Origin: a virus
Lineage: Duplodnaviria; Heunggongvirae; Uroviricota; Caudoviricetes
Reading direction: 5' to 3' (one strand)
Length of the DNA stretch: 54,367 bases
Virus record (IMG/VR): IMGVR_UViG_2531839448_000005
Span: 1 to 54,367 of that record
Part shown: one piece after another, positions 1-54,367 of the stretch
Layout of the letters: each line of letters starts with the position of its first letter
How positions within the stretch are numbered: the stretch's first letter is position 1
The notes under the pieces: model-generated
Told to the model about the DNA's origin: nothing
The model's database searches: none
Seen by the model: the letters and a program-made list of their open reading frames with translations, nothing else
Program-made: the position numbers and the translations under genes

Positions 1-10777: not shown

Positions 10778-11135
10778 TGATCAGTTCCAGAGACTGCCGA
10801 AGAAGCCGCGCATGCACCGGGCCATACACGGCAATCACCTGTTCACGATCATCCTCTGAAAATACAGGTTGCAGTCCGGTATCACACAGAACATCAATGA
10901 ATAGTTCAACATCTGCCTCCAGATTTCGGCGGGCGCGCTCCGCAACGGATAACGGTGTCTCATCATCTTTTGCTTTAACGATCTCCTGCCAGCGCAACCA
11001 GGCTTCTGCAGAAGGTTCCCGTAATACAACCGTTGCCCCTTCCCATTCAGGCACATCAACAGTTTTATGGCGAAACCCCGACATCGTTGCCAGTGCCAGA
11101 TTGCGGATATTTTTAGTCATCACATCTATCCTCAT
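10638..11135 (-). CDS. G: tail assembly chaperone G (3' end as given is probably read past the true stop)
   Basis: ORF directly upstream of tape measure, overlapping T; the expected product ends near EVKK at the A-tract. Confidence 0.65.
   Translation of the reverse strand: MRIDVMTKNIRNLALATMSGFRHKTVDVPEWEGATVVLREPSAEAWLRWQEIVKAKDDETPLSVAERARRNLEADVELFIDVLCDTGLQPVFSEDDREQVIAVYGPVHARLLRQSLELISDAGEVKKSSASGDAFSDDAGAQDGAHIVRVTPGNVRIRNHDVGRI
10754..10760 (-). promoter_or_regulatory. A-tract at the G/GT frameshift position (A7 on the coding strand)
   Basis: coding strand GTT AAA AAA AGT; T frame is +1 relative to G as given; one extra A would give the slippery heptamer A AAA AAG plus an immediate G stop. 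Confidence 0.5.
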
Positions 11136-11839
11136 TAACTGACGGTAACAGTGCAGGAAGTGGAGGTCACCTTGTTAACAGGGCTTGCTGAATCAGAAAT
11201 CTCGCAGGTATACGCACCGGCATCACCTGATGCTGCTGATGCCTTACTGAATGTTGCCGCCGTCTGTCCGGAAACAGGAGAACTACCTTTCTTCCAGACA
11301 TAAGAATAAGGCGGCACACCACCGGCAGCCTCAACCACCATTTCGAGTTTCGCTCCGGCAGAAACCTGCAGCGTGCTGTTTAAATCGACCTTCACTTTCA
11401 GCGGCTCTGTCGTCAGCACAGGTTTACCTTTCAGGCGCAGGGAAAACGTTGCAGCCACAACACCATTAGTTCCTGCAGACCAGGTATGCTGACGCACCTC
11501 TGCCATAAAGGTAAATCCGTTGCCTGACGGAAAAATAACTTTAAAGCCATACGTGGTGTCATTGTCATAGGCACTGCGCAACGCGTTCTGGGCAGCATTG
11601 AGGTAAAAGTTGCCTGACATGGAAATCTCTGACGCGGCACCAAGGCCGTTAATATTTTCCTGCTCAACAGAACACAGCGTGGTGACATCAATATCCTGCT
11701 TTTGTCCTGCGGTAAACTGCACCTCTTTGATTGTACAGCTCAGGCCAAGATAGCTGGCAGAATCCAGGGTTTCTGCTGTTACCGGTGCAGACGAAATCAT
11801 AATTTTCGTCAGTTGCGAACGCTCAAAATTAGAGGACAT
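11135..11839 (-). CDS. V: major tail protein with C-terminal Ig-like domain (lambda V-like)
   Basis: start MSSNFERSQ; C-terminal Ig-like region with PPYSYVWKKG; position upstream of G. Confidence 0.7.
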   Translation of the reverse strand: MSSNFERSQLTKIMISSAPVTAETLDSASYLGLSCTIKEVQFTAGQKQDIDVTTLCSVEQENINGLGAASEISMSGNFYLNAAQNALRSAYDNDTTYGFKVIFPSGNGFTFMAEVRQHTWSAGTNGVVAATFSLRLKGKPVLTTEPLKVKVDLNSTLQVSAGAKLEMVVEAAGGVPPYSYVWKKGSSPVSGQTAATFSKASAASGDAGAYTCEISDSASPVNKVTSTSCTVTVS

Positions 11840-11898
11840 ACTCGTCTCCTGAAAATAAAAAACCCGCCAGCGGCGGGTGGGTAAAATCATTAACGACC

Positions 11899-12243
11899 TC
11901 AGGCTATTACCTGAAATTCAAGCGTGGCTCTGCTCAGACGGGAATCAGGATCATAACCCTGAGTTTTAGAAATAACGGAGGGTGCAAGTTGCCTTACCGC
12001 ATCAAGCGCCTGCTCACGGATATCATCTGCGTCATCAGGTACTGTTGCCCAGACATCGATCTGCACGGTAATTCTGGATTCAGCCTGACCATCAAGCACA
12101 TCAGACGCAGTGTCAGACACCACAGAAAATACCAGCCATGGCGGAGATACCGCAGGCTTTCCCTCCGTCAGCGGGACCACATAAGGATAAACCTGTCCTC
12201 CGGCCAGTTGAGACAGCAGGGAATACAGTGTGGTCTCTCTCAT
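11899..12243 (-). CDS. tail terminator or completion protein (DUF3168-like)
   Basis: 114 aa ORF in the head-tail joining block. Confidence 0.5.
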   Translation of the reverse strand: MRETTLYSLLSQLAGGQVYPYVVPLTEGKPAVSPPWLVFSVVSDTASDVLDGQAESRITVQIDVWATVPDDADDIREQALDAVRQLAPSVISKTQGYDPDSRLSRATLEFQVIA

Positions 12244-12689
12244 TTACTTAAGACCTCATCAATAGCCTGATTCATTCGCTGTATGGCAATCTGTGCTGCC
12301 AGTTCCTCTGTCGTATCGAAAGCCGGGCGAATGAACGGATGCGCGGGCATGTTTATCGTTCCCAGCTCCACAAAGCGCCAGTAAAACGCATTTCGGGGAT
12401 CACTGGCTTTCATGCTGTTATCACTGTTTCCGGTTCGCAGGTTCCGTCCACGAATGTGGACACCCGAGATAATTTCCCCCCGACGCTTTGAACGCTGAGT
12501 GAGAACAACCACATTTTTCTTCAGTTTCCCGGTTCGCTCCGGCGCACGTTCAACAACTGCATCCCGCATAACTTCAGCACCGGCACGGGTGGCATCGCGC
12601 AGTACCTTATTGTTTTCTGCCCTGCTGAGCGTCTCCAGATCCCGTGCAATATCCGCCAGACCTGAAAAATCAAGACTGAAATCCATCAC
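12240..12689 (-). CDS. head-tail joining protein (HK97 gp10-like)
   Basis: 149 aa ORF, conserved position. Confidence 0.5.
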   Translation of the reverse strand: MMDFSLDFSGLADIARDLETLSRAENNKVLRDATRAGAEVMRDAVVERAPERTGKLKKNVVVLTQRSKRRGEIISGVHIRGRNLRTGNSDNSMKASDPRNAFYWRFVELGTINMPAHPFIRPAFDTTEELAAQIAIQRMNQAIDEVLSK

Positions 12690-13024
12690 ACATTCCCCTT
12701 CTGAGAACAGAGTATCTCAAGCCGTGTGGCACGAGCATCCGGTATCGGCGGACCGTCTATACTCAGAATCGCGCCTTTGAATGCACCAGTCAGCACTTTC
12801 AGACATGAAGTTGCTGTTACATCTCGCCGGAATCTCATCCAGACCCTCACTGTAGCCTGAGCAGTTTCTGCGCCTCCGGATATTCTCTCCCTGCCACTGA
12901 TCCCCTTAACTTCTGCCCATATGGTTGCCCCCTCCGTCATTGTTTCCACAGGGTGCCCTGACGGAGACCGAACGGTGGTGGCATTCAGAATAACCACACG
13001 ATCACGTAATCTTCCTGCCTGCAT
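12686..13024 (-). CDS. head closure / head-tail adaptor protein
   Basis: 112 aa ORF, conserved position after the connector. Confidence 0.5.
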   Translation of the reverse strand: MQAGRLRDRVVILNATTVRSPSGHPVETMTEGATIWAEVKGISGRERISGGAETAQATVRVWMRFRRDVTATSCLKVLTGAFKGAILSIDGPPIPDARATRLEILCSQKGNV

Positions 13025-13032
13025 GAATCCTC

Positions 13033-13338
13033 CTATGTTCCGGGATGAAATCGATACATCCGCAGTCCGGTATAGAAAAAATCAGGCACTGCATCCTGCA
13101 TTTCCCTGTTCTCGTACCAGTAGCCAACCAGTTGCATAAGACGCAGTTTTATCAGAGGTGTTATTACAAGCCCGGTCGTATCCTGCTCAGAAACAGTTTC
13201 ATCGTAAAGCGTCCGGTTTAAAAACTTTTCAGCCTCTTCCCTGGCAGCAGCCAGATACATCATAAGAAGAGAATTCTCCTGTTCATTGTCATCATCAATC
13301 CGGCACTGAACACGAAGCTCTTCCAGAGTGGGCATCAT
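13033..13338 (-). CDS. head-tail connector protein (gp6-like)
   Basis: 101 aa ORF downstream of the major capsid gene with motif YLAAAREEAEKFL. Confidence 0.5.
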   Translation of the reverse strand: MMPTLEELRVQCRIDDDNEQENSLLMMYLAAAREEAEKFLNRTLYDETVSEQDTTGLVITPLIKLRLMQLVGYWYENREMQDAVPDFFYTGLRMYRFHPGT

Positions 13339-13349
13339 TTGGGCAACCT

Positions 13350-13538
13350 CTATGAATGCTGTTTTTTAGACTTATCAGCCCCCCGCGCAACAGGTGTTCT
13401 CTTATCAGAGACAATCCCAGCTGCAGTGGCAATTTCGCGTACCCGTTCGGGTAATTCTTTATCTTCATACTCACCGGCCCGAATAATCTCAACACGCATA
13501 CCGTCCGGTGACCATTTCAGATCTTGTTTCAGGATCAT
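13350..13538 (-). CDS. hypothetical small protein
   Basis: 62 aa ORF between capsid and connector genes. Confidence 0.3.
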   Translation of the reverse strand: MILKQDLKWSPDGMRVEIIRAGEYEDKELPERVREIATAAGIVSDKRTPVARGADKSKKQHS

Positions 13539-13589
13539 GATTCTTTCACCTGTCAGAACAGGGGGCGCACTTCTGCGCCCCCTGAATGA

Positions 13590-14795
13590 TTACGCCGCTG
13601 CAATCTTCAGCAGTTTGATGGCCTGCGAATCGACCAGCATGCCGCCGGTGCGCTTGGTGGTATAAAAACCGACAAACGGTTTATTGGTGTACGGGTCACG
13701 CAGAATGCGGGTACCGATACGGTCAACGATGGTGTAACCCCGTTTGAAGTTACCAAATGCAATGGCTTTCGCATCAGCGGCAATATCCGGCATCTGTTCG
13801 TTTTCAGCGATAGCGTAACCCGCCAGAGAGGACGGCTGCCCCAGCTCCAGCCCCGGACGCCACAGATAGTTACCCTCACTGTCTTTCAGCAGACGGATGG
13901 CAAACAGACTGTTGTTGTTCATCATGAACTTCGCGCCAGTGCGGTGTGCCTTACGCAGCGTGTAAATCAGTTTGATAATGGCATCTGCGGTCACCGCCGT
14001 CGCTTCGCCGGATACAATATGCTGAAGTTTGCCGAACGCCCGGACCTTGTCTGTTTCATCCGTGGACTCATACGCCAGGAACCCTTTCGGCTTCTTGGTA
14101 CCATCGCCGGTGGTAAAGGCAATTTCTTCCTGTTCGGCAAATTCGGTTGCCAGCTCGCTGTTGATCCATGCTTCCACGTTGAAAAAGGCATCATCCAGCA
14201 TTTTCTGGGTGGCCTGCGGGTTACCGTAGATTTCCCCCATGAAAGGTTCAATCAGGCCCAGTTTTGAGGTGGCAGTCTGGGAGCGCGCGTCAGTCTCGCC
14301 AACCCATCCGGAAGCCGTGCCGCCCAGATTCACCAGTTTTTTGTAGTCGGAACCACCAACGCTGATCACCGTGGCTTCCTGGCGCATCACCACTTCATCT
14401 TTCAGCAGGGTGAGAATGTTGCGATCCAGTGCTTCCGGCACGGCATAGCCGCCGTCTTCATCGGTGCCCACCTGTAATGCCTTGCGCTCCAGATCGCGCA
14501 GACCATCTTCACGGCCTTTACGCAGGAAGCCCACAAACGCTTCTTTATGCTCGGTGGCCAGTTTATTTTGCGCACCACCTGCCGGACGTTTCAGCTCAAG
14601 CAGCTCTTTTTCAAGATCGCTTTTGAGGTTTTCCAGCTCGCTGAGTTTCCCGTTCAGGGTTTCCACCTGCCCGGCAAGTTTGCCTTTTTCCTGCTCAATC
14701 GCATCCACGCGCTTGTCGTTCTTTGCTTTGAAGTCGTCAAACTTCTGCTGCAGCTCCTGCGCGACCTGTTCGACATCTTTAATATCAACCGCCAT
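13590..14795 (-). CDS. major capsid protein, HK97 family
   Basis: 401 aa; N-terminal coiled-coil delta domain; motifs TGDGTKKPKGFLAY and DSQAIK. Confidence 0.85.
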   Translation of the reverse strand: MAVDIKDVEQVAQELQQKFDDFKAKNDKRVDAIEQEKGKLAGQVETLNGKLSELENLKSDLEKELLELKRPAGGAQNKLATEHKEAFVGFLRKGREDGLRDLERKALQVGTDEDGGYAVPEALDRNILTLLKDEVVMRQEATVISVGGSDYKKLVNLGGTASGWVGETDARSQTATSKLGLIEPFMGEIYGNPQATQKMLDDAFFNVEAWINSELATEFAEQEEIAFTTGDGTKKPKGFLAYESTDETDKVRAFGKLQHIVSGEATAVTADAIIKLIYTLRKAHRTGAKFMMNNNSLFAIRLLKDSEGNYLWRPGLELGQPSSLAGYAIAENEQMPDIAADAKAIAFGNFKRGYTIVDRIGTRILRDPYTNKPFVGFYTTKRTGGMLVDSQAIKLLKIAAA

Positions 14796-14809
14796 CGTAT
14801 TTCTCCTGA

Positions 14810-15496
14810 TTAGAAGTTTAGATTTTTCAGTGCATTCAGTGCAGAGCCCACATCCTCAGCGTCGCGCAGGGACAGTGCGCCATAGCCCCCGGCCATGAAT
14901 GCTTTGGCCTGGGTACGGGAGAGTCCGACATCACGCAGGACTCTTTCGATTTTTTTCTGTTCGGGGATTTCCCCGCGGGCCAGTGCGTTCTTGACGTCGC
15001 TGATCCGCGCCTCGTCGTTAGACGGGAACGTCACCAGGCTGACTTCCCAGAGGTCGATTTCTTTCAGCAGAAAGGCTTCTTTGCTCCGGTCGTATTCCCA
15101 GTCTTTCAGGACGTACCCAATAGAAAGGCCGGTTAACGAACCGGCCTTCATGTGTGCATGTGCGCGTTTTGCGAGGGGATCATCATCAATAAGCAACCGT
15201 CCCCTGACGTAAAGCCCGACATCGTCTTCCTTCATTTCGGTGTAAACACCGATGGGTTCATCCATGCGGTGCTGCCAGAGCAGCGCAGGTAACGCTTTTC
15301 TGTCACTCCACGCCCGCAGTGAAGCAGCAAATGCCCCGGACATCACCACATCATCGTGGCTGTCCTTTACACCAAAGACGGAGCCATACCCTTCAAACTC
15401 ACCGGAGTCACTGACAGATTTCAGACTCAGCGGTACATCAAGACGTTGTTTCGTCTGCATTGGCGTTATCCTTCTGCTTACCGGCTTTACTGCCAT
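14810..15496 (-). CDS. prohead protease (HK97 family)
   Basis: 228 aa ORF between portal and capsid genes. Confidence 0.7.
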   Translation of the reverse strand: MAVKPVSRRITPMQTKQRLDVPLSLKSVSDSGEFEGYGSVFGVKDSHDDVVMSGAFAASLRAWSDRKALPALLWQHRMDEPIGVYTEMKEDDVGLYVRGRLLIDDDPLAKRAHAHMKAGSLTGLSIGYVLKDWEYDRSKEAFLLKEIDLWEVSLVTFPSNDEARISDVKNALARGEIPEQKKIERVLRDVGLSRTQAKAFMAGGYGALSLRDAEDVGSALNALKNLNF

Positions 15497-16679
15497 CGGA
15501 TGGTTTCGTGGTCATGTTCATCGGTGTGAGATAGACATCCCCACCGGGACGCGGATTCATATCTTCCAGGTCGCGGCAGTCATTGGGAGAGTAAATTCCC
15601 CAGTTGATCCCGGTGGCGTAGGCTTCAAAACGGGACTTCATATCCCCGCGCAGTAACGCCCCGGCGTTAAATTTGGCGTAATAAACGCCCTGCTTACTTT
15701 TTCGTACCAGTCCGGTGTTGATCCGCTGTTCGATGCGGGTCAGATACGGCACCAGTGAATAGTTGATAAATCCCAGCCCCAGCTCTTCGATATTGTTGAA
15801 GGTGGCGCGATCGGTGTTCTGCACCATGTGCAACGGCACCCGGAACAGACGACAGATTTCTTCAAGCTGAAACTTGCGGGTTTCCAGGAACTGGCTGTCC
15901 TCGGCGTTCAGCGCCATCGACTTCCAGTCCAGCCCCATCTCAAGGATCATCGGGCGGTGAGCATTGCCAAGCCCGGTGTGACGCTCCTCAAAATCTTTCT
16001 TCAGGCGCTCATAAGCCTGATCCGACAGCGTCTGTTCTGTACGCAACACACCGGACGTCACCGCACCATTGCTGAACAGTCTGGCCCCGTGCTCTTCGGT
16101 CGCTGCTGCCAGCGATATTGCCTCGCGGGCATAGGCGATGGGATTCAGTCCCACCAGACCGTCCAGCGTCAGCGTGCGCACATGCCAGATATCTTCCTGG
16201 CTCAGTACATCCGTGGAACCGTCCGGGAATGTGACCTGATAGACCGGCTCCCAGCGACTGTTAAGCTTCGGTACCACACAACCGGGATCGACGGGCAGCA
16301 GTTCAGCCACTTCGCCAAATGCTTTCACTTTGTAGGCGTAAAAGTTTCCCCTCAGGCACAGACAGGTGACCACCAGCTCCCAGAACTCCTGCGGCGTCAT
16401 ATAGCCATTGGGATGCGTGGAGATCAGCTTATGCAGACGTTCGCCGGTGGCTCTCTGTTTCAGGCTGCCGTTCAGGTGATACAGATTGCAGGGCAACATC
16501 CCGACCGACTCTGCTAGCACTCTGACGCAGGAAAAAACCGCCGTCAGTCGCATGGCCCGCTGACTGCTGATCTGCTTTCCGGTATAGGTGTCGTAAGACA
16601 ACCCGATGGCATCCGCCAGCTCTGCTGGCGTGGTCACCGGCGCGTCACTTTTTCGTTGAAATAATCCCGAAAAGAACAC
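15438..16679 (-). CDS. portal protein (HK97 family)
   Basis: 413 aa ORF downstream of terL. Confidence 0.8.
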   Translation of the reverse strand: MFFSGLFQRKSDAPVTTPAELADAIGLSYDTYTGKQISSQRAMRLTAVFSCVRVLAESVGMLPCNLYHLNGSLKQRATGERLHKLISTHPNGYMTPQEFWELVVTCLCLRGNFYAYKVKAFGEVAELLPVDPGCVVPKLNSRWEPVYQVTFPDGSTDVLSQEDIWHVRTLTLDGLVGLNPIAYAREAISLAAATEEHGARLFSNGAVTSGVLRTEQTLSDQAYERLKKDFEERHTGLGNAHRPMILEMGLDWKSMALNAEDSQFLETRKFQLEEICRLFRVPLHMVQNTDRATFNNIEELGLGFINYSLVPYLTRIEQRINTGLVRKSKQGVYYAKFNAGALLRGDMKSRFEAYATGINWGIYSPNDCRDLEDMNPRPGGDVYLTPMNMTTKPSDGSKAGKQKDNANADETTS

Positions 16680-16861
16680 TATTTACCTCCGCCGACAGAC
16701 GGCTGTGTACGGTCGAGATATCGCGCCACCAGCCACGACCAGAACAGGCACAGCACCCCGGCAACAACAAAACCCGCCGGGGGATAAATCAGCCAGGCAC
16801 CATACGCCAGCAAAAGCGCACCCAGCACGCCCACCAGTGGCGCGAGAATTATCAGAAACAT
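16679..16861 (-). CDS. small membrane protein
   Basis: 60 aa hydrophobic ORF between the terL fragment and portal. Confidence 0.3.
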
Positions 16862-16872
16862 AATGACCTCGG

Positions 16873-17609
16873 TTAAAGCGAACGGATGCCCACGCTGACC
16901 AGATGTTCAGACAGATCCAGCTCCGGTTCACCACCATTGACCAGCATCCGGCTCATTGCTGTAAACATCGCAACAGGGCCGTCGATTTTGGCTTCCAGCG
17001 TGGATTTATTCGGGAAGATATTGTCGTTTTTGTCCGGTTTTACCGTAACGTTAGACATCATCCAGTTCATGACCGGATGATTGCTGTGATGGAAACGCCC
17101 GGCATAGACCAGTGATTCCGTTTCCTTCATGGCCTCTGACAGATTGCGAACCGTCTGCGGAACCTCCACCAGCGGTATCCCTTCTTCAGCCAGTGCCAGG
17201 CTGAACTGCATCGCGCTCCACGGGTCAAATCCCAGTTCCCTGAGGTTTTCACCACCAATCCATTCCAGTAAGTCACTTTTTATCTGAGCATGATCGATAA
17301 CATCACCATCCGTCAGAATCAGCTTATCCATCTCCGCCCACTTCCGGTAAAGTTCTGCCTGCTGCCGCGAGCATCGTTCCAGCCGTCCTTCCGGAAGCCA
17401 GAATTTAAAATCGGCATGAACATGCCCGTTATCCGTTCGCCAGAGTTTTGCCGCCGCACAGATATCAATCTTATGAGCAAGGTCAACGCCGACCCACATG
17501 GGATACGTTTTCAGCTCATGTCGTGGGGCAATGTATTCGCACTTCTCCCACTTAATCATGTCCATCCAGGCAGACTCTGCTGTTACCCACACATTCATGT
17601 GTTTGGTAA
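16873..17609 (-). pseudogene. terL: terminase large subunit, C-terminal (nuclease) fragment of the resident prophage; separated from its 5' part by the 15 kb insertion
   Basis: ORF begins MNVWVTAESAW and aligns to the C-terminal third of the intact island terL (shared WxxSNV and KPNK motifs); in-frame stop lies immediately upstream inside the island. Confidence 0.85.
17603..17609. repeat. left junction core TTGGTAA (direct repeat with 32655-32661)
   Basis: identical 7 bp at both insertion junctions; flanks join to an in-frame terL. Confidence 0.6.
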
Positions 17610-17683
17610 GAATATTTCAAGTTTTTTAAAATCACCTGTATATCAATCATTTAACATGAAAAACAGTCTTTATAAATCATCGA

Positions 17684-17704
17684 GCAATACACAGCGCAAT
17701 ACAC
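17684..17704. repeat. tandem GCAATACAC arm-type repeat (copy 1)
   Basis: GCAATACACAGCGCAATACAC; near-identical copy at 32504-32524 just upstream of int. Confidence 0.5.
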
Positions 17705-17891
17705 GTATCTGTATTGTTTTAATGCTGATACACACCGTTTTTTGATACAGTGATTCGACCTACCATCGCGAAGCATTTTTATTTCTTGTGTGTAACAATC
17801 TGACGAGGTGAGCACTCAAAGAGATAAGAGGCAGTAGAAATTTCGATCCCCCCCCTGAATGCAATTTTTCGTATATATATATACAAAACAG

Positions 17892-18046
17892 TGCGGGTTA
17901 TGCGGGTTAGCGGGTTATCTTCGCGTGCTAAGTATTTTTTACTCTTTAATATCAATACGTTAAAAACAACGTATCTAAATATCAGCCAGAATGTAACCCG
18001 CAAGACATTCAAAATAACCCGCAAACACCACTCAAATAACCCGCAA
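17892..18046. repeat. iteron cluster A: 3 direct plus 3 inverted copies of GCGGGTTA(T) flanking an AT-rich spacer
   Basis: TGCGGGTTAT, GCGGGTTAG, CGGGTTATC at 17892-17919; TAACCCGCAA at 17994, 18014, 18036. Confidence 0.6.
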
Positions 18047-18125
18047 AAACATCCCTGAAAGTGGGTGCCGATAATACTGAAAATTTATTCCATTAAATGA
18101 GCATTGTCCTCTCTCATCCATTCCG

Positions 18126-19787
18126 TTACACACCATCAAACGTCGCAAGCCGCTCTTTGTGGCTGTCGCTCATATCGAATGCAAATTCCTCATGCTCTGC
18201 CTGGAATGTGCCAAACGCCATCAGCGCCGCAACGCTCGGGTCTATCTTGTTGGATGATTTTTTCTTGTTCGGCTTGATATTGGCGTTCGCGTCACTCTGC
18301 ATCACAACATTACTCATTGACCAGGCCAGCACCGGATCACCACGATGCACAATCACCTTCCGGTTAACAAAAACTTCGAACGATTTCGCCGCCGGACTGA
18401 AACGAAGGTACGTTTGCGGGAACGGCTCCACCTCAAATCCCGCCCCCTGTAGCTGTGTTCTCAGGTGAGTGGCGTTCCATGTATCGAAGCCCACCAGCCT
18501 GATACTGAAATTCTCTGCATCCACCATGATGTCATCACGGATACGGTCATAATCAATGCAGTCACCCGGTGTTGTGCGTATCCAGCCCGCCTTTACCCAC
18601 TGGCGATAAATGGCGCGGTTTTTATTGGCGGGGTTCTGTAACTGAAATTCCGGCAGATAGTGACGGGAAACCAGCATAATCTTTTTACCGACCGGAAAGG
18701 CATAGCACACGCTGGAAATATCGCTGGTTGATGATAAGTCCAGCCCCACGTAGCACTCCTGCCCGTATAAATCCGCCTCCGCGAACGTTCCGGCGCACTC
18801 CGCCCATGCACCGTTACCCATCCACGGCGTAGCCCCCTGACACCAGATATTGAATCGCTTGGTGAGCATTTCCACCCACTGCGACGGAATACCCCGCGCT
18901 TTCTGGATGGTTGAGGCCAGTTTTTCACGATCGACGGAAACATCGATATTGGGATTCGCCTTTATCCACATCGCCGGATCGTCAACCTCGCTTTCATCAT
19001 CCAGCTCGTAAATCAGTACGAACATGGATTCGTTCACCTCTTCACCATCCAGTATCTGGCAGCAATAGTCGTAGTGTTGTTTACAGGCTGAAACAACGTT
19101 GCTCCCCGATGTGGTGATGGCAAATAATAACCCCTCCGGACGCGCCCCCATTCCCAGTTCAAGCGCGGAATAAACCCCGTTGTCAGGGTGCAGGTGATAT
19201 TCATCTACAATGGCAAGACTCGGGTTTGTACCTTCAATGGTTGCCGCTTTTGCTGCCAGTGGCTTTAACAGGCTGTTGGTTTTCGGGTGTATCACCTTGT
19301 GTGCCTGAATATTTACCCGCTTTCGTAACGGTCGGGATAAAAGGCACATCTGACGCGCATCATCAAACACGATCCGCGCCTGATCACGACTCACGGCGGC
19401 GGTGTAAATATCCTGCTGCCCGTTTTCCATAACCAGAAACCAGTTAGCCAGGATAGCGGCGACCGTGGATTTGGCATTTTTTCGCGGTACTTCAATGAAT
19501 GCGCTGGTGTATTTGCGCCGTCCGGTGGCCTTAACCTTAAAGCCCAGGATGCACGCAAAGGCGAACTGCTGCCACGGCTCCAGCTCAATGGGGCTACCGC
19601 GCATTGCGCCTTTTACGTGCGGACACACCCTGGAAAAGGCAATAAACCGCTCCACGACCTCCGGATCGAACGTGTAAAGGGGGTTTTCAAGGTCAGAAAA
19701 ATACCGTTTAACGGCCTGTTTCAGTCGTTTACAGGCCGTAATTTTGCCGTTTTTTACGCCTTCTGCGTACTCATGCCAGGCGGTCAA
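18126..19787 (-). CDS. terL: terminase large subunit (island-encoded, intact)
   Basis: 553 aa; ATPase and nuclease regions homologous to the split resident terL. Confidence 0.85.
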   Translation of the reverse strand: MTAWHEYAEGVKNGKITACKRLKQAVKRYFSDLENPLYTFDPEVVERFIAFSRVCPHVKGAMRGSPIELEPWQQFAFACILGFKVKATGRRKYTSAFIEVPRKNAKSTVAAILANWFLVMENGQQDIYTAAVSRDQARIVFDDARQMCLLSRPLRKRVNIQAHKVIHPKTNSLLKPLAAKAATIEGTNPSLAIVDEYHLHPDNGVYSALELGMGARPEGLLFAITTSGSNVVSACKQHYDYCCQILDGEEVNESMFVLIYELDDESEVDDPAMWIKANPNIDVSVDREKLASTIQKARGIPSQWVEMLTKRFNIWCQGATPWMGNGAWAECAGTFAEADLYGQECYVGLDLSSTSDISSVCYAFPVGKKIMLVSRHYLPEFQLQNPANKNRAIYRQWVKAGWIRTTPGDCIDYDRIRDDIMVDAENFSIRLVGFDTWNATHLRTQLQGAGFEVEPFPQTYLRFSPAAKSFEVFVNRKVIVHRGDPVLAWSMSNVVMQSDANANIKPNKKKSSNKIDPSVAALMAFGTFQAEHEEFAFDMSDSHKERLATFDGV

Positions 19788-20127
19788 GCTCGTCCTCTTC
19801 CTCTGTTTCCGGTGGATTTCTGCGGCGACTTACCGGGTCAAAACCCAGCAAAGAAGCCATTTTGATCATTATTCTTTCAGCGTCAGCCTTTGCGCTCAGG
19901 GCGGGGTTTCTGCTCTCGCTGCCCTGACTGTTAACAATGCTGAACCCGCGCGTGGCAAGGTCTTCGACGGCTTTGCGGTATATGGAGTAGTTAACGCAAT
20001 ACAGCTCCAGATTGCTCCAGTCGGCGGGGGTAAGGTCTTCCCGTCCGGAAAGCTGGCGCGATTTTTCCTTCCACTGCCTGACCGCGATTTCATCCAGGTA
20101 AGCGGGGGCTTTTGGTGGTCTTGCCAT
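19771..20127 (-). CDS. terS: terminase small subunit (P27-like)
   Basis: start MARPPKAPAYLDE; homologous in outline to the resident terS at 33682-34164. Confidence 0.7.
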   Translation of the reverse strand: MARPPKAPAYLDEIAVRQWKEKSRQLSGREDLTPADWSNLELYCVNYSIYRKAVEDLATRGFSIVNSQGSESRNPALSAKADAERIMIKMASLLGFDPVSRRRNPPETEEEDELDRLA

Positions 20128-20246
20128 GTTCTTTTTTCGCCCAATTATTTTCAAAAAAATTCCCGTGCACAAAAATTTGAGGAGGCGGTCGGTGTCCGGC
20201 AGGGACGGTTTTGTCCTGAAAACCTCCCCCACCCCCTCTGACGGCC

Positions 20247-20423
20247 TCACCAGCGATTGCGAAAACATTCCATGACCTCGCGGTCACGGTCGGTTAATCG
20301 CTTCGCTGTGGTGCGTTCTGTGCGCCCTGTCCTGTTGGCTTTGTGCCCTGTCTCCTGTGTCTTCCATAAGTCACGCTGCCTTATCAGTCCACGTATCAGC
20401 CTGTTTTGCTCCTGTTCAGTCAT
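20247..20423 (-). CDS. hypothetical small protein
   Basis: 58-codon frame between HNH and terS; weak. Confidence 0.2.
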   Translation of the reverse strand: MTEQEQNRLIRGLIRQRDLWKTQETGHKANRTGRTERTTAKRLTDRDREVMECFRNRW

Positions 20424-20856
20424 CATCGCCATACATCCAGTCGTTACGGTGTGCCGCCCGTTCTTCCTGCTCGCGATACATACCCGCCTTACGGTTCGCT
20501 TTCGTGGCTGGATCTTCCCGTGTTGTCTTACGGTTATGGCACGTCTGGCACAATGCCTGGTGGTTCCACTCAGGCCAGAAGAGAACATCACCGCCGCCAT
20601 TGATGGGAATGATGTGATCCACCACAAGAGCTGGCGTATAAATCCCCTTAGCCAGACAACGCACGCATAACGGATTTTTGCTCAGGTACAGGGCGCGGTA
20701 TTTGTCCCACTGTCGGGAATACCCGCGCGCGCGGCGGTGTCCCCGTCTGGCATCCTCTGCACGCCATGCAGCCCGCCTGTGATCTTCGCACTTGCCGGAC
20801 TTCACGCGCTTATTACAGCCCGGCTCAGTGCATCGCCTTAATGGTTGCCACGGCAT
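20416..20856 (-). CDS. HNH endonuclease
   Basis: paired CxxC motifs plus HNH-like core DHIIPINGGG...NHQALCQTCHNRK. Confidence 0.8.
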   Translation of the reverse strand: MPWQPLRRCTEPGCNKRVKSGKCEDHRRAAWRAEDARRGHRRARGYSRQWDKYRALYLSKNPLCVRCLAKGIYTPALVVDHIIPINGGGDVLFWPEWNHQALCQTCHNRKTTREDPATKANRKAGMYREQEERAAHRNDWMYGDDD

Positions 20857-21155
20857 CAGTACACCCCTACATCACGATAAACCGACCAGAGCGCAGAAAT
20901 AGCCATAGGCAGTTCAGACTGCTCCACAGGTGAAACCGCTTCCCTGTTCTCGTACAGGAAAGCGATGTACATCAGGCAACCAACACGTATTGCCGGGGTA
21001 AATTCCAGCCCGTCTTCAAAACGTTTCCCGATATGCTTCTGGCAGGCTTCCAGCGCCGCATCGGTATACATTTTCAGAAGTTCGCCCTCACCTGAGAAGT
21101 CATCAAGGCGAAGATGTGCCCTGACTTCATCAGGTGTAATTTTTTCTTCACTCAT
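20856..21155 (-). CDS. head-tail connector protein (gp6-like)
   Basis: start MSEEKITPDEV; about 100 aa; similar in outline to the resident connector. Confidence 0.55.
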   Translation of the reverse strand: MSEEKITPDEVRAHLRLDDFSGEGELLKMYTDAALEACQKHIGKRFEDGLEFTPAIRVGCLMYIAFLYENREAVSPVEQSELPMAISALWSVYRDVGVY

Positions 21156-22362
21156 CTTTTTCACCTTTAATTTCCACCGTCTGCTTCCATGCCTGGCTGA
21201 ACTCGTCACCACCTTCACGCGGCGGCATCCCCTCACGTTCGCGGGCTTCGTTCGGATTCATGATCCCGTTCTTAATCCCTTTCTCATACGTGGCGTAACG
21301 CTCGGTTGGAGTAGCGCGCAGTAAATCGGCTGAATCAAACTCAACCAGATAACGGGTACCAGGTATGGGAGAAGCCACCAGCAAAGCGGCCTTAATTTGC
21401 TGTTCGAAGTTCGCCAGCCATGGGCGCATTGTCATGGTCAGAAACGCGCGGCTTGCCTCACTGAAATTGCTGTAGGTGCTGTTGCTGTATTCCTGAAGAA
21501 AAATCGGCGACACGTTGAACATCCGGGCGATGTCTTCAATGGAGAAGCGACGGGAGGCCAGCCATTCTGCATCCTGGTTACTCATCCCCAGTTGCTTGTA
21601 ATCCATACCCCCTTCAAGGATTGGCGTTTTTCCGGCATTTTTCGCCCCCTTGTAGCGTTCCAGGGCGTCTAATGCCTGTTTACCTTTCACGCCGTCCAGC
21701 CATTCGCCTGACGTGATAATCCCTGCCGCCATCATGCCATCTTTCATAATGCTGGCTCCGTGACGCTGTTGAGCAAGGCCAAGCCCCAGCGCCTCACGGC
21801 AAATCGTGACAGGGGAGCGCCCCAGAAAGCCATCATCCGAGGCATAGCGGAGATGCAGAACTTCTTCCTGCAAATACGTGCGCACCGTTCCTGTATAGGG
21901 TTCGGTGATGGTATAGCGGTATTTGTGTGCGCCAGTGCGTTCCGGTACAACACACCCCGGCGCATAAGGATGAAGTGATTTTGGCTGACCGTCCCGCCCC
22001 CACTCAATAACCGCATAGGCGTTACCGTTCAGCAGGCAGTGACGCATCATTGTGCGTTTAAACTGGTAAGGTGTCTGGCACGAATTAGGCTGCTCATTCA
22101 GCAGAATATCGACCGGGTGACTGTCCAGCCATTCCCGCGCCTCCCTGCCCTTGTCATTGCGTACCAGATACAGATAACACGGCATCGTGGCCACCGCCTC
22201 AGCGATGACAGAAACCGCGTTCATCACAGCAGGCAATGATTCAGCCGTCCCGGCAGAAACATATTCTCCGGATCCGGTATTCGGTACGCCGGACAGCGCC
22301 AGAAAATCATCAATGGACAGGTTACGCAGATCGCTTTTTTTACGACTAAAAGGCCACCACAT
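21148..22362 (-). CDS. portal protein
   Basis: about 405 aa from MWWPFSRKK; pattern resembles the resident portal. Confidence 0.75.
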   Translation of the reverse strand: MWWPFSRKKSDLRNLSIDDFLALSGVPNTGSGEYVSAGTAESLPAVMNAVSVIAEAVATMPCYLYLVRNDKGREAREWLDSHPVDILLNEQPNSCQTPYQFKRTMMRHCLLNGNAYAVIEWGRDGQPKSLHPYAPGCVVPERTGAHKYRYTITEPYTGTVRTYLQEEVLHLRYASDDGFLGRSPVTICREALGLGLAQQRHGASIMKDGMMAAGIITSGEWLDGVKGKQALDALERYKGAKNAGKTPILEGGMDYKQLGMSNQDAEWLASRRFSIEDIARMFNVSPIFLQEYSNSTYSNFSEASRAFLTMTMRPWLANFEQQIKAALLVASPIPGTRYLVEFDSADLLRATPTERYATYEKGIKNGIMNPNEAREREGMPPREGGDEFSQAWKQTVEIKGEKDE

Positions 22363-22363
22363 A

Positions 22364-22924
22364 TCACAACCCCGCCAGTTCAGCCCAGCGATGACGATTA
22401 TTTCCTGTCGGGCGTAATTCAGGGTGCTGTGCAAACAACGAACGGTGGGCAATCTCCACGCCGGATTCGGGATAAGCAGGCATCGACGTTATCGTGATTT
22501 CACGGAGTTCTGCGGCGGTAACAGTGCGCAGATACGGTTTTTGCGCGATATTCCACTCTTCGCATAATGCGCGAAAGCCAAAGCTCATTCCTGTAATGTC
22601 GCCACGCTCCACCAGCGTAAGCACATCTTTTCCAAGCTGGGTATCAGGCGGTGTCAGTTCAAAACGTAGCCCGGTGTTGTCCTCAGTCAGTACCAGTGTT
22701 CCGGATTTGGTGCGCCCCAGCAGTCGGGTATAGTCATGCTCATACAGGCAGCGCACATCATTACCCGCCGCCAGATAGTCAGCAAAAGCCCCCGGCGTGA
22801 ACTGTTCGCGGAATTCGTCCCAGATAATTTCTGAAAGGCTGTTCCAGCGAACGGCATACCCCACCAGCTTTTTATTGCTGGCGGTCAGTTCAGATGTGCG
22901 GATTTCAAAATCGGTGTTTTTCAT
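22364..22924 (-). CDS. prohead protease (HK97 / peptidase U35-like)
   Basis: 186 aa; GYAVRW, YEHD and GMSFGF motifs. Confidence 0.7.
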   Translation of the reverse strand: MKNTDFEIRTSELTASNKKLVGYAVRWNSLSEIIWDEFREQFTPGAFADYLAAGNDVRCLYEHDYTRLLGRTKSGTLVLTEDNTGLRFELTPPDTQLGKDVLTLVERGDITGMSFGFRALCEEWNIAQKPYLRTVTAAELREITITSMPAYPESGVEIAHRSLFAQHPELRPTGNNRHRWAELAGL

Positions 22925-22978
22925 CGGTGTACTCCATAAAGCTGAAAAAGGAGGCCGCAGCCTCCTCCTTACTCATGA

Positions 22979-24148
22979 CTAGCCAGCTTTCATTTCCAGA
23001 ATTTTGATGGCGTTTGAATCCACCACACCACCGCCCAGATATTTATCCGTGTGGACCTTGTAGAATCCGGGTTCAGTAATGTTGTCCGGTCGGGTGCGAA
23101 TCCCTGTTACATGATCAACGATGAAATAACCACGACTGAAATCGCCAACCGCTAGCGGTGCTTTTCCTGCGCCGATGTCCGGCATGGACTCCAGGCAGAA
23201 AACAGGACGACCAAGCAACATATCCGGCGCACCTTCTTTAAGGCTGTCGCGCCAGATATAATCGCCATTCTCATTTTTCAGCTTCTGTAGTGTCCCTGCC
23301 GTGCCCGAGTTCATCACCCAGACGGCATTTTTGCGGTATTTCGCTTTCAGCTTGTAGAGAATGTCGATCAGTTCGTCCGCTGTAATGGCGGTTCCACTTG
23401 CCGCTACCACTTTTTCAATGGTGCCAAAAGCGCGGGTTTTGTCACTGGTCGCCGCACGGGTGTAAGCCATGAAGCCTTTCGGCTTGCCGTTACCGTCGCC
23501 ATTAACAAAATCATCCTCTTCGGTGCTGGCGAACGTGTCGGCAATTTCGGAGGATAACCAGCCCAGAATATCCACCTCTGAAAAATCCAGGATTTCCTGC
23601 GTGGTTTTCGGGTAGGCGTAGATCGGATTCAGCTTGATGGTTACACGTTCAATTTTCGGGGTGTTGGTTTCACTACGTGCGCTGCCTTCTGTGCCTCGTC
23701 CTACAGTTGCGCCGCCAGTGGAAACCAGTTTCTGAAACTCATTTGATTTTGCGGTCTTCACGGTCGCGATCACGCGCATAACACTGTCATCCTGTAGCTG
23801 GCGCATGACTTCGCGATCAAGCTCAGGAATTACGGTATATCCGCCATCCCTGCCGCTGTCAGTGCTGGTGGACAGTGATCGCACATCTCCGGTTACGATG
23901 TAGTTACGCAATTCATCAGATGATAATTTCTGGATGCCCGTTCCTGGCTTGCTGCGTTCTTCATCAGCCACAGACTCGAGGCGGTAAATTTCTGTGTCGA
24001 GGGAATCGGCTTTTGCACGCAGTTCATCAAACTGTTTGCCCTCGTCATCGTTCAGGCTGCGGTTTTCACTGTCGGCTTTTTCCAGCAGGGATCGCATCTG
24101 GTTTTTCAGGGCGGTTTTTTGCTGGCGGAGTTCGATTAATTTCTTCAT
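22979..24148 (-). CDS. major capsid protein, HK97 family
   Basis: 389 aa; coiled-coil N-terminus; GDGNGKPKGFMAY and DSNAIK motifs parallel the resident capsid protein. Confidence 0.85.
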   Translation of the reverse strand: MKKLIELRQQKTALKNQMRSLLEKADSENRSLNDDEGKQFDELRAKADSLDTEIYRLESVADEERSKPGTGIQKLSSDELRNYIVTGDVRSLSTSTDSGRDGGYTVIPELDREVMRQLQDDSVMRVIATVKTAKSNEFQKLVSTGGATVGRGTEGSARSETNTPKIERVTIKLNPIYAYPKTTQEILDFSEVDILGWLSSEIADTFASTEEDDFVNGDGNGKPKGFMAYTRAATSDKTRAFGTIEKVVAASGTAITADELIDILYKLKAKYRKNAVWVMNSGTAGTLQKLKNENGDYIWRDSLKEGAPDMLLGRPVFCLESMPDIGAGKAPLAVGDFSRGYFIVDHVTGIRTRPDNITEPGFYKVHTDKYLGGGVVDSNAIKILEMKAG

Positions 24149-24422
24149 GAAGGTTTTCTCGTATTGGTTAAGATTCAGGACGTGAAACCAACACGGAGGG
24201 AGCGCCGCCCGACACTCTCGGCATCTCGCAGATCAACCCGGCATCGCGCAGGGGGTCAGGCGGCATTGTGGCGGCTCACGTCTGAGTGCCACACGCCAAC
24301 ATATACATAAAAATCAGTATGTAAACATCAGCCAGAATCACCGAACAACCTGGAACAACCACGAACAAATAATTTACAAAACCTGAAAAAAAGACCTGGA
24401 GAAAATCCAGGCCTTTATCGCT

Positions 24423-24671
24423 TTATTGTTTCACTGGATCCCGCATTCTGCGTCTTATTTTCCACAGATATTCGATCATCGCTTCCACCTGCTCACGATT
24501 GGTTGCGAAAATTTCCCCGGTCAGTGAGCTGCGCAGAAAATCATGATGATCCACAACAAACAACGCATCGGAAGAAAGCAGACGGCGATATTTTTTTGCT
24601 GTCGTGGTTTCCAGATCATCAAAACCATGAAACTTTTTATGTTGCTGGACTTCTTCAAATGTCACTGGCAT
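24423..24671 (-). CDS. hypothetical protein
   Basis: 82 aa ORF. Confidence 0.35.
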   Translation of the reverse strand: MPVTFEEVQQHKKFHGFDDLETTTAKKYRRLLSSDALFVVDHHDFLRSSLTGEIFATNREQVEAMIEYLWKIRRRMRDPVKQ

Positions 24672-25204
24672 GTATCCCCCTTTGCCGCCCGGCGCTGGCG
24701 CTTGTGCTTCTCATTCAGCGCCATCAGCCGCGTTTCTGCCTCCTGCTGTTCCTGTGGTGTCACTTCCCCACATGGCTGGCCTTTCAGGTCGTATCGTACC
24801 CCACCAGCAACCAGGGCGCGGTAATAGCGCGGAGACTGCGCATAAGATGCCAGCGTCGCACGTAATGCCCCCGGCCCGAATGCCAGCCCCCTGACGGCGA
24901 GATCCTGCATCAGGTCGTCGAATATCCCCACCTTAAGCGGCTTCGGTGCTTCCCTGTTGAATAAGTCAGGCCACATCTCAGTGAGGCGGTTAACGCGCCT
25001 GCGGTTTTTGCGCTGGCGTTTGGTCATATGCCGCCACGGTGTCACCCCTGTGGGCTGCCCTTTGCGGCTCTGCTGTGCGTTCTGATTGCCGGGTATCACT
25101 TTATGCGCCGATGTGGTTTTATCCCGCTCTTGCGCCGCCTGCGTCGTTTTCTGCGGCGTGCCGTAAATGCCTTTCGGTTTTCGGTTAATGGTCAGCTTTG
25201 TCAT
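24662..25204 (-). CDS. ProQ/FinO-domain RNA-binding protein
   Basis: LKVGIFDDL...ALRATLASYAQSPRYYRALVAGGVRYDLKGQPCGEVT aligns by eye to the E. coli ProQ N-terminal domain as recalled. Confidence 0.6.
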   Translation of the reverse strand: MTKLTINRKPKGIYGTPQKTTQAAQERDKTTSAHKVIPGNQNAQQSRKGQPTGVTPWRHMTKRQRKNRRRVNRLTEMWPDLFNREAPKPLKVGIFDDLMQDLAVRGLAFGPGALRATLASYAQSPRYYRALVAGGVRYDLKGQPCGEVTPQEQQEAETRLMALNEKHKRQRRAAKGDTCQ

Positions 25205-25368
25205 GCCTTCCCCTGTAATTACTCTGTTCGCTGTTGTGAATTAAAACGGTATGTTATCCCCGTACAGGTCATCGTGCTGGCCTGTCTGTTGTTTTGCCCT
25301 GTTCAGTGCGTCAGTGGCCTGCCCCTGTTGGCCTTTTTTGCCGCCCGGTCGCGCCGTTCTCGCACTGA

Positions 25369-25665
25369 TTACGCTGTCTGCGATGACCTGCCAGCCCTGC
25401 CGCGTTTCGCCGTTCTGCCCTGTCCACTGCTTACCTGCATGTTACCCGCCACGCTCACCAGTTCGCCTTTGCGGTGTTTTGCCAGTGCGTCGGCCTGTCT
25501 GCCAAACGCCAGGACGGATAACCACATCGTCGCCGTTCCGTCATCTGCCTGGCTGCATGGCAGGGGAACCGCCATACTCGCCATCGCCATTTGTGTTCCC
25601 TTGCTGGTGGTCTTTAACTGCGGGTCAGCCACCAGCCGCCCGTAAGCCGCTATCTGTGCTGTCAT
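25369..25665 (-). CDS. SSB-like OB-fold protein (tentative)
   Basis: 98 aa; pattern GRLVADPQL...WLSVLAFGRQADAL...GELVSVAGNMQV resembles an SSB core. Confidence 0.35.
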   Translation of the reverse strand: MTAQIAAYGRLVADPQLKTTSKGTQMAMASMAVPLPCSQADDGTATMWLSVLAFGRQADALAKHRKGELVSVAGNMQVSSGQGRTAKRGRAGRSSQTA

Positions 25666-25728
25666 GCTGTCTGCTCTCCGGTTTTAACGTTGATGGTTAC
25701 GCTTGTTTACACCCTTACGGTGAAATTC

Positions 25729-25854
25729 TGCGGGTTATAATCGCACTTTTGCGGGTTATAACTGCCGTTTTGCGGGTTACGTGCGGGTTATTGATTTCCT
25801 TTTTATTCATACAGTTAATGCACTTATATACATGATAACCCGCATAACCCGCAA
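25729..25854. repeat. iteron cluster B: 4 direct plus 2 inverted copies of TGCGGGTTA(T) flanking an AT-rich spacer; candidate replication origin
   Basis: copies at 25729, 25751, 25771, 25782 (direct) and 25835, 25845 (inverted); immediately 3' of the primase gene. Confidence 0.6.
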
Positions 25855-25875
25855 CTTTTCACCTCACACAGGGGG

Positions 25876-27999
25876 TTAATCTTCTGCCTCAGGCTGGAAC
25901 ATCAGCACGTAAAAAACATGCTGCTTCCCCCCAATTTTGCCGAGCGCCTTTTTCTTGTAACGGCGATCGTTACCCGCTTCCAGCATTCCGGCAGCACTCA
26001 ACGCGCGGGCAAAGTGAGACGGATTAAATCCCTGTGCTATCTCACCCTCAAATACATGCGGGAACGTGTAAAAACGGAACTCGTCATCTTCGTTTCTGAT
26101 ACTCCCCTTTCTGTATCCGGCAAGTTCTTTAATCGATAAATCACGCTCGTCGGTATTGGGCCACGGAAGGTATCTGCTGAATCCGAACGACGCTAAAAAA
26201 GCTTCTGCCTGTTCAACCATCTGTTTAAATTCCCTGTTACCCGTGCCGAACTCCTTCACCCAGGCATTAAAATTATGCTGTATGGCATCGCGGCATTCCT
26301 GCTCATCCCAGCCAGTAACATGACCTGAAAGCACAAGCGCGGCCTCCAGTATGGCAAATCGCTCCCCCACACGGTGAACCTGTTCGCCGTAGCTCTCCGG
26401 TATCAGGTTGCGCCACCGCTCACGGCATGTCCTTACCGTGTCCTTTGCCTCCTGCTGGTGTTCTGCCAGCCATTTAACCCACTCACGACCCGCCGCCCCG
26501 TGATTTTCTGTCCAGGCATCCTTTAACGCGTCTGCGTGCGCCTTTCCGGTGCTGTATTCGTGAAATTGCGTGGCTTTTTCCATCGGAACGTTAAGCAGGC
26601 GGACAAGCTGCCCCGCTTTGACTTTTATCCCCTCCGTTTTGAGGAATGTCTCAACGTCCATTTCTCCGGTGCTGATTGCCACCGTGCGCCAGTGTTTGAT
26701 CTCCCTGTTGCCGCCGTCCTTCGCCCCCTGTAATTTCCCCGAACCGTTAAACAGCGTATAGGCTGACGTGGACACCTCCCGCGCGTTTCCGGCCTGGCCT
26801 ATTTCATCCAGGGGTAAAAGCCCGTCATTGTGTGCCTCTGCTTCGTTGGCGATACCTAACGCTGTGCCGTACCAGGTCAGCCGCTGCGCGTCCGGCTCTC
26901 CCCATAAACTTGATGCGATGTTCTGTGTGGTGGTTTTCCCTGCCGATGACTGTTCGAAAAGATGTACCCCGAAGCCGTCAGCGCCCACCAGCCCGATTAA
27001 TGGTGCGGATAACGATACCGCCACACCCAGCATCATGGACGGATTACCACCAGCCAGCCGCGCAACGGTATCGCGCCAGCCCTCCGCCGTTCCTGCCACG
27101 GAATAGCCATTAACAGCAGCCGTTTTTCCGGTAAACAGGACTGGCTTTTCGCAATCACCAATGACCGAACCGTCCGGCATGATGTACGCGCCAAAATGCC
27201 AGCCCGTTGTTGTGCTTAACTGCCATTCCTCATGGCTTCCGCTTAACTGCATCCAGTCAGCCAGGATAGCCCTGTATTTACCGTTGGTTGTTACGTTCAG
27301 TCCGTGGTCTTTCAGCAACCGCCAGCCGTCACGGTCGCCAATGCCACCGCACGGAACCGCCATTGTGATGACTTCATGGTTTGCTAATTTTTTCCAGCGC
27401 ATCACGCGGTAATGCTCTTTACCGATTGTCCCCGTTCCCAGTAGTTCAAGCGGGGAACATAACCACGTCTCAGGCCGGATAATTTCGCCTGACTGCTTAT
27501 CCACTTTTGGCGTTACCCAGAAAACACCATCGGCGCGACTTTCAACGCGGGGCTTTAATTCATCATCGCCCTGGATTTCTGTGATTTTTTTCTTTAAGGG
27601 CAACACCAGACTTTCCCCGCGCTCGTATTCGTCTTTGAGGCGAGGCAACTGGTCGGATAAATCCGCCGGGCTGATGTCAGTTATCCCCGCGTATTCGTAT
27701 ACGGTCTTCACGCCAGCCACAGCCAGCAACGTGACGATCTGTGTAAGGCTACGTTCAGTGATGTGCCCTGCGCGGTAAACACGCACACACTGACGGCTAT
27801 CATCAATAATTTGATAACCGGTAATATCTTTCAGGTGTTCATCTGACAGAACGACAGGCGGCACATTGTCGGCGGCAATATGCTTACCTGCCCATTCCTG
27901 CCACTCTTTCGCATGGCTCCACGCATCACTACCCGCAAAGATGATAACCTCCGTCATTTTGTCGGCTGGCTGGTGCTTTAAGTTTGGTGCGCGCTTCAT
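25876..27999 (-). CDS. primase / replication protein (P4 alpha-like, DUF927-type)
   Basis: 707 aa; central Walker-like GEPDAQ...SSAGKTT region; adjacent iterons. Confidence 0.6.
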   Translation of the reverse strand: MKRAPNLKHQPADKMTEVIIFAGSDAWSHAKEWQEWAGKHIAADNVPPVVLSDEHLKDITGYQIIDDSRQCVRVYRAGHITERSLTQIVTLLAVAGVKTVYEYAGITDISPADLSDQLPRLKDEYERGESLVLPLKKKITEIQGDDELKPRVESRADGVFWVTPKVDKQSGEIIRPETWLCSPLELLGTGTIGKEHYRVMRWKKLANHEVITMAVPCGGIGDRDGWRLLKDHGLNVTTNGKYRAILADWMQLSGSHEEWQLSTTTGWHFGAYIMPDGSVIGDCEKPVLFTGKTAAVNGYSVAGTAEGWRDTVARLAGGNPSMMLGVAVSLSAPLIGLVGADGFGVHLFEQSSAGKTTTQNIASSLWGEPDAQRLTWYGTALGIANEAEAHNDGLLPLDEIGQAGNAREVSTSAYTLFNGSGKLQGAKDGGNREIKHWRTVAISTGEMDVETFLKTEGIKVKAGQLVRLLNVPMEKATQFHEYSTGKAHADALKDAWTENHGAAGREWVKWLAEHQQEAKDTVRTCRERWRNLIPESYGEQVHRVGERFAILEAALVLSGHVTGWDEQECRDAIQHNFNAWVKEFGTGNREFKQMVEQAEAFLASFGFSRYLPWPNTDERDLSIKELAGYRKGSIRNEDDEFRFYTFPHVFEGEIAQGFNPSHFARALSAAGMLEAGNDRRYKKKALGKIGGKQHVFYVLMFQPEAED

Positions 28000-28310
28000 T
28001 TTGCCTTTCCCCGTTCACGAATAATTTCACGTACTGCCTTAATGCGTTCCATTCCTGTAACGCGCATGATTCTGTCGATGTCGCTTAATTCTGCTGGTGG
28101 TGCTTTACTTACCAAGGTGAACTCCCTGTCAAAGCGCATATGTGACGACACGCAGGGATGCGCATAACCTTCGCGGATATAGGTCACACGAAAATCATCG
28201 ACGGTTTTGATCGTTATCGTGCTGCCGTATTTATCCTGGAAAATATCGCCGGGGCGGATTTCAGGCCGAGCGGGGCCGCTGGCAGTAAAGCCAGAATTTT
28301 TCTTTTTCAT
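27996..28310 (-). CDS. hypothetical protein
   Basis: 104 aa ORF overlapping the primase start. Confidence 0.4.
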   Translation of the reverse strand: MKKKNSGFTASGPARPEIRPGDIFQDKYGSTITIKTVDDFRVTYIREGYAHPCVSSHMRFDREFTLVSKAPPAELSDIDRIMRVTGMERIKAVREIIRERGKAK

Positions 28311-28315
28311 GTTTT

Positions 28316-28564
28316 TTACTCCAGAGGCAGCTTTTTAGCGGCGAGCTCAATATCAGATGTCAGAGAAACCTGTGTATTTGCCAGGTCTAACAACAAAGAA
28401 ATAAGAATTTCTTCTCTGCTATCGGATTTATCGGTGCTAAGGCTGTTCATCCACATATTGACGACTTCCCTGATTTTTTTCGCAGAGTGCAGGGCTTCAA
28501 ATGCCAGGTCTTCAATATCATGTTTATTTCGCATAATCGCCCCCGCCATTTTCACAATCAGCAA
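28316..28564 (-). CDS. hypothetical protein
   Basis: 82 aa ORF. Confidence 0.3.
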   Translation of the reverse strand: MLIVKMAGAIMRNKHDIEDLAFEALHSAKKIREVVNMWMNSLSTDKSDSREEILISLLLDLANTQVSLTSDIELAAKKLPLE

Positions 28565-28769
28565 TCAGGATGGCTTTTGCCTCATTCAGCGCCATATCAG
28601 CACTAAATTGCATAACAGCCAGTGAGTGAGGAACGAAAGCCCCGGCATATTCTGTTTCGCTGGTGGCGTGCTTATGCGCCTTGTCTGCGATAACAGAAAT
28701 ATCAATCAGCGCGTGCATCAGCGTTTTGATGGCTTCGGCGGCTGCGTCCGGACGGGTGTTATTGCACAT
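28524..28769 (-). CDS. hypothetical protein
   Basis: 81 aa ORF. Confidence 0.3.
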   Translation of the reverse strand: MCNNTRPDAAAEAIKTLMHALIDISVIADKAHKHATSETEYAGAFVPHSLAVMQFSADMALNEAKAILIADCENGGGDYAK

Positions 28770-29073
28770 GGCGCACCTCCTGACGAATACGGGCAGCGAA
28801 TACCATCACGCAGCCAGCCGGGGATTGCTGGCGTGCTTCCTGTTCGCTAGTGGCCTCAATGGTAATCACACGCGGTTGTGCCGTGCTCAGGGCGATAAAA
28901 CGCCAGATGTATTTATTCAGGTTGTGCGAGTCCCGCCCTTGCGGGTGTGTGGTATGATTTAACATAGCTACCTCGATAATCTTGCTATCGTTGGTGGTTA
29001 GAAGCCCGGTTAGTGTTAGCGCACTGCCGGGTTTCGTCGTTTGTATTTCAATAAAACCATTGGTGTGTTTCAT
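28759..29073 (-). CDS. hypothetical protein, first gene of the island leftward operon
   Basis: manual call: ATG at 29071-29073 inside the operator motif, 105 codons; the 393 aa track ORF is a read-through artefact. Confidence 0.35.
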   Translation of the reverse strand: MKHTNGFIEIQTTKPGSALTLTGLLTTNDSKIIEVAMLNHTTHPQGRDSHNLNKYIWRFIALSTAQPRVITIEATSEQEARQQSPAGCVMVFAARIRQEVRHVQ

Positions 29074-29150
29074 GTTATTTTGGAGTGAAACACACGTCAA
29101 GCCTTTTTTGTATTTCTTTTTTGTGTATACTGAAACACACCAAATTTGAG
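29050..29150. promoter_or_regulatory. divergent promoter region with three copies of operator-like motif TGAAACACAC / GTGTGTTTCA
   Basis: copies near 29055-29068, 29083-29096 and 29138-29150 between divergent genes. Confidence 0.5.
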
Positions 29151-29161
29151 GAGTTTCAGTT

Positions 29162-29467
29162 ATGGCGACTACCAACAAAAACGCTAAATCACAATTGACC
29201 ACCGTCAGAGTCCCCCACGATGTTATGGAGGGCATGGAATCCGTAAAACTGGACGGCGAAAGCAACGCCGGATTCATAGTAACCGCCATGCGCGGTGAGA
29301 TCGCCCGCCGCCAGGCAGAAGGAAGCGGAGAAAATCCCCTGGTTTCTTCGCTCGATGCACTGGCGCAGGTGGAAAAAATTGGAGTCAAGGCTGCCGAGGA
29401 GATCGGGCAACTCGTCACCGTCGCGCGTGAAGAACTCCAGCGACGCAAGGTCAAAGAGCAGGAATAG
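29162..29467 (+). CDS. hypothetical protein, candidate island regulator
   Basis: 101 aa ORF divergent from the island operon, directly downstream of the operator triplet. Confidence 0.4.
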   Translation: MATTNKNAKSQLTTVRVPHDVMEGMESVKLDGESNAGFIVTAMRGEIARRQAEGSGENPLVSSLDALAQVEKIGVKAAEEIGQLVTVAREELQRRKVKEQE

Positions 29468-29524
29468 CCACTATCAGCGCCATAGTTTGAGGAACGCAGG
29501 CGCATTGCTTTACAGGACAGCACC

Positions 29525-29704
29525 ATGAGCGACACAGAATCAACCAAAACACCATCACCAACTCGTAAGAGACGACGCAAAAATATAGCGCATGAACATG
29601 AATCAGAAAGATTCGCACCTTGTTCGTTTGCTCTTGAGAAATTCCTTAAAGAGCACAGGAAAAAGCTCTCGTTGCAAACCTTGGAACGAACCAAATCTGA
29701 CTGA
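29525..29704 (+). CDS. small basic protein
   Basis: manual 59-codon ORF MSDTESTKTPSPTRKRRRKN; below the track length cutoff. Confidence 0.25.
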   Translation: MSDTESTKTPSPTRKRRRKNIAHEHESERFAPCSFALEKFLKEHRKKLSLQTLERTKSD

Positions 29705-29770
29705 TCACATTGCCCACCAGCCGCAAATGTGGCATTGTTGGTGATGCTTTTGTTTTCCCTTGTTCCCACT

Positions 29771-29800
29771 GGCGACCCTTTTGCGGTCGCCTTTGTTTTG
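29771..29800 (+). terminator. rho-independent terminator
   Basis: GGCGACC/GGTCGCC stem followed by TTTGTTTTG. Confidence 0.6.
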
Positions 29801-29892
29801 CCTGTTATCCGGCAATAGTGGCGCTTCGTCACCTGTCTGATATAATTCCACAGCTTATATTCATTTTTTGCGCAGTAGGTTAATTGTTCGCA

Positions 29893-29926
29893 AGGGCGCT
29901 CCGGCAACGGGGCGCTTTTTGTTTTT
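29893..29926 (+). terminator. rho-independent terminator
   Basis: GC-rich hairpin followed by TTTTTGTTTTT. Confidence 0.5.
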
Positions 29927-30084
29927 ACCCACCAGCACAATAAAAATCTTCATTTTCCATTTTTGTAAAATTTCATGCTTTCCGGACGACTGGTCATATG
30001 TCATTTTTTAGCAGAAGATTTTGCCTTGCTGGTGGGTAGCTTCCCGGTCAACACGATGTACCGTATAATCAACACCGCGTGTGG

Positions 30085-30663
30085 TTACTGAATACGCTCA
30101 CCAAAGTAAAACTCAGGCTGGTATTCACGTATCAGCCTTTTTTCTTCTTCCTCCAGCTCACGCTTTTTGCGCTTACATGCCTGTAGCTCCCTCCCCTTCT
30201 CACTGGCACTTATCTGGTATTGCTCTTTGCGGCGGGAAAAATCCTGTAATGCGCCCCACGGGATACCATAAGCCCCCGTTTTTCTGATACCCGGTATCAC
30301 ATTTCTGAATACCCAGTTACTGAAACGATGAGCAAATGTGCCAGGCGTCGTTGCTTTGCGGCTGCGGGCTATTAGTTTGTAGAAACCTGACTCGGAGATA
30401 ATGCTCATATTCTGATTTCCTCCGGGGGTGTAAGTTAAATTTACTCCCTTTTCGTCATCATCAAGCATCTGCAACGCCGTACGCGAATTGGTCAATTCCA
30501 GCGCAGCACAAACATCCTTTGCAACAAACCACGGATCGCCGTTTAGATACACCACACGAACATCCACGCCATCAAAGCGCAGAACGACCAGATCACGAAT
30601 ATCACAGAATTTTTTCACATGACGTGCGTCACCCTTGCCCGTCACGGCAATATTTTTATTCAT
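30085..30663 (-). CDS. Bro-N domain protein (antirepressor-like)
   Basis: N-terminal Bro-N-like pattern RVVYLNGDPWFVAKDVCAAL...ESGFYKLI...FSNWVFRNVIPGIRKTGAYG. Confidence 0.65.
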   Translation of the reverse strand: MNKNIAVTGKGDARHVKKFCDIRDLVVLRFDGVDVRVVYLNGDPWFVAKDVCAALELTNSRTALQMLDDDEKGVNLTYTPGGNQNMSIISESGFYKLIARSRKATTPGTFAHRFSNWVFRNVIPGIRKTGAYGIPWGALQDFSRRKEQYQISASEKGRELQACKRKKRELEEEEKRLIREYQPEFYFGERIQ

Positions 30664-30720
30664 TGCTTTTTACCTCACATACAAAAAACCCCGCATTGCG
30701 TGGTGCGGGGTTGTCGGTAA

Positions 30721-30999
30721 TTACTTATTGGCGTTTTTGTATGGGCTGTTTACTTCCTTTACTCCTGGCGGATGCATAACCCACCAGAGCACATCAGAGA
30801 GCAACCAGGAAACAGACACTTTCCCTAAATGAGCACGAGCAGGAAATGCTCCCTCCTGTTCAAGTACCCAACGTCTGCTTCTTGAAAGCCCGGTACGATT
30901 GGCACACTCATGTTCGCGTATACGGCGATCATACGGTTCGCCATGATCTTTCAGAATCTGAATGCGTTCTTCGGGTGTAGGATAAATAAATTTTTGCAT
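30721..30999 (-). CDS. AlpA-like small regulator (tentative)
   Basis: start MQKFIY; small basic protein adjacent to alpA. Confidence 0.4.
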   Translation of the reverse strand: MQKFIYPTPEERIQILKDHGEPYDRRIREHECANRTGLSRSRRWVLEQEGAFPARAHLGKVSVSWLLSDVLWWVMHPPGVKEVNSPYKNANK

Positions 31000-31062
31000 A
31001 AAAATATCACCTATAAAAAAACCCGCCAAAAGACGGGTTGATTATATCTCATTTAATTTAGC

Positions 31063-31296
31063 TCAGGGTTTCCATTCACCTTTTACCCATTCCAGCACCT
31101 CAGATAAGCGCCAGACTTTTGTTTGTGGGCCAATACATATTTTTCGTGGAAATTTTCCTTCCTTTTCAAGTAACGATCTGTGTCTCCTGCCAAGAGCGGT
31201 TAACCATGCACATTCATCCTCCTTAATCATCCTGTCGATTGTTTCATCATTTTCAAGTTCTTCACGCGTAACTATTTGAATCATTACTGTCACCAC
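31063..31296 (-). CDS. alpA: AlpA-family transcriptional regulator
   Basis: 77 aa ORF directly upstream of int; small basic winged-helix-like protein. Confidence 0.55.
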   Translation of the reverse strand: MVTVMIQIVTREELENDETIDRMIKEDECAWLTALGRRHRSLLEKEGKFPRKICIGPQTKVWRLSEVLEWVKGEWKP

Positions 31297-31329
31297 TAAT
31301 TTGCTTATTCAGATAGTCGTACCACCAGT

Positions 31330-32483
31330 TCATAGCTTCTTTTTTCTGTCCATATACTGGCTTCTGTTATAAACCCCGGCAACACCGCCTAATGTGTGCC
31401 CAAGCAACTGTTCAACCACATTATGTTCAAAACCATGATCACTTAGTTTTGTGGCAAACACTCTTCGCATATCATGCGCCGTCCATTTCTCCGAGTGTTT
31501 CATCCTTTTCCATGTCTTACCGATAGTTACGCTTGCCGTACACTGACGCATATCAAACCCAATCACATTTTCTTTGTTACCTGTTATTTTTTTAACGTAA
31601 CTAACCAGTTAAACATGCCATCAGGAATCGGTCTGATTATTTCCCTGCCATTTTTGCTATGATCAGCGGGAACGCGCCATAATTTCTTATCAAAATCCCA
31701 CTCTACCCAGGACGACAGTAATACTTCTGACAGTCGACAACCAAAAACTACCAGGAAACGTAAAATAATTCGGTTTTCATATGATAATTCGTGATTGTCA
31801 TAATCAGTATTAATACTTCGCCATAAATCTCTGATTTCATCATCTGTTAAAACCCTGCTTCTTCGCGCAGACTTTTTTCCCACATCACAGACCTCAAGAT
31901 CATCAATTTCATGACTAATCGCGTATTTTCTTACCCTACAAAATTTAAGCGCCTGTTTTGATATACGCAACAAAGCTCCGGCCTGTACAGGTGCTACTTT
32001 TTTTATTTTGTCAAAACACTTAATCCACATAGATATAGAGCAATCACTAAGTGGTACATGACCAATCACCGGATAAATATGTTTACCAAAGCACTGCCTG
32101 ATATGTTCTGCTCCCCTACGCTTATCCATTGCATAATTATCAAGCCAGTATTCAAGTGCCTCACGAACGGTAACAGGTTGCAAGGTGGCTTCCCGTTCAA
32201 TTTTTATCTGAATCCGTGGATCTCTGCCCTCCGCAAGCCAGGTTCGACACTGATCGCGCATCTCTCTCGCTGATTTGAGACTCAGATCAGGATATTTTCC
32301 AAGTGTCAGCCAGATGGGCGCGGTTCCCCTTCCCGCCAGTCTGTAAAAGAAAACAAAACTAACACATCCGTATTTACTGACCCGTACCGAAAGCCCGTTA
32401 CCATCAGCGATGGTTTCCTGCCTCTCACTCCTGCGCCCAAGCAGGGAACGAAGTTTTTTATCGCTCAGTTTGTTTAGCGCCAT
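31330..32483 (-). pseudogene. int: tyrosine integrase (P4-like), frame-broken at an A7 tract near 31580-31590
   Basis: 311 aa N-terminal ORF plus 78 aa C-terminal ORF carrying HxxR...Y catalytic region (HDMRRVFAT...GVYNRSQY); adding one A rejoins the frames. Confidence 0.8.
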
Positions 32484-32503
32484 GTGATTTATAACCCGTT
32501 TTT

Positions 32504-32524
32504 GCAATACACAGTGCAATACAC
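32504..32524. repeat. tandem GCAATACAC arm-type repeat (copy 2)
   Basis: GCAATACACAGTGCAATACAC just upstream of the int start. Confidence 0.5.
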
Positions 32525-32654
32525 AAATGATGAAAACAGCCAGAACCTTCCAGAAAAAACAAAAACGACGAACAAGAAAAAATCTTTTTCTTTCATTTGG
32601 TTACTAAAAAAATCAGGACAGGTCGCACTGTTGTTACGGCGTGATGTTACTTTC

Positions 32655-32661
32655 TTGGTAA
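32655..32661. repeat. right junction core TTGGTAA
   Basis: direct repeat of 17603-17609. Confidence 0.6.
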
Positions 32662-33682
32662 AAAAATTCACCCGCGCAGAGACCTGTTCTTTCGCTTTTT
32701 TCGCCAGGCGACGCAGATCATCCCAGCGTTTACAGATGCCCAGGCCGGGATTCGCTTTCTGCCAGACCGTTTCATCAAACGGATCATCTCCCTCATCGAG
32801 GGTGTAAATAATCGCAAAGTAGGAGTCGTCTTTTACAGCGCCCTCCACATCGCTGTTATAGCCACGCAATACCTTGATGGCGTAATCACGCTGCTCGTAA
32901 CAAATCCCTTCCTTGTTAAACCCTGCCGTGGTGATACCAAATAACAGGGACTGCAGGCGGGCACCGGTTGCCGTTTCCAGAACGTCCCACACGTCGCGGG
33001 TTTTATGTGCATGCAGCTCATCAATAATGGCGCAGTGGATGTTCAGACCATCCAGGTTGTTTGCATCCGAGGAAAGCGGTTCAAATTTTGATGCGCTCTG
33101 CTCCTGGTAAATCGCCAGCTTGTTGAAATCAAACAACCGCCCGAGTGTCGACCGGGCTTTTCTGACCATATTTTTGGCGTCTTCAAACACAATTCTGGCC
33201 TGGTCACGCGTGGTGGCGGCTGAATACACCTCAGCACCGCCTTCACCATCTGCCCCCGTCATATACAGGCCGATACCCGATGACAGAGTTGATTTTGCGT
33301 TTTTACGGGCGACTTCGTTGTACGCCGTCCGGAACCGGCGCACCATCACCGGACGTCCGCTGCCATCGCTGCGCATGACAACTTCCCCGGTCTCTTCATT
33401 CACCAGCGGAATGACAAAACCAAAAATATTAATGAGGATAAATACATGCCAGTCCATCAGTTCAATGGGCTGGCCTGCCAGCGCCCCTTTTACATGAGGC
33501 ACAAATTTGTAGAAATTCAGGATGTGCTGCGCACGGGGTTCACTGAAATAAATCCCCCGCTCTTCGCCGTACTTCAGATCATCAAGAAAACGCTGGCAGG
33601 CCAAGCGGACAAATTCGCCAGCAACAATTTCTCCTGCAACAACACGTTCGGCGTAGCGGATCCCGTCAGCCACTTTTGCCAT
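32655..33682 (-). pseudogene. terL: terminase large subunit, N-terminal (ATPase) fragment of the resident prophage
   Basis: ORF reads terL-like sequence to ...ARVNFFTKK then 53 unrelated codons inside the island; Walker-type motifs present. Confidence 0.85.
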
Positions 33683-34164
33683 CAGTCTCTCGCTTTTAAA
33701 AGCTCCGCCAGCGGATCAACATCATCCGGTCCGGCGATATTTACTTTAGCCCGGCTTGCCGGTGACATACCAAACTCTGCAAGCATTGCCCGGATCCGCT
33801 TCCAGGCATCCGCTTTCATTGCCGCCGCGGGGTGCGCCTTAATCAGTACATCACCGCTCTGCGTTTCCGTGCGGTAGGTATACCCCTCAACATCGAGTGT
33901 TTCGCAGTGATGCCGATATTCGGTGTAGGCTTCCACCAGCAACTCGAGCGCACGCGCATCAAGCTGAGAAATGATCCCTTCCGCATTCAGCTCTTCCGCC
34001 ATTCGCCTGAACCAGTACTTCCCCTGAGCCCCTAAATGCTGCGGAATTTTAGGAAGACCTTTTTCATCCTTTTTAGCGGTTTTTTTGTGGTCTTTAACGG
34101 GGCGCTTTGAGGGGTTGCCTCGAATCAAATGCAGGCGTGGCGGGGTTTTCGGAGGTCCTGACAT
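33682..34164 (-). CDS. terS: terminase small subunit (P27-like)
   Basis: 160 aa ORF directly upstream of terL. Confidence 0.7.
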   Translation of the reverse strand: MSGPPKTPPRLHLIRGNPSKRPVKDHKKTAKKDEKGLPKIPQHLGAQGKYWFRRMAEELNAEGIISQLDARALELLVEAYTEYRHHCETLDVEGYTYRTETQSGDVLIKAHPAAAMKADAWKRIRAMLAEFGMSPASRAKVNIAGPDDVDPLAELLKARD

Positions 34165-34312
34165 AATCGGTCTTACCTATCAATCGTTTGTTCACATTTC
34201 CAAAAAAAAGTTTTCGAACCTGCGGCGATGTGAGGAAGGGTCAGGCGGCGGTACTGAGCAGCCAGGGCGGCAGAGATTTGCCCCGCCCCTCCCCTACAGA
34301 TGAGAACTGTTA

Positions 34313-34663
34313 TCAATTGATGCGTTCGCGCGCTGTTTTTGCTTTATGGCAGGGCCAGCACAGACTCTGCAGGTTACTGTCTGCATCCGTGCCACCATGA
34401 GCTTTCGGAATGATGTGGTCCACAGTTCTGGCTTCAACAGCTCTCCCATTGCGCAGGCAGTTCTGACACAGATGATTATCACGCTTCAGTATGCGCGCAC
34501 GTATGGCATCCCATTTCGAGCCATAGCCACGCTGGTGGCGGCTCAGTCCGCGCTGGTGCTGCACCCAGCCTTCACCCCAATGTTTATCGCAGTAGCCCGA
34601 ACTGTCTGTTGTTGTGCCTGCGCAGCCTCGCTTACGACATGCGCGGGGGATTCGTGATGGCAT
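34313..34663 (-). CDS. HNH endonuclease
   Basis: CxxC pairs plus DHIIPKAHGG...CWPCH motif. Confidence 0.8.
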   Translation of the reverse strand: MPSRIPRACRKRGCAGTTTDSSGYCDKHWGEGWVQHQRGLSRHQRGYGSKWDAIRARILKRDNHLCQNCLRNGRAVEARTVDHIIPKAHGGTDADSNLQSLCWPCHKAKTARERIN

Positions 34664-35054
34664 GGAACTTCGTTCTCCAGCGATTAAAACGTTTCTCTCT
34701 CGGGGATAACATGTATTGCATTCAGTCCCGCCGCCACAGCGTGCTGATTATGTTCATTGACAAGCTGCATTGTTTCATCAAGCAATTCACGACAGCGATT
34801 TGCATTCGTTTCGATGCTCAGCACCAGTGAATGACCCCCACACAACCGCCCATCCAATAAAAATGGAGAGTCAGCAGAAACAATTTCCGATTTTATGGGG
34901 TCAGTTCAACGGAAGGGCTGCTGTAATGCTGTGGACAATACTCCTTTTGTCGCTTACTGGTTGAATATCCTGGTTTTTATGCGCTTTATCCATTGTTAAA
35001 ATACAACCTCAGCCCTCCAGTGTTCGGACACTGTGTGAACAATGAATAAGAGCC

Positions 35055-35294
35055 TTGGCTGACGGCTCCGCAAAAGGAATGACAATGACAAGCTTTAATA
35101 TAAATTTAAATGTAACAACAAAGGTTGAAACCATTTCTGACGTAGCTTTAGAAATTTCCCGTTTAAAAGTTACGATTGGAATATTATTGGCTAAACTACC
35201 TCCAGAACAGCGTGATTCATTCATTGCAGATCTAAAAGGCGTCGGGCTTAATGAAGAGGCCAGCTTATATAGTAATTTCAACCCAAAGATATAA
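35055..35294 (+). CDS. hypothetical protein (moron, opposite strand to the late operon)
   Basis: 79 aa ORF in an AT-rich tract with its own downstream terminator. Confidence 0.4.
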   Translation: MADGSAKGMTMTSFNINLNVTTKVETISDVALEISRLKVTIGILLAKLPPEQRDSFIADLKGVGLNEEASLYSNFNPKI

Positions 35295-35315
35295 TCTGAA
35301 TCCATCGTTTACAGG

Positions 35316-35348
35316 AGCGGGGAGGGAGCACCTCCCCCCTTTTCTTTA
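35316..35348 (+). terminator. rho-independent terminator
   Basis: GGGGAGGGAGCACCTCCCCCC hairpin followed by TTTT. Confidence 0.6.
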
Positions 35349-35532
35349 TTTGGTGTATGTAATATTTCCTTTTAAGTAAAACGCTCCCGTATTATCAAAT
35401 GCGCCCTCAGGTTTTTTATTGAGAATTTTTAATAATTTTGACTTCATAGCAATATTAAAAATCTTTGGGAAAAGAAACATATTTCCTCCTGAATAAATAT
35501 GCGAGGATGAATTGAGTTCACTTTATCTAACC

Positions 35533-35712
35533 TCACTGCATACACTGCCGGATGCCATCAATCAGTTGGCAGGCCTGAGAAGCAGCGTCAAAAAACTGGC
35601 GCGCCTTATCCAGGCTAACGCATCCCGCCAATAAAAAAGGCACCAGTATCGCTACCAGTGCCCATTTCGCCGCCGTTCGCGGCATTCTGTGTGTCCAGTG
35701 TTTTCTGCTCAT
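35533..35712 (-). CDS. lipoprotein, o-spanin-like (tentative)
   Basis: lipobox LLAGC after a hydrophobic signal; directly downstream of endolysin. Confidence 0.4.
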   Translation of the reverse strand: MSRKHWTHRMPRTAAKWALVAILVPFLLAGCVSLDKARQFFDAASQACQLIDGIRQCMQ

Positions 35713-35726
35713 AACACACCTGGTTA

Positions 35727-36110
35727 TCAGCGTTTCAACTGAAAGTGAGGCCCGTCTTTCAGTGTTTTCCAGTCCCCGCCCCATTCGATGGCAGTTCCCA
35801 GCTCTGCGGCAGCCTGCTTAAATGCCTGCGCGATTTTCTCGTACAGAGGCCAGTCCCATGACACCTGGCTGCCAATGTAGGCCACAACATCCACCGCATC
35901 ACCGGTCAGGTGGCGGCTGTTCATGGTCTGGCTTTTCCCTTCCGCGACCAGCTGTTTCTGGCGATACTTACTGCGCAGGCCTTCCGTAATACCGAAATCA
36001 ACCTCCGTCAGTTCCAGCGCACGGCGAACGACAGCAACCAGCTGTGGTTTGACGCCCTCCAGATTCTTTTCGCTGCGACGACTAAATCTGAATTTACCCG
36101 ACATACTCAC
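35727..36110 (-). CDS. endolysin, peptidase M15-type
   Basis: 127 aa; motif GLRSKYRQKQLVAEGKSQTMNSRHLTGDAVDV typical of M15 peptidoglycan peptidases. Confidence 0.7.
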   Translation of the reverse strand: MSMSGKFRFSRRSEKNLEGVKPQLVAVVRRALELTEVDFGITEGLRSKYRQKQLVAEGKSQTMNSRHLTGDAVDVVAYIGSQVSWDWPLYEKIAQAFKQAAAELGTAIEWGGDWKTLKDGPHFQLKR

Positions 36111-36382
36111 CTCAACAATGGAAAAATTCTTGCGACGTTCCCGCGTGCGCGTATTACCAGCACGCAGAACAGCAGATTAAAAAACACTTCCAGCCAGCCC
36201 GTTGCTAATGGGCGACCACACAGATAGCTGAGGGGCGCAAAGGCATACAGCAGCATCAGCAGCCAGGCCAGCCATGACATCAGCGGTTTATGTCTGGAAT
36301 CACGGCGACGATAAAAAAAGAGCGTCAGCACGATAACCGTGCATAACGCCACATTCAGCAATCCGGGAAGGTTACTTAACAT
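36107..36382 (-). CDS. small membrane protein of the lysis cassette
   Basis: two predicted transmembrane segments; between holin and endolysin. Confidence 0.4.
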   Translation of the reverse strand: MLSNLPGLLNVALCTVIVLTLFFYRRRDSRHKPLMSWLAWLLMLLYAFAPLSYLCGRPLATGWLEVFFNLLFCVLVIRARGNVARIFPLLR

Positions 36383-36764
36383 TGCCGCCTCCTCCACCCC
36401 GCAGGCGGGAGAACAGGCCGGACACCAGCGATGCAATATCCTGCTGGTGGATGAACGACAGAATCTTCACCGACACCACTGACACCAGCACTGCACACAA
36501 TGCGTCGACAGGCGCTCCGTCAAACCCTGTATGCTTTACCAGCCAGGATGCCAGAACCTCTGCGCCCAGCACACCGATAATGAACGACACCAGAAAATGC
36601 GCCGCCACACGCCAGGCTGAAAGCGCCTGCGGCATCGTTGCCACAAATAACGCCCCGGCGAACGCACCAAACACAATCCCGAAATCCGTTCCGGTAAACA
36701 ACCCGTACACCGTCGCCCCGCCGAGCGCCGCAGCCGTGCCGGAACCGGATAAGGGTTCAGACAT
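36372..36764 (-). CDS. holin
   Basis: start MSEPLSG preceded by AGGAG; multiple hydrophobic segments; first gene of the lysis cassette. Confidence 0.6.
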   Translation of the reverse strand: MSEPLSGSGTAAALGGATVYGLFTGTDFGIVFGAFAGALFVATMPQALSAWRVAAHFLVSFIIGVLGAEVLASWLVKHTGFDGAPVDALCAVLVSVVSVKILSFIHQQDIASLVSGLFSRLRGGGGGNVK

Positions 36765-36778
36765 ACTTTTTCTCCTGT

Positions 36779-36803
36779 AAATAAAAAAGGGCCACCAGCG
36801 GCC
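36779..36803 (-). terminator. terminator immediately upstream of holin (tR'-like)
   Basis: GGGCC/GGCCC stem followed by a T8 run on the minus strand. Confidence 0.5.
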
Positions 36804-37123
36804 CGTAAAAAACACCCCATCAAAGACACCCGCAGATGCCTTTTATGTGGTGTTATCTGATGTGATGTGCGCCTGACGTGGCTCGGAGAAAATGAAATAA
36901 AGCTTATCTGAAATTAAGGTTAATCCGGGGATTTAAACCATTTTTAAAGCTTAGTAATATCAAATCGTCTCCTGGAGGAGACTGATGCTTATTCTTCTTC
37001 ACGGACTTTGTCCCGCGGCGTTAATCCGACAGCCGCGCTTTTTTTGCGCTCAGTTCATTATTAGCTTTCATGGCCTTGCCACACGGGTAATATCAATGCC
37101 CGTGTATTCTTTTCTGAGTTCAG

Positions 37124-37154
37124 AATAAAAAAACCGCCCGATAGAGGCGGTTAA
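37124..37154 (-). terminator. rho-independent terminator after the tRNA cluster
   Basis: AACCGCC/GGCGGTT stem followed by T7 on the minus strand. Confidence 0.6.
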
Positions 37155-37419
37155 GGATGCATTTCCAGGTTTTGCTTAATATATGATTAATCTCAATGTC
37201 ATGGTGTTATTTACAACACCAGAATGATGCATCATCGGCCCCTGCCAGAAACATTGCAAATCTCTACCAATAATGCACCATTCCGGTGACGTAAAAAATG
37301 GCACTGGTGCTGCAAGCGATATCACTCCTTACAGTACAGGGCGAGGTAAGGAGTCAGGAAAAACGCCCCACATAAAATGTGTCAGTGCCTAACACAACCT
37401 AGTATCAATCGTCCTCTGC

Positions 37420-37494
<75 letters not shown>

Positions 37495-37497
37495 ATA

Positions 37498-37573
<76 letters not shown>

Positions 37574-37575
37574 AC

Positions 37576-37652
37576 TGGACCGCCACCGGGGACTCGAACC
37601 TCGCACACTCAACTTAAAGGGTTGACGCTCTTTCCTGATGAGCTAGTGGCGG
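37576..37652 (-). tRNA. tRNA-like, anticodon loop CCUUUAA (putative UUU/Lys, non-canonical C33)
   Basis: 77 nt; 7 bp acceptor stem, TTCGAGT T-loop, CCA end; one mismatch in the T stem. Confidence 0.45.
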
Positions 37653-37653
37653 C

Positions 37654-37729
37654 TGGTGGCCCTTGCTGGATTTGAACCAGCGACCTGGCGATTATGAGTC
37701 GCTCGCTCTCACCACTGAGCTAAAGGGCC
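37654..37729 (-). tRNA. tRNA-Ile2/Met (anticodon CAU), ileX/ileZ-like
   Basis: 76 nt cloverleaf, anticodon loop CUCAUAA, close to E. coli ileX as recalled. Confidence 0.8.
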
Positions 37730-37833
37730 GGGCGCAGGATAATAACGTTACGAAATCAATGTTGCAAGCATTCAAAAATCACCCTTATCTCCTCCACCAG
37801 CGCATTCACCATGTCTATCCGAGATAAGTGGCA

Positions 37834-37866
37834 CAAAAAACCCGCTTGTGGGCGGGTTTTGTTTGC
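37834..37866. terminator. bidirectional hairpin terminator downstream of Q
   Basis: AACCCGC/GCGGGTT stem flanked by an A-run and a T-run. Confidence 0.45.
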
Positions 37867-37923
37867 TTTTGCCATCACGTACAAAATCGGCAAAATATCA
37901 GATTTGCATGAAATATATGCCTT

Positions 37924-38619
37924 TCAATCTACTTTTGCAACACTTTGCTTTGAAAATGCCGCCTTTTGTTTTGAACGTGTTCTCATTACAAACAATAAAG
38001 CCTCACTATCAAGTCGGTGAAAAATGTGTTTCATTGCAACCCAGTGACGAGTAAATGTTTTGGACCAGTTTTTAGTTGTCACTCCCGCCAGTAATGCCAG
38101 CTCCTGGTATTCATAACCTTCCCCACCAAAAAGTTCTGCTTTTAATGCCTGCGCCGCCAGCCAGATTAATTTTTTCAGGCGTTCCTGCGTTTTCCCTGCA
38201 ATTTTTCTGGTACCGGATTGAGTATTAAATTCATTCCACGCCCACTGTGTTATCGCGATCTGATATTCCCAACAAATACTCCCGCTGTAACACCACAACA
38301 ACCAGGCTTTATGATGTTCTTCAAGAGACAGAACTGCCCGTCGCCATGATGATGTCGAAAACTCAACCTGACTTACCAGAGCAATTGATGAGCCTTTCGC
38401 CAGTGATTGTTTTCCCGGTATCGGTGGACTATCCCGCGTTATCATTCTTCCAGTCACTTCATCGCGGTACCGGATTTTTTTACGCCTGTAACGCCCTGTA
38501 TCAAACATGGCATTCTCCTGCCAGGCTTCAAGCTGACCTTTTGTTGCCCCACTCAAATCAGCGGTAGCGATAATGAGCTGCTCACGCACAAACTGTAAAT
38601 ACTGGTTATTCATGCGCAC
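37924..38619 (-). CDS. late-gene antiterminator Q-like protein
   Basis: 231 aa ORF immediately upstream of the tRNA and lysis block, downstream of RusA; family call from position and size. Confidence 0.55.
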   Translation of the reverse strand: MRMNNQYLQFVREQLIIATADLSGATKGQLEAWQENAMFDTGRYRRKKIRYRDEVTGRMITRDSPPIPGKQSLAKGSSIALVSQVEFSTSSWRRAVLSLEEHHKAWLLWCYSGSICWEYQIAITQWAWNEFNTQSGTRKIAGKTQERLKKLIWLAAQALKAELFGGEGYEYQELALLAGVTTKNWSKTFTRHWVAMKHIFHRLDSEALLFVMRTRSKQKAAFSKQSVAKVD

Positions 38620-38969
38620 TCCAGTTCTGTGATTTTTATCCCCAGCCGACCACCAGGAACAGGCAGTCCGCGCACAATATTGATTTCATCAAACTGCTCG
38701 TCGTCTATGAGAAGTCCGGCATGCGTCAGCGCATCCAGTGGTGCCTTCAGGATATTGTCCAGGTCGCGGCGGCGCTTATCCGGTGGCTCTGCAATAATTT
38801 TTATTGCCAGCCTTCCGGACAGGTTTAATTTCAACCGCTGCTGGCGAACAATTAGTGCCACATCACGGCGATAACGCTCACCGACTTTTGATACAAAATA
38901 TGTGTTGCCACGACGTCGCCAGTAAGTATTCACCGTCGGCGGATAAGGCAAAACAAACTCTATACGCAT
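38610..38969 (-). CDS. rusA: Holliday junction resolvase RusA
   Basis: 119 aa, MRIEFVLPYPPTVNTYW...DLDNILKAPLDALTHAGL typical of RusA. Confidence 0.8.
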   Translation of the reverse strand: MRIEFVLPYPPTVNTYWRRRGNTYFVSKVGERYRRDVALIVRQQRLKLNLSGRLAIKIIAEPPDKRRRDLDNILKAPLDALTHAGLLIDDEQFDEINIVRGLPVPGGRLGIKITELECA

Positions 38970-38981
38970 CAGTAACCTCTT

Positions 38982-40103
38982 TTACCCGAGCACGCCGGTT
39001 GCAAAGGCGTGATCAAGAAAACGAAAAATTAAATCAACCTGGGAACCATGCTTTTCTTCGAACGCCAGCGGATCCGCATGAAGTTCGTTGTGATGTTCCC
39101 GGCACAACGGTAGCGTGAAAATATCGTGGGCCTTTGTTCCCATCCCTCCCTGACCGTGACCAATCAGGTGATGGGGATCGTCGGCTGGCTGACCACAACA
39201 CGCACACGGCTGTGTCTTCACCCAGCGCGTATATTTCTCATTTACCCAACGGCGACGTTTAGGTCGCCTCATGAAAGATTCCGGAGACTCCGGATCAACG
39301 GTGATGCATACCACCGTCTTTTCCTGTGGTGGGTTCTGTTGCTGGTGGGCATGAGGCAACGGCGCAAGATTTTTTGTGCGCTGCTTCAGTATGCTGGTGG
39401 CGGTCTGCTCTCCCGGTACGATGTCGCTTTCGCGGTACAAGGAGCGGATTTTTTCCGCACGTACCCCCAGAGAACGACGTAATACTGCCTCCGGAAGCGC
39501 GTCCGCCACCTGATTGCAGACCGCCCACCAAGATAATTCAGCCAGCGACAATTCCCGCTCCTGCGTGCCATTCATTGCATGGCGTATGACGTCAATCATC
39601 CATGCTGACAGGTTTTGATGAGCAAGTTGCCCGAGTGATTCGGATGTCTGGTCACGCAACTGGTTGTCGCAGTGCCAGCACAACACCATCGCGCTGGTAC
39701 CGTAACGATGTATGACGATTTCACTGTGATGATAGTCACCATGAGGCCACTGGCAGGATTTGACATGACGCAACAGCCAGTCAGACAGTGCCCCAGCGCC
39801 GCCAGCAGCACGAATCACCCGCTCATCGCTGAAAAATGGCAGTAATGATTTATCCTCCGCCAGCGGCTGGCGAACGGCAGGGACGACTCCGGACGGCAGA
39901 CCGCGCATGCTTTTCGGTTCAGGCTCCACCAGCACTCGAGGGTTATGAAATACTTGCATGGATTCACGGCCCGGCCTAAGGACCACCAGCCCGAGTTCCG
40001 GTACCAGAACAGGTCGAAGTAATATCCGCACGTTACCTCCAGATCCGTTGCTGGTATGTGCGGGATGGGTGCGGTGGGCGTTCGGAATAAGGGAGCCTGA
40101 CAT
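38982..40103 (-). CDS. DUF968-family prophage protein (YdfU-like); true start probably internal
   Basis: C-terminal CACCGQPADDPHHLIGHGQGGMGTKAHD...PLCREHHNELH motif cluster. Confidence 0.55.
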   Translation of the reverse strand: MSGSLIPNAHRTHPAHTSNGSGGNVRILLRPVLVPELGLVVLRPGRESMQVFHNPRVLVEPEPKSMRGLPSGVVPAVRQPLAEDKSLLPFFSDERVIRAAGGAGALSDWLLRHVKSCQWPHGDYHHSEIVIHRYGTSAMVLCWHCDNQLRDQTSESLGQLAHQNLSAWMIDVIRHAMNGTQERELSLAELSWWAVCNQVADALPEAVLRRSLGVRAEKIRSLYRESDIVPGEQTATSILKQRTKNLAPLPHAHQQQNPPQEKTVVCITVDPESPESFMRRPKRRRWVNEKYTRWVKTQPCACCGQPADDPHHLIGHGQGGMGTKAHDIFTLPLCREHHNELHADPLAFEEKHGSQVDLIFRFLDHAFATGVLG

Positions 40104-40311
40104 AGATTATCCAGTGACGATAATCGAGGCTGAGGGCTTTCTTAATCTCGTATCCGCGTCTGCGATAGTTATGAATTAGCCATTCGGCCTGTTCTTCAGT
40201 ACATGGGTCATGCTGGAACCAGTCAGATTTGAAAGTGCGGGAACGCCGCCCGTGCCTGCTGGCAAAGACGGCAGAATCATCAGAATTGTGTAATTTGGTA
40301 TCGTGCGCCAT
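40033..40311 (-). CDS. hypothetical protein
   Basis: 92 aa ORF overlapping the DUF968 5' region; either could be the real start. Confidence 0.25.
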   Translation of the reverse strand: MAHDTKLHNSDDSAVFASRHGRRSRTFKSDWFQHDPCTEEQAEWLIHNYRRRGYEIKKALSLDYRHWIIYVRLPYSERPPHPSRTYQQRIWR

Positions 40312-40606
40312 CGGTTGTCTCTGCTGGCGCAGCAGGTGCCAGTTGTTCAGGCTGGCGTGCGAATTGTAAACCAGAATGCCAGGAAAAACAAAACCCGCCG
40401 AAGCGGGTATGCTAAAACAAACTGAAAGTAATATACCGGACTTGTAAAGGAACGATAGAATAATTATTGGATTAAACCCTGACTCAATCCAGATTTCATA
40501 GACAACAACTACGGACTAATCATCACAGTCATGTTTGATAGACTTAGTCCACATTGGGTGAGGGTTTACGGCGTTTTCACTAATAATTTATCGTCCAAGC
40601 TATACA

Positions 40607-40999
40607 CTACTGCCCTGTTTTAACGAAGTTTTTAAAGGAAACAACTGCCTGATAGGGGTTTGGTTGACAGCCAAACATATTATCGCAAAAAGGCTTGATG
40701 AAAATTCTTGAGGATCCATCTTCATTTGGCATTTTACTCACTTGATAAGCGAGGAATGGACTATTTGGAGAGGGATTATAAGTGGAAATTAGCGTGTCTG
40801 TCGCCGTTTGAATTTTCCATGAGGAATTATTAGCCAACCAGAATTGCGCTCGTTTCCAATAAAAGTCACATTGCTTTTCATCATTACATGTTAGTGGCTT
40901 CATTGCTTCTGCTTTCAACGCTGGATCGACCTTTGCTGCACACCCTCCCAACATTACTGTTGCAATCATTACACCTGCGACTAAAACAAGTTTCTTCAT
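40607..40999 (-). CDS. lipoprotein, unknown function
   Basis: signal peptide with lipobox LGGC; Cys-rich mature part. Confidence 0.5.
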   Translation of the reverse strand: MKKLVLVAGVMIATVMLGGCAAKVDPALKAEAMKPLTCNDEKQCDFYWKRAQFWLANNSSWKIQTATDTLISTYNPSPNSPFLAYQVSKMPNEDGSSRIFIKPFCDNMFGCQPNPYQAVVSFKNFVKTGQ

Positions 41000-41142
41000 C
41001 TCCCTGCCCCATCAATAAAAGTTCGGTTCTCTAATAACTAGAGTTAATCAACGGAAAAAACGCCGAAGCGGGTTAAGTGCGGGTGCGTTGAGGATGCCTG
41101 ACACATCAGAGGTGGCGAGGGATTTCTCCCCCGCCAGGTCTC

Positions 41143-41298
41143 TTACTCCTCAGGTTCGTAAGCTGTGAAGACAGCGACCTCCGTCTGGCCGGTTCGGATT
41201 CGTACCTCGCAGAGGTCTTTCCTCGTTACCAGTACCGTCACTATGACGGTTAAACAGATGACGATCAGGGCGATTAACATCGCCTTTTGCTGCTTCAT
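41143..41298 (-). CDS. hokD: Hok/Gef-family type I toxin
   Basis: MKQQKAMLIALIVICLTVIVTVLVTRKDLCEVRIRTGQTEVAVFTAYEPEE, near-identical to HokD/RelF as recalled. Confidence 0.85.
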   Translation of the reverse strand: MKQQKAMLIALIVICLTVIVTVLVTRKDLCEVRIRTGQTEVAVFTAYEPEE

Positions 41299-41558
41299 AG
41301 CCTGCTTCTCCTTGCCTTTCGGCACGTAAGAGGCTAACCTACATTTGTGAGACATAGATTGGGCCTCAGATTAATGTTAAGCGTCTTGCAGGACGCGTAA
41401 TGTTAACTGGGGCTTTTCTCTATCTGCCTTTTGGTGTTCATGCCCGAGGCAGATAGCCTCAAGCACCCGCAGCAATTCTACTTAACTCTCCTTTTCCCGC
41501 AAACCGTTTTTGCTCACCATGATAAGTCGTTATTGTAATTAATTGACATAACGATTAG

Positions 41559-42455
41559 TCAAAACTCAATTTTTTGCGCTGGTCTTGCATTTAATATCCA
41601 ACATTCTTGATGAGTGTGGTGCGCAATCAATAAATTTTGTAGTTGTGTTTTTTTGGCTTTATAATTTAACTCATTTGTCGTATCAATTATCCAATTCCCT
41701 GTCCCCGAAGAAGCCAGTGCCATGAGTTTATTACACTCTGCATGCATATTAATTATCTCACCAAACATATCTGTTTTTGTTTTTTTATTCACAAAGTTAG
41801 TAAAAATACCAGCATGCTTATAAGAATCCATTACAGTATAACGGCCATCACCATCTATATCAGAAGGTTTTGACATCCATTTAAAAACATGAAGGAGAAA
41901 AATATTGGCCGTCCAAGGAAATTCATCTCCATCAAGAAACGTTTCAGTAGTCGCTATACTCAGACTCTCAGTAAGATTAGTCGCCCCAATTAAAACAACC
42001 TCAGGCTCGCCATCCTTTCTTTTACCCGCCCCAACAAAATTGAACGTACCTGCATAACACTGTCCAAAATAAACAATAGCATTGTTTAAATTAGGTGCTC
42101 CTTTTAAAGCCTTGAGAAGTTGATGAGGAGTAATAGGATTTTTTGCATCCAGTCCTTGTGGGCAACCATGACCAGTAACAAACATTACTATGTTATTGTA
42201 GTTATTATCACGCAAGTCATTAAAGAAATCTGCTGATGCTTTTGACGCATAAGGATACTTCGAGGCTGATGAAAAAAAATCATCAAAATTCCTGTTAGGG
42301 CTGTCAATATATATTGATATGTCTCGTGGATTTATACCGGCCTTCTCAAGACATAGCACGCCAAAAACAATATCCAAAACGTGGCGCGATTCAACTTCTT
42401 CTTTAGAACAAGGCAAAAACATAACCCATTTCGTACGCTCAGACCTAAGGCTCAT
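41559..42455 (-). CDS. caspase-like (clan CD) peptidase-fold protein (tentative)
   Basis: beta-strand then GHG (IVMFVTGHG) and beta-strand then QC (IVYFGQCYAG) about 37 residues apart, resembling a His/Cys dyad; AT-rich gene. Confidence 0.35.
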   Translation of the reverse strand: MSLRSERTKWVMFLPCSKEEVESRHVLDIVFGVLCLEKAGINPRDISIYIDSPNRNFDDFFSSASKYPYASKASADFFNDLRDNNYNNIVMFVTGHGCPQGLDAKNPITPHQLLKALKGAPNLNNAIVYFGQCYAGTFNFVGAGKRKDGEPEVVLIGATNLTESLSIATTETFLDGDEFPWTANIFLLHVFKWMSKPSDIDGDGRYTVMDSYKHAGIFTNFVNKKTKTDMFGEIINMHAECNKLMALASSGTGNWIIDTTNELNYKAKKTQLQNLLIAHHTHQECWILNARPAQKIEF

Positions 42456-42495
42456 ACATATCCTTATGATTCGAATGTTTTAAGTTAAAATTTTG

Positions 42496-42789
42496 TTAAT
42501 ATTTAGGAGGCATTGCATTACTGAAAGATGGTGGCTTTGGTATATCAATAAAGTAAAAAAGCTCATCGATGCTTAAATGTTCAGTAATTTGGGTGGACGT
42601 TATTTGCCCTCTTTCATTCAAACCAAATATTTCATCGCCAGTTTTCAGAAAAAACACCACTTCAAATGTTGTGGTTACTTCATGCGCATAAGATTTGAAC
42701 AGCATCCACTGCCCGAGATTCACACACTCTTTTACTGAATCAGAAGTATCAGGTAACGCTGACGACTGTAGCCCTGTGAATTTCATCAT
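42496..42789 (-). CDS. hypothetical protein, upstream partner of the caspase-like gene
   Basis: 97 aa ORF 40 bp upstream on the same strand; AT-rich. Confidence 0.4.
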   Translation of the reverse strand: MMKFTGLQSSALPDTSDSVKECVNLGQWMLFKSYAHEVTTTFEVVFFLKTGDEIFGLNERGQITSTQITEHLSIDELFYFIDIPKPPSFSNAMPPKY

Positions 42790-42985
42790 TTATCCTTATG
42801 AATCCGCATACGACATTCTAACAACATGGTATTTTTACGAACACAAACTGTGTGGGCGAGTTACCGACCACACAGAGAAAATATAACTTTGTGCCTCCGT
42901 TTTCGTCAACCCCAGCGGCAAATCGAATACACCACCAGCGCCACCGCCATTGCAATTCCTACCGTTGTGAATGCTTCAGGCCAGG

Positions 42986-43330
42986 TCATCGCAAAACATC
43001 CTCCGCGCTTATCAGTTCGTTCCGCTTCAGGTAGTCCATCGCCTTATCCGGCAATTTACAGTCCGGCTTCACTTTCCTCAGTTGCCAGGTTAACTGCTTT
43101 ACCAGCATGGTTAACTCGTCGACCAGACGCTGATATCCCACTGGTTTGTATTCATGCAATTTACCGGCTGGCTCTGCTGCCAGCGATGCCAATGCGATTT
43201 CCAAAACAGCAATATCCATTTTATATGTGCGGATGATGTCATGGTCGATTGTGCCTGGTATGCACAGTCTCTGTGCTTCAATAGTCTCCTCTGCGTGAGT
43301 TATTAACTGCTCTCTGGTAAAAGTGGTCAT
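42986..43330 (-). CDS. hypothetical protein
   Basis: 114 aa ORF. Confidence 0.4.
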
Positions 43331-43340
43331 GTGTTACTCC

Positions 43341-43604
43341 TTAACCCGCAGTGCTTTCAACTGATGAGGGGAACAAAATCTTTTCATCAAACCCTGCATT
43401 CATATCATGAACAGCAACACACCAATCCACCGACGAACGATTATCAAGAGCCTCCATGATTTCATCCATGCGGCGTAGGTCATACAGGTAAATGTTTTTA
43501 TCGCCAATGGTGTAAAAGCCAATTTTTTTCGGTGATGGACAGCGATCAATGACGTCCTGTAATTCGTTCAACCATGCCTGTTCTTTTTTTGTCAAAGTTG
43601 CCAT
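43341..43604 (-). CDS. hypothetical protein
   Basis: start MATLTKKEQAWL. Confidence 0.4.
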   Translation of the reverse strand: MATLTKKEQAWLNELQDVIDRCPSPKKIGFYTIGDKNIYLYDLRRMDEIMEALDNRSSVDWCVAVHDMNAGFDEKILFPSSVESTAG

Positions 43605-43605
43605 A

Positions 43606-43824
43606 TCAGTTTTCCTTATACGGATTAATTTTATTGTGCAGTGTGTTGAACGGGGCCCATACAACGTCGTTATACAATTCAATAACGGGCTCAATTACTT
43701 TTCCGATTATCCAGGCCAGTAATAGCGGGGATATCGGTATCATCAACACGATAAACAGAATGAGAAACAAAAATTCTGTCGCTCTACTTTTTCGCGGATA
43801 TTCTTTTCTGAATAATGTAGGCAT
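43606..43824 (-). CDS. small membrane protein
   Basis: 72 aa with a central hydrophobic segment. Confidence 0.35.
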   Translation of the reverse strand: MPTLFRKEYPRKSRATEFLFLILFIVLMIPISPLLLAWIIGKVIEPVIELYNDVVWAPFNTLHNKINPYKEN

Positions 43825-43825
43825 A

Positions 43826-44041
43826 TCACTCTCCTTTGTTGCTCCTCAAAATTTTATGCCCTGGCGCAAAAGCACGCGTTTTGTCGGCGCTTATTCGCCA
43901 CCCATCTTTACGTGCCTCTTTTGCACAGCCAGCCCATGACGTACCGATATACTCACCAAAATCTGGCGACTTATATTTGCCATTTGTACACTGGAGGCAA
44001 TCACAATAGAGATGCATGGTGTAACTTGCAGCGATAGCCAT
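43826..44041 (-). CDS. Cys-rich small protein
   Basis: start MAIAASYTMHLYCDCLQCTNGKYK. Confidence 0.35.
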   Translation of the reverse strand: MAIAASYTMHLYCDCLQCTNGKYKSPDFGEYIGTSWAGCAKEARKDGWRISADKTRAFAPGHKILRSNKGE

Positions 44042-44042
44042 A

Positions 44043-44234
44043 TCACTCTCCTTTAGTACGCAAGTGGTTTTTCCAGCGGTTTTGCGCCGCGCTGCGCTTA
44101 TCTTTGACTCCCTCTCTGGCAATTCCAGAATATAAGTACAACACCACACGGCGATTGCTAACTCTCAACCACTGGCTGGGATGGCAACGTCTGTATACAC
44201 GGGAAATAAGCATCTTTGCTTTACGGTTTTTCAT
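44043..44234 (-). CDS. small basic protein (paralog 1)
   Basis: start MKNRKAKM; duplicated 5' region shared with the next gene. Confidence 0.35.
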   Translation of the reverse strand: MKNRKAKMLISRVYRRCHPSQWLRVSNRRVVLYLYSGIAREGVKDKRSAAQNRWKNHLRTKGE

Positions 44235-44413
44235 CGTACTGCGTACCCTTTCTTCCGCCTGTTCTGTGCCGCGGTAGGCTTTTTGCAAAAACCACAATCC
44301 ATCATCCCGTAATGTTTCATTAACCCCATCCGTCGGTTGCTGAGTCTCACCCACTGCCAGACGCCAGGAGCGTTTCTACGAACTAACAGAATCTTTGCTT
44401 TACGGTTTTTCAT
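44231..44413 (-). CDS. small basic protein (paralog 2)
   Basis: start MKNRKAKI; the sequence AATCTTTGCTTTACGGTTTTTCATCGT recurs at both gene starts. Confidence 0.35.
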   Translation of the reverse strand: MKNRKAKILLVRRNAPGVWQWVRLSNRRMGLMKHYGMMDCGFCKKPTAAQNRRKKGYAVR

Positions 44414-44537
44414 CGTTTTATTCTCCGATTAGTTCAGCCATTTTTATTACCGCCCTTTCGGGCGGCCTCCGGATGATTTGAGGGTGCAGAAATCCCTCCG
44501 GTTAAGGATTTGATTTTATTTACAGTGCTAAATTTAA

Positions 44538-44894
44538 TTATTCAGTTATGGATTTTGTCGCCCTGCGTATCCGCGCTTTCGCGTTACGCTCAATCTGAAT
44601 TAACTTTTCTATATTTTTCCGCCTTTCCTGTTCCTCCTGGCGCAATAGCTTTACATCATCTGCCAGCCTGGTTTCTCTTTTCGCCACAGAGAGCATCCAG
44701 TCAAATGGCTCCACAACTGCACCGCAGATTTTACAGCGGACCTGGCGCTCTTTTTCGTCAACCCGGACAGAGGCGTGATGGCAGTATGGTCTTTCCGATG
44801 GCTCATAAAGAAAATTAACCTGATTACGTGGGTCATCCTCTTTTACCGGAAATAAAACAATATTACTTAACTCATCTTCTGGTTTTATTTCCAT
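44538..44894 (-). CDS. hypothetical zinc-ribbon protein
   Basis: CHH...CKICG motif. Confidence 0.35.
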   Translation of the reverse strand: MEIKPEDELSNIVLFPVKEDDPRNQVNFLYEPSERPYCHHASVRVDEKERQVRCKICGAVVEPFDWMLSVAKRETRLADDVKLLRQEEQERRKNIEKLIQIERNAKARIRRATKSITE

Positions 44895-44963
44895 GCTCCT
44901 CTCCTTTGATGCGAATGCCAGCGGCAATTGAAGCCTGATAGCTAATTTCACTCACAGCACCAC

Positions 44964-45374
44964 CTACTGAAAATTCCCCTGATAAAACGACAATATGCGC
45001 TGCATAACTTCGCTCTTCCGGCACTCGCGACAGATTATGTTTAGGCGACTGTCGTAGCGACGTATTTCTCCGTCAGGTAATGACCAGATAAGGTCCGGAT
45101 CAACCACAACCGGTTTCTTCAGCTTTGCCCTCGATAATTTTTTGCGGGCATTTTGCCAGTCCTTACGAGCCTGTTCAGACGGAAATAACCCGTAACCAGA
45201 GTTGTATACATCGCCACTAGCAACCAGCTCTCTGGCAAGAACGCTCATCAGATATCTTGTCGCACCTGTTTTGACTTCCAGTTGCCGTAACGTCTCACGC
45301 CCACTCTGGCGTACGAGTTCAACAACCTGCCCTTTAATTTTTTCTCGCTCTTCTTGTGTAAAAACTTTTGCCAC
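44964..45374 (-). CDS. hypothetical protein
   Basis: 136 aa ORF downstream of the replication gene. Confidence 0.4.
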   Translation of the reverse strand: MAKVFTQEEREKIKGQVVELVRQSGRETLRQLEVKTGATRYLMSVLARELVASGDVYNSGYGLFPSEQARKDWQNARKKLSRAKLKKPVVVDPDLIWSLPDGEIRRYDSRLNIICRECRKSEVMQRILSFYQGNFQ

Positions 45375-45414
45375 AAGTCCTCCTGAAAATTACCTCATGA
45401 CCAGAAATTAACAC

Positions 45415-46497
45415 TTACCCCCTGAAGCCCGGTGGAATTTCGGTATCCGGTTCAGAAATATGATTCACACAACGCTGGTTGTTCGTGCCGCTTACCGGGA
45501 GCAGCCAGGGGTTTTCAAAATTCCGGTCCGGTCCAAAAAACGTCGTCGCTCGCTGAACAAATTCCGTTCCCGTTTTCCCGGTAGCCGCAAGGTATCTTGC
45601 GTAACGCCTCACGCCATCCAGCATGGCCTCTGGTGACACCCCCTCGCGTAATCTGGCCTTCCAAGCACTGAAAGCGGATTTCTTCGGGTTTGCCCCAGCA
45701 CGCAACGGGTATTCCCGCCAGACCTGTTCGAACACATCCGGATAATCCACTCGTCCCACAGGCTGCCCGGTGTTTTCCGGGACTACCCGATCGGCTTCCC
45801 GCTGAATGGCGGAATCGGCTTCAGGCTGCTGCAGTTGGTGTGATTGCTCCGGCCTTGCGGTCATCACCTGCTGCACAGCGCCCGAATCGGCTTTCAGCGC
45901 ATACGCTGAATCGGCTTCCGGTGTCGTGCCTGCTGGCTGACCAAGATTGACGGTCTGAACATCCCCTGCCTGGTTCGTGGCGTTTTTTACGCCATGGACC
46001 ATAGTGTTTTGATCTTCTTGATCTGTATCTGTATCTTTATCTGTATCTTTATCTGTCGTGACTCGTCGTGACATGTGCGTGACATTTCGTGACGCGCCGT
46101 GACAATCGCCATTTTGTTCCCGCTTTCTTTCCCTCTCTCGCTGCGCCCTCTTGCGCTCTGCAGGAGATTTTGCGGTTTGCGAAATATTGCCGTTGTCCTC
46201 TTTAAGCACCTGGCGTTTTTCCCATCCAGTGATTAAATCACCATCAAGTACCCGCCCCTGCATCGTCTGCAAAATTGAATCAATTACCTCTTCTGTCACG
46301 TCGAGCGCACTTGCCAAATCTTCTGTCGTGACATCAATGTGACCTCGCGTGACATTTCGTGACGCGCTCACCAGGAGGTGGATATACACTGCCATCACTG
46401 TTGCAATTGGCTGCCCTGACACCCTGGCAATTGTTCGCCACTTAGGGTCATTTGGCATGTCATGCCATAATCTGAGCCAGGCGTTAGCCATACTCAC
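45415..46497 (-). CDS. replication initiation protein (lambda O-like role) with internal iterons
   Basis: 360 aa; acidic DKDTDKDTDTD linker encoded by tandem repeats; GTGAC iterons inside the gene. Confidence 0.5.
   Translation of the reverse strand: MSMANAWLRLWHDMPNDPKWRTIARVSGQPIATVMAVYIHLLVSASRNVTRGHIDVTTEDLASALDVTEEVIDSILQTMQGRVLDGDLITGWEKRQVLKEDNGNISQTAKSPAERKRAQRERERKREQNGDCHGASRNVTHMSRRVTTDKDTDKDTDTDQEDQNTMVHGVKNATNQAGDVQTVNLGQPAGTTPEADSAYALKADSGAVQQVMTARPEQSHQLQQPEADSAIQREADRVVPENTGQPVGRVDYPDVFEQVWREYPLRAGANPKKSAFSAWKARLREGVSPEAMLDGVRRYARYLAATGKTGTEFVQRATTFFGPDRNFENPWLLPVSGTNNQRCVNHISEPDTEIPPGFRG
46010..46110. repeat. tandem ATCTGT and CGTGAC repeats (candidate prophage ori iterons)
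   Basis: 4-5 ATCTGT(ATCTTT) units then five CGTGAC units within the replication gene. Confidence 0.5.
46320..46370. repeat. second group of CGTGAC repeats
   Basis: three further GTGAC units about 250 bp from the first group. Confidence 0.45.
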
Positions 46498-46562
46498 CTC
46501 TTCTGATACCGAATCTTTTTACTCACGAGTTGCCGGAAGCGATTCGATATGGCTATTGTCAG

Positions 46563-46988
46563 TCAATGTACTGCCACAGCATTTCCTGCCGGGCCACCAC
46601 GGTTCATCTGATTGAAACCGGCGATTGCCACTGCGACAAAATCATCAGCGTCTCTCACCAATCGCTCCCGCGTCTCCACCAGCTCCCGAAAATAAGCTGA
46701 ACTGTGGCTGCGCATTCTGGCCACCAGCAAAGGTGGCATTGCCTTTTCGATCGCTGGTAACAACGCCTGAATTTTTTCAACTGCATCAGGGGTGTCTTTC
46801 TCTACCCAGCGGAAAATTTTCTGGGTATTGCGAGCCAAGGCTTCCGGATGGCTGTCGTCATACAGTTCCGGGAACGTCATTCCCAGCTCGAAATACGCTT
46901 TGGTAATTTTCGCAGCCGGTACTTTTTCGCCGTCCGGATGCGCCCAGGCATTCATCGCCATGCGGATGTGTTCATGCTTGATTTTCAT
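46563..46988 (-). CDS. YdaT-like protein (Rac-type immunity region)
   Basis: 141 aa ORF directly downstream of the cro-like gene. Confidence 0.45.
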   Translation of the reverse strand: MKIKHEHIRMAMNAWAHPDGEKVPAAKITKAYFELGMTFPELYDDSHPEALARNTQKIFRWVEKDTPDAVEKIQALLPAIEKAMPPLLVARMRSHSSAYFRELVETRERLVRDADDFVAVAIAGFNQMNRGGPAGNAVAVH

Positions 46989-47239
46989 GAATCAACTCCC
47001 ATCAGCTTTTTCGTAGTAGTTTTATTCCTGCCAATAGTTAAAATTGCATCGGCAGAAAATAATCCGTTTGATGCAAGAGCGATTTTTTCAGCGTAATTTG
47101 TTTCGCCGGTATATTCTGTGCGAGGCAATTTTCCGTTATCCATCCATTTATAGATTGCTCTTTGGCTGACACCACAAACGTCGGCCACAACAGCAACGCG
47201 AACAGTTTTGATTACATCTTCAAGTGTTTTCTGGTTCAT
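46985..47239 (-). CDS. Cro/YdaS-like HTH regulator
   Basis: start MNQKTLEDVIK; HTH VCGVSQRAIYKWM; divergent from the repressor. Confidence 0.55.
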   Translation of the reverse strand: MNQKTLEDVIKTVRVAVVADVCGVSQRAIYKWMDNGKLPRTEYTGETNYAEKIALASNGLFSADAILTIGRNKTTTKKLMGVDS

Positions 47240-47254
47240 ATCACCCTCATAATG

Positions 47255-47300
47255 TGAACTTTGAGTACATGCTATAACAGAACTGACAGTACATTCAAGA
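47255..47300. promoter_or_regulatory. divergent promoter and operator region with AGTACAT repeats
   Basis: GAGTACATG at 47262-47270 and CAGTACATT at 47286-47294 between divergent regulators. Confidence 0.4.
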
Positions 47301-47318
47301 GCGAATATCATTGAACTT

Positions 47319-47738
47319 ATGGTTCATGAAGATAAAGCGCGTAAAGAGTTCGCCAGTAGGCTTGCGCTAGCCTGTGAAAACGCTGGTTATGAACAACATG
47401 GAAGGCAGGCAGAAATTGCCCGTCGAATGAAATTAACACCAAAAGCGGTTAGCAAATGGTTTAATGGCGAAACAATTCCTCGCCGGGAGAAATTAAGGGA
47501 ATTAGCAACACTAATAGGAACAACACCAACCTATCTTTTGGGAGAGGATACAGAAGAAAGTGGACAGGTACGTTTCTATCAGGAGTTAAATCCAAGACAA
47601 AAAATCATCATTGACCTTCTGGACGAGCTCCCTGACAGTGAGACAGATGAACTTTTAAAAACTCTTGAAGAGAAAAAACAGAAGTACAATGCAATTTACG
47701 AAGAGTTAGCACGAAAGAAAAAACAAAAAGCCTCTTAA
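47319..47738 (+). CDS. prophage repressor (HTH, RacR-like)
   Basis: 139 aa; HTH ARRMKLTPKAVSKWFNGE; divergent from the cro-like gene. Confidence 0.6.
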   Translation: MVHEDKARKEFASRLALACENAGYEQHGRQAEIARRMKLTPKAVSKWFNGETIPRREKLRELATLIGTTPTYLLGEDTEESGQVRFYQELNPRQKIIIDLLDELPDSETDELLKTLEEKKQKYNAIYEELARKKKQKAS

Positions 47739-47809
47739 ACCAGCATAAATCCGGTAGCGCCTTCCTCCGGGTTTGTGCTTCACTTTATCCCATCTCATTT
47801 TTTTACACA

Positions 47810-47860
47810 CAGAATGTACTAAAAGTACTTTACAACAATGAACGCAAAGTACATTATATA
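47810..47860. promoter_or_regulatory. putative early-left promoter operators (AGTAC repeats)
   Basis: ATGTACT, AAGTACTTT and AAGTACATT within 50 bp downstream of the repressor. Confidence 0.35.
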
Positions 47861-48035
47861 CCTGCCACCCACCCCGCCCCACAGAATGCAGGGCAATACT
47901 TCGAGTTACCAGGCAGTGGTCAGGGGTTAAGTAGCCAGCCCGAGGCGTAAGAACATGACGGCAGGGTTCAACTTTAATAACTATGCAGCAGGTTTTTGTT
48001 CCGCTACCCCGGCGTTAAGGGGAAATGAGGTCAGC

Positions 48036-48191
48036 ATGGATACTATCAATCTTGGCAACAGCGAATCTCTGGTATGTGGCGTGTTCCCCAACCAGGACGG
48101 TACGTTCACCGCAATGACGTATACCAAAAGCAAAACGTTTAAAACCGAATCTGGAGCGCGTCGCTGGCTGGAAAGAAATTCAGGTGGGTGA
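48036..48191 (+). CDS. hypothetical protein
   Basis: start MDTINLGNSES. Confidence 0.3.
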   Translation: MDTINLGNSESLVCGVFPNQDGTFTAMTYTKSKTFKTESGARRWLERNSGG

Positions 48192-48192
48192 T

Positions 48193-48321
48193 ATGGATTT
48201 CGACACAATCATGGAAAAGGCTTACGAAGAATACTTCGAAGGCCTTGCCGAAGGCGAAGAAGCTCTCAGCTTCAGTGAGTTTAAACAGGCGCTTTCCAGC
48301 TCGGCAAAATCTAACGGCTGA
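48193..48321 (+). CDS. hypothetical small acidic protein
   Basis: manual 42-codon ORF MDFDTIMEKAYEEYFEG; below the track cutoff. Confidence 0.3.
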   Translation: MDFDTIMEKAYEEYFEGLAEGEEALSFSEFKQALSSSAKSNG

Positions 48322-48350
48322 TAAGCGAAGCAACACCGCGAGGAATCAGT

Positions 48351-48569
48351 ATGCAGAAACGAGAACCCGTCATCATCGCGCCAGATTATACCGATGATGA
48401 ACTTTATGAGTGGATGCGCCAGAAAATTAATGCAGCGCAGGATCTGAAATGGGCCAATGAAGCCAGGGCTAAGCAGGCTGAAAATCTGTCCGCTCTGGAG
48501 CAGGATATCACCAGGCTGGAAAAAGCAGCGGCATTAAGCATTGCCAGAATGATTACATACCCGCGTTAA
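48351..48569 (+). CDS. hypothetical protein
   Basis: 72 aa ORF. Confidence 0.4.
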   Translation: MQKREPVIIAPDYTDDELYEWMRQKINAAQDLKWANEARAKQAENLSALEQDITRLEKAAALSIARMITYPR

Positions 48570-49130
48570 TAGCTAACCAACGAAGCTAAGGTTGGTAATT
48601 AAGGAGTTCTCCACGGGTGAGGTGGAGTGCGTGCGCCGGACACGGGTGAGCATCCGGCACTGACAGTTTACTGAAAGGATATTTCCATGAAAAGTCAGAC
48701 CATAACGCGAAAGCGCACGGCGAGGTAGCTGGTTCATAGATAGCCTGTCGTTAAATTTTCGTCGGCCGTGCGCTTCCGGTTGTGGCACTCCGCGAAATGG
48801 CGCGGCGGTAAGTATGGCGGGGTTATTCCTTCCCCGTTGAGGACACCTGGTTGTCAGGTTGACCATACGCTTAAGTGACAACCCCGCTGCAACGCCCTCT
48901 GTTATCAATTTTCTGGTGACGTTTGGCGGTATCAGTTTTACTCCGTGACTGCTCTGCCGCCCTTTTTAAAGTGAATTTTGTGATGCGGTGAATGCGGCTA
49001 AGCGCACGCGGAACAGTTAAAACCAAAAACAGTGTTATGGGTGGATTCTCTGTATCCGGCGTTAATTGTTAACTGGTTAACGTCACCTGGAGGCACCAGG
49101 CACCGCATCACAAAACTCATTGTTGAGGGC
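48570..49130 (+). other. about 560 bp structured non-coding region (several hairpins, long-range inverted repeat)
   Basis: hairpins CCAACgaagctaagGTTGG and GCCGGAcacgggtgagcaTCCGGC; 9 bp GCGCACGGC/GCCGTGCGC pair; 15 bp inverted repeat TTTTGTGATGCGGTG / CACCGCATCACAAAA. Confidence 0.3.
48930..48966 (+). terminator. candidate terminator inside the non-coding region
   Basis: GGCGG...CCGCC stem followed by CTTTTT. Confidence 0.3.
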
Positions 49131-49135
49131 GCGAT

Positions 49136-49325
49136 AATGAAAACGTTATTACCAAACGTTAATACGTCTGAAGGTTGTTTTGAAATTGGTGTCACTATCA
49201 GTAATCCTGTATTTACTGAAGATGCCATTAACAAAAGAAAACACGAACGGGAGTTATTAAATAAAGTATGCATTGTTTCAATGCTGGCCCGTTTACGTCT
49301 GATGCCAAAAGGATGTGCACAATGA
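49136..49325 (+). CDS. hypothetical protein
   Basis: 62 aa ORF. Confidence 0.35.
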
Positions 49326-49513
49326 ATCCAGTATTTGCACTTATTCTGACGGTTTTTCTTGTTTCCGGAGAGCCAGTTGATATTGCAGTCAGTGTTCACA
49401 GAACAATGCAGGAATGTATGGCAGCAGCAACCGAACAGAAAATTCCAGGCAACTGTTATCCGGTCGATAAAGTTATTCACCAGGATAATAACGAAATCCC
49501 GGCAGGTCTTTAA
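49322..49513 (+). CDS. small secreted or membrane protein
   Basis: start MNPVFALILTVFLVSG, signal-like N-terminus. Confidence 0.35.
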   Translation: MNPVFALILTVFLVSGEPVDIAVSVHRTMQECMAAATEQKIPGNCYPVDKVIHQDNNEIPAGL

Positions 49514-49606
49514 AACAGCACCGTAATAAATATCCAGTTTCATTCTTATATGTCAGCAATGGCAGAGATTTGTTCACCCTTAAATCTGTGATGAGGTTTA
49601 CCAATA

Positions 49607-52048
49607 ATGAGCACTGATAAAGAAGAATTTGCACTATATTGCGAAGCAAAAAATGACAAAGTAAGAAAACGCCTAGGAATTAAAGGTGGTTTTTACTGGA
49701 CTACAGCAAAAAAATTATCTGTTGCAATCTCCCGCTGCATTACCGCAATGGATGACAACGATTATGATGAAGACGACTTTAAAAAACCCGTCCGCGTCAA
49801 TTTGCCCGTTGTTGACGACCTTCCGCCAGAAGGCGTGTTTGATACTGAATTCTGCAACCGCTATGAAAAAGGCGGGAAAGATGGCATCACAATGACATTT
49901 ATCGGCCCTTCCCCCTCTGTTCAGGACAAACCAGCCAGCACTGACAATACCAACATCAACGGCGAAGACATGGCTGAGATTGAGGAGAGCATGCTTCTGC
50001 CTGTCTCCGGTCAGGAACTGCCCATTCGTTGGCTTGCTCAACACGGCAGCGAAAAACCAGTAACGCACGTTTCACGCGACGAACTCCAGGCATTACACAT
50101 TGCACGGGCTGAAGAACTACCGGCTGTTACTGCCCTGGCTATTTCGCATAAAACCAGTCTGCTCGACTCGCTGGAGATTCGCGACCTCCACAAACTGGTT
50201 CGTGACACTGACAAAGTTTTCCCTAATCCTGGTAATTCAGACCTGGGACTAATAACTGCTTTTTTCGAAGCATACCTGGACGCTGACTACACTGATCGGG
50301 GTCTGCTGACAAAAGAGTGGATGAAAGGAAATCGTGTTTCACGCATCACCCGCACGGCTTCCGGTGCTAATGCTGGCGGTGGGAACAAAACCGATCGCAA
50401 TCCGAATTTAGTACACACCCTCGACACACTGGATGTGGAGATTGCAGCAGCCACACTTCCGATGGATTTTAATATTTATGAAATTCCGGGCAGCGTTTAT
50501 CGTCGCGCAAAAGAAGTAGTCCTGAACAAAGAAAGTCCGTTCAAAGAATGGTCCGCAGCACTTCGTGCAACCCCGGGTATTCTGGACTATTCCCGCGCCG
50601 CTATTTTTGCACTTATCCGAAGCGCACACCCTGAATTTTATCACTACCCGGGACGCCTTCAGGGGTATATCAACGCCTATTTGACGGAAACTGATCACGA
50701 GAACCCCAGCAAGGAAACTCTCACAGCTGCCCGGCATACGCCGGAAAAAGATATCCTGGAAGAAATTAACCGCGAGGTGGTTACTGAGCGTGAAACAGAA
50801 GAAGAAAAACCACAACCATCTGACGCAATGGCAGGTGAACAGGCAACAACTGAAACAATGGAACCGGATACAACTGAACATGGCCAAAACGCGCAGTCGC
50901 TGGATGCTCAGTCGCAGGTGAGTTCCGCTAACCAAGTAAAAGTCACCGCTGACGAAGTAAACAAAATTATGCAGGCAGCCAATATCAGCCAGCCTGACGC
51001 CGATAAGTTACTTGCTGTATCGCGTGGTGAATTTGTTGAGGGGATTAGCGACCCGAATGATCCGAAATGGATTAAGGGGATCCAGACCCGCGATTCTGTG
51101 AACCAGAACCAGCAAGAAACGGAACAGAACGACCAGAAAGCGGAACAAAACAGCCCAAATACGCAACAAAACGAGCCAGAAACGAAACAACCTGAACCAG
51201 TAGTGCAACAGGAACCGGAAAAGATCTGCACCGCCTGCGGTCAGAGCGGTGGCGGCAACTGCCCTGATTGTGGTGCGGTGATGGGTGACGCAACATACCA
51301 GGAAATATTCGATGGAGAGAATCAGCCTGAAGTTCAGGAAAATGATCCGGAGGAAATGGAAGGCACTGCGCATCAGCACAAGGAGAACCCTGGCGGCAAT
51401 CAGCATCACGCCAGCGATAATAAAACTGGCGAGGCGACAGATCCCTTAATTAAGGTGAATGGTCATCATAAGCTCACATCCACCAGCAGAGCGGGGATTC
51501 ATCTGATGATCGACCTTGAAACCATGGGAAAAAATCCCGATGCCCCGATTATCTCAATAGGCGCAATATTTTTCGATCCACAAACCGGAGATATGGGACC
51601 GGAATTTAGCAAGACCATCGATCTGGATACTGCTGGCGGAGTCATTGATCGTGACGTCATTAAATGGTGGCTAAAGCAATCACGTGAAGCGCAGTCTGCC
51701 ATTATGACCGATGAAATCCCGTTAGATGATGCACTACTGCAATTGCGGGAATTTATCGACGAAAACTCCGGTGAATTTTTTGTTCAGGTCTGGGGTAATG
51801 GGGCCAACTTCGACAACGTGATTTTACGCCGTTCATACGAACGACAGGGTATCCCCTGCCCGTGGCGCTACTGCAACGATCGCGATGTACGCACAATCGT
51901 TGAGCTGGGGAAAGCCATAGACTTCGATGCCAGAACTGCTATCCCATTCGAAGGTGAGCGCCATAATGCACTTGATGACGCTCGTTACCAGGCAAAATAC
52001 GTTTCAGCTATCTGGCAAAAACTGATCCCGAGTCAGGCTGATTTTTAA
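49607..52048 (+). CDS. RecE-like protein: exonuclease VIII N-terminal region fused to a DEDDh-type 3'-5' exonuclease domain
   Basis: N-terminal 600 aa align by eye to Rac RecE (MLLPVSGQELPIRWLAQHGSEKPVTHVSRD, CTACGQSGGGNCPDCGAVMGD); C-terminus has IDLETMG and HNALDDARYQ motifs. Confidence 0.6.
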   Translation: MSTDKEEFALYCEAKNDKVRKRLGIKGGFYWTTAKKLSVAISRCITAMDDNDYDEDDFKKPVRVNLPVVDDLPPEGVFDTEFCNRYEKGGKDGITMTFIGPSPSVQDKPASTDNTNINGEDMAEIEESMLLPVSGQELPIRWLAQHGSEKPVTHVSRDELQALHIARAEELPAVTALAISHKTSLLDSLEIRDLHKLVRDTDKVFPNPGNSDLGLITAFFEAYLDADYTDRGLLTKEWMKGNRVSRITRTASGANAGGGNKTDRNPNLVHTLDTLDVEIAAATLPMDFNIYEIPGSVYRRAKEVVLNKESPFKEWSAALRATPGILDYSRAAIFALIRSAHPEFYHYPGRLQGYINAYLTETDHENPSKETLTAARHTPEKDILEEINREVVTERETEEEKPQPSDAMAGEQATTETMEPDTTEHGQNAQSLDAQSQVSSANQVKVTADEVNKIMQAANISQPDADKLLAVSRGEFVEGISDPNDPKWIKGIQTRDSVNQNQQETEQNDQKAEQNSPNTQQNEPETKQPEPVVQQEPEKICTACGQSGGGNCPDCGAVMGDATYQEIFDGENQPEVQENDPEEMEGTAHQHKENPGGNQHHASDNKTGEATDPLIKVNGHHKLTSTSRAGIHLMIDLETMGKNPDAPIISIGAIFFDPQTGDMGPEFSKTIDLDTAGGVIDRDVIKWWLKQSREAQSAIMTDEIPLDDALLQLREFIDENSGEFFVQVWGNGANFDNVILRRSYERQGIPCPWRYCNDRDVRTIVELGKAIDFDARTAIPFEGERHNALDDARYQAKYVSAIWQKLIPSQADF

Positions 52049-52106
52049 TGTTCAACCCTAATTGCCGCTAACCGTATATAGTTAGCGGCGGTTATGAGAT
52101 ATAGCT

Positions 52107-52310
52107 ATGAGCAGCTTATTTTTAACCGAAGATGAATTGCTAATATTAACGGGCTGCAAATATGCAAGCCACCAGCGAAAATGGTTAATGGAAAACGGGC
52201 TTCCGTTCTATACCAATCGTAGTGGCAAACCGATTGTCAGCCGGGATCTATTTACCTGCAATAAAACTTTACCACCACGCGAGGTAGAGCCGAATTTTGG
52301 TGCGATCTGA
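52107..52310 (+). CDS. xis: excisionase-like protein
   Basis: 67 aa ORF immediately upstream of int. Confidence 0.5.
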   Translation: MSSLFLTEDELLILTGCKYASHQRKWLMENGLPFYTNRSGKPIVSRDLFTCNKTLPPREVEPNFGAI

Positions 52311-53334
52311 TGGGAAGACGAAGGAAAAATCCTGAACACGAAAAATTACCTCCAAATGTATACCCAAATAAATATAGTTATGTATGGAAACCAACATCCA
52401 GAGAATCTGTCACACTAACCGCCATCAAGGATGGTTTAGCTGCTTTATGGAAAAAGTATGAGGAAACTGTAAATAATCGCGATCGTGCAATGACATTCGG
52501 TCGCTTGTGGGAAAAATTCCTCGCCAGCGCCTATTACAGTGACCTTAGTCCAAGAACACAAAAAGATTATCTGCAACATCAAAAAAAGTTGCTTGCCGTA
52601 TTCGGTAAGGTACCAGCGGATTCCATAAAACCAGAACACATCCGTCGATACATGGACAAAAGAGGGGAGCAGAGTAAAACGCAAGCCAACCATGAAAAAA
52701 GCAGTATGTCCCGTGTTTACAGTTGGGGGTATGAGCGAGGGTACGTGAAGGCTAACCCATGTGCAGGTGTAAGTAAATTCAAGGCCAAAAACCGCGAACG
52801 ATATGTAACCGACAAAGAATACCAGGCAGTATTAAGCGTTGCACCTCTTCCTGTTTTTATCGCAATGGAAATTGCCTATCTGTGTGCAGCGAGGGTTTCC
52901 GATGTGTTATCGCTGAAATGGGAACAGATTGGAAACGACGGGATATTCATCCAGCAAGGGAAAACCGGAAAAAACAGATAAAAGCATGGAGTCCACGATT
53001 ACAGGCAGCGATCGAAAAAGCAAAACAGTTACCAAAATCTGCCTATGTGATCAGCAATCAATACGGCAACCGATATATGTACAAAGGCTTTAACGAAATG
53101 TGGGTAGATGCAAGAAATCGTGCTGGAAAAATTTCAGGTATTTTAACCGACTTCACCTTTCATGATCTGAAGGCGAAAGGAATTTCAGACTATGAAGGAA
53201 GCAGCCGGGATAAGCAACTTTTCTCTGGTCACAAAACCGAAGGGCAAGTGCTAATCTATGACAGGAAGGTTAAAGTTTCACCAACACTTGATGTCCCGTT
53301 ACCTGAAAATATTCCAAGAAAATATTCCAAGTAA
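52310..53334 (+). pseudogene. int: prophage tyrosine integrase, frame-broken near 52960-52980 at an A6 tract
   Basis: 223 aa ORF ends after ...QQGKTGK; 150 aa ORF continues the integrase in the -1 frame; one added A rejoins them; adjacent to tRNA-Ser. Confidence 0.8.
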
Positions 53335-53386
53335 TTCCAAGTGTGATTTTTGTCACTGACTTAATGATGTGTAAGTGATTGAATTT

Positions 53387-53476
53387 TGGCGGAGAGAGGG
53401 GGATTTGAACCCCCGGTGGAGTTGCCCCCACTCCGGTTTTCGAGACCGGTCCGTTCAGCCGCTCCGGCATCTCTCC
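53387..53476 (-). tRNA. serU: tRNA-Ser (anticodon CGA)
   Basis: 90 nt with long variable arm, anticodon loop CUCGAAA, CCA encoded. Confidence 0.85.
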
Positions 53477-53569
53477 GTTCAGATGGTTGCCATGATGCCA
53501 GGAAATTTGGCATTTTAACAGTCCCTGTCCGTGCAATTTTGTTCAAGTGACGAGTTTGCGAGCAAAACG

Positions 53570-54367
53570 ATGATTAAGTGGCCCTGGAAAGTACAAGAAT
53601 CAGCACATCAAACTGCCCTTCCCTGGCAGGAAGCACTATCGATCCCCCTTTTAACGGGTCTGACGGAACAGGAACAAAGCAAATTAGTCACTCTTGCCGA
53701 ACGTTTTTTACAGCAAAAGCGGCTTGTTCCTTTACAGGGCTTTGAACTGGATTCATTAAGAAGCTGCCGGATAGCACTTCTATTTTGCCTACCCGTTCTG
53801 GAGTTAGGACTGGAATGGCTGGATGGTTTTCATGAAGTCTTAATTTATCCTGCGCCATTTGTGGTCGATGATGAATGGGAAGACGATATCGGTCTGGTGC
53901 ATAACCAACGTATTGTTCAGTCAGGTCAGAGCTGGCAGCAAGGGCCTATCGTTTTGAACTGGTTGGATATACAAGATTCTTTTGATGCATCTGGTTTTAA
54001 CCTGATTATTCATGAAGTCGCTCATAAGCTGGACACCCGTAACGGCGATCGCGCCAGCGGAGTTCCCTTTATTTCGTTGCGTGAGGTTGCTGGCTGGGAA
54101 CACGATCTTCATGCTGCAATGAACAACATTCAGGAAGAAATCGAATTAGTTGGTGAGAATGCAGCGAGCATTGATGCTTATGCTGCCAGTGATCCTGCTG
54201 AATGTTTTGCCGTACTTTCTGAATATTTCTTTAGCGCCCCAGAACTTTTTGCTCCTCGTTTCCCTTCATTGTGGCAACGTTTCTGTCAATTTTATCAACA
54301 AGATCCTTTGCAGAGACTGCATCACGCTAATGATACAGACTCGTTTTCGGCGACGAATGTTCATTAA
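53570..54367 (+). CDS. mtfA: MtfA (Mlc titration factor A)
   Basis: [21 protein letters not shown]...HEVAHKLD zinc-peptidase motif; matches E. coli MtfA as recalled. Confidence 0.9.

Follow-up and report, generated by a model that had tools for sequence, protein, structure and literature searches.

The window analysed here, a stretch of DNA of 54,367 nucleotides taken at its full length, contains a helper-type lambdoid prophage of E. coli whose terL gene is interrupted by an island of 15 kb. The prophage occupies the locus of the published helper Eco33.57.zinT|mtfA. Its tail and head genes comprise Lom, J (split), I, K, L, tape measure, tube and head genes; it also carries packaging and late genes (the interrupted terL, terS, HNH, lysis genes, 4 tRNAs and Q), hok/sok, cro/cI-like genes, DicF, a RecE-like exonuclease gene and a split integrase gene. 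The preliminary description had called the tail module intact; the prophage does retain its tail genes, together with those for lysis and Q, but gpJ is split in this assembly. The key genes of the island are all on the minus strand, as is terL, and hence have the same orientation as the helper late operon. The main features are given below. Every named gene of the island in the preliminary description was confirmed by Pfam, PHROGs or NCBIfam profiles.

1..53476, minus strand: helper-type lambdoid prophage at tRNA-Ser(CGA)/mtfA; left end outside the window
17893..18044, no strand: second ori-like iteron cluster; GCGGGTTA, 3 direct and 3 inverted copies around an AT-rich spacer
18126..19787, minus strand: island TerL, 553 aa, TerL_ATPase and TerL_nuclease domains; identity 93% with the TerL of the O157 cf-PICI and 32% with that of the prophage
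19771..20268, minus strand: island TerS, P27 family (RefSeq start: 19771-20127); 88% identical to the O157 cf-PICI TerS
20247..20432, minus strand: small conserved ORF between HNH and terS, phrog_3173; 82% identical to the O157 cf-PICI ORF
20416..20856, minus strand: HNH endonuclease, packaging cofactor; 84% identical to the O157 cf-PICI protein
20856..21155, minus strand: head-tail adaptor/connector (Ad1, gp6-like), by profile matches
21148..22452, minus strand: portal (Pfam); 81% identical to the O157 cf-PICI portal
22364..22924, minus strand: prohead serine protease (S78) (Pfam)
22979..24148, minus strand: HK97-fold major capsid protein; identity 63% with the capsid protein of the O157 cf-PICI and 36% with that of the prophage
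24423..25204, minus strand: accessory genes, a phrog_1957 ORF (24423-24671) and a ProQ/FinO-family protein (24662-25204), by profile matches
25369..25665, minus strand: SSB, truncated to 98 aa, by profile match; frameshift common to NZ_OZ282453.1
25730..25852, no strand: origin-type iterons downstream of pri; GCGGGTTA, 4 direct and 2 inverted copies
25876..27999, minus strand: DUF927 primase/replicase, 707 aa; 83% identical to the O157 cf-PICI primase
27996..29073, minus strand: DUF4222 protein, two small ORFs and an Icd-like protein (28759-29073), by profile matches
29162..29467, plus strand: YlcI/YnfO-family gene, divergently transcribed (PHROGs/NCBIfam match)
30085..30663, minus strand: Bro-N protein, anti-repressor type (domain and PHROGs match)
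30721..31296, minus strand: two AlpA-family genes, with an intrinsic terminator downstream of each (30712-30687 and 31039-31020)
31262..32483, minus strand: P4-type tyrosine integrase (Arm-DNA-bind_3 and Phage_integrase), 407 aa once both frameshifts are repaired

Gene content of the island

The island presents the four-zone layout of the helper-embedded PICIs (HE-PICIs) described by Tommasini, Mageeney and Williams (2023, NAR Genom Bioinform 5:lqad036, PMC10111431), with an integration zone (int, AlpA), a Bro zone, a replication zone (primase, SSB, ori) and a late zone. Strong plus-strand terminators are found at 29771-29919, beyond the YlcI/YnfO-family gene. Two iteron clusters had been noticed earlier, and the count agrees: the window has 17 exact copies of GCGGGTTA, of which 12 fall within 17893-18044 and 25730-25852, against 1.4 expected by chance. 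The cluster at 17893-18044 is conserved in L001 and L003. PADLOC gave no defence match for the accessory genes at 24423-25204, and neither C4 nor isrK RNA was found here.

In their head and packaging proteins the island and the O157:H7 cf-PICI share 58-93% identity, compared with only 27-40% between the island and the resident prophage, and the corresponding island genes follow the order published for proteobacterial cf-PICIs (capsid-protease-portal-connector-HNH-terS-terL). The phrog_3173 ORF is positioned as the small hypothetical ORF between HNH and terS of the O157 cf-PICI, and a cos site probably lies in this region. The left module of cf-PICIs (int, AlpA-type regulator, primase-replicase) is present as well. 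No tail, tape-measure, lysis or holin gene was detected inside the interval with Pfam, PHROGs and NCBIfam profiles, so that the earlier assignment to tail-less, capsid-encoding satellites of the cf-PICI type is upheld. A head-closure gene was not found in the island by tblastn with the O157 head-closure protein, and a single head-tail gene is present (20856-21155). Tallied against the SatelliteFinder model, which includes two head-tail joining genes, the island has 10 of the 11 cf-PICI core components; the scheme still admits 10/11 as 'Type B' (cfPICI model, de Sousa et al. 2023). As the island is one head-tail gene short of the O157 cf-PICI, its way of joining tails may differ.

The same head module also occurs on islands with other integrases at the chromosomal sites phoQ|roxA and hpt|gcd; we infer that the O157:H7 element at phoQ|roxA is EcCIEDL933. 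With EcCIEDL933 and its relatives (Alqurainy et al. 2023) the island shares the int-alpA-pri left half, the late gene order, a size of ~15 kb, the lack of tail and lysis genes and the protein identities given above. It differs from the cf-PICIs in having no head-closure gene, in carrying an extra AlpA gene, a Bro-N anti-repressor-type gene and ProQ/FinO, in the displacement of one iteron cluster downstream of terL, and in its att site, which lies in a prophage gene instead of the chromosome. Moreover, EcCIEDL933 was reported to be harmless to its helper, whereas the island interrupts the helper terL in cis. Sequence comparison thus supports the island as a cf-PICI-type satellite, placed within terL of a lambdoid prophage by site-specific recombination.

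The terL insertion site and its recurrence

The 7-bp direct repeat TTGGTAA, previously proposed to bound the interval, is present in the window at both island ends (17603-17609 and 32655-32661). The features of the two ends are:

16873..17602, minus strand: 3' fragment of the prophage terL, by rejoining and match to the intact TerL
17603..17609, no strand: att core at the terL-distal end (attR in island gene orientation), TTGGTAA (coding strand: TTACCAA)
17684..17703, minus strand: doubled HE-PICI-specific arm motif TGTATTGCgctgTGTATTGC, 0 mismatches, ~78-97 nt from the core centre
32504..32523, minus strand: the doubled arm motif again, as TGTATTGCactgTGTATTGC; in the attP reconstruction this copy begins ~135 nt from the core centre
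32655..32661, no strand: att core at the integrase end (attL in island gene orientation), TTGGTAA; the junction fits the published attL alignment
32662..33682, minus strand: 5' fragment of the prophage terL, codons 1 to ~341; the ORF extends 57 codons inside the island, to 32489

In silico removal of 17610-32661 fused the ORF 16873-17598 in frame with the native portion of the ORF 32489-33682. The rejoined prophage TerL has 585 aa, with TerL_ATPase and TerL_nuclease domains, and is identical at 585/585 residues to the intact prophage TerL WP_001140902.1 of E. coli AR_0077, which excludes chance. Both the insertion inside terL and the colinearity of the two fragments with one intact homolog are thereby borne out. 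The split point lies at the codons F-T-K (~342-344) of this P27/HK97-type terL. The recombination was conservative, and excision of the island would give back the exact terL; the disruption is reversible by design. The resident phage had been considered packaging-defective, a description that holds while the island is integrated but would not survive its excision.

The reconstructed attP consists of the 7-bp core TTACCAA flanked on each side by doubled TGTATTGC arm motifs. In the published HE-PICI attP the doubled motif tgTGTATTGCantgTGTATTGCa occurs twice, at 81 +/- 2 upstream and 132 +/- 2 downstream (PMC10111431). Two exact copies of tgTGTATTGCantgTGTATTGCa, both without mismatch, are found in the attP of the island; measured from the core centre, the motif ends 78 nt upstream and starts 135 nt downstream (133 if the 'tg' prefix is counted), a spacing ~2-3 nt off the published values, depending on the definition of the centre. 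The three other terL-embedded islands and 11capE all contain the doubled motif as well, and a motif search showed that L004 and L005, two chromosomal cf-PICIs, lack it. Over its full length the repaired integrase shares 50% identity with that of 11capE, compared to 45% with a chromosomal cf-PICI integrase, and the identical att site implies that it would belong to the HE-PICI clade.

A 15-kb E. coli HE-PICI group was published at the site A:Terminase_1:246, with the att identity "ttaccaa" (variant tcacaaa); its alignment files for attL and attR list 68 entries (PMC10111431). The core TTACCAA and both junctions of the island agree base for base with the published alignments of this group over the parts shown. 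The element of E. coli 042, which was found independently here and has the same terL split point, is listed in that work as Eco33.15.A_Terminase_1_246, with a helper at zinT|mtfA, the locus found here. The island shares with the group (Eco33.15, Eco5444.15) the target codon, att identity, junctions, doubled TGTATTGC motif and 15-kb size, as well as the order of the four zones (integration, Bro, replication, late), the co-orientation with the late operon and the helper locus zinT|mtfA; there is no substantive difference, and the island is a member. The term cf-PICI is not used in PMC10111431, and an explicit link between HE-PICIs and cf-PICIs was not found in the literature surveyed on both.

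Among 5,426 complete E. coli genomes, 905 have an intact terL target and 36 contain the int|terL junction; terL is also uninterrupted in 11 sequenced phages. The 36 junction genomes are diverse in terL allele, host, prophage and chromosomal locus, and different prophages have one and the same integrase and att module in their terL. The helpers differ, having siphovirus or contractile tails (one helper is contractile). A 99.9%-identical island resides in a terL allele diverged by ~5%, with a different core, TTTGTGA, at both ends. The preliminary description had left open whether terL is a programmed target or was hit once; the published site group and the recurrence of the junction in 36 genomes settle that it is a programmed target, already published in 2023 as HE-PICI site A:Terminase_1:246. 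The element family and its exact insertion site were therefore already known.

Alternative readings and state of this copy

A chromosomal cf-PICI might have entered a prophage gene by a single off-target accident, as the identical core is merely 7 bp and off-target events by HE-PICI integrases are documented. The survey of the 5,426 genomes refutes such an accident, which has become wholly implausible: the same junction recurs in 36 genomes across diverse terL alleles, hosts, prophages and loci, the site group has 68 published alignment entries, and the attP motif is confined to the helper-embedded clade. Prophage and island each encode HK97-type HNH, TerS, TerL, portal, protease and capsid proteins, which could suggest that the interval is native to the prophage, a head-packaging module duplicated or exchanged in a hybrid phage. 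We rejected this with near certainty, since terL is intact in the 905 genomes and 11 phages, the interval is equipped with an integrase, AlpA, primase and origin of its own, the two gene sets share only 27-40% identity, and the module also exists outside prophages, at phoQ|roxA and hpt|gcd.

A different question concerns the state of this copy, not the nature of the element. The island integrase is split in the window into ORFs of 311 aa (31584-32519) and 78 aa (31330-31566) by two T runs, each one base shorter, at 31339 and 31586. The gpJ and prophage integrase genes are frameshifted as well, and the breaks in both integrases lie at homopolymers. If these frameshifts are real, the copy would be an immobilised, decaying remnant and the composite a cryptic prophage with a permanently broken terL. 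The SSB frameshift shared with NZ_OZ282453.1 points in this direction, as does the existence of decayed composites such as GF31, in which the island is truncated after the Icd-like gene. However, comparison with two independent relatives shows five indel differences, every one of them an A/T homopolymer that is one base shorter in the window only, the signature of homopolymer under-calling in assembly. Elsewhere in the island, just ~6 substitutions over 15 kb separate it from a copy whose integrase is intact. The frameshifts in the island integrase, gpJ and prophage integrase are thus probably assembly errors, and decay is a possible but rather unlikely explanation. Were the integrase frameshifts and the SSB truncation real, this copy could not excise or might replicate poorly, and a real split of gpJ would leave the resident prophage unable to supply functional tails.

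Proposed life cycle of the satellite

The explanation that we favour, with a probability of roughly 85%, is that a P4-type integrase placed a cf-PICI-type satellite reversibly into the terL of its helper, on whose tails it depends. The integrase recombined attP with attB inside the prophage terL. Upon SOS induction the composite prophage would excise and replicate, as suggested by published experiments on relatives: for the related HE-PICI 11capE, excision of the composite was shown to precede replication and then excision of the satellite. Late transcription antiterminated by Q may then run on through lysis-HNH-terS-terL' to int and alpA, overriding the terminators after each alpA. A simple promoter and terminator scan found no terminator between terL' and int, which alone proves nothing, and activation of the island by read-through is proposed as a model only. 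Int and AlpA would subsequently excise the island, which could replicate from its GCGGGTTA iterons with its own DUF927 primase. Homology suggests that it makes small HK97-fold capsids, that its own HNH-TerS-TerL packages its DNA only, and that its capsids join helper-made tails; lysis would likewise be provided by the helper. EcCIEDL933 is still mobilised by an HK106 phage with a mutated terL, in particles that combine small PICI capsids with phage tails.

The founding HE-PICI 11capE/50icd of E. coli NRG857c has a related integrase and the doubled attP motif, but it targets the capsid gene E instead of terL, measures 11 kb and carries HEPN and DUF262 genes. Its late zone holds capsid and decoration genes only, and it therefore needs the helper packaging machinery. 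Satellite P4 has a P4-type integrase (Arm-DNA-bind_3), an AlpA-family regulator, a primase-driven replicon and helper dependence in common with the island; however, it integrates in a tRNA gene and has neither capsid nor terminase of its own, its Sid protein remodelling P2 capsids.

In active lysogeny, as known from the Listeria comK prophage, a site-specific element reversibly interrupts a gene, and its excision restores the reading frame. There a phage resides in a host gene, whereas here a satellite resides in a gene of its own helper phage. In the HE-PICI model, such an interruption delays helper gene expression and does not kill it. As long as the island is integrated, the helper would be without TerL and its packaging would be delayed or blocked, while the satellite would be independent of the helper TerL.

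Insertion of the island into the helper terminase gene

The sequence TTGGTAA is present at both ends of the island (17603-17609 and 32655-32661 of the window), and the large terminase gene (terL) of the resident prophage is divided between two ORFs.

32489-33682, minus strand: 5' part of the helper terL, large terminase at its start, then 57 codons inside the island
16873-17598, minus strand: 3' part of the helper terL, terminase C-terminus

In-silico removal of 17610-32661 yielded a single in-frame protein of 585 amino acids with TerL_ATPase and TerL_nuclease domains, which was identical at 585/585 residues to the product of the uninterrupted terL of a prophage in E. coli AR_0077. The fragments thus represent the two colinear halves of a single gene whose sequence, apart from the 7-bp duplication, was neither shortened nor extended by the split, and the exact in-frame restoration of TerL rules out a chance repeat as the source of the TTGGTAA pair. 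Both the insertion into terL between 7-bp direct repeats, as claimed in the preliminary description, and the colinearity of the fragments with one intact homolog are thus borne out. The 57-codon run of the terL ORF into the island (32489-32661) ends at a stop codon, and the truncated product would retain the whole ATPase domain but lack most of the nuclease domain.

The att core changes together at both ends, being TTGGTAA in the window and TTTGTGA in NZ_OZ282453.1 (positions 3994 and 19051 of locus L001 from this genome), and a third variant, TCACGAA, occurs in published alignments (PMC10111431). All variants are synonymous in TerL, and this, together with their co-variation at both ends, argues that the overlap sequence is set by the target allele and not by the island. 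The island's own terL carries TCACCAA, one mismatch from TTACCAA, at the position homologous to the attB core (codons 309-311, ~18850-18870), with flanks identical to those of the target at 29/60 positions; this weak identity presumably prevents self-integration.

Gene content and relatives of the island

All major genes of the island lie on the minus strand, which is that of terL.

Genes of the island, from the integrase end (Pfam, PHROGs and NCBIfam)
minus strand: P4-type integrase with Arm-DNA-bind_3 and catalytic domains
minus strand: two AlpA genes, a strong intrinsic terminator after each
minus strand: Bro-N protein of the anti-repressor type
divergent: YlcI/YnfO gene
minus strand: Icd-like gene and small ORFs, then DUF4222
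minus strand: DUF927 primase, 707 aa
minus strand: truncated SSB, then ProQ/FinO
minus strand: HK97-type capsid, S78 protease, portal, single head-tail adaptor
minus strand: HNH, small conserved ORF, P27-type TerS, TerL

The gene list drawn up earlier from the sequence alone was confirmed by these searches, as was its claim that tail and lysis functions are missing: no tail, tape-measure, holin or endolysin gene was found in the interval with the three databases. PADLOC detected no defence system among the accessory genes, and Rfam scans at the gathering threshold and by E-value detected no C4/isrK-type immunity RNA in the island. The E-value scan gave a match resembling the SymR antitoxin RNA at 28966-29038 on the plus strand (E = 0.004; 33.6 bits, below the gathering score of 61). 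This match overlaps the 5' portion of the Icd-like gene in antisense orientation and could reflect either an antisense regulator or chance. A 393-aa ORF with a TTG start (28759-29940, minus strand) was discarded as spurious, because its sequence is of low complexity and genuine genes overlap it on either strand; the Icd-like gene corresponds only to its final 104 codons (28759-29073).

The window contains 17 copies of the 8-mer GCGGGTTA, where 1.4 would be expected, and 12 of them fall into two ori-like clusters, in agreement with the two iteron clusters described previously. Each contains direct and inverted copies flanking an AT-rich spacer.

25730-25852: ori-like cluster adjoining the primase gene
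17893-18044: ori-like cluster downstream of the island terL, near attP

In the capsid-forming PICI (cf-PICI) of O157:H7 located at phoQ|roxA, both clusters are adjacent and lie beside pri (18926-19232 of locus L004), whereas one is displaced in the window island. The displaced cluster could be a second origin, serve in handcuffing or provide a link to packaging.

Proteobacterial cf-PICIs are ~15 kb long and ordered int-alpA-rep, then capsid-protease-portal-connectors, then hnh-terS-terL (Alqurainy et al.), and the gene order of the window island is exactly the same. Compared to the O157:H7 element, inferred to be of the EcCIEDL933 type, the identities are 93% for TerL, 88% for TerS, 84% for HNH, 83% for the primase, 81% for the portal, 63% for both capsid and protease, 58% for the connector and 45% for the integrase. 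The most conspicuous difference is that the O157 element carries, between portal and connector, a head-closure gene that the window island lacks, which leaves the latter with 10 of the 11 core components in the SatelliteFinder scheme. The possibility that the head module was captured from the resident helper was rejected, as the head and packaging proteins are 27-40% identical to those of the prophage but 58-93% identical to those of the chromosomal cf-PICI, which places the module in the cf-PICI lineage. For L005, a second chromosomal cf-PICI, the evidence was taken from its annotation.

The head and packaging module was detected in 538 genomes (163 with at least 80% coverage), and only in 36 of them is it in terL. 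Strain DAX4 carries a 97%-identical module on an island at hpt|gcd with a different integrase, so that the embedded form looks like an exchange of integrase and att on a cf-PICI chassis. A 16.5-kb record, LR881103.1 ('Escherichia phage vB_KppS-Ant', 'induced prophage'), matches the capsid-portal region of the island at 76%, and its size would fit a packaged cf-PICI that was submitted as a phage.

The terL site and its helpers

The island is flanked by a lambdoid prophage whose integrase adjoins tRNA-Ser(CGA) and mtfA and whose tail is of the lambda-like siphovirus type.

Genes of the resident prophage
Tail and head: Lom, J, I, K, L, HK97-type tape measure, tail tube, head genes
Packaging and lysis: terS, HNH, M15 endolysin, holins
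Other: Q, cro/cI-like regulators, RecE-like exonuclease, integrase

It also carries four tRNA genes (Gly, Thr, Lys, Met; 37420-37729) between Q and the lysis genes, a hok/sok locus (41293-41468) and a DicF RNA (48911-48962).

Helper-embedded PICIs (HE-PICIs) were described by Tommasini, Mageeney and Williams in 2023 (PMC10111431); the 491 satellites reported there occupy 14 sites within nine late genes of prophages, and their integrases all belong to a single clade. In Supplementary File 1 of that study, 15-kb E. coli elements form the group A_Terminase_1_246, whose att identity 'ttaccaa' is the reverse complement of TTGGTAA; the variants 'tcacaaa' and 'tcacgaa' are given as well. Both window junctions agree with the attL and attR sequences published for the group. 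The E. coli 042 element, found independently in this analysis, was then located in the group as Eco33.15 (FN554766.1/2250958-2235714); its helper, Eco33.57.zinT|mtfA, occupies the same chromosomal locus as the window helper, and the supplement flags the terminase/integrase fusion in E. coli 042 as needing re-annotation.

The published attP of HE-PICIs is marked by a specific doubled motif, tgTGTATTGCantgTGTATTGCa, two copies of which face the same way, one 81 +/- 2 nt upstream of the crossover and the other 132 +/- 2 nt downstream (PMC10111431). The motif occurs exactly twice in the window, without mismatch (17684-17703 and 32504-32523); in the reconstructed attP, the distances of the two copies from the core centre are about 78 nt and about 133-135 nt. 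The motif is also present in three other terL-embedded islands and in 11capE, the founding HE-PICI, but two chromosomal cf-PICIs and the empty site lack it. The repaired window integrase is 50% identical to that of 11capE.

Among 5,426 complete E. coli genomes, 935 carry the terL allele around the site, uninterrupted in 905, and 36 have the integrase|terL junction, some of these being near-clonal (~25 independent lineages). The insert is found in about 4% of the genomes with this allele; the isolates with the junction are from pigs, poultry, cattle, humans and water. The intact target is also present in 11 sequenced temperate phages, both myoviruses and siphoviruses. The helpers differ: that of E. 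coli 042 has another lysis cassette and capsid allele than the window's, and that of ETEC4090 (NZ_CP122620.1, positions 1-1465 of locus L003) has a contractile tail, with tail sheath and tail terminator, and another chromosomal locus, so that the same terL target spans two tail types. In NZ_OZ282453.1, an island 99.9% identical to the window's is found in a terL allele ~5% diverged, and strain 06-00048 has an embedded island in which a RepA helicase replaces the DUF927 primase. GF31 (NZ_CP172152.1, positions 13474-19189 of locus L009) contains a decayed composite at potB, indicating that such composites can erode in place; its island breaks off after the Icd-like gene, where a tail-fibre remnant is joined to it, and part of the terL fragment is missing as well. 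The preliminary description had left undecided whether terL is a programmed target or a one-off event; the 36 junction genomes and the published site group show that it is programmed, and already known as such.

State of this copy and proposed mechanism

Five single-base differences separate the island from two independent relatives, and each is an A/T homopolymer that is one base shorter in the window (31339, 31586, 17658, 17775 and 17961). Two of the five break the island integrase, and repair of both restores a 407-aa protein. In the prophage, gpJ is frameshifted (3434-4789 and 1392-3404, break region about 3404-3470), as is the integrase, at an A run (52310-52981 and 52882-53334, break about 52975). 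The uniform loss of one base in A/T runs suggests homopolymer under-calling in the assembly, although a comparison with AR_0077 revealed no indel across 6.3 kb of head and terminase DNA; the SSB frameshift is also present in NZ_OZ282453.1. If the frameshifts are real, the composite is locked and decaying. The tail module, previously called intact, has its gene set present, but gpJ is split in this assembly.

Directly seen are a conservative site-specific insertion with a 7-bp overlap in terL, co-oriented with the late operon, its recurrence in diverse helpers, and an island with its own replication, capsid and packaging genes and without tail or lysis genes. The excision, capsid and tail steps are derived from published experiments on relatives. 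On induction of 11capE/50icd, the composite excises and replicates before the satellite excises, and the interrupted late gene is expressed only after satellite excision (PMC10111431). EcCIEDL933 builds small capsids from its own genes, packages only satellite DNA and attaches to helper tails, and a terL mutant of HK106 still mobilises it. As no terminator was found between the interrupted terL and int/alpA, Q-antiterminated late transcription would read through to both genes. The island would then excise, replicate from its iterons, and assemble and fill its own capsids, the helper donating tails and lysis. Helper packaging would be blocked while the island is in place, and the resident phage is to that extent packaging-defective, as proposed earlier; afterwards, in the model taken from the relatives, packaging would only be delayed.

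A tentative reading, to which we give roughly one chance in three, is that terL-embedded HE-PICIs are a cf-PICI lineage in which the exchange of integrase and att turned harmless tail-borrowing into cis-acting control of the helper. The helper's Q-dependent late transcription would then be the satellite's induction signal, helper packaging would be held back until the satellite departs, and the helper would be left with no role but to supply tails and lysis. As the terL target is common to siphovirus- and contractile-tailed prophages, one satellite could, on this reading, reach different tails and host ranges.

The observation is confirmed and its interpretation supported, and the configuration, site and near-identical elements are already known and catalogued, so that the case adds little for discovery. 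De Sousa et al. remark on the subject only that satellites inside prophages complicate detection, and no statement that terL-embedded HE-PICIs are cf-PICIs was found in the part of the HE-PICI and cf-PICI literature covered; this identification amounts to a modest synthesis rather than a discovery. In annotation, such composites can readily be mistaken for a single defective prophage with a pseudogenised terL. The island is a clean, checkable case of nested parasitism, a satellite within a gene of its own helper virus, which joins two published concepts: the HE-PICI explains the location and the choice of terL, and the cf-PICI explains why breaking the helper terminase is affordable for the satellite.

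Follow-up and report, generated by a model that had tools for sequence, protein, structure and literature searches.

The closest described relatives of the island analysed here are the helper-embedded PICIs of Tommasini, Mageeney & Williams (2023, NAR Genom Bioinform 5:lqad036, PMC10111431), which occupy 14 sites in prophage late genes. These satellites have the orientation of the surrounding late genes, which lets late transcription and replication enter the satellite (PMC10111431). The same study described a doubled motif, tgTGTATTGCantgTGTATTGCa, of which two co-oriented copies flank the attP centre, one 81±2 bp upstream and the other 132±2 bp downstream, and already offered the hypothesis that these are arm sites. 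The TGTATTGC motif was reported to be absent outside helper-embedded PICIs, the fis PICIs included, and the equivalent that fis PICIs do carry, TGTATAAAC, goes unmentioned (PMC10111431). For the E. coli group A_Terminase_1_246, the supplement to that study gives the att identity as 'ttaccaa' or 'tcacgaa'. Capsid-forming PICIs (cf-PICIs) have been defined as elements of 10–15 kb with int, alpA, a primase and their own TerS, TerL, portal, protease, capsid and connectors, tail and lysis genes being absent (10.1101/2022.09.08.507074).

Our material is one stretch of viral DNA of 54,367 nt (IMGVR_UViG_2531839448_000005), called the window throughout. An initial annotation had pointed to a tandem repeat just inside both ends of an island in this DNA and had likened it to arm-type integrase binding sites. 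The motif, its positions, the island group and the arm-site reading have all been known since 2023 (PMC10111431). The finding as given is thus a re-discovery of a published motif, island group and interpretation, and in that form matters very little. What we add to the 2023 paper is small: a variant of the motif in fis PICIs, a covariation between the motif and the N-terminal domain of the integrase (Int), and a less good fit of the AlpA proteins to the motif.

The island and its helper

The insertion comprises the following features, in window positions.

17610 to 32654, minus strand (all main genes): island of about 15.05 kb, a capsid-forming PICI-type satellite embedded in its helper
32655 to 33682, minus strand: 5′ part of the helper terL, with the ATPase domain and the start of the nuclease domain
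16873 to 17609, minus strand: 3′ part of the helper terL, with the nuclease domain from profile position 64 of 286
17603 to 17609, no strand: left core copy TTGGTAA, TTACCAA in the int direction, followed by the imperfect extension GAATATT
32655 to 32661, no strand: right core copy TTGGTAA, from alignment with intact terL

The host of the island is a lambdoid, HK97-like E. coli prophage, and the insertion lies in its terL, with the island genes and the helper terL co-oriented, all on the minus strand. The locus is a clean example of a satellite wired into its helper, with the terminase gene split by the island and int placed where late transcription should run into it from upstream. The core was placed by comparing each junction, in alignment, with the terL of phage vB_EcoM-606R7, which has no insertion; beyond the 7 bp of TTGGTAA the match is imperfect (GAATATT versus AAAAATT). 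When called mechanically, the open reading frame (ORF) of the 5′ part of terL continues into the island arm up to 32489.

Pfam profiles in the island match TerS, TerL, portal, capsid, a DUF927 primase and Bro-N. Combined with RefSeq gene names, which were taken from a 99.8% identical copy of the island (L001, NZ_OZ282453), they give a morphogenesis set made up of the small and large terminase subunits, an HNH protein, a head-tail connector, portal, prohead protease and major capsid. The other genes encode ProQ/FinO-like, SSB, DUF927 primase, Icd-like and BRO-N proteins, two AlpA-family proteins and a tyrosine integrase. With this gene set, which is that of the published definition, the island is a capsid-forming PICI. 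Its junctions are identical to attL and attR of entries in A_Terminase_1_246, for example Eco1012.15 (supplement, PMC10111431), and by junction sequence it belongs to that group.

The 7-bp core depends on the strain, being TTGGTAA, TTCGTGA or TTTGTGA. In each of the nine contigs with both junctions (the window, L001, L011/L125, L007/L127, L080/L126, L026/L147, L043/L137, L063/L139 and L047/L124) it equals the local terL allele, and the two ends always agree, mixed pairs being absent. By our own codon reading, TTGGTAA and TTTGTGA appear to be synonymous terL alleles. The matched cores fit a strand exchange that requires identity in the overlap, each island retaining the core sequence from the helper it occupied before. 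What looked like a fourth core variant, 'TTGCTCT', proved to be a chance match of the search string in unrelated DNA.

Some further features of the island and its surroundings can be recorded. An inverted set of short repeats lies in non-coding DNA that is bounded by the end of the island and the stop of its own terL; in this set three copies of TGCGGGTTA (8–9 bp apart) oppose three of TAACCCGCA (21–22 bp apart), at 17892–17917 and 17994–18046; this set is a candidate for the packaging site of the satellite (cos/pac, small-terminase). In the helper, four tRNA genes (Gly-tcc, Thr-tgt, Lys-ttt and Met-cat) at 37420–37729 lie between the Q antiterminator and holin genes, upstream of terS, terL and the island and on the same strand, and a tRNA-Ser(cga) gene is found at 53387–53476, close to the window end. 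At 6872–10099 and 24945–25369 of L001, the RefSeq annotation records an internal stop in the helper tape-measure gene and a frameshifted island ssb.

The doubled motif, its geometry and its relatives

The motif and one neighbouring feature are placed as follows.

17684 to 17704, minus strand: int-distal doubled motif, GTGTATTGCgctGTGTATTGC in the int direction, P′ arm of the rebuilt attP
32504 to 32524, minus strand: int-proximal doubled motif, GTGTATTGCactGTGTATTGC in the int direction, P arm of the rebuilt attP
17641 to 17653, plus strand: TATCAATCATTTA, which fits the IHF consensus WATCAANNNNTTR without a mismatch and lies between core and distal pair, a hint only

Read directly from the plus strand of the window, the sites are GCAATACACAGCGCAATACAC (17684–17704) and GCAATACACAGTGCAATACAC (32504–32524). 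Both 21-base sites share the pattern GCAATACAC-N3-GCAATACAC on the same strand, each doubled motif consisting of two 9-bp half-sites with a 12-bp period. Over both strands of the 54,367 bp the exact 9-mer GCAATACAC has four copies, all within the two pairs, so that the search for further copies which the initial annotation suggested yields no exact ones in the window. A high frequency of the motif, which that annotation had named as an objection to its reading, is thus not observed in the window. When up to one mismatch is allowed, the half-site has 16 matches (12 of them one-mismatch copies) against 13.3 expected, which is the chance level. The doubled pattern, with up to three mismatches, is found in the window at the two sites only; shuffling gives an expectation of 0.08, and not one of 100 shuffles reached two matches.

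The placement given in the initial annotation is borne out by this reading. The tandem repeat does lie inside both island ends in the same orientation, at the coordinates reported, and the distances to the junctions, put there at about 75 and 130 bp, are 74 and 130 nt by alignment with uninterrupted terL. The first is the gap, inside the island, between the start of the left pair and the left core copy, and the second that between the end of the right pair and the right core copy. The right copy precedes the int ATG, whose A is at 32483 on the minus strand, by 20 nt, in keeping with its description as just upstream of the int start.

Five nucleotides after the distal pair there is an inverted 7-nt partial copy, TGTATTG (17710–17716), in the arrangement CAATACA-cgtatc-TGTATTG; it belongs to this island type only and is not conserved in the distal arms of other lineages. 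For the match to the IHF consensus at 17641–17653, no equivalent was seen by eye in the distal arms of other lineages. The doubled motif itself is unlike an IHF site (PMC10111431).

When attP is rebuilt from the two junctions, the distance from the start of the distal pair to the start of the core, and from there to the start of the proximal pair, can be compared between islands with different cores.

Core TTGGTAA (window): 81 bp and 151 bp
Core TTTGTGA (L001): 82 bp and 151 bp
Core ATCGCCTT: 82 bp and 150 bp
Core TGGATCAT: 80–82 bp and 151 bp

Start to start, the two pairs of the rebuilt attP are 232 bp apart in the window and 231–233 bp apart across lineages (232±1), and their four half-sites are co-oriented and divided 2 + 2 between the two arms. 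Motif and geometry are kept across relatives whose integrases are only 43–70% identical and whose cores differ. Since the same distances are found with different cores, the pairs belong to a fixed recombination architecture, regardless of the insertion target.

Related islands, in which the initial annotation had proposed to look for the motif, have it at both ends, so that the second objection named there, absence from those ends, does not apply either. The 170-bp int-side arm is present in 36 of 5,426 complete E. coli genomes, and each copy adjoins a split 'terminase large subunit'. A scan for the integrase in one genome per species gave two loci, both in Xenorhabdus, with an Int 66% identical to that of the window; pairs of the form G(T/C)GTATTGC-aat-GTGTATTGC lie 20–30 nt upstream of int in otherwise diverged DNA, a result that concerns the int-side pair only, the far ends falling outside the 10-kb flank. 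In IMG/VR the doubled motif is found in at least 118 stretches. Among the matches listed, 66 of 139 occurrences lie 15–68 nt upstream of an Int homologue (43–100% identity), and in nine loci two co-oriented pairs are separated by 8.6–11.7 kb, one of them having int immediately on its inner side. Set aside were matches in giant-virus contigs (L028, L038, L041, L109, L111, L116 and L117), which are 12-bp minisatellites or repeats in coding sequence, and lone chance matches (L039 and L040). A collection assembled from the integrase, by protein and without use of the motif, contains 80 loci, and all readable upstream regions have a tandem pair of 12-bp period before int. These pairs are mostly (G)TGTATTGC.

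A third half-site is seen in some islands: L186 has three tandem copies of GTGTATTGC, and in a portal-targeting group an extra GTGTATTGC lies 28 nt downstream of the pair, nearer int (L009, L020, L024 and 12 similar loci).

To judge from their flanks, islands with the same arm motif are inserted in the portal gene (L020, L100, L113, L115 and L114), in a ClpP protease-capsid fusion (L015, L075, L082 and L098), in capsid E (L023, L042, L051 and L056) and in another terL (L037 and L085), and in Xenorhabdus L004 the island lies just after a gpA-type terL. The islands in these other prophage head genes are co-oriented with the host gene, and the Pfam profiles end at the junction. Late-gene insertions of this kind had already been published, as the 14 sites of helper-embedded PICIs (PMC10111431).

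The fis PICIs have a different version of the same arrangement. 'Escherichia phage vB_KppS-Ant' (LR881103, L123) is an induced, packaged element of 16.5 kb with an intact attP upstream of int, and its Int is 47% identical to that of the window. The core of this element, GTATCAGTTCATGCCGTA, is the fis identity block of PMC10111431, so the element is a fis PICI. It carries TGTATAAAC-ata-TGTATAAAC at 4850–4870 and TGTATAAAC-att-TGTATAAAC at 5083–5103, 233 bp apart. The doubled TGTATAAAC motif occurs in 76 IMG/VR stretches (within L207–L282), and in 34 of 85 occurrences it lies 19–32 nt upstream of an Int homologue. Pairs in fis PICIs are exactly 91 bp before the core start in 34 cases and 142 bp after it in 23 cases, which sums to 233 bp; the same 233-bp spacing is present in the three circular forms with an intact attP (L123, L261 and L277). 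Both arms have thus switched together with the geometry kept, as expected if one protein reads all four half-sites.

Two minor variants of the int-side motif, GGGGTACTC pairs in L159 and L206 and GCAGTCAGT pairs in L267, define classes documented from the int-side pair only. In L267 a TGTATAAAC pair (3763–3783) lies 235 bp upstream of the GCAGTCAGT pair (3998–4018), int starts at 4067, and the integrase that follows the GCAGTCAGT pair stands apart in its N-domain. The arrangement resembles an internal junction between tandem PICIs, two at the same site, whose arm motifs differ (class B and class D).

The repeat might instead be a chance or neutral duplication, or the terminal repeat of a transposon-like element, in which case the 7-bp core would be a target-site duplication. 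The agreement of the core with the local terL allele at both junctions, in 9/9 contigs, does resemble target duplication; matching cores would also follow from a need for identity in the overlap during strand exchange. Chance sits badly with an expectation of 0.08 for the doubled motif, and neutrality with a motif and geometry kept over integrases that are 43–100% identical. As for a transposon-like element, transposase is absent, the repeats are direct rather than inverted, and relatives with intact attP circles exist (L123, L261 and L277). Precise, integrase-type excision has moreover been measured for one family member (PMC10111431). These readings are effectively refuted by the excised attP forms and the published excision data. 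For the core we prefer a strand exchange dependent on homology to a target-site duplication, and we regard this whole family of explanations as extremely improbable.

Which protein reads the motif

Three genes at the int end of the island matter here.

31262 to 32483, minus strand: int, P4-type tyrosine integrase with an Arm-DNA-bind_3 N-domain
31063 to 31284, minus strand: alpA1, 73-aa AlpA-family protein (Pfam Phage_AlpA, 1.7e-9), directly downstream of int
30721 to 30999, minus strand: alpA2, second AlpA-family protein, 92 aa (Pfam Phage_AlpA, 5.6e-10)

The coordinates of alpA1 and alpA2 were transferred by offset from the 99.8% identical L001. The N-domain of Int matches Pfam Arm-DNA-bind_3 over residues 7–93 (E = 6.5e-18) and has the solved DUF4102 N-domains 3JU0 and 3JTZ as homologues. 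In its intact form, in L001, the protein has 407 aa; WP_001197052.1 is an intact copy. R250, K277, H337, R340, H363 and Y372 are invariant in an alignment of eight relatives, and we take them to be the catalytic residues of a tyrosine recombinase.

The window copy of int has two 1-nt homopolymer deletions in T runs, near 31587 and 31340. Its first ORF, of about 300 aa, ends at 31584 and does not reach the catalytic residues, and the catalytic-domain match covers profile positions 2–80 of 172 only. In comparison with L001, five single bases are missing from the window, each from an A/T homopolymer (31340, 31587, 17658, 17775 and 17962), and these deletions may be assembly errors of long-read sequencing. 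The alternative is that int is frameshifted, which leaves the satellite locked in and the helper terL permanently split. With int frameshifted in the window, the system may be inactive here.

We consider it probable, with fairly good confidence, that the doubled motifs are arm-type binding sites of the island's P4-type integrase. The N-domain, the geometry, the layout in P4 and the covariation of arm and N-domain all point this way, and the arm-type reading of the initial annotation is supported to that extent. As far as sequence can tell, the marks of a heterobivalent integrase are present, namely an N-terminal arm domain and, on both arms, repeats that are unlike the core and at a fixed distance from the crossover.

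The following course of events is proposed. In the excised circle the pairs would lie about 98 bp to one side and about 134 bp to the other side of the 7-bp crossover core. Each of the four co-oriented half-sites would take up the N-terminal arm-binding domain of one protomer in an integrase tetramer, whose C-terminal domains would hold the core sites, and the bridging of arm and core would build an intasome that inserts the island into the prophage terL, leaving one pair in each junction. With an AlpA-type helper protein, the intasome would cut the island out again and restore terL; the arm sites would thus be the handles that the integrase needs for excising the island and restoring the gene.

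Integrase bound to the proximal pair would probably also damp transcription of int. This autoregulation is proposed because the int-side pair is only 20 nt upstream of the int start codon. A scan of 340 bp around the proximal pair (32380–32720) gave no sigma-70-like promoter, so autoregulation is without support from the sequence and an overlap with a promoter cannot be claimed; by eye, TATAAA is seen 4 nt before the int ATG.

The pairs could also be read by AlpA1 or AlpA2, acting as a directionality factor for excision or as a regulator of int. Two Phage_AlpA genes directly follow int; in every class-A lineage examined int is followed by an AlpA1 orthologue, which fis PICIs lack at that place, and AlpA1 is a candidate both for the excision factor and for the rival reader of the motif. 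Sites of directionality factors usually lie on one arm only, as in lambda, P2/186 and KplE1, and this confinement is not seen here, where the pairs are divided 2 + 2 between both arms. In addition, the putative recognition helix of AlpA1, assigned by analogy, varies within class A (RRHRSL, SQYIRK, NSTRWK, KSTRAF and QAGLYR) whereas the motif is invariant. The AlpA2 of fis PICIs is 57–58% identical to that of the window, above many class-A AlpA2 proteins (35–53%), and yet the fis motif differs. No further tandem copy was found at any island promoter in the window. AlpA was named as an alternative reader when the motif was published (PMC10111431), and directionality-factor sites are, according to the abstract of PMC7498355, typically direct repeats one helical turn apart; the 12-bp period is, however, common to arm-type and directionality-factor sites, and so does not discriminate. 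On balance we think AlpA, although the main rival, an unlikely reader.

The case for the integrase over AlpA comes from this apparent mismatch and from the way in which the sequence of the site tracks the N-domain of Int. Four motif classes can be told apart, each with class-specific residues: all of 42 distinct class-A N-domains have Q22, F43, P56 and W58, none of which occurs in class B, C or D, and R34 and position 46 also switch between classes. By analogy with related folds, the class-specific residues would be placed in the three strands of the N-domain. Where the core-binding and catalytic domains have diverged to a like degree (40–50%), the N-domain is 66% identical to that of the window Int in distant class A, compared with 50–54% in the other classes. 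The covariation rests on about three independent switches and could be explained by shared ancestry; since the motif classes are also phylogenetic clades, it is limited as evidence and falls short of proof.

The same covariation bears on whether the pairs are architectural attP elements bound by a host factor or by another island protein. The published description left 'some unknown DNA binding protein' as an option (PMC10111431), and the geometry ties the sites to the recombination architecture only, saying nothing of what binds them. A host factor would, however, explain neither why fis PICIs (E. coli and Klebsiella-type) and helper-embedded PICIs, clades that share their hosts, differ in the motif nor why N-domain residues of Int change with it, and we find such a binder very unlikely.

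The arm motif and Int positions 22, 34, 43, 46 and 56–58 may form a switchable recognition pair, with a geometry of about 232 bp throughout, that has been re-set several times: to TGTATTGC in helper-embedded PICIs, to TGTATAAAC in fis PICIs, to GGGGTACTC and GCAGTCAGT in the minor classes and to TGGGGGCAT in P4. We put this forward tentatively, as a plausible idea that is somewhat short of probable and that extends past PMC10111431. Were it true, satellites that reside together and share an attB would be protected by their divergent arms from mutual excision or scrambling, and the tandem fis PICIs of L267, whose internal att joins a class-B to a class-D pair, suggest insulation of this kind. 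Taken together, the fis-PICI motif, the class-specific N-domain residues and the P4 parallel offer a cheap experimental test of the integrase against AlpA, and possibly a starting point for re-targetable, mutually orthogonal pairs of integrase and arm.

Comparison with known integration systems

The arrangement has a parallel in P4 (NC_001609), where a 12-bp 'attP arm sequence repeat' forms co-oriented tandem pairs on both sides of the core, as in the window. The P4 pairs are at 3942–3965, 16 nt upstream of the int start (20 nt in the window), and at 4151–4174, and the P4 integrase has the same Arm-DNA-bind_3 type of N-domain as the window Int. The systems differ in the motif (TGGGGGCAT in P4), in the core (20 bp, in a tRNA-Leu gene), in the spacing from pair to pair (209 bp versus 232 bp in the window) and in two extra single copies in P4. 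P4 was absent from the sampled matches of a phage-database search with the window Int. The N-terminal part of P4 Int reportedly suffices to repress Pint.

Lambda Int is alike in that its N-domain binds arm sites apart from the core, that these are present on both arms, and that tandem arm sites lie about one helical turn apart (described in part in PMC2951348). Lambda differs in having five sites, divided 2 + 3, with the P and P′ sites oppositely oriented; its int is transcribed towards att, whereas that of the window is transcribed away from it, and its N-domain belongs to a different Pfam family.

In KplE1 (CPS-53), the arm-type P′ sites of IntS overlap the intS promoter, and negative autoregulation has been demonstrated by experiment (Panis et al. 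2010, PMC2951348). There too int abuts the junction and is transcribed away from it, with arm-type sites just upstream, and this likeness is the basis on which autoregulation is proposed for the window. KplE1 differs in its excision factor, TorI, for which five sites are mapped, and in that its promoter has been located, whereas none was found in the window.

The closest match is with the helper-embedded PICIs (PMC10111431). The window has the same tgTGTATTGCantgTGTATTGCa sequence with its tandem TGTATTGC core, the same co-orientation and the same proposed function, and the distances from the attP centre, published as 81±2 and 132±2 bp, are about 78–81 and 134 bp in the window.

What the first reader, a model, noticed from the sequence alone, without database searches (positions are those of the whole stretch)
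17892..18046. Second copy of the same iteron architecture 7.8 kb away, downstream of the island terL
Three direct and three inverted copies of the same GCGGGTTA(T) motif flank an AT-rich segment containing the small palindrome ACGTT...AACGT, between the terL stop and the left end. Two separated clusters of one iteron recall the ori plus cis-replication-region pair of P4. Alternatively this copy could be part of the packaging site, given its position next to the terminase genes.
Basis: inference. Interest (0 to 1): 0.6.

Follow-up and report, generated by a model that had tools for sequence, protein, structure and literature searches.

The report
Displaced half of a satellite replication origin
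The repeat cluster is real and is most likely the second half of the two-part replication origin of a phage satellite island, moved 7.8 kb from its partner to the island's end; it is not a DNA-packaging signal, and the finding is a modest new variation on a known kind of origin.

Summary
GCGGGTTA occurs three times directly (17893-17917) and three times inverted (17994-18044) around a 70% AT spacer. The same 8-mer forms a second cluster at 25730-25852, directly 3' of the island's DUF927 replication helicase gene. The island is a 15,052-bp capsid-forming PICI embedded in the terL gene of an HK97-like prophage, which is a known configuration. The cluster next to rep (module B) is the canonical PICI origin. 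The queried cluster (module A) is its mirror-image partner. In the prototype EcCIEDL933 and in 37 of 69 Rep-homologue loci across Enterobacterales, A and B lie side by side. In the window and in seven or eight other loci they are separated by 0.3-9 kb. More than ten iteron classes exist. The distal cluster always carries the cognate iteron, and iteron class tracks the Rep C-terminal domain. Module A also has its own conserved features: a (TA)n tract after the tight iterons, and in E. coli an invariant IHF-core match. It is therefore most likely a Rep-bound origin unit that works like P4 ori/crr without being homologous to it. The packaging-site and integrase-arm readings are rejected. One thing is unexplained: "orphan" A modules occur in islands with P4-type replicons. 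Function has not been tested.

The parts
17872..17883 (.). (TA)6 tract flanking the tight iterons; candidate DNA-unwinding element of module A
   Evidence: The 20-mers overlapping this tract are the least stable in 17840-18080. The tract is invariant in 36 unique E. coli A modules. TATATA lies about 11 nt after the tight iteron triple in 23 of 36 A-type modules of other iteron classes, against 0.6% of background windows.
17893..17917 (+). Three tightly packed direct GCGGGTTA iterons (starts 17893, 17902, 17910)
   Evidence: The first two copies are invariant in all 36 unique homologous modules.
17918..17993 (.). AT-rich spacer (70% AT) containing an IHF-core match, TATCAATACGTTA, at 17950-17962
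   Evidence: The IHF core WATCARNNNNTTR is at the same place in 36 of 36 unique E. coli A modules (in one of them shifted by an indel). Only 10 matches occur in the whole window on both strands.
17994..18044 (-). Three inverted GCGGGTTA iterons spaced 21-22 bp apart (starts 17994, 18015, 18037)
   Evidence: The two copies nearest the spacer are invariant.
25730..25852 (.). Module B, the canonical rep-proximal origin: four direct iterons (25730, 25751, 25772, 25783), a 45-bp spacer of 76% AT, and two tight inverted iterons (25836, 25845)
   Evidence: Its position directly 3' of rep matches the published PICI ori organisation (PMC6092414).
25876..27999 (-). Rep, a DUF927 initiator-helicase of 707 aa; its C-terminal ~110 aa is the likely iteron-recognition domain
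   Evidence: Pfam DUF927, E=5.8e-46. Match to PDB 8tch 'Pathogenicity island protein', E=3e-15, and to 5dgk 'Active helicase'. C-terminal domain swap with a change of iteron in L074.
18126..19787 (-). Island terL, the last gene before module A
   Evidence: TerL_ATPase and TerL_nuclease domains.
17603..17609 (.). Left att core, TTGGTAA; the partner core is at 32655-32661, giving an island unit of 15,052 bp
   Evidence: Substitutions relative to NZ_OZ282453.1 co-vary at both cores (17605/32657 and 17608/32660). The prophage terL fragments flank the island at 16873-17598 and 32489-33682.
17684..17704 (.). Candidate integrase arm-type sites, GCAATACACAGCGCAATACAC; a partner copy lies at 32504-32524 upstream of int
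   Evidence: The motif differs from GCGGGTTA and is present on both arms.
20128..20250 (-). Candidate island cos region: a G-rich gap between the HNH-side small ORF and terS
   Evidence: Its organisation resembles the helper prophage HNH-terS gap at 34165-34312. Placing an HK97-type cos in the gap upstream of terS rests on established knowledge of HK97. This assignment is an inference.

Best explanation
The cluster (module A) is a binding array for the island's own DUF927 Rep helicase. It is one of the two mirror-image units of a bipartite satellite replication origin. Each unit has at least two iterons on either side of an AT-rich stretch, pointing in opposite directions. This is the arrangement on which SaPI-type Rep hexamers are thought to self-load. 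Module A additionally carries a (TA)n tract directly after its tight iterons, which is the most easily melted DNA in the region, and in E. coli an IHF-consensus site in its spacer. In most relatives A abuts module B just downstream of rep. In this island the block from ssb to terL lies between them, so A sits at the far end of the island. After excision it would lie about 0.3 kb from attP, roughly opposite B on the 15-kb circle. I infer that after induction Rep binds both modules. A then acts either as a second initiation site or as a cis-acting partner that contacts B by DNA looping, as P4 ori and crr do. Shown here: the sequence anatomy, the homology and adjacency in relatives, the co-variation of iterons, and the link between Rep C-terminal domain and iteron class. 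Inferred: Rep binding, melting, and any contribution to replication.
For: The motif is strongly enriched and falls into two clusters. In EcCIEDL933 the homologous module (L002 17020-17150) lies directly next to the rep-proximal module (17211-17333) and is inverted relative to it. Among IMG/VR islands, 13 are adjacent type and 8 are split type, always with the same order and relative orientation. In 69 Rep-homologue loci from Enterobacterales with more than ten iteron classes, 37 have an adjacent double module. Seven or eight have a second cluster of the same iteron 0.3-9 kb downstream. None has a truly non-cognate cluster: all 16 control hits are register shifts of the cognate iteron. The distal modules of the TGAACCAAC class have the same anatomy, namely spaced copies, AT spacer, tight triple, then TATATA. 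The L074 Rep is 92-100% identical to the window Rep over residues 1-550, but its last ~110 residues are replaced and its iteron differs. GTGGGTTA-class Reps keep a similar C-terminal domain. Rep belongs to the SaPI Rep/Cch helicase family, whose C-terminal winged-helix domain binds iterons downstream of rep (PMC9371898). The core iterons, the (TA)n tract and the IHF core are invariant across 36 unique modules whose spacers diverge. There are no DnaA boxes, which fits a self-loading initiator.
Against: No binding or replication data exist. Twenty-five of 69 relatives show only the rep-proximal module within the 10 kb examined, so A is not universally needed. Intact GCGGGTTA A modules also sit at the distal end of islands whose Rep is a P4-type primase-helicase with different iterons of its own (GTAGACAG, GGTAGAGG, TGTTCACC). 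The module can therefore persist without a cognate Rep in cis. The AlphaFold model of the Rep C-terminal domain was too poor to confirm a winged helix.
Confidence: 0.72

Rival explanations
1. Module A is an evolutionary relic: a displaced or orphaned half-origin carried along by recombination, with no present function in this island.
For: Orphan A modules exist in islands with unrelated P4-type replicons. Twenty-five of 69 relatives lack a detectable second module. PICIs are highly mosaic, as shown by the Rep N-terminal and C-terminal domain swaps.
Against: The two tight iterons, the two spaced iterons, the (TA)n tract and the IHF core are invariant in 36 unique sequences whose spacers and flanks diverge to about 80% identity. 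Split arrangements with cognate iterons recur in at least two or three iteron classes and in several genera. Order and orientation are always preserved.
Confidence: 0.1
2. Module A is mainly a Rep-controlled regulatory element, with a promoter in the (TA)n region and the tight iterons acting as its operator. In adjacent-type islands it would drive the downstream ssb and late genes. In split-type islands it would read outward, across attP into int, only after circularisation.
For: The tight triple, an ~11-nt stretch, TATATA and an A-run are conserved across iteron classes. In adjacent-type islands a ribosome-binding site and an ATG follow about 20 nt after the TATA tract. The TATA end always faces co-directional downstream genes.
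Against: (TA)n lacks the conserved T at position 6 of a sigma-70 -10 hexamer. The promoter scan found nothing on the relevant strand. In the split type the nearest downstream gene, int, is about 0.45 kb away and is reachable only in the circular form. There are no transcript data.
Confidence: 0.1
3. Module A is part of the island's packaging (cos/pac) signal, read by the island's TerS/TerL/HNH.
For: In this window it lies 80 bp beyond the terL stop. In several cf-PICIs, including some with a different Rep, it lies downstream of terL.
Against: In the experimentally characterised cf-PICI EcCIEDL933 the homologous module is next to rep, about 6 kb from terS/terL. The module also occurs in islands without terminase genes, both Rpp-type and others, where cos lies upstream of rpp (PMC9026076). 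Its repeat sequence co-varies with Rep and not with the terminase. The HK97-type cos position, the HNH-terS gap, holds a G-rich region like that of the helper prophage.
Confidence: 0.04
4. The repeats are binding sites for integrase arm domains or for an excisionase (AlpA), and form part of attP.
For: The module lies about 260 bp from the att core, on the arm distal to int. In lambda, that arm carries the Xis, IHF and arm-type sites. An IHF-core match is present.
Against: A different repeat, GCAATACAC x2, is found on both arms and is the better candidate for the arm-type site. The same GCGGGTTA module occurs with different integrases and integration sites (prophage terL, clpS/cspD, dinD) and, in the adjacent type, in the middle of the island far from att.
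Confidence: 0.02

Closest known systems
[quoted passage not shown] 2018, PMC6092414; Qiao et al. 2022, PMC9371898)
   Same: There are two sets of short iterons in opposite orientation around an AT-rich stretch. The Rep belongs to the same helicase family (PDB 8tch match). The iteron is identical to that of the rep-proximal origin.
   Different: The published origins are described as one unit immediately 3' of rep. Here the origin is bipartite, and this unit lies 7.8 kb from rep at the island end. The unit also has its own (TA)n tail and an IHF-consensus site.
Satellite phage P4 ori plus crr (cis replication region)
   Same: Two separated clusters carry one iteron recognised by the element's own initiator-helicase. 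One cluster lies directly 3' of the initiator gene and the other is kilobases away. Both mix tight and inverted copies. P4 is also a satellite with attP nearby.
   Different: The initiator is of a different family (P4 alpha is a P4-family primase-helicase; here it is DUF927). The iteron differs (TGTTCACC). In P4 the unit next to the gene is crr and the distal unit is ori, whereas here the roles are unknown. In most relatives of this island the two units are adjacent.
Iteron-plasmid origins (pSC101, R6K gamma, P1 oriR)
   Same: Helically phased iterons (21-22 bp) lie next to an easily melted AT tract, with an IHF-consensus site between elements.
   Different: There are no DnaA boxes. The initiator is itself a hexameric helicase and not a RepA/Pi-type dimer-monomer initiator. 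The iterons are only 8 bp long.
Helper-embedded PICI (HE-PICI) at site A:Terminase_1:245 (Mageeney et al. 2023, PMC10111431) and capsid-forming PICI EcCIEDL933 (bioRxiv 10.1101/2022.09.08.507074)
   Same: The island sits in, and is co-oriented with, the prophage terL gene. It carries int, alpA-type regulators, rep, capsid, protease, portal, connector, HNH, terS and terL. Its TerL is 93% and its Rep 83% identical to those of EcCIEDL933.
   Different: These papers do not describe a second or displaced iteron module. In EcCIEDL933 both modules sit together next to rep.

Membership tests
PICI/SaPI-type Rep-iteron origin | At least two iterons on each side of an AT-rich region, pointing in opposite directions | tested here: met
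   Three direct and three inverted GCGGGTTA copies lie around a 76-bp spacer of 70% AT.
PICI/SaPI-type Rep-iteron origin | Located immediately 3' of the rep gene | tested here: not met
   Module A is 7.8 kb from rep, whereas module B (25730-25852) meets this feature. In EcCIEDL933 and in 37 of 69 relatives the A-type module does lie within about 300 bp of rep.
PICI/SaPI-type Rep-iteron origin | Iteron specific to the cognate Rep | tested here: met
   Distal clusters always carry the rep-proximal iteron across classes, and no truly non-cognate cluster appeared. Iteron class tracks the Rep C-terminal domain. Exception: orphan modules occur in P4-type-Rep islands.
PICI/SaPI-type Rep-iteron origin | Rep binds and melts the site, and the site supports replication | not testable with these tools
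   This needs EMSA or footprinting and plasmid or island replication assays.
P4 ori/crr system | P4 alpha-type primase-helicase initiator | tested here: not met
   Rep matches DUF927 and SaPI Rep/Cch, not the P4-family primase model. The BH100-type Rep, by contrast, does match TIGR01613.
P4 ori/crr system | Type-1 iteron TGTTCACC | tested here: not met
   The iteron here is GCGGGTTA. TGTTCACC is found in P4 and in islands L047 and L052 only.
P4 ori/crr system | Two separated clusters of the same iteron, one directly 3' of the initiator gene | tested here: met
   The window clusters are at 25730-25852 (24 bp from the rep stop) and 17893-18044. In P4, crr is at 4291-4590 and ori at 9086-9809.
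P4 ori/crr system | Both clusters required in cis for replication | not testable with these tools
   Deletion analysis is required.
HK97-type cos site | Lies in the gap between the HNH gene and terS, and is associated with the terminase module | tested here: not met
   Module A is downstream of terL here, next to rep in EcCIEDL933, and present in islands without terminase genes. A G-rich candidate cos lies at about 20128-20250.
Integrase arm-type sites of attP | Same short repeat on both arms flanking the core, specific to the integrase | tested here: not met
   GCGGGTTA is absent from the int-proximal arm. GCAATACAC x2 is present on both arms. The module occurs with other integrases and integration sites.
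Iteron-plasmid origin (DnaA-dependent) | DnaA boxes next to the iterons and the AT-rich element | tested here: not met
   No DnaA box with up to one mismatch occurs in 17600-18130 or 25640-25880.
Helper-embedded, capsid-forming PICI (context of the finding) | Island with int, alpA and rep plus its own capsid, protease, portal, connector, HNH, TerS and TerL, inserted in and co-oriented with a prophage late gene | tested here: met
   Pfam hits. The RefSeq annotation of a 99.9% identical copy agrees. Split prophage terL fragments flank the island. The site A:Terminase_1:245 is published.

The most novel reading that the evidence does not exclude
Module A is a portable, separable origin unit made of an easily melted tract, an IHF site and Rep iterons. 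It works at a distance from the rep-proximal unit through Rep-mediated looping. Its orphan copies in islands with unrelated P4-type replicons would be trans-replication handles, letting those satellites be amplified by the Rep of a co-resident DUF927 satellite. This would be cross-exploitation between satellites, one level above satellite-helper parasitism.
Probability: 0.15. Interest if true: 0.7.

Novelty: new variant of a known kind. Interest (0 to 1): 0.45.

Why it matters
PICI origins are described as a single iteron/AT-rich/iteron unit just after rep. The evidence here indicates that the DUF927-Rep replicon of enterobacterial satellites, including the prototype capsid-forming PICI, has a two-unit, mirror-symmetric origin. 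The distal unit can be moved kilobases away without losing its cognate iterons. If it is functional, this gives a natural series of adjacent, 0.3-kb, 0.6-kb and 5-9-kb variants for asking how self-loading MCM-like helicases use two loading sites, and whether they communicate by looping as in P4. It also matters in practice. Engineered PICIs built from "rep plus the adjacent ori" may lack half of the natural origin. And iteron matching gives a simple way to pair Rep C-terminal domains with their DNA sites.

Tried and rejected
- **Packaging site.** Rejected on the position of the module in relatives and on its co-variation with Rep.
- **Integrase arm site.** Rejected because a different repeat marks both arms.
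- **Lambda-like cosN left of the module.** I briefly suspected one in the BH100 and MS196 islands. I dropped the idea because published Rpp-type PICI cos sites lie directly upstream of rpp.
- **RNA gene or terminator.** Rfam at a permissive threshold gave only a weak symR-like hit elsewhere, and the terminator scan found nothing.
- **Sigma-70 promoter at the (TA)n tract.** No consensus match on the relevant strand. Kept only as a low-probability rival.
- **DnaA boxes.** None found.
- **Phage and plasmid collections.** The module is absent from both, apart from one 66-bp fragment.
- **Literature search for the motif.** Only unrelated primer sequences turned up.
- **Rep N-terminal domain as the GCGGGTTA reader.** This would have explained the orphan modules. 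It is rejected because L074 has an identical N-terminal part, a different iteron and no GCGGGTTA cluster.
- **AlphaFold model of Rep from 52 sequences.** pLDDT was below 50 for residues 585-707, so no fold search was run and the winged-helix assignment rests on family knowledge only.
- **Island ends in L092, L099, L106 and L126.** I tried tRNA searches, direct repeats and Pfam on neighbouring genes. The results were uninformative, so I cannot say that those distal modules sit at island ends.
- **IHF core as a general feature.** It was found in only 7 of 38 modules of other iteron classes, so it is specific to the E. coli class.

Full report
**1. Observation**

Exact GCGGGTTA occurs at 17893, 17902 and 17910 on the + strand and at 17994, 18015 and 18037 on the - strand. 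The window holds 17 copies against 1.4 expected from dinucleotide-preserving shuffles (maximum 5). Twelve of them fall in two clusters. The other cluster is at 25730, 25751, 25772 and 25783 (+) and at 25836 and 25845 (-).

The spacer 17918-17993 is 70% AT, against 50% for the island. The two clusters are mirror images. The queried cluster reads tight copies (8-9 bp apart), AT spacer, then copies 21-22 bp apart. The other reads 21-bp-spaced copies, AT spacer, then tight copies. The 18-mer TGCGGGTTATGCGGGTTA at 17892-17909 is the exact reverse complement of 25836-25853.

**2. Context**

Every gene from about 17.6 to 32.7 kb is on the - strand. They encode:
- a tyrosine integrase;
- two AlpA-type helix-turn-helix proteins;
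- a Bro-N protein, an Icd-like protein and a DUF4222 protein;
- a 707-aa DUF927 protein;
- ssb (frameshifted) and a ProQ/FinO protein;
- then a major capsid protein, prohead protease, portal, connector, HNH, TerS and TerL.

This is a capsid-forming PICI. Its TerL is 93% and its Rep 83% identical to those of the prototype EcCIEDL933.

The island is inserted in the terL gene of an HK97-like lambdoid prophage. The nuclease part of that gene is at 16873-17598 and the ATPase part at 32489-33682. The att core TTGGTAA lies at 17603-17609 and 32655-32661. Substitutions relative to a 99.9% identical copy in NZ_OZ282453.1 co-vary at both cores, which fixes the island unit at 15,052 bp.

Helper-embedded PICIs at a site in the terL cognate (A:Terminase_1:245) are already published (PMC10111431). 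The context is therefore known biology.

**3. What the rep-proximal cluster is**

The DUF927 protein matches the solved chain 8tch ('Pathogenicity island protein', E=3e-15) and the chain 5dgk ('Active helicase'). In the SaPI Rep family a C-terminal winged-helix domain recognises the iterons, and hexamers are thought to load on either side of the AT region (PMC9371898). I call the cluster at 25730-25852 module B. It is the canonical origin.

**4. What the queried cluster is**

I call the queried cluster module A. Searching E. coli genomes with it gave 300 genomes.

In EDL933 the homologous sequence is not near terL. It lies directly beside module B, just downstream of rep: A at L002 17020-17150 and B at 17211-17333. 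A scan of IMG/VR with the tight-pair 17-mer returned 69 loci. Thirteen of them have A and B about 300 bp apart. Eight have them 8-11 kb apart, as in the window. Order and relative orientation are always the same: A lies on the side of B away from rep. The split form is therefore equivalent to placing the ssb-to-terL block between the two halves of a composite origin.

**5. Co-variation**

A scan of GTDB species genomes with an alignment of Rep homologues gave 80 loci across Enterobacterales. The region after rep carries different iterons in different lineages, including GTGGGTTA, ACGGGTTA, TGAACCAAC, TGAGACAAC, TGGGACAAC, GAACCGAC, TGGTACAAC, GTGTGTCA and GTCGGGTA. Sixty-nine loci had a clear proximal iteron. 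They divide as follows:
- 37 have an adjacent double module of about 12 iterons, in the order tight 2, AT, spaced 4-5, spaced 2-3, AT, tight 3.
- Seven have a second cluster of the same iteron further downstream: L077 at +0.3 kb, L141 at +0.6 kb, L099 at +4.8 kb, L092 at +7.2 kb, L106 at +8.8 kb, L126 at +9.0 kb, and L091, which looks like tandem islands. An eighth, L107 at +5.9 kb, appeared only in the register-shift control.
- 25 show only the proximal module within the flank examined.

I searched every locus with the iterons of all other loci. This gave 16 clusters in 1449 tests, and all 16 are register shifts of the cognate iteron. No truly non-cognate cluster was seen. The distal modules of the TGAACCAAC class have the anatomy of module A.

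The E. albertii Rep (L074) is 92-100% identical to the window Rep over residues 1-550. It falls to 40%, 34% and 14% identity over the last ~110 residues, and its iteron differs. GTGGGTTA-class Reps keep 60-74% identity in that domain although their N-terminal parts are only 30-58% identical.

Together these results show that both modules carry the recognition sequence of the island's own Rep, and that the Rep C-terminal domain is the specificity determinant. Binding itself is inferred.

**6. Features specific to module A**

Across 36 unique E. coli modules, several elements are invariant while spacers and flanks diverge:
- two tight and two spaced iterons;
- the (TA)n tract;
- an IHF-core match (WATCARNNNNTTR; window 17950-17962).

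The 20-mers overlapping the (TA)6 tract (17872-17883) are the least stable DNA in the region. In other iteron classes the tight triple is followed, after about 11 nt, by TATATA and an A-run in 23 of 36 modules, against 0.6% of background windows. The IHF core is not general, occurring in 7 of 38 modules of other classes. There are no DnaA boxes.

Module A thus looks like a complete origin unit with its own unwinding element. It is not a degenerate copy of B.

**7. Alternatives**

*Packaging site.* This is contradicted by the position of the module in EcCIEDL933 and by its presence in islands that lack terminase genes (L003, which has an Rpp-like protein, and L004). It is also contradicted by the published location of Rpp-type cos directly upstream of rpp. 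The G-rich gap between the HNH-side ORF and terS (about 20128-20250) resembles the corresponding gap of the helper prophage. It is where HK97-type cos sites lie, which is established knowledge of HK97.

*Integrase arm sites.* A different repeat, GCAATACAC x2, is found on both arms.

*RNA gene or terminator.* Nothing was found.

*Promoter in the (TA)n tract, controlled by Rep.* This remains possible. In adjacent-type islands the next gene starts about 20 nt downstream. However, the tract is a poor sigma-70 -10 element and the scan was negative.

**8. An unexplained point**

Intact GCGGGTTA A modules also sit at the distal end of islands whose Rep is a P4-family primase-helicase. Each of these islands has a complete proximal iteron array of its own: GTAGACAG in L003, GGTAGAGG in L045, and TGTTCACC in L047 and L052, which is the P4 type-1 iteron.

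In E. coli, A is found in 300 genomes and B in 252 of 5426. These orphans may be leftovers of replication-module swaps, since a split arrangement makes such swaps likely. They could also be used in trans by a co-resident DUF927 island. I could not test co-residence.

The N-terminal ~140 residues shared by the two Rep types do not explain the orphans. L074 has the same N-terminal part as the window Rep but no GCGGGTTA cluster.

**9. Comparison with known systems**

P4 (X51522) has crr at 4291-4590, directly 3' of alpha and next to attP. Its ori lies at 9086-9809, 4.5 kb away. Both hold the type-1 iteron in tight and inverted groups. The window's pair works like this on paper. But the initiator family and the iteron differ, so it is not a member of the P4 system.

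It meets the anatomical definition of a PICI/SaPI origin unit except for position. Neither the PICI papers I read nor a text search for the motif turned up a bipartite or split origin. I therefore rate it a new variant of a known kind, of moderate interest.

**10. Limits**

Everything about function is inference from sequence comparison. The AlphaFold model of Rep was poor in the C-terminal domain. The 10-kb flank limits the 'single module' class. The island ends in the non-E. coli split loci were not located.

Noticed in passing
window 16873-17598 and 32489-33682 (prophage terL fragments); island 17610-32661: The capsid-forming PICI is inserted inside, and co-oriented with, the terL gene of an HK97-like lambdoid prophage. 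This splits terL into an ATPase part and a nuclease part, and matches the published helper-embedded PICI site A:Terminase_1:245.
   Followed up: yes
window 31340 and 31587 (int); also 17659, 17776, 17962: Relative to a 99.9% identical island in NZ_OZ282453.1, the window has single-base deletions. Two of them frameshift the integrase gene. The result is either an immobilised island copy or homopolymer assembly errors. The ssb gene (about 25251-25665) is also annotated as frameshifted in the related record.
   Followed up: partly
window 25853-25875 (between the rep stop and the first iteron); same position in L075, L078, L094, L099, L106 and L126: A short motif, CACAYGYGAGG, is conserved just after the Rep stop codon and before the first tight iteron in Rep homologues of different iteron classes. 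It is a perfect palindrome, CCTCACATGTGAGG, in L106 and L126. Its function is unknown.
   Followed up: no
L047 8869-9082 and L052 8850-9063: Capsid-forming PICIs whose P4-family Rep is followed by nine copies of TGTTCACC, which is exactly the type-1 iteron of satellite phage P4. A P4-type replicon is thus combined with a cf-PICI packaging module, and these islands also carry an orphan GCGGGTTA module after terL.
   Followed up: partly
L074 10001-12136 (Escherichia albertii): The Rep is 92-100% identical to the window Rep over residues 1-550, but its last ~110 residues are replaced and the downstream iteron is changed to a TGGGACAAC-like sequence. This is a natural domain swap that maps iteron specificity to the C-terminal domain.
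   Followed up: yes
window 28966-29038 (+): A weak Rfam match to the SymR antitoxin RNA (33.6 bits, below the gathering score of 61; E=0.0046). It lies antisense to the 5' part of the Icd-like gene and may be an antisense regulatory RNA. The 393-aa ORF at 28759-29940 is probably spurious read-through of the short Icd-like gene.
   Followed up: no
window 20128-20250 and 34165-34312: The gaps upstream of terS in the island and in the helper prophage share an organisation: a G-rich run, a CGCC-rich stretch, then a T-run. They are candidate cos sites for two HK97-type packaging systems reported to be mutually exclusive.
   Followed up: partly
window 27579-27999 (Rep residues 1-140) compared with L003 18585-19004: DUF927-type and P4-type Reps share a mosaic N-terminal domain of about 140 residues (37-75% identity). 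It is exchanged independently of the helicase and DNA-binding parts. It was modelled with good confidence (pLDDT 75-90), but no function could be assigned.
   Followed up: partly
window 37420-37729: A cluster of four tRNA genes (Gly, Thr, Lys, Met) lies inside the prophage, just after its Q antiterminator gene (37924-38619) in the direction of transcription (- strand).
   Followed up: no

Follow-up and report, generated by a model that had tools for sequence, protein, structure and literature searches.

A probable capsid-forming PICI inside the terL gene of a lambdoid prophage, with the head and packaging gene order of its lineage

The window analysed here is a 54,367-nucleotide stretch of viral DNA (Caudoviricetes; IMG/VR record IMGVR_UViG_2531839448_000005), and its segment 18126-24148 is very probably the late operon, for capsid morphogenesis and packaging, of a capsid-forming PICI (cf-PICI). 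The explanation that we hold as a whole, with equally high confidence, is that a cf-PICI with a lineage-fixed gene order lies co-oriented in the terL of a lambdoid prophage and belongs to HE-PICI group A:Terminase_1:246, and that the order was inherited by descent as the fixed proteobacterial cf-PICI layout, with no rearrangement in this genome. The genes of the segment, identified by Pfam and PHROGs profile searches, are as follows.

22979-24148, minus strand: major capsid protein, HK97 fold family, 389 aa (Phage_capsid, E 3.6e-71)
22364-22924, minus strand: prohead serine protease S78 (Peptidase_S78, E 9e-46)
21148-22362, minus strand: portal protein, 404 aa (Phage_portal, E 6.5e-93)
20856-21155, minus strand: head-tail adaptor, Ad1 / gp6-like, 99 aa (phrog_40, E 1.1e-27; Phage_connect_1 weak, 0.00087)
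20416-20856, minus strand: HNH endonuclease, packaging cofactor (Pfam, E 1.3e-09; phrog_144, E 1e-44)
20247-20432, minus strand: conserved 61-aa ORF, phrog_3173, between HNH and the inferred cos (PHROGs, RefSeq)
20176-20236, minus strand: inferred cos, G-run GGGGGTGGGGGAGG then ACCGACCGCCTCCTCAAA, between HNH and terS (from position and motif likeness to HK97)
19771-20127, minus strand: TerS, 118 aa, P27/Terminase_4 family (Terminase_4, E 4.2e-23; RefSeq start)
18126-19787, minus strand: TerL, 553 aa (TerL_nuclease, E 4e-53, plus TerL_ATPase, E 4.3e-26)

The resident prophage is lambdoid with an HK97-type head, and profile matches place its own head and packaging genes on both sides of the island.

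34313-34663: prophage HNH
33682-34164: prophage terS
32655-33682, minus strand: prophage terL, 5' part (ATPase domain plus nuclease profile positions 2-68)
16873-17602, minus strand: prophage terL, 3' part (nuclease profile positions 64-283)
15438-16679: prophage portal
14810-15496: prophage protease
13590-14795: prophage capsid
13033-13338 onward: prophage connectors

An earlier, sequence-only reading had proposed the seven main island identities and the two gene orders, and profile matches confirmed them all, including the capsid and portal calls that it had singled out for checking. On the minus strand from 24148 down to 18126, the island order is capsid, S78 protease, portal, head-tail adaptor, HNH, terS, terL; that of the prophage is HNH, terS, terL, portal, protease, capsid, connectors, with the correction that its terL is in two pieces separated by the island. 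That reading was right that the orders differ, but its description of the island order as inverted does not hold, since the genes are co-directional throughout and the difference is therefore a permutation. The HNH-terS-terL unit is collinear in the two, the morphogenesis block of the island lies upstream of it rather than downstream, and capsid and portal are exchanged within that block relative to the prophage.

The two sets of proteins are diverged, as had been claimed, and are not recent copies of each other. Amino acid identity between island and prophage is 36% for the capsid, 20% for the protease, 33% for the portal, 33% for the adaptor, 40% for HNH, 27% for TerS, and 32% for TerL, and a nucleotide comparison of the head and packaging genes gave no meaningful similarity. 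The island TerL is, by sequence, in a clade separate from phage TerL: it is 68-92% identical to the TerL of satellite relatives and at most 37% identical to that of true phages. A comparison with 50,697 phage records gave only five above 60% identity, four of them satellite-sized (10.7-16.5 kb) and one a 106-kb Klebsiella record; among the matches listed, the closest full-size phages stand at about 37% or less.

A comparison with cf-PICIs had been suggested and proved to be the right one. Published proteobacterial cf-PICIs have a conserved layout of capsid-protease-portal-connectors followed by hnh-terS-terL (Alqurainy et al., 10.1101/2022.09.08.507074), and the island order matches it. To see how widely the order is kept, one can turn to 80 loci from different species, each encoding a TerL 68-92% identical to that of the island. 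The order is kept in all 59 that have enough upstream sequence (two of these carry an extra gene copy), across Enterobacterales, Pasteurellales, Orbales, and Aeromonas. The other 21 break off at the end of a contig; what they show is only the last stretch of this order, and none deviates. The significance that the earlier reading implied for the order is thus lost: because the order is published and invariant, it carries no information specific to this island or to this prophage.

What surrounds the segment fits the same assignment. The island extends over 17603-32654, which is 15,052 bp and within the cf-PICI size range of about 14-15 kb, and its core genes all lie on the minus strand, as does the interrupted prophage terL. 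Its gene set (Pfam, RefSeq annotation) includes an integrase, two AlpA proteins, Bro-N, DUF4222, a DUF927 replication protein, ssb, and ProQ. The PICI backbone of integrase, AlpA-type regulators, and replication protein is present in that order and co-directional, and the island adds its own morphogenesis set (capsid, protease, portal, adaptor) and its own packaging set (HNH, TerS, TerL). No island ORF matched a tail, lysis, or holin family in Pfam, PHROGs, or the RefSeq annotation of a 99.9% identical copy.

32655-32661, minus strand: attL core TTACCAA, prophage terL 5' part / island left end
31262-32483, minus strand: tyrosine integrase, broken frame (Arm-DNA-bind_3 plus Phage_integrase)
31063-31290, minus strand: AlpA-family regulator 2 (profile match)
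30721-31029, minus strand: AlpA-family regulator 1 (profile match)
30085-30663, minus strand: Bro-N protein (profile match)
25876-27999, minus strand: replication protein, DUF927, 707 aa (profile match)
24662-25204, minus strand: ProQ/FinO-family protein, 5' of the capsid gene (Pfam/PHROGs)
24423-24671, minus strand: 82-aa phrog_1957 protein, 5' of the capsid gene (Pfam/PHROGs)
17603-17609, minus strand: attR core TTACCAA, island right end / prophage terL 3' part

The proteobacterial cf-PICIs, whose prototype is EcCIEDL933 (10.1101/2022.09.08.507074), have the same gene set in the same order at about 15 kb (the comparison being one of layout), likewise lack tail and lysis genes, and likewise show less than 40% homology to phage proteins. 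The island differs in lying in a prophage gene rather than a chromosomal attB and in having a single identified adaptor/connector gene; in some relatives, two genes stand between portal and HNH. HK97-like phages with HNH-dependent cos packaging share homologous capsid, S78 protease, portal, adaptor, HNH, P27-type TerS, and TerL, and their HNH-cos-terS-terL unit is collinear with that of the island and has a similar G-run/ACCGCC cos layout. However, the island has its morphogenesis block upstream of HNH rather than downstream of terL, with capsid and portal exchanged, it lacks tail, lysis, and phage-type early genes, and protein identity is only 20-40%. The idea that the island is itself an HK97-like temperate phage is rejected, given the missing tail and lysis genes and an order permuted from terS-terL-portal-protease-capsid.

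At the junctions, the identical 7-mer TTACCAA stands at both ends of the island, and in silico removal of 17603-32654 yields an in-frame 585-aa TerL with a single contiguous nuclease match over positions 2-283 of 286. Crossing-over in TTACCAA would, from the sequence, restore the reading frame of the helper terL. Among complete E. coli genomes, 905 carry the rejoined, empty site and 36 independent ones the occupied junction; at least 26 match the rejoined sequence at 100% over 402 bp. These observations bear on another idea, in which the segment would be left over from a second HK97-like prophage, tandem or nested, and local rearrangement or an assembly error would have scrambled its head module. 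One full HK97-type head and packaging set does lie beside another, and homopolymer indels in the window suggest an imperfect sequence. Yet the 7-bp crossover is precise and restores the terL frame, hundreds of empty sites exist, and the integrase, AlpA, Bro, and primase zones are of PICI type, with no tail or lysis genes. A misassembly shared by 36 occupied genomes from different strains and sequencing centers is implausible, and the remnant idea does not account for one order in 59 of 59 related loci. We regard it as extremely improbable, and the precise junctions, the PICI content, and the 36 occupied genomes refute it for practical purposes.

The cf-PICI in terL can also be assigned to a published group. 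The HE-PICIs named "Eco....15.A_Terminase_1_246" have the att identity "ttaccaa" (Tommasini et al. 2023, PMC10111431), and the ends of the island in the window are identical to the island-side attL and attR of one published member. In the HE-PICI attP, a doubled tgTGTATTGCantgTGTATTGCa occurs twice in the same orientation, once about 81 bp upstream of the center and once about 132 bp downstream (PMC10111431). A pattern search found exactly two copies of the doubled TGTATTGC motif in the window, both on the minus strand and on either side of the core, with 0 expected.

17684-17703, minus strand: HE-PICI attP arm motif TGTATTGCgctgTGTATTGC, copy upstream of the attP center
32504-32523, minus strand: HE-PICI attP arm motif TGTATTGCactgTGTATTGC, copy downstream of the attP center

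The downstream copy begins 135 nt from the core center, compared with 133.5 nt in the founding element, and the upstream copy lies 78-97 nt from the center, near the published 81 depending on the reference point. By these sequence marks, the island is an HE-PICI of group A:Terminase_1:246. It shares with the group (Tommasini, Mageeney and Williams 2023, PMC10111431) the target, a terL cognate of lambda gene A, the same ttaccaa, the doubled motif present twice, an orientation matching that of the late gene it interrupts, a division into four zones (Integration, Bro, Replication, and Late), and the 15-kb size class. There is essentially no difference, apart from two homopolymer frameshifts in the int of the island copy, although the cf-PICI label was not applied to these elements by Tommasini et al. 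(PMC10111431). The interruption of the prophage terL, of which the earlier reading of this segment says nothing, is more notable than the gene order, yet it is already published; a cf-PICI inside terL is real but ordinary, its kind and its group both being known.

One could also read the order as the scar of late-gene capture, in which a satellite lying in or near a helper's terL excises aberrantly and takes both flanks along, and circularization then sets the downstream morphogenesis genes before the upstream HNH-terS-terL genes, a route of the integrase-assisted kind proposed by Tommasini et al. (PMC10111431). An HE-PICI with two helper-derived segments in reversed order, which adjoin at the att site in the prophage, has been published (PMC10111431), and the adaptor-HNH-terS-terL-attP arrangement of an island embedded in terL is the expected product of such a flank swap. 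A recent capture from this helper, however, does not agree with 20-40% amino acid identity and no meaningful DNA similarity. Capture also predicts portal-protease-capsid, where capsid-protease-portal is seen, and a split or chimeric terL, where that of the island is complete. Since Enterobacterales, Pasteurellales, Orbales, and Aeromonas all have this one order, any capture would have been ancient and single, and we consider this explanation very unlikely.

The integrase frame is interrupted twice in this copy, by 1-nt A-run contractions at 31586 and 31339, while the 99.9% identical island of NZ_OZ282453 has an intact integrase of 407 aa. Compared with that near-identical island there are five indels, and since each is a 1-nt homopolymer contraction, a sequencing artifact is more likely than a real change. 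If the frameshifts were real, the island could not excise itself and the prophage terL would be disrupted for good. Compared pairwise with the integrase of the founding HE-PICI, 11capE, that of the island is 50% identical over 398 aa, a match along its full length (E 3e-144).

From the literature on other members, a life cycle can be proposed. Upon prophage induction, the prophage-island composite would excise and replicate; the island integrase and AlpA would then excise the island from the composite and so restore the late gene. For 11capE, the published work followed this sequence of events after induction by qPCR or deep sequencing of att sites (Tommasini et al. 2023, PMC10111431). The late operon would build small capsids, and the HNH-TerS-TerL proteins would cleave the island DNA at a cos of its own and package it. 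The helper would supply only tails, and probably lysis as well. To these steps we add the suggestion that island replication would start from iterons bound by the DUF927 replication protein.

As in HK97, the likely position of the island cos is between HNH and terS. Of 71 sequences, with the resident prophage and the island among them, 54 have the G-run motif about 110-130 nt upstream of terS. The resident prophage and the genome termini of HK97 share the layout of the island's candidate site; in HK97, the G-run is about 45 nt ahead of the right genome end.

The earlier reading had noted that the gene order sets terS and terL beside an iteron cluster at the island terminus. That the iterons are there is borne out: TGCGGGTTA occurs 14 times in the window, where 0.35 would be expected, and none of the shuffles reached this number. 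A packaging role for them is not supported, as the same 9-mer also stands behind the primase. Nearly all copies fall in two clusters, one directly 3' of the primase gene and the other 3' of terL.

25729-25853, no strand: iteron cluster A, six TGCGGGTTA in two sets around an AT-rich stretch
17892-18046, no strand: iteron cluster B, three spaced TGCGGGTTA, an AT-rich gap, and three tight inverted copies

Cluster A is separated by 23 bp from the stop codon of the primase gene, on its 3' side, where PICI origins canonically lie, and Gram-negative PICI origins have been described with two iteron sets around an AT-rich region behind pri-rep. Cluster B, with five exact copies and one variant at 17892-18045, is an inverted copy of cluster A in the non-coding DNA directly 3' of the island terL. 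Terminase recognition sites are often repeats, so that cluster B, given this position, could be a packaging element, either cosB-type TerS sites or a pac-like site. This is very unlikely. Six copies of the identical 9-mer occupy the published position of the ori with its architecture, and the conserved HK97-like cos motif is upstream of terS. Two Proteus species and one Rosenbergiella supply three further loci in which the words GTGCGGCA and GGTGCACA occupy the same two places, again inverted; the replication proteins beside them are unrelated, but TerS is still 78-82% identical. Among relatives whose TerS and TerL are close to those of the island, most lack an iteron cluster 3' of terL. The 9-mer behind the primase, together with a word that changes along with the replication protein, argues that the terL-side iterons are not for packaging; it points to cluster B as part of the replicon, where it is probably a second initiator-binding site.

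A scan of 70 loci found a clear twin arrangement in only 4, the island of the window and the three relatives, and the feature is therefore not general in the family. The repeat word varies along with the initiator, of which there are three unrelated types, DUF927, AAA_25, and P4 alpha-like, the last being the replication protein of one twin-cluster relative, L015. In the satellite P4, ori and crr reportedly form a bipartite replicon bound by the alpha primase-helicase. P4 likewise has two separated clusters of one short iteron, by the replication gene and near int/attP; unlike P4, the island has a DUF927 replication protein rather than alpha, and its likeness is one of sequence. P4 is not known to carry capsid or terminase genes. 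It is possible, and we suggest it tentatively, that some cf-PICIs, this island included, have a bipartite replicon in which cluster B would be bound by the initiator and needed in cis, like P4 ori/crr. A literature search found no description of a bipartite iteron replicon in PICIs, and the twin clusters may be a small new observation. On the 15-kb circle the two are almost diametrically opposed, about 7.8 kb and 7.2 kb apart, with cluster B beside attP.

The resident lambdoid prophage has an HK97-type head and carries a 15,052-bp satellite, here called the island (17603-32654), inside its large terminase gene, and the island brings a second head and packaging operon. Seven genes on the minus strand of 18126-24148, identified by Pfam and PHROG profiles, are transcribed in the order capsid, protease, portal, adaptor, HNH, terS and terL. 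The prophage counterparts lie on the same strand.

Head and packaging genes of the island and the prophage, each in transcription order
22979-24148, minus: island major capsid protein (Pfam Phage_capsid, E 3.6e-71)
22364-22924, minus: island S78 prohead protease (E 9e-46)
21148-22362, minus: island portal (E 6.5e-93)
20856-21155, minus: island head-tail adaptor, 99 aa (PHROG Ad1, E 1.1e-27; Pfam Phage_connect_1 only 0.00087)
20416-20856, minus: island HNH endonuclease
19771-20127, minus: island P27-type small terminase
18126-19787, minus: island large terminase
34313-34663, minus: prophage HNH; 33682-34164, terS; then terL, in two parts
15438-16679, minus: prophage portal; 14810-15496, protease; 13590-14795, capsid; then connectors

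These identities bear out both gene orders as a sequence-only reading had given them, including the capsid and portal calls on which that reading depended. It had also described the island order as inverted. The order is indeed permuted relative to the prophage, but every gene is co-directional, so the module is not inverted and a simple inversion is ruled out as its source. HNH-terS-terL is collinear in the two elements. The island's morphogenesis genes precede this unit, where those of the prophage follow it, and capsid and portal trade places inside the block. Pairwise protein identity is 20-40%, and meaningful nucleotide similarity is absent; the island proteins are therefore diverged homologues and not recent copies, as had been proposed, and recent capture of helper head genes is ruled out. 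A promoter and terminator consensus scan of 17400-26000, which is uninformative on operon boundaries, gave fewer promoter-like sites than shuffled sequence did (4 versus 7.3), with one at 24325-24298, upstream of the capsid gene.

The permuted order is exactly the published layout of those proteobacterial phage-inducible chromosomal islands that form capsids (cf-PICIs), in which hnh-terS-terL comes last, after the morphogenesis genes (Alqurainy et al., 10.1101/2022.09.08.507074). The observation on the head module is confirmed, and its interpretation is partly supported. The rest of the island agrees in content. On the minus strand between its ends are a tyrosine integrase, two AlpA regulators, a Bro-N protein, a DUF927 replication protein and a ProQ/FinO protein, followed by the head and packaging operon; smaller genes include an Icd-like gene, DUF4222 and, on the plus strand, YlcI/YnfO. 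Tail and lysis genes are absent from this set. By gene content, the island is a cf-PICI. Its ssb gene (about 25241-25665, minus strand) is interrupted by stop codons, and RefSeq marks ssb as frameshifted in a near-identical island also, so both copies have the defect, and a sequencing error peculiar to the window is not its cause.

The order holds across relatives. With the island TerL as query and one genome per species, 80 loci with TerL 68-92% identical were found in Enterobacterales, Pasteurellales, Orbales and Aeromonas. All 59 loci having sufficient upstream sequence share the seven-gene order (two carry an additional gene copy); the remaining 21 end at contig edges and show only the terminal part of it, and none has a differing order. 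Among 50,697 phage records, TerL identity exceeds 60% in only five, four of them satellite-sized (10.7-16.5 kb) and the fifth a 106-kb Klebsiella record. No other record reaches 60%, and for the full-size phages listed the highest values are about 37% or less. This distribution agrees with the published view of cf-PICI genes as a lineage apart from phages. LR881103.1 (deposited as "Escherichia phage vB_KppS-Ant", 16,548 bp), OR544138, OR544139 and PQ569648 are satellite-sized, have the cf-PICI gene set and share 70-83% TerL identity with the island; although GenBank lists them as phages, they are cf-PICIs.

The prophage terL lies in two parts on the minus strand (32655-33682 and 16873-17602), parted by the 15-kb island. 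The 5' open reading frame (32489-33682) encodes the ATPase domain together with positions 2-68 of the nuclease profile, and the 3' open reading frame (16873-17598) encodes nuclease positions 64-283. An identical 7-mer, TTACCAA, can be read at both junctions (32661-32655 and 17609-17603). Removal of 17603-32654 gives an in-frame TerL of 585 aa (...VNFFTKHMNVW...) with a single contiguous nuclease-domain match, 2-283 of 286, and the restored gene would read ...GTGAATTTTTTTACCAAACACATGAAT... across the predicted attB; the predicted attP would link 17610 to 32654. The terL pieces are a split gene restorable by excision and not decay products. The rejoined 402-bp site is present in 905 of 5,426 complete E. 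coli genomes (100% identical in at least 26), and 36 have the occupied attL junction. Because of the shared core, the in-frame product and these empty and occupied sites, the insertion is precise, site-specific and recurrent. At the locus of NZ_OZ282453, whose island is 99.9% identical, both junctions carry TCACAAA instead, and the change is synonymous in the target terL codons. Either way the identity spans 7 bp and no more, and this delimits the region of strand exchange. Within the island's terL, the position corresponding to the core in the prophage gene reads TCACCAA (18852-18872), a 6/7 match to TTACCAA, and the diverged flanks around it presumably keep the island from inserting into itself.

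The embedding is on record too. Helper-embedded PICIs (HE-PICIs) are described from nine late genes of prophages, at 14 sites in all, and share the orientation of the gene they interrupt; they carry a doubled attP motif, tgTGTATTGCantgTGTATTGCa, with two copies at set distances from the crossover (Tommasini, Mageeney, Williams, PMC10111431). The supplementary table of that study lists E. coli elements named "Eco....15.A_Terminase_1_246" with the att identity "ttaccaa", and for one of these the attL and attR sequences on the island side match the island ends here exactly. The doubled motif occurs exactly twice in the window, on the minus strand in both cases (17684-17703 and 32504-32523), and the downstream copy begins 135 nt from the core centre; in the founding element, from strain NRG857c, the distance is 133.5 nt. 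In the NZ_OZ282453 island the integrase is intact, and a full-length comparison with that of the founding HE-PICI gives 50% identity. The island is therefore a member of the published group A_Terminase_1_246, and the cf-PICI and HE-PICI descriptions overlap in it. An Rfam scan of 16800-34800 at a relaxed threshold matched neither C4 nor isrK immunity RNAs, which are reported for some HE-PICIs. Its sole hit was a sub-threshold match to the SymR antitoxin RNA (28966-29038, plus strand; 33.6 bits versus a gathering threshold of 61, E 0.0046). This lies in the part of the island that holds its regulators, on the strand opposite the Icd-like gene region, and might be either a small antisense regulator or a chance match.

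The island differs from that of NZ_OZ282453 by five indels, at 31339 and 31586 (both frameshifts in int), 17658, 17775 and 17961. In each, an A/T homopolymer is 1 nt shorter in the window, a pattern that suggests sequencing error, and this is probably what they are. If they were real, the island would be locked in place and the prophage left without a functional TerL.

A candidate packaging site lies between HNH and terS. The HK97 record starts and finishes in this spacer, and its right end has GGGGGGGGG, about 30 nt, and ACCGCCGCCAAA at the terminus. The spacers here are similar: the island has GGGGGTGGGGGAGG, about 30 nt, ACCGACCGCCTCCTCAAA and then an A/T-rich run, and the prophage has GGGGAGGGGCGGGG ... 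ACCGCCGCCTGA at the equivalent place.

G-run motif, at a fixed distance upstream of terS and followed by an ACCGCC element
20223-20236: island
34281-34294: prophage

The island and the prophage share the G-run and ACCGCC with HK97, where the motif is near the right cohesive end, and with 54 of the 71 sequences examined, in which the G-run lies about 110 to 130 nt before terS. They are likely part of cos in HNH-dependent packaging systems, and a putative island cos can be placed at about 20176-20236. The linear packaged genome would then read terS-terL-iterons-attP-int-...-rep-capsid-protease-portal-adaptor-HNH. The 16.5-kb cf-PICI record LR881103 starts 22 nt before terS and ends right after the G-run, with about 85 nt apparently missing; its ends are suggestive only and were set aside as proof of the cos position, since they may be arbitrary.

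The window contains 14 copies of the word TGCGGGTTA, whereas 0.35 would be expected. Cluster B, at the island terminus (17892-18046), has only six copies, five exact and one variant, laid out as three copies with spacing between them, then an AT-rich gap, then three closely packed ones in inverted orientation. Cluster A (25729-25853) has six copies in mirror image; its start is 23 bp beyond the DUF927 replication gene's stop codon, and the clusters are about 7.8 kb apart on the 15.05-kb element. As one passage of PMC6092414 describes it, the origin of Gram-negative PICIs has two iteron sets flanking an AT-rich region directly behind pri-rep. The sequence-only reading had noted that terS and terL adjoin the terminal iterons. 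The repeats are real and do adjoin terL, but they track the replication protein and not the terminase: a Rosenbergiella island with an AAA_25 helicase as replication protein has GTGCGGCA at the same two places, inverted, and two Proteus islands with a P4 alpha-like protein have GGTGCACA, likewise inverted, while the TerS of all three is still 78-82% identical to that of the window. We infer that the DUF927 protein acts at the iterons. Twin clusters are clear in only 4 of the 70 loci scanned (the window island and related loci L003, L015 and L022), which rules them out as a family-wide trait; a few others are candidates with distant second clusters. The P4 replicon has a bipartite origin, ori and crr. 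The twin arrangement resembles ori/crr and may point, in some of these satellites, to a bipartite origin of the P4 kind, a comparison that draws partly on one sentence in PMC6092414. Literature searches on P4 crr and iterons returned mostly crRNA noise. Twin, co-varying iteron clusters are the sole element of the island for which no description was found in the papers searched.

Gene content and order, their constancy in the family, the precise insertion, the restorable terL, the attP arm motifs and the two iteron clusters are read directly from the sequence; the life cycle would follow published work on other members. The composite of prophage and island would excise and replicate first, and excision of the satellite would then restore the helper late gene. 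The satellite would make its own small capsids, package its own DNA and use helper tails. The feature is already known on both counts, as a cf-PICI layout and as an HE-PICI site in terL. Since gene order and terminase embedding are both in print, and those 36 E. coli genomes have this island at the identical site, it carries little weight as a discovery. Its value is for annotation: the flanking terL fragments are one restorable gene, and the extra head module is that of a satellite, which would vie with the prophage for packaging yet depend on its tails. On the prophage side, four adjacent tRNA genes (Gly-TCC, Thr-TGT, Lys-TTT and Met-CAT) lie at 37420-37729 on the minus strand, upstream of the lysis and packaging genes; the otherwise similar prophage of NZ_OZ282453 has tRNA-Arg and tRNA-Ile in their place.

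Follow-up and report, generated by a model that had tools for sequence, protein, structure and literature searches.

The DNA considered here (the window, a stretch of 54,367 nt) is a piece of an Escherichia coli chromosome, 100% identical to NZ_OZ282453.1, and within it the large-terminase gene (terL) of a resident prophage is split by a 15-kb island (Table 1); an uninterrupted copy of terL, representing the empty site, is found in strain Ecol_244. The island carries genes for a tyrosine integrase, two AlpA-family proteins and a BRO-N protein, a divergent YlcI/YnfO gene, an icd-like gene, a DUF4222 gene, a DUF927 primase gene, a frameshifted ssb, the gene for a ProQ/FinO-family protein (proQ in what follows) and orf82, and, past a terminator, the genes for capsid, protease, portal and connector, an HNH gene, terS and terL; tail genes were not found in the island, either by annotation or with Pfam. 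By this gene content (see bioRxiv 10.1101/2022.09.08.507074 for the definition), and as known here from sequence alone, the island is a capsid-forming PICI (cf-PICI). The initial annotation had the gene in question carried by an island, or satellite, and the satellite gene set between the imperfect 14-bp repeats agrees with this placement.

The early operon has the order icd...primase-ssb-proQ-orf82, with proQ located distally in it. As only 36 nt separate the stop codon of ssb from the start codon of proQ, with the two genes in the same orientation, they are presumably co-transcribed. At its other end, proQ is interlocked with orf82, whose ribosome-binding site and start codon (ATG) overlap with the final 10 nt of the coding sequence of proQ, the last five codons of this proQ allele serving as the ribosome-binding site and the ATG of orf82; the latter gene occurs in related islands both with and without proQ. 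The intact ssb of a related cf-PICI, L096, encodes 140 aa, and the icd-like gene of the relatives is annotated as encoding 66 aa. The leftward early promoter is flanked by operator-like repeats, which differ between the immunity types of the islands.

Table 1. Features of the island and its borders, in the numbering of the window.
Feature	Positions	Strand	Remarks
Left att repeat, TTGGTAAGAATATT	17603-17616		Junction with the C-terminal fragment of prophage terL
cf-PICI island	17617-32654		15 kb; imperfect 14-bp flanking repeat
Intrinsic terminator at the end of the early/replication operon	24386-24416	minus	11-bp stem and U7; fold z = -4.2
orf82	24423-24671	minus	82 codons; PHROG 1957, function unknown
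ProQ/FinO-family CDS (proQ)	24662-25204	minus	180 aa; ATG start; PF04352 match; RefSeq annotation
FinO domain, codons 62-176	24677-25021	minus	Pocket residues G93, R115, Y127, R137, with K91 and R126
N-terminal extension, codons 1-61	25022-25204	minus	Basic (pI 11.2); disorder predicted from pLDDT
Shine-Dalgarno sequence of proQ, GGGGAAGG	25206-25213	minus	Purine-rich, just 5' of the ATG
ssb	25241-25665	minus	PF00436; frameshifted in this copy (RefSeq note)
GCGGGTTAT iterons around an AT-rich stretch, origin-like	25726-25860		Between the primase gene and ssb
DUF927 primase/replicase	25876-27999	minus	Pfam, annotation
icd-like CDS, short version	28759-28965	minus	ATG 28965 after a GAGG Shine-Dalgarno sequence; first gene of the early operon
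Extended -10 element of as-icd, TGGTATGAT	28950-28958	plus	Conserved; ends ~7 nt before the predicted RNA start
as-icd, predicted cis-antisense RNA	28965-29046	plus	~80 nt; two hairpins, the second being the predicted terminator
Right att repeat, TTGGTAAAAAAATT	32655-32668		Junction with the N-terminal fragment of prophage terL
Leftward early promoter	29072-29100	minus	TTGACG, 17 nt, TAACAT

The assignment of the proQ product to the ProQ/FinO family, as proposed in the initial annotation, is confirmed, and lies far beyond chance. In a Pfam profile search, a check that had been called for there, the 180-aa protein matched PF04352 (ProQ/FinO) significantly, with 87.2 bits (E 9.2e-25) at a gathering score of 27 bits, with residues 68-172 aligned to positions 5-108 of the 109 in the profile. 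Among solved structures, sequence matches were obtained to the N-terminal domain of E. coli ProQ (5nb9, E 6e-12) and to FinO (1dvo, 3e-11), and further ones to NMB1681, Lpp1663, and RocC. Structure prediction, another check proposed at the outset, pointed in the same direction: an AlphaFold2 model, for which an alignment of 29 homologues served as the input, has pLDDT values of ~88-96 at residues 61-170 and below 50 at residues 10-54, and all 26 significant matches of this model in a Foldseek search of the PDB are to FinO-domain structures, those of NMB1681, RocC, FinO, and Lpp1663 (target-normalised TM 0.6-0.85, rmsd ~2.1 A). As modeled, the protein thus has the FinO fold. The position of the domain had been given as the central 100 residues and has to be corrected, as it actually makes up the C-terminal two-thirds of the protein (residues ~62-176). 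In the N-terminal extension in front of it, the motif MTKLTINRKP is conserved, and a stretch with the sequence KRQRKNRRR runs into helix 1; the protein as a whole is strongly basic (pI 10.6). The domain call as such is already in RefSeq, in which the identical protein, WP_000164226.1, goes by the name of “ProQ/FINO family protein,” and the bare annotation is an ordinary one.

The residues known to be involved in RNA recognition by this domain can be traced in the satellite protein. E. coli ProQ cannot do without R58, Y70, and R80 for the binding of any of the RNAs tested, while G37 shapes its pocket, and K35 and R69 tune the specificity (PMC10168233); in the crystal structure of RocC with RocR the 3'-terminal nucleotide of the terminator is gripped by the equivalent residues, Tyr87 and Arg97 (PMC9674577). 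Both an HMMER alignment to ProQ and a multiple alignment that includes FinO as well as ProQ place G93, R115, Y127, and R137 of the satellite protein at the positions of G37, R58, Y70, and R80 of ProQ, respectively, and the multiple alignment also places K91 and R126 at the positions of K35 and R69, so that the specificity-modulating residues, missing from FinO, are kept here as they are in ProQ. Y127, R137, and K91 are invariant in the set of 29 homologues (54-93% identity), and G93 and R115 are conserved in at least 90% of these; two ProQ residues of moderate effect, K54 and R62, are replaced by P111 and A119. With the profile, the structure, and the conserved residues all in support, the gene almost certainly encodes an RNA-binding FinO-domain protein, RNA binding itself being a property that we infer. 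The ORF is intact in 53 distinct proQ alleles, with pairwise dN/dS of 0.20-0.25 in the FinO domain and in the disordered N-terminal 55 residues alike, and the whole protein must therefore be under purifying selection.

At the same time, the satellite protein is neither FinO proper nor ProQ proper, since it misses both of the NCBIfam cut-offs (64.7 bits versus 136 for the FinO model, NF010317, and 58.6 bits versus 127 for the ProQ equivalog model, NF003434), and since it lacks a Tudor domain: it stops 8 residues past the FinO domain, with the linker and the C-terminal Tudor domain absent. It belongs to a distinct, island-borne FinO-domain subfamily. With FinO of the F-like plasmids, to which it is 35% identical over 102 residues, it shares its approximate size (180 aa versus 186 aa) and its architecture, in which the FinO domain comes after a basic disordered N-terminal extension and a Tudor domain is absent, but its carrier is a chromosomal phage satellite, with no tra region or tra genes, and its residues equivalent to K35 and R69 are of the ProQ kind. 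ProQ of E. coli and Salmonella is its best sequence match among solved structures, and all of the essential pocket residues of ProQ, along with the variable K35 and R69, are conserved in it; however, ProQ is encoded by a core gene and not by a mobile element, and it possesses a linker and a C-terminal Tudor domain in place of the basic N-terminal extension. A further FinO-domain protein is FopA, which is described (PMC7491321) as being without the C-terminal domain of ProQ and as possessing a distinct N-terminal region that includes positively charged stretches, and by this published description alone the satellite protein resembles it in both the missing C-terminal domain and the positively charged N-terminal region. 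The genes for FopA (pCol1B9) and PcnR (IncI2) are also, like proQ, mobile-element genes found near replication functions, but in the present case the genes are carried by a phage satellite, the origin is of the iteron type, and an Inc-like RNA was not found. The plasmid-encoded FinO-domain proteins act on cis-antisense RNAs, as exemplified by FinO with FinP/traJ and by FopA with Inc/repZ (PMC9977716). As to satellites, a ProQ/FinO-like gene has been listed in passing for the Enterobacter cloacae PICI AVS0889 (PMC13612085), and one is listed, along with repA and parA, for the cf-PISP satellite-plasmids of Vibrio crassostreae (PMC13230959); by annotation these are genes of the same kind as proQ, presented there with no target or mechanism. 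FinO-family genes are not mentioned in the founding paper on cf-PICIs or in the SatelliteFinder survey, and in the literature that we searched the satellite-encoded members of the family are only listed in passing, with no target or function reported.

The proQ gene is a discrete, optional cassette. BLASTN-detectable relatives are present in 1,168 of the 5,426 complete E. coli genomes (~22%), at 1,649 places, all of them chromosomal, and with up to nine per genome. Collections of phages and plasmids hold only distant relatives (40% identity at most), save for three plasmid records at 60-90%, and among species-representative genomes only two relatives were found, those of E. ruysiae and E. albertii. 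Three near-full-gene relatives that were sampled (80-93% nucleotide identity) are carried by classical PICIs and cf-PICIs, in the order primase-(ssb)-proQ-(PerC or hypothetical), and the copies at 73-79% identity are found in large pathogenicity-type islands, adjoining AlpA-like regulators. When compared with the copies in other types of island, proQ exhibits similarity in the coding sequence only.

Comparisons among closely related islands reveal how cleanly the gene comes and goes. One example is the cf-PICI L096, which has no proQ: the stretch matching window positions 24682-25241 is absent, and the stop codon of ssb is followed, after ~8 nt, by the ribosome-binding site of orf82. Another example is presented by L100 and L101, in which the slot of proQ is occupied by a gene for a PerC-family activator. 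In a sample of islands seeded with DUF4222, the 23 close relatives include 14 with proQ, 13 with PerC, 7 with both, and 3 with neither. None of the 45 distant relatives in this sample possesses proQ, and the islands at ~55% identity were rejected as proQ-negative controls, as being too diverged. With proQ absent from near-identical cf-PICIs, or replaced in these by PerC, the life cycle of the island evidently does not need it.

As to possible RNA partners, no match was found inside the island with Rfam at the gathering threshold, and at an E-value threshold the only match was a symR-like one (positions 28966-29038, plus strand, 33.6 bits), below the symR gathering score of 61 bits. This match corresponds to as-icd, a well-supported candidate antisense RNA for which the promoter, the terminator, and the RNA ends are predicted from the sequence (the extended -10 element reads TGGTATAAT in some of the relatives). 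The predicted fold has an energy of -36.8 kcal/mol (z = -5.6). In an alignment of 40 distinct sequences, 96% of the cells form pairs, versus 34-56% in slid controls, and 6 base pairs exhibit compensatory changes; the covariation is 0.216 versus 0.114 +/- 0.007 after shuffling, with none of the 500 shuffles reaching 0.216. The strand of as-icd is settled by its G-U pairs along with the U-tail. The loop of its hairpin 2 is subject to indels of 1-2 nt among the relatives, which marks the stretch as non-coding, and the icd-like gene therefore probably starts at ATG 28965, behind GAGG, as annotated in the relatives. An anti-Shine-Dalgarno CCUC in as-icd opposes the GAGG of icd, and the predicted leader of the early operon (~100 nt) would be covered by as-icd almost wholly, Shine-Dalgarno sequence included. 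The first U residues of the as-icd tail pair with the upstream A and G, and pairing of this kind, between the tail U residues and the 5' flank, is reported to distinguish the ligands of ProQ from those of FinO (PMC12001967). The tail of the candidate would thus be of the ProQ type, unlike those of FinP and RepX, which have a purine-purine mismatch.

A covariance model recognizes as-icd in 55 of the 58 proQ-positive loci of the PICI type, each time in antisense orientation relative to proQ, and in all 10 of the proQ-negative PICI loci. It was not found with this model in the proQ-positive PICIs L005 and L010, in the first of which the place upstream of icd is taken by a bona fide C4/CI RNA and by isrK, nor within ~9 kb of the proQ relative in two loci of the pathogenicity-island type. 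The presence of a C4 RNA upstream of icd, instead of as-icd, in some of the sister PICIs is reminiscent of the C4/CI immunity of P1 and P4. The likeness to SymR and symE lies in the two-hairpin layout and in the covering of the ribosome-binding site of the target; the differences are that the target here would be the icd-like gene and not symE, and that the Rfam score is below the threshold. We know of no protein partner for either SymR or C4, and literature searches for SymR in connection with ProQ, and for antisense RNAs of icd-like genes in PICIs, returned nothing relevant.

Co-occurrence was assessed in the islands with adequate coverage, 65 proQ-positive and 10 proQ-negative, and neither as-icd nor the segment at 29700-29830 nor a candidate sRNA at 29853-29928 is specific to the proQ-positive ones. 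The segment at 29700-29830 had been considered as linked to proQ on an initial 3-versus-2 association, which vanished in the larger sample. The candidate sRNA was also dropped with regard to targets in trans, as RNAduplex across the island gave only non-specific energies, and so was the idea of a partner RNA within the cassette, as the cassette consists of the coding sequence plus 36 nt, and the plus-strand terminator-like matches in the coding sequence are weak. The suggestion of RNA-level control, made in the initial annotation, therefore holds in part: it is plausible, given the antisense RNA that is predicted to cover the operon at its 5' end, but none of the RNA elements is specifically associated with proQ. 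With no gene-specific RNA, with a gene that is dispensable, and with relatives in non-satellite islands that do not have as-icd, the RNA target of the protein, be it an island, a helper, or a host RNA, can be named only conditionally.

A FinOP-like feedback on the early operon via as-icd, with this target included, is in our view the best single mechanism, if a tentative one, to which we give somewhat less than an even chance. It is suggested by a two-hairpin RNA that covers the leader of a long operon, in combination with the distal location of the FinO-domain gene in this operon, along with the precedent of the plasmid FinO-domain proteins. The parallel with FinO extends to the arrangement, as in both cases the gene would be a distal one in a long operon, with the 5' leader lying under a cis-antisense RNA of ~80 nt with two hairpins, and what is predicted here is indeed a cis-antisense RNA with a terminator hairpin that covers the first gene's ribosome-binding site. 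Co-inheritance of as-icd with the FinO-domain gene, on the other hand, was not observed: different from the FinO/FinP case, the antisense RNA is not limited to the gene-bearing islands, and the link between proQ and as-icd is for this reason a conditional one. According to this mechanism, proQ would be an optional cargo of the distal early operon of PICIs and cf-PICIs, and its product would be made upon de-repression of the operon. Most likely, the concave-face pocket formed by G93, R115, Y127, and R137 would clamp the base of an intrinsic-terminator hairpin as well as its 3' U-tail, annealing (chaperone) activity may come from the basic disordered N-terminal extension, and as-icd would be, of the RNAs in the island, the likeliest ligand. 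Through the protection of as-icd and its faster annealing to the operon leader, the protein would damp the translation and the stability of the early operon, and such negative feedback, akin to that of FinO/FinP/traJ, may tune the induction or the replication of the satellite; both as-icd as the ligand and the direction of the effect are what we infer. A dedicated pairing of proQ with as-icd is also spoken against by the facts that host ProQ could serve as-icd, that proQ moves alone, and that it shares its slot with a host-directed regulator.

A bolder version of the same idea, in which the protein and as-icd constitute a ‘fertility inhibition’ switch of satellites, or, as a variant, in which a Tudor-less paralogue hijacks the host ProQ regulon upon induction, appears unlikely to us. 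If such a switch were real, stabilized as-icd would shut the leader and set the threshold of PICI induction, the copy number, or the re-silencing, and islands with and without proQ would differ in the ease of their mobilization by a helper.

The main rival to the FinOP-like feedback, and nearly as likely, is a trans-acting cargo role, which we rate as a real possibility. The gene would then be an accessory ‘moron’ encoding a Tudor-less, ProQ-like paralogue that binds host, helper-phage, or plasmid RNAs with ProQ-type terminators, and that supplements or competes with host ProQ, reprogramming the host physiology or the conflict between elements, and not the island. PerC is a transcriptional activator known as a regulator of host virulence, and that proQ is cleanly present or absent, with a slot that can also hold PerC, would fit such a role, as would the facts that the gene travels alone, with its similarity across islands limited to the coding sequence, that relatives occur in non-satellite pathogenicity islands, that a genome can have up to 9 copies and ~22% of the complete E. 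coli genomes are positive, and that the residues of the pocket, like those equivalent to K35 and R69, are of the ProQ kind. The ProQ regulon, furthermore, includes many RNAs of phages and islands (PMC9977716). What stands against this role is that no target was found, that no PADLOC defense model matches, and that proQ is embedded in an inducible replication operon, and so is probably expressed only along with that operon. Morons, for their part, usually have their own promoter in the lysogen. A role as a defense system was considered separately and rejected, as PADLOC returned no match for the protein, for orf82, or for the genes that alternatively fill the slot, and the PHROG matches are to families of unknown function.

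Two more roles inside the island are less likely than either the FinOP-like feedback or the trans-acting cargo. The protein could act as ProQ does on many mRNAs, shielding the terminator behind orf82, and the other mRNA 3' ends of the island, from 3' exonucleases, a positive feedback on the expression of replication and packaging genes after induction. The strong U7 terminator with an A-rich 5' flank directly after orf82 is exactly the type of structure that FinO domains bind, but the same terminator is present in the islands that are devoid of proQ, with nothing specific to those that have it, and host ProQ would already do the job, which makes this role quite improbable. The gene order, with primase, origin, ssb, and proQ in succession, would be in accord with a replication factor whose substrate at the iteron origin would be an RNA that controls or primes replication, or else ssDNA, in a copy-number control of the FopA/PcnR kind; in the case of FopA and PcnR, the control of plasmid replication is exerted by way of the Inc antisense RNA, and the Vibrio satellite-plasmids also list their ProQ/FinO-like gene beside repA and parA (PMC13230959). 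However, only weak consensus matches and no antisense RNA were detected near the primase gene and the origin, 36 of the 65 proQ-positive islands have no ssb, the type of the primase varies, and islands replicate without proQ in nature, so a part in replication seems even less probable than protection of 3' ends. Least credible of all, and very improbable, is that proQ hitch-hikes without having a function, or that it is in decay. The adjoining ssb is frameshifted in this copy, and one relative, L002, has a proQ truncated at the N-terminus, but the intact ORF in the 53 distinct alleles, the dN/dS of ~0.25, which applies to the N-terminal region too, and the invariant pocket residues argue against decay.

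In conclusion, what is added here to the domain call is the polymorphism of the cassette and the candidate as-icd RNA, which together make the question of what a satellite does with a FinO-domain protein a directly testable one. FinO-domain proteins are well established as RNA chaperones but, to our knowledge, their roles in mobile elements are so far confined to plasmids, in the control of conjugation and of copy number. The natural variants of the same cf-PICI with and without proQ represent a ready-made test system. If the protein does control the early operon via as-icd, then control at the RNA level would be added, in Gram-negative PICIs, to the regulation by AlpA and the repressor. If, instead, host or helper RNAs are the targets, then approximately a fifth of E. 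coli genomes would possess a mobile competitor, or a mobile supplement, of ProQ.

Among the RNA-level elements of the island is as-icd, a predicted cis-antisense RNA of two hairpins, which covers the 5' UTR and the ribosome-binding site of the icd-like gene, the first in the early operon, and which nearly all of the sampled Escherichia-type PICIs carry. The alignment contains six compensatory pairs, with paired cells amounting to 96%. The loop of the second hairpin is near-identical to that of symR, and because the Rfam search yields a symR match only, and this below threshold, as-icd may represent a SymR-related RNA family not described so far. A second candidate small RNA, flanked by the ylcI operon and the BRO-N gene, is preceded by a perfect extended -10 element (TGATATAAT, 29838-29846) and possesses a strong terminator (29892-29919). 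The -10 element and the 3' half are conserved in relatives, one variant having compensatory changes in the terminator, and no target was found for this RNA when sought within the island using RNAduplex.

Other RNAs are encoded by sister islands and by the flanking prophage DNA. One example is the locus L005, a PICI that possesses proQ (the ProQ/FinO-family gene) and lacks as-icd, and that encodes the C4/CI antisense RNA and isrK upstream of icd. Another example is isrC, located approximately 1.4 kb from a proQ homologue in a pathogenicity-type island (L003). In the window, the tRNA-Ser gene may mark a prophage attachment site.

Features of the island, its flanking prophage and sister islands (window positions, or positions in the sampled locus named; sister-island RNAs are named by Rfam match)
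Feature	Position	Strand	Basis
as-icd antisense RNA, ~80 nt, two hairpins	28965-29046	+	conservation and covariation
as-icd promoter (predicted)	28950-28958	+	
icd-like CDS, RefSeq version, 104 aa, start 29073	28759-29073	-	
Divergent promoter region, icd / YlcI/YnfO gene, operator-like repeats GAAACACAC	29060-29145		
Second candidate small RNA	29853-29928	+	
Iteron GCGGGTTAT clusters (two, same iteron), each flanking an AT-rich stretch	25726-25860 and 17890-18050		
22-nt direct repeat, two copies, 20/22 identical	17971-17992 and 24317-24338		
Predicted capsid-operon promoter (TTTACA, 16 nt, TATGTT)	24325-24298		
ssb, frameshifted (98-aa ORF)	25241-25665	-	
terL fragments	about 16870-17613 and 32656-33684		
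Imperfect 14-bp repeat flanking the cf-PICI	17603-17616 and 32655-32668		
Four-tRNA cluster (Gly, Thr, Lys, Met), prophage DNA	37420-37729	-	
sok antitoxin RNA, prophage DNA	41293-41468	-	
DicF RNA, prophage DNA	48911-48962	+	
tRNA-Ser	53387-53476		
C4/CI antisense RNA and isrK, upstream of icd	L005:13083-13271	-	Rfam
int-alpA RNA	L004:16565-16632	-	Rfam
isrC	L003:7411-7533	-	Rfam

The icd-like CDS of RefSeq is probably over-extended at its N-terminus: the -10 element of the predicted leftward promoter overlaps its ATG, and relatives carry indels of 1-2 nt within the supposed N-terminal coding part. The true start is likely ATG 28965, behind GAGG, resulting in a protein of 66 aa, the version annotated in other strains. 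In the divergent promoter region, related islands have other repeat sequences in place of GAAACACAC while maintaining the TTGAC(G/A) -35 element, suggesting several immunity (repressor-operator) types among these PICIs.

Of the two iteron clusters, one follows the primase gene, where the origin of a PICI usually lies, and the other is found at the island's far end, after terL, where it is possibly a second origin, a packaging site or a remnant. One copy of the 22-nt repeat adjoins this distal cluster, and the other overlaps the -35 element of the predicted capsid-operon promoter, which is followed by a GC-rich capsid leader of approximately 140 nt; the repeat could be a shared regulator-binding site. 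The slot between ssb and orf82 (about 24672-25240) is variable, containing the ProQ/FinO gene, a PerC-family activator gene, both, or nothing (L096, L100 and L101 compared), and two of these loci (L100, L101) possess an additional reverse-strand gene of 157 aa after orf82. The frameshifted ssb is intact in close relatives (140 aa).

The presence of satellites within prophages has been reported in general (PMC10085698). This cf-PICI sits inside the large-terminase gene (terL) of the resident prophage, separating its N-terminal part from the C-terminal (endonuclease) part. The same terL is intact in approximately 900 complete E. coli genomes, and the island junction is present in 36. The resident prophage should be unable to package unless the cf-PICI excises.

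Follow-up and report, generated by a model that had tools for sequence, protein, structure and literature searches.

A cluster of short repeats, located in the intergenic region between a gene for a DUF927 protein and an ssb-like gene, raises the question of whether a prophage-borne island starts its replication at this site and, if so, which protein recognizes the repeats. The preliminary description of the window, i.e., of the whole stretch of 54,367 nucleotides analysed here, had proposed the cluster as a candidate island origin. The comparison with related islands supported this proposal with regard to the conserved position of the cluster, the covariation of the iterons with the C-terminus of the adjacent protein, and the occurrence of other primases with other iterons. 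Judged by these sequence comparisons, the cluster at 25729-25853 (unit A) is very probably the cognate replication origin of a capsid-forming PICI satellite.

The island and its intergenic repeat cluster

The window represents a lambdoid prophage of E. coli. Its large-terminase gene is split, with the C-terminal part located at 16873-17598 and the N-terminal part at 32489-33682. The interrupting island of about 15 kb (17613-32650, minus strand, boundaries approximate) carries unit A and a second group of the same repeats, unit B. Based on Pfam matches and the annotation of a near-identical island in NZ_OZ282453, all island genes are on the minus strand, in the order int, alpA, Bro, icd-like, DUF4222, DUF927 primase, unit A, ssb and ProQ/FinO in the first half, followed by capsid, protease, portal, connector, HNH, terS, terL and unit B in the second. 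The island is co-oriented with the prophage late gene terL that hosts it, and doubled TGTATTGC arm motifs occur at both of its ends (17684-17704 and 32504-32524), with homology to terL resuming at distances of about 71 and 132 bp. Such doubled motifs are described for helper-embedded PICIs (Mageeney et al., 2023, PMC10111431). Capsid-forming PICIs (cf-PICIs) have been defined as elements of 10-18 kb with int, a replication module and their own capsid, protease, portal, connector, HNH, TerS and TerL genes, and without tail or lysis genes (10.1101/2025.02.11.637232). The island has this gene set and tail genes are absent; it is a capsid-forming PICI in helper-embedded configuration. The element that had been addressed simply as an island is, thus, a cf-PICI of about 15 kb within the prophage terL, with a second origin unit 7.8 kb from the first. 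The ProQ/FinO-family gene (24662-25204) occupies the place at which relatives have a PerC-family regulator. Another E. coli PICI, of the classical type and with a D5_N primase (L003), resides inside a lambda-like portal gene (5361-6143 and 17109-17942 of that locus). The prophage itself additionally carries the sok antitoxin (41293-41468) and DicF (48911-48962) RNAs and a cluster of tRNAs for Gly, Thr, Lys and Met (37420-37729).

Unit A begins with a 'spaced' arm (25729-25790) of four direct copies of the 9-mer TGCGGGTTA on the plus strand, at 25729, 25750, 25771 and 25782 and hence with a spacing of 21, 21 and 11 nt. The four copies are as first described, and three of them are followed by T. 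The adjoining spacer (25791-25835), the presumed DNA-unwinding element, contains 11 G/C (24% G+C) and is AT-rich as stated earlier, although with 45 bp it is longer than the 40 bp given then. It is followed by a tight pair of abutting inverted iterons on the minus strand (TAACCCGCA at 25836-25844 and 25845-25853), the two inverted copies of the preliminary description, and the cluster ends 22 bp 3' of the stop codon of the DUF927 open reading frame, which agrees with the position assigned to it immediately 3' of that gene. The gene (25876-27999, minus strand) encodes a Pri-Rep-type initiator/helicase of 707 aa (Pfam PF06048, E=5.8e-46). Directly downstream of unit A is the SSB-like gene (Pfam SSB; minus strand, ORF 25369-25665, ATG at 25665). 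Within the window the 9-mer occurs 14 times as compared to 0.35 expected copies, a number that was reached in 0 of 100 shuffles; six of these copies belong to unit A and five exact ones (plus one 8-mer copy) to unit B. Only 14 stretches of 40 bp with a G+C content of 25% or less exist in the approximately 15-kb island, the unit A spacer among them. Across 28 distinct E. coli/viral variants of unit A the four phased iterons were invariant.

The spacer also harbors a DnaA-box-like sequence, TTATATACA at 25824-25832, which deviates by one mismatch from the consensus; the perfect consensus TTATACACA occupies the same place in most E. coli relatives. As a box was seen in only 1 of 69 loci outside the E. 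coli relatives, it was rejected as a general feature of the origin. On the primase strand the spacer of the window contains GAATAAAAAGGAAATCAA, which resembles a TTGATTTATAAGG-like motif that is common to the spacers of primase-proximal units in lineages with different iterons (loci L068-L147). This motif may be a host-factor site. Between 25300 and 26100 the scan for terminators returned a single terminator-like match at 25310-25332 (plus strand), outside the intergenic region. Rfam searches did not yield a match at either the unit A or the unit B cluster, nor did a nucleotide search of a phage collection give any match, and a text search of the literature for the iteron motif returned unrelated primers only.

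The reading that competes best with a functional origin is that the cluster is an origin by descent which is inactive in this, decaying, copy of the island; we regard this as improbable. The island integrase (31265-32483) is distributed over three reading frames, and a frameshift affects ssb, which aligns in two frames by tblastn (25244-25665) and is annotated accordingly in the near-identical record NZ_OZ282453. Both may represent either pseudogenes, and thus decay, or assembly errors, and the copy of the island in the window may therefore be immobile. However, the possibility that the frameshifts are assembly errors also weakens the case for decay, firing of an origin does not need int, and the six iterons and the full 707-aa open reading frame of the primase are intact. 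In addition, the nearest protein cluster, 97% identical to the window primase, comprises 1141 member sequences.

Conservation of the cluster and its pairing with the DUF927 protein

If unit A is the cognate origin of the adjacent primase, both should be inherited together and be exchanged together. Of 5426 complete E. coli genomes, 230 contained the 181-bp unit A, in every case on the chromosome, and among the 12 matches listed a DUF927 gene lay under the match in 11. Many E. coli islands are at least 95% identical to the window on the ssb side and lose homology at 25698, just before the iterons. Beyond this point, these islands possess a different primase module and, at the same intergenic position, other repeats: ten copies of GGTAGAYA beside a D5_N/Pox_D5 primase, and nine copies of TGTTCACC beside a P4-alpha-like primase in the E. 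coli cf-PICI L004. TGTTCACC is the P4 type I iteron.

To extend the comparison to other Enterobacterales species, 80 DUF927 loci were fetched, 78 of which had usable flanks. About 70 of the 78 displayed the same iteron/AT-rich/iteron architecture starting +22 to +30 nt after the stop codon, with a tight pair 9 nt apart, an AT-rich spacer of about 55 nt and three to four inverted copies at 11/21-nt spacing; owing to the shared ancestry of related loci, such counts overstate the number of independent observations. The architecture occurs in a single-unit form (5-7 copies in 111-135 bp) and in a mirror-image double-unit, or compound, form (9-13 copies in 246-420 bp). The 9-mer itself varies by lineage and falls into about 15 classes, e.g., TGAACCAAC, GAGACAACA, AGTGTGTCA, GGTCGGGTA and ACGGGTTAC.

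The initiator had originally been addressed as a primase. Its DUF927 assignment was confirmed, and it is homologous to Rep-like helicases, but the primase part of the designation was not borne out by the domain evidence. Residues 213-601 are homologous to PDB entry 8tch_A, 'Pathogenicity island protein' (E=3e-15), which is probably SaPI Rep, and the helicase core shows weaker homology to the SCCmec helicase Cch (5dgk). The Walker A motif (SAGKTT) is invariant in the protein alignment (A2), and no Pfam match to D5_N or Pox_D5 was obtained even at E<=1. By homology, the protein is therefore predicted to be a Rep-type self-loading helicase.

Two natural exchanges point to the part of this protein that reads the iterons. 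Over residues 1-600, the homologue from E. albertii (L068) and the window protein share 92-100% identity, but over residues 600-707 only 34-40%, and the iteron of L068 is CTTGTCCCA instead of TGCGGGTTA. Conversely, in the EDL933-type protein (L002) it is the N-terminus that diverges (about 33% identity over residues 50-150); its C-terminus matches that of the window protein at 88-96% identity, and its iteron is unchanged, TGCGGGTTA. Among 69 proteins, pairs with the same iteron, which are not independent of each other, had a C-terminal-domain identity 14-22 points higher at equal identity of the helicase core. Because natural swaps of the C-terminus coincide with changes of the iteron, we infer that the C-terminal approximately 100 residues are the iteron-specificity domain. 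For this domain a helix-helix-strand-strand pattern was all that could be recognized. Its profile showed no similarity to the PDB, and hhalign against the P4-type Pox_D5 winged helix returned a probability of 0.1%, i.e., no profile similarity. AlphaFold models of the C-terminal 144 residues (pLDDT 46) and of the full protein (pLDDT 49, confident at residues 1-130 only) were too poor for a fold search, and a winged helix is therefore not claimed for the C-terminal domain. Thus, as all comparative predictions for a cognate origin of the adjacent primase agreed with the observations, the origin reading of unit A is well supported.

A second unit at the far end of the island

Unit B (17892-18045) has the layout of unit A in mirror image. 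It is situated 7.8 kb from unit A at the far end of the island, with the island terL 81 bp upstream. A tight triple of TGCGGGTTA on the plus strand (17892, 17901 and 17910) is separated by an AT-rich spacer of 76 bp from three copies of the 9-mer on the minus strand (17994, 18015 and 18037), which are spaced by about 21 nt. On a circle of about 15 kb, the two units would be nearly opposite each other. In the EDL933-type island, the unit B homologue (77% identity) forms the second half of a compound origin directly beside unit A; this compound origin is palindrome-like and contains 11 iteron copies in 314 bp.

The split arrangement is not restricted to the window. In 8 of 16 single-unit loci from other species with enough flank, a second unit was located 0.6-9 kb downstream and carried the lineage's own iteron; in Rosenbergiella, for example, the distal unit carries the primase-type iteron of that island. 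The distal units of L086, L100, L101 and L120 and of the E. coli islands are oriented like the second half of a compound origin, and only 0-2 of about 38 compound loci had a distal unit. As distal units carry the lineage's own iteron, the distal unit is cognate to the primase and the split layout is recurrent. The DUF927 islands L009, L015 and L025 have unit A only and no distal unit, so that unit B is not obligatory. Unit B is probably the other half of a bipartite origin.

E. coli islands of unrelated primase types, namely P4-like (L004, L044, L049), RepA-helicase (L005) and D5_N (L006), likewise carry intact TGCGGGTTA distal units at their far end. In one genome with such an orphan unit (H38), the DUF927 gene was not seen at megablast sensitivity. 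The orphan units may be hitch-hikers from an exchange of modules, or they may function in trans; their persistence beside unrelated primases is not explained by primase binding alone. The degree of conservation is uninformative here, because the spacers between the iterons of orphan B units are conserved as much as the iterons. A cosN-like sequence (TTTGACGrGG..GGCGG) is found about 90 bp upstream of the distal unit in L004 (2380-2400) and L006 (10970-10990), and a more divergent version is present in the window at 17797-17815, which suggests that the cos site of the island may be next to the distal unit. A palindrome, TATGGGRATYCCCATA, is conserved close to the distal end in PICIs of several different genera (L086, 19197-19215; L005, about 10965-10990; L002, about 1715-1735).

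The presence of two clusters on one molecule bears on a second alternative, that the repeats are a binding site for the primase or for another protein of the island and serve regulation rather than initiation, either as an operator for the downstream ssb-packaging operon or as an array for copy-number 'handcuffing'. Unit A lies between two co-oriented genes, and transcription must therefore cross it, and in iteron plasmids handcuffing makes use of such a pair of clusters with the same iteron on a single molecule. However, no sigma-70-like promoter was found by the scan of 25300-26100, an AT-rich core with inverted iterons abutting the stop codon of the initiator gene is an origin signature and is conserved in about 70 loci, and in EcCICFT073 a plasmid is not maintained without the equivalent segment (PMC6092414). 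A purely regulatory role is, thus, quite unlikely.

We consider it still less credible, to the point of being hardly tenable, that the repeats are packaging signals, i.e., cosB- or pac-type sites for the small terminase. About 90 bp separate unit B from the cosN-like sequence near the island end, the unit is located next to rpp in classical cos PICIs as well, and the cosB elements of PICIs are uncharacterised (PMC6739421). Unit A, however, adjoins the primase and not the terminase genes, its iterons covary with the primase C-terminus, and the same B unit accompanies terminase systems of unrelated kinds, P27-type TerS and lambda Nu1/Rpp. The Rosenbergiella distal unit with its primase-type iteron further argues against a packaging signal, and since distal units covary with the primase iteron, a cosB-type terminase site was rejected for unit B. 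An iteron plasmid origin of the Rep_3/RepA type was dismissed, as the initiator is a helicase and not Rep_3, a nucleotide search of 72,556 plasmids gave no match, and the DnaA-box-like site is not conserved outside the E. coli relatives.

For the origin reading we propose the following course of events, in which binding, melting and helicase loading at unit A are modelled on SaPI Rep and P4 alpha. The DUF927 protein would act as a self-loading Rep-type helicase whose variable C-terminal approximately 100 residues read the 9-bp iteron. It would bind to the four phased iterons, which would be presented on one face of the helix (21 nt correspond to about two turns), and to the inverted tight pair, melt the 45-bp AT-rich spacer and load itself as the replicative helicase. 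The excised island would then be amplified and subsequently packaged. Unit B would act as the second half of a bipartite origin, the two units being adjacent in many relatives. Each half would have its own unwinding element, and the halves could work while split across the replicon, as with P4 ori/crr, which the split layout recalls. The orphan distal units could reflect cross-replication among satellites that circulate together, parasitism of their origins, or a coupling of replication to the neighbouring cos site. Taken together, two mirror-image half-origins that remain workable while split, with orphan units that mediate cross-replication, parasitism or cos coupling, make up a tentative picture which we put forward as a possibility rather than as the expected outcome.

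The window provides a concrete candidate pair of origin and initiator for capsid-forming PICIs, the replication module of which is not described in the parts of the cf-PICI papers that were searched. The related loci constitute a natural specificity table, in which about 15 iteron 9-mers are paired with variants of a C-terminal domain of about 100 residues, near-isogenic swaps included. Such a table could be used to derive a recognition code or to design orthogonal replicons in PICI-based delivery vectors. With the layout of the split origin and the orphan distal units, a new, if modest, question arises as to how satellites organize their replication and interact with each other. As the type of origin is already known from PICIs and SaPIs, the split origin and the iteron/domain specificity series are the chief points of interest.

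Comparison with known replication systems

The layout of iterons around an AT-rich element had been called standard for satellite origins, and it does match the published origins of Gram-negative PICIs and SaPIs (PMC6092414, PMC9371898); unit A is therefore a further example of a known origin type. The Gram-negative PICI EcCICFT073 has a pri-ori segment by which a plasmid is maintained (Fillol-Salom et al., 2018, PMC6092414). The window island shares with these PICIs the backbone of int, alpA, DUF4222, primase and ssb, and relatives differ only in the primase-ori cassette. In contrast to the origin described there, the initiator is of the DUF927 type, the island is a capsid-forming one inside a prophage gene, and the origin is split, with the second unit 7.8 kb away. 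Our literature search did not find experimental work on a DUF927-type initiator or island origin. The location within, and co-orientation with, a prophage late gene and the doubled TGTATTGC at both ends are features shared with helper-embedded PICIs (PMC10111431). The full capsid/portal/protease/HNH/TerS/TerL module without tail genes likewise corresponds to the capsid-forming PICIs (10.1101/2022.09.08.507074). The iteron anatomy of the origin and the distal unit are not described in the passages searched of these two sources.

In SaPIs, 6-12 iterons directly follow the rep open reading frame and have an AT-rich centre, with at least two iterons on each side in opposite directions (PMC9371898), and a winged-helix domain in the C-terminus of the self-loading Rep helicase reads the iterons (Qiao et al., 2022, PMC9371898). 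The position after rep, the AT-rich centre and the flanking opposed iterons are the same in the window (Ubeda et al.; PMC9371898). The initiator also resembles SaPI Rep/PriRep in the sequence of its helicase core (8tch_A, E=3e-15) and, as it appears, in a C-terminal specificity domain. The systems differ in that SaPI iterons are 5-6-mers and those of the window, which has a Gram-negative host, are 9-mers, and in that the C-terminal fold of the window protein is not assigned to the winged helix present in SaPI Rep. The asymmetric unit, with a tight pair opposing copies phased at 21 nt, and its mirror-image doubling are not part of the descriptions of SaPIs.

P4 has the iterons of its ori in a second cluster several kb away (crr), which is required in cis. 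P4 alpha is a multidomain primase-helicase with a C-terminal DNA-binding domain (PMC2777425, for the domain organisation). In contrast to P4 alpha, the window protein is without D5_N/Pox_D5 and its C-terminus without P4-type profile similarity, and the iteron is TGCGGGTTA and not TGTTCACC. The window nevertheless shares with P4 a multidomain protein that is encoded next to the iterons and probably has a C-terminal DNA-binding domain, and a small replicon on which the same iterons recur in a second cluster at a distance of several kb.

Follow-up and report, generated by a model that had tools for sequence, protein, structure and literature searches.

In the immI region of phage P22 the Arc and Mnt repressors act at the overlapping divergent promoters Pant and Pmnt, and the Stl (Rpr) proteins of SaPIs and Gram-positive PICIs are larger helix-turn-helix (HTH) proteins. 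The Gram-negative PICIs are viewed in the field as being without a known repressor (Fillol-Salom et al.), and the question of their repressor has been left open (PMC6092414). Their induction proceeds via the activator AlpA, with the helper turning on transcription of alpA (PMC6092414); published work found that neither EcCICFT073 nor EcCIEDL933 is induced without AlpA, and that over-expressing AlpA is by itself enough to induce EcCICFT073 (PMC6092414). Two kinds of Gram-negative PICI are of particular relevance here, the helper-embedded islands, which sit inside the terL gene of their helper and run in the same direction as it (Tommasini, Mageeney & Williams 2023, PMC10111431), and the capsid-forming islands, which have capsid and terminase genes of their own (bioRxiv 10.1101/2022.09.08.507074). 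Int and AlpA, a Bro zone and a replication zone are further features described; in one of the two the non-hypothetical genes are all unidirectional, and neither mentions an opposite-strand ylcI-like gene or repeats upstream of it.

The island studied here matches both descriptions. It lies in a window, by which we mean the whole stretch of 54,367 nucleotides that was analysed, that is 100% identical to the E. coli chromosome NZ_OZ282453, and the RefSeq map of the identical locus was used throughout; megablast against the phage collection gave no match. The island splits the terL gene of an HK97-like lambdoid prophage (~16870-17613 and ~32656-33684), with which it is co-oriented, and because it also has its own capsid and terminase genes it is both a capsid-forming and a helper-embedded PICI, the annotated map displaying the features of Gram-negative PICIs of both subtypes. 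A Pfam scan of the island identified two AlpA proteins and Bro-N. Its genes are as follows:

Minus strand: integrase, two AlpA-type genes and BRO-N (Ant-like), then the Icd-like gene
28759-28965, minus strand: Icd-like gene, 68 aa, first of the leftward operon; matches NCBIfam phage_ICD_like; extended by RefSeq to 29073
Minus strand, after the Icd-like gene: small ORFs and DUF4222, then DUF927 primase, SSB and ProQ
Minus strand: complete capsid and packaging set, namely major capsid protein, protease, portal, connector, HNH, TerS and TerL
29162-29467, plus strand: YlcI/YnfO-family gene, 101 aa, with a predicted N-terminal RHH domain and long C-terminal helix; the proposed repressor
29525-29704, plus strand: second rightward ORF, basic, 59 aa; phrog_21027, function unknown; present in 92 of 160 loci and also in EcCICFT073

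The YlcI/YnfO-family gene (hereafter ylcI) is the sole annotated plus-strand gene of the island, and the small ORF that follows it may be an optional partner of the regulator. Terminator-like hairpins are more numerous in the alpA-ylcI stretch than expected (8 observed, ~2 expected); one leftward hairpin follows each alpA gene (31020-31039 and 30687-30712) and two strong rightward ones follow the ylcI unit (29771-29791 and 29892-29919). PHROGs labels the BRO-N protein (30085-30663) "anti-repressor".

Taken together, the gene map, the operators, the promoters and the 180 loci described below reveal an Stl-type layout, that is, a divergent regulator with intergenic operators. As in the stl-str region (PMC6092414), the regulator diverges from the replication and packaging operon, is situated between the integrase side and the replication module, and exists in many allelic specificities. 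The two arrangements differ in that stl is transcribed toward int in an int-side unit, whereas int, alpA and BRO-N are here co-oriented with the replication operon, and in that derepression by a helper protein has been demonstrated for Stl, whereas the induction of Gram-negative PICIs is reported to go through AlpA. The proteins are also set apart by fold and family, as the ylcI product is modelled as an RHH protein and no HTH family match was found for it.

A sequence-only reading of this DNA had proposed that three copies of a 10-bp motif lie in the divergent control region, two of them forming inverted pairs, and that they look like the repressor switch of the island, where an inducer encoded by the helper would act. 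All three copies are present as exact TGAAACACAC at 29063-29072 (minus strand), 29086-29095 (plus strand) and 29131-29140 (plus strand), each between ylcI and the leftward Icd-like/primase/capsid operon as that reading placed them, and the inverted pairing holds for copies 1 and 2, which have a 13-bp spacer, and for copies 1 and 3. Their occurrence is not due to chance: not one of 2000 shuffles of 29050-29160 gave three copies, and there are only 5 places in the window where any 10-mer occurs three times within 111 nt. Only one further exact TGAAACACAC exists in the 54 kb, at 5187 within an ORF, and is probably fortuitous. Copies 1 and 3 share a longer exact unit of 12 bases, TGAAACACACCA. "Triplet", however, understates the array, since allowing one mismatch in a 9-mer adds two degenerate copies to the three exact ones and brings the total to 4-5 sites:

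29042-29050: site O0, degenerate, TGTATTTCA; in the leftward leader; at -120 in all window-type loci, with 87% column conservation
29063-29072: site O1, GTGTGTTTCA on the plus strand; covers the last base of the P_L -10 and the predicted +1 region; 98% conserved
29086-29095: site O2, TGAAACACAC; in the P_L spacer, abutting the -35; 97% conserved
~29108-29117: site O2b, degenerate, TTGTATTTCT; at the expected position of the P_R -35, at -53
29131-29140: site O3, TGAAACACAC; covers the last base of the P_R -10 and the predicted +1; 99.5% conserved

Relative to the ATG of ylcI the sites are at -120, -98, -76, -53 and -31, a period of 22-23 bp, which corresponds to two helical turns. The position of O2b is occupied by a clear copy in other groups of loci (for example GTGTAAGAC, TGTGATTCT and TAAATACACACC). 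A loose GTG-N5-CAC frame fits many of the sites, with the CAC(C) side conserved and the centre varying, and the relative orientation of O1 and O2 varies by group, being inverted in the window and direct in others. A search for more operators elsewhere in the island returned 1-mismatch matches only, at the level expected by chance.

The repeats overlap the core elements of two back-to-back promoters:

29095-29100, minus strand: P_L -35, TTGACG; from the consensus scan; TTGAC conserved in nearly all loci
29072-29077, minus strand: P_L -10, TAACAT; from the consensus scan; a -10-like hexamer is kept there in all arm groups
29126-29131, plus strand: probable P_R -10, TATACT; read from the sequence; 96% conserved

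P_L (TTGACG-17-TAACAT) is the sole sigma-70-like site called in 28400-29700. P_R was not called by the consensus scan and has no good -35, and we infer that it is probably the promoter of ylcI; the -35 TTGAC is conserved across relatives, as are the two -10-like hexamers. A search for terminator-like sites gave none from the Icd-like gene to 28400, and downstream the ORFs abut or overlap as far as the primase, which suggests that P_L heads the whole leftward operon. O3 directly follows TATACT, and the 12 bases after the -10 hexamer are identical at the two promoters. The latter would be expected if the repeats were a by-product of chance or of duplication, the two promoters being similar, and no protein were dedicated to binding them, an explanation that we consider extremely improbable in view of the shuffles, the location of the middle copy away from any -10, and the replacement of all copies in concert in 13 lineages.

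Copy 1 had also been said to overlap the start codon of the first leftward gene. It does overlap the ATG at 29073-29071 that begins the longest ORF, which is the RefSeq start, but this ATG is not conserved, being missing from several relatives, and it overlaps the -10; as it shares two bases with that hexamer, a transcript from P_L would not contain it. All loci have a conserved strong SD and ATG 188-211 nt upstream of the ylcI start (on the opposite strand, GAGG followed by the ATG at 28965 in the window), and the homologues of the Icd-like gene in other genomes are called at 64-68 aa from this conserved start. Based on these calls, the conserved SD and ATG and the position of P_L, we place the start of the Icd-like gene at 28965, giving a protein of 68 aa. 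RefSeq, with its call of 104 aa, therefore probably starts the gene at the wrong place and makes it too long, and the overlap with the start codon is probably an artefact of annotation.

The leader of this gene appears to be covered by a small RNA on the opposite strand:

28966-29049, plus strand: candidate cis-antisense sRNA, ~80 nt, opposite the Icd-like leader, SD and start
28950-28958, plus strand: its promoter, an extended -10, TGgTATGAT
28974-28990 and 29004-29032: its hairpin 1 and its terminator hairpin, the latter followed by a U-rich tail

Among 69 distinct homologous segments there are compensatory changes in both hairpins, and RNAalifold gave -18.5 for the plus strand versus -4.2 for the minus strand. 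The Rfam SymR model (RF01809) matches at 33.6 bits (E 4.6e-4) and does not reach its gathering threshold of 61, so that the RNA is SymR-like in position and strand yet not a member of the SymR family. An Icd-like first gene whose start lies under a small structured RNA is reminiscent of P1 immI (c4 RNA-icd-ant), of P4 immunity (CI RNA) and of SymR/SymE. The island RNA is, however, cis-antisense rather than leader-derived and trans-acting, and the RNA layer is additional to the protein/operator layer of the island. An Icd-like domain is present but no C4 RNA was found upstream, which separates the locus from the c4-icd arrangement of P1 immI; neither C4 (RF01695) nor IsrK RNA gave a match at gathering or at E<=10 when the whole window and 28400-30200 were searched with Rfam.

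Could the repeats themselves act in RNA? Copies 1 and 2 together make up the perfect inverted repeat GTGTGTTTCA-N13-TGAAACACAC, which overlaps the annotated ATG; if transcription read through them leftward, they would pair in the RNA as a 10-bp hairpin hiding that AUG. We give this reading almost no chance of being correct, because the sites are direct repeats, unable to pair, in several arm groups including that of EcCICFT073, because the ATG is not conserved and lies inside the -10, and because Rfam offered no credible match in 29050-29160, where only eukaryotic snoRNA and miRNA models appeared, with E above 4. It was this inability to pair in several lineages, where the homologous sites repeat directly, that led us to reject it.

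What, then, reads the sites? The protein encoded between the array and the integrase side belongs to NCBIfam family NF041551 (YlcI_YnfO_N), which it matches over residues 9-50 at 69.3 bits relative to a cut-off of 30, and an identical protein bears the YlcI/YnfO name in RefSeq. PHROGs gives its function as unknown, Pfam returned no family at E<=0.01, searches of PDB sequences gave no hit that assigned a function, and we found nothing in the literature on the function of YlcI/YnfO or on an RHH repressor in PICIs. AlphaFold monomer models (pLDDT 85 and 87) have an extended N-terminus, helices at residues 19-28 and 35-53, and a long helix at 59-100. Structure searches with the N-domain model (~residues 1-55) retrieved almost only RHH DNA-binding domains (omega, HicB, SvtR, AmrZ, ORF56, NikR, Arc, MazE9, TraM, CopA and PutA), whereas the full-length model retrieves coiled coils only. 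Residues 1-55 are thus predicted to be an RHH domain that can be superimposed on solved ones, with two helices after the arm and strand KSQLTTVRVP; such a domain would be expected to form a dimer whose two-stranded antiparallel sheet reads repeated sub-sites, for which the covariation of arm and motif described below is indirect support. A Foldseek search found nothing and no sequence match to a curated RHH family exceeded its threshold, although 48 of 62 members have a sub-threshold match to Pfam PSK_trans_fac, which we take to belong to the RHH clan. Residues 46-86 (LDALAQVEKIGVKAAEEI, with an invariant I73-G74) weakly match the helix-hairpin-helix domain of Hef (PDB 1x2i, E 0.017), despite which AlphaFold draws one continuous helix there.

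Several features of the proposed switch recall P22: small RHH repressors, back-to-back divergent promoters, operators over core promoter elements, an Ant-type (BRO-N) gene nearby and, in the case of Mnt, a helical oligomerisation domain C-terminal to the RHH domain. There is no significant sequence relationship, however, as hhalign gave a probability of 5.6% for Arc (E 0.007, aligned in the RxP register) and of 0.8% for Mnt. The island has one protein and 4-5 sites at 22-23 bp, and while it is ant that is controlled in P22, here it is the replication and packaging operon of a satellite. Other RHH proteins offer partial parallels. In NikR, two RHH dimers held apart on an oligomerisation domain read half-sites about two turns apart, comparable with the 22-23 bp here, but the island protein is without a ligand-binding domain; omega of pSM19035 binds repeat arrays in either orientation, but its heptads are contiguous rather than 22-23 bp apart. 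Neither has sequence similarity to the island protein.

Homologues of the protein are spread across Enterobacterales and vary most in the N-terminal arm and strand (residues 2-17). We compared 180 loci having a YlcI homologue and its upstream region, 7 of which came from a scan of genome contigs and the rest from contigs encoding homologues, a metagenome scan and a viral scan. The regulator/operon layout is common to all 180; the positions of the sites are kept and their sequences change together. There are 13 types of N-terminal arm, and each well-sampled type has its own motif:

Arms KSQLTTVRVP and KSQLFTVRVP: motif TGAAACACAC (window type)
Arm MSVYKNAKSQMTTIRVP: motif GTGA(G/T)ATAC (GTGAGATAC)
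Arm KSQSLTARIP: motif GTCTTACAC
Arm KSKQISIRIP: motif TGAATCACA
Arm KSQQLNARFP: motif TGAATACCA (L012 type)
KNIR-type arms: AAATACACAC-like motif
Arm KSQMISTRVP: motif GACTACACC

The matrix of cross-matches between motifs and arm groups is diagonal. Among the 19 distinct upstream sequences of the window-type group, which come from E. coli, Xenorhabdus, Photorhabdus and Serratia, the columns of O1, O2 and O3 are 97-99.5% conserved compared with 67% for unassigned columns, which suggests that these sites are under selection. Sites of one locus are 88% alike, whereas sites at the same position in different classes are 48% alike, a concerted change that suggests a single trans-acting reader. Among 5151 pairs of distinct loci, the sharing of a motif was predicted with an AUC of 0.99 by YlcI residues 1-20, 0.90 by residues 21-50, 0.69 by residues 51-end and 0.70 by the Icd-like protein, values that recombination linkage alone will inflate because the operators adjoin the sequence encoding the YlcI N-terminus. 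Arguing against pure linkage, the Icd-like gene, at about the same distance from the sites as the codons for YlcI residues 21-50, tracks the motif far less. The operators and the first ~45 codons appear to constitute a swappable specificity cassette of ~300 bp, at roughly 29000-29300, of which at least 13 types seem to circulate in the satellites of Enterobacterales.

Two loci allow individual candidates to be considered. Locus L012 has int, both AlpA genes and BRO-N 96-100% identical to those of the window and yet a different motif; 28800-29300 is there only 40-64% identical, while the 3' half of ylcI falls within the shared part that is 92-100% identical. Integrase, AlpA and BRO-N are thereby excluded as the reader. 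L022, conversely, has the motif and arm of the window but a primase of a different family and an Icd-like variant resembling that of L012, which excludes the primase and the Icd-like protein.

There are nevertheless reasons why a factor other than YlcI, be it AlpA, BRO-N/Ant, the Icd-like protein, the primase at iterons, a host protein or a helper regulator, might be thought to bind the sites: AlpA is a known activator of PICI genes, the 22-bp period recalls plasmid iterons, and PHROGs labels the Icd-like family "transcriptional repressor", although as the reader of the repeats it is unsupported. We judge this very unlikely. Besides the near-identity of AlpA, BRO-N and integrase in loci with different motifs, there are 426 pairs of loci that have the same motif and Icd-like proteins less than 60% identical, and 538 pairs that have different motifs and Icd-like proteins at least 80% identical; unrelated primase families occur with the same motif, and a separate iteron set (25726-25779) lies beside the primase gene. 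A host factor is difficult to reconcile with the at least 7 motifs found within E. coli alone.

It is probable, judging from these comparisons, that the TGAAACACAC copies are the three strong sites in an array of about five operators bound by the putative repressor and autoregulator encoded at 29162-29467, which would act on P_L and on its own promoter. Points against this explanation are the below-threshold match to a curated RHH family, the empty Foldseek search, a P_R with no recognisable -35, and the different orientations of the sites between groups. The earlier idea of a repressor switch is therefore supported in part: the computational evidence favours operators for the ylcI product, but not the details of a triplet and a start codon. 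Such a switch, with an RHH repressor, repeated operators and divergent promoters, would be of the classical kind; what would be new is the uncharacterised family and its presence in satellites that have had no recognised repressor.

We infer binding, the sign of the regulation, the oligomeric state and the relief of repression, and propose the following mechanism. RHH dimers would read each site via the arm and strand, and the long helix 59-100 would probably join dimers two turns apart into higher oligomers, in a NikR- or Mnt-like manner. The O2/O1 pair brackets the spacer, -10 and +1 of P_L, and its occupancy would block the promoter of the leftward Icd-like, replication and capsid-packaging genes; the O2b/O3 pair brackets the probable promoter of ylcI, and its occupancy would give negative autoregulation. 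As the sites bracket both promoters, bound protein would occlude RNA polymerase at both. The alignment with Arc and the table of sites lead us to speculate that the centre of the site is contacted by residues 12 and 14, which vary, and its outer bases by the invariant Arg16.

If the leftward operon is indeed held silent in this way, how would the island be induced? Since over-expression of AlpA suffices in EcCICFT073, any repression must be overridable. We propose that it may be overridden by transcription that enters from the int/alpA/BRO side, crosses ylcI antisense and bypasses P_L, and that is either AlpA-dependent or terminator-resistant late transcription of the helper; read-through of helper late transcription has been hypothesised for helper-embedded islands (Tommasini et al., PMC10111431). 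Int, alpA and BRO-N are all oriented toward the control region, and this arrangement, the AlpA literature and the terminators lead us to favour override by upstream transcription, titration of the repressor by a helper protein being less likely.

The part played by AlpA also admits a more modest role for the YlcI-like protein, in which it binds the sites but is a local regulator that autoregulates a small operon and silences the toxic Icd-like gene and the antisense RNA in the manner of an antitoxin, with AlpA deciding whether the island is on or off. That the leftward operon begins with the gene of an Icd-like division inhibitor, opposed by an antisense RNA of its own, that an optional small partner ORF follows ylcI, and that AlpA is needed for induction of EcCICFT073 and EcCIEDL933 and, when over-expressed, is sufficient in EcCICFT073 are all consistent with such a role. 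We regard it as unlikely nonetheless, because the leftward operon continues from the Icd-like gene to 28400 with no terminator-like site and with abutting or overlapping ORFs to the primase, and because no promoter other than P_L was called in 28400-29700.

The repressor that we propose is of wider relevance as the same module occurs in model islands. In EcCICFT073 (NC_004431, 1377930-1388654), where the genes of the module bear late-added locus tags, it has GGTGTGGCCCAC repeats and a short form of the protein:

L186 10474-10653: EcCICFT073 short YlcI-like form, 59 aa, RHH only, with no equivalent of residues ~52-94 (long helix)

The capsid-forming island of O157:H7 (EDL933 type) has the long form and a diverged control region, 84% identical to that of the window, and loci at the same pntB-side site as the O157:H7 island carry the TGAAACACAC motif. 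The gene for the long form is present in 655 of 5426 complete E. coli genomes. A conserved, overlooked RHH gene on the opposite strand, with co-varying operators over the replication promoter, provides a concrete candidate for a repressor, and would, if this is true, give a function to the uncharacterised YlcI/YnfO family and a natural set of orthogonal repressor/operator pairs. That the immunity repressors missing from the picture of Gram-negative PICIs in general, EcCICFT073 and EcCIEDL933 included, are YlcI/YnfO RHH proteins, with at least 13 exchangeable cassettes, a phased array, and induction by antisense read-through and not by a Stl-style anti-repressor, is a bolder proposition that we put forward tentatively, with more doubt than conviction.

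Other repeats and RNAs were observed in the window. An iteron-like TTYTGCGGGTTA occurs three times at 21-bp spacing directly downstream of the primase gene (25726-25779), which is likely an origin, and the reverse of this motif, AAATAACCCGCAAA, occurs twice at 22-bp spacing just past the island terL (18012-18050). The surrounding prophage (41293-41468, 48911-48962, 37420-37729 and 45807-46021) contains a sok antisense RNA beside hokD, a DicF RNA, a cluster of four tRNAs (Gly, Thr, Lys and Met) and two further clusters of thrice-repeated 10-mers.
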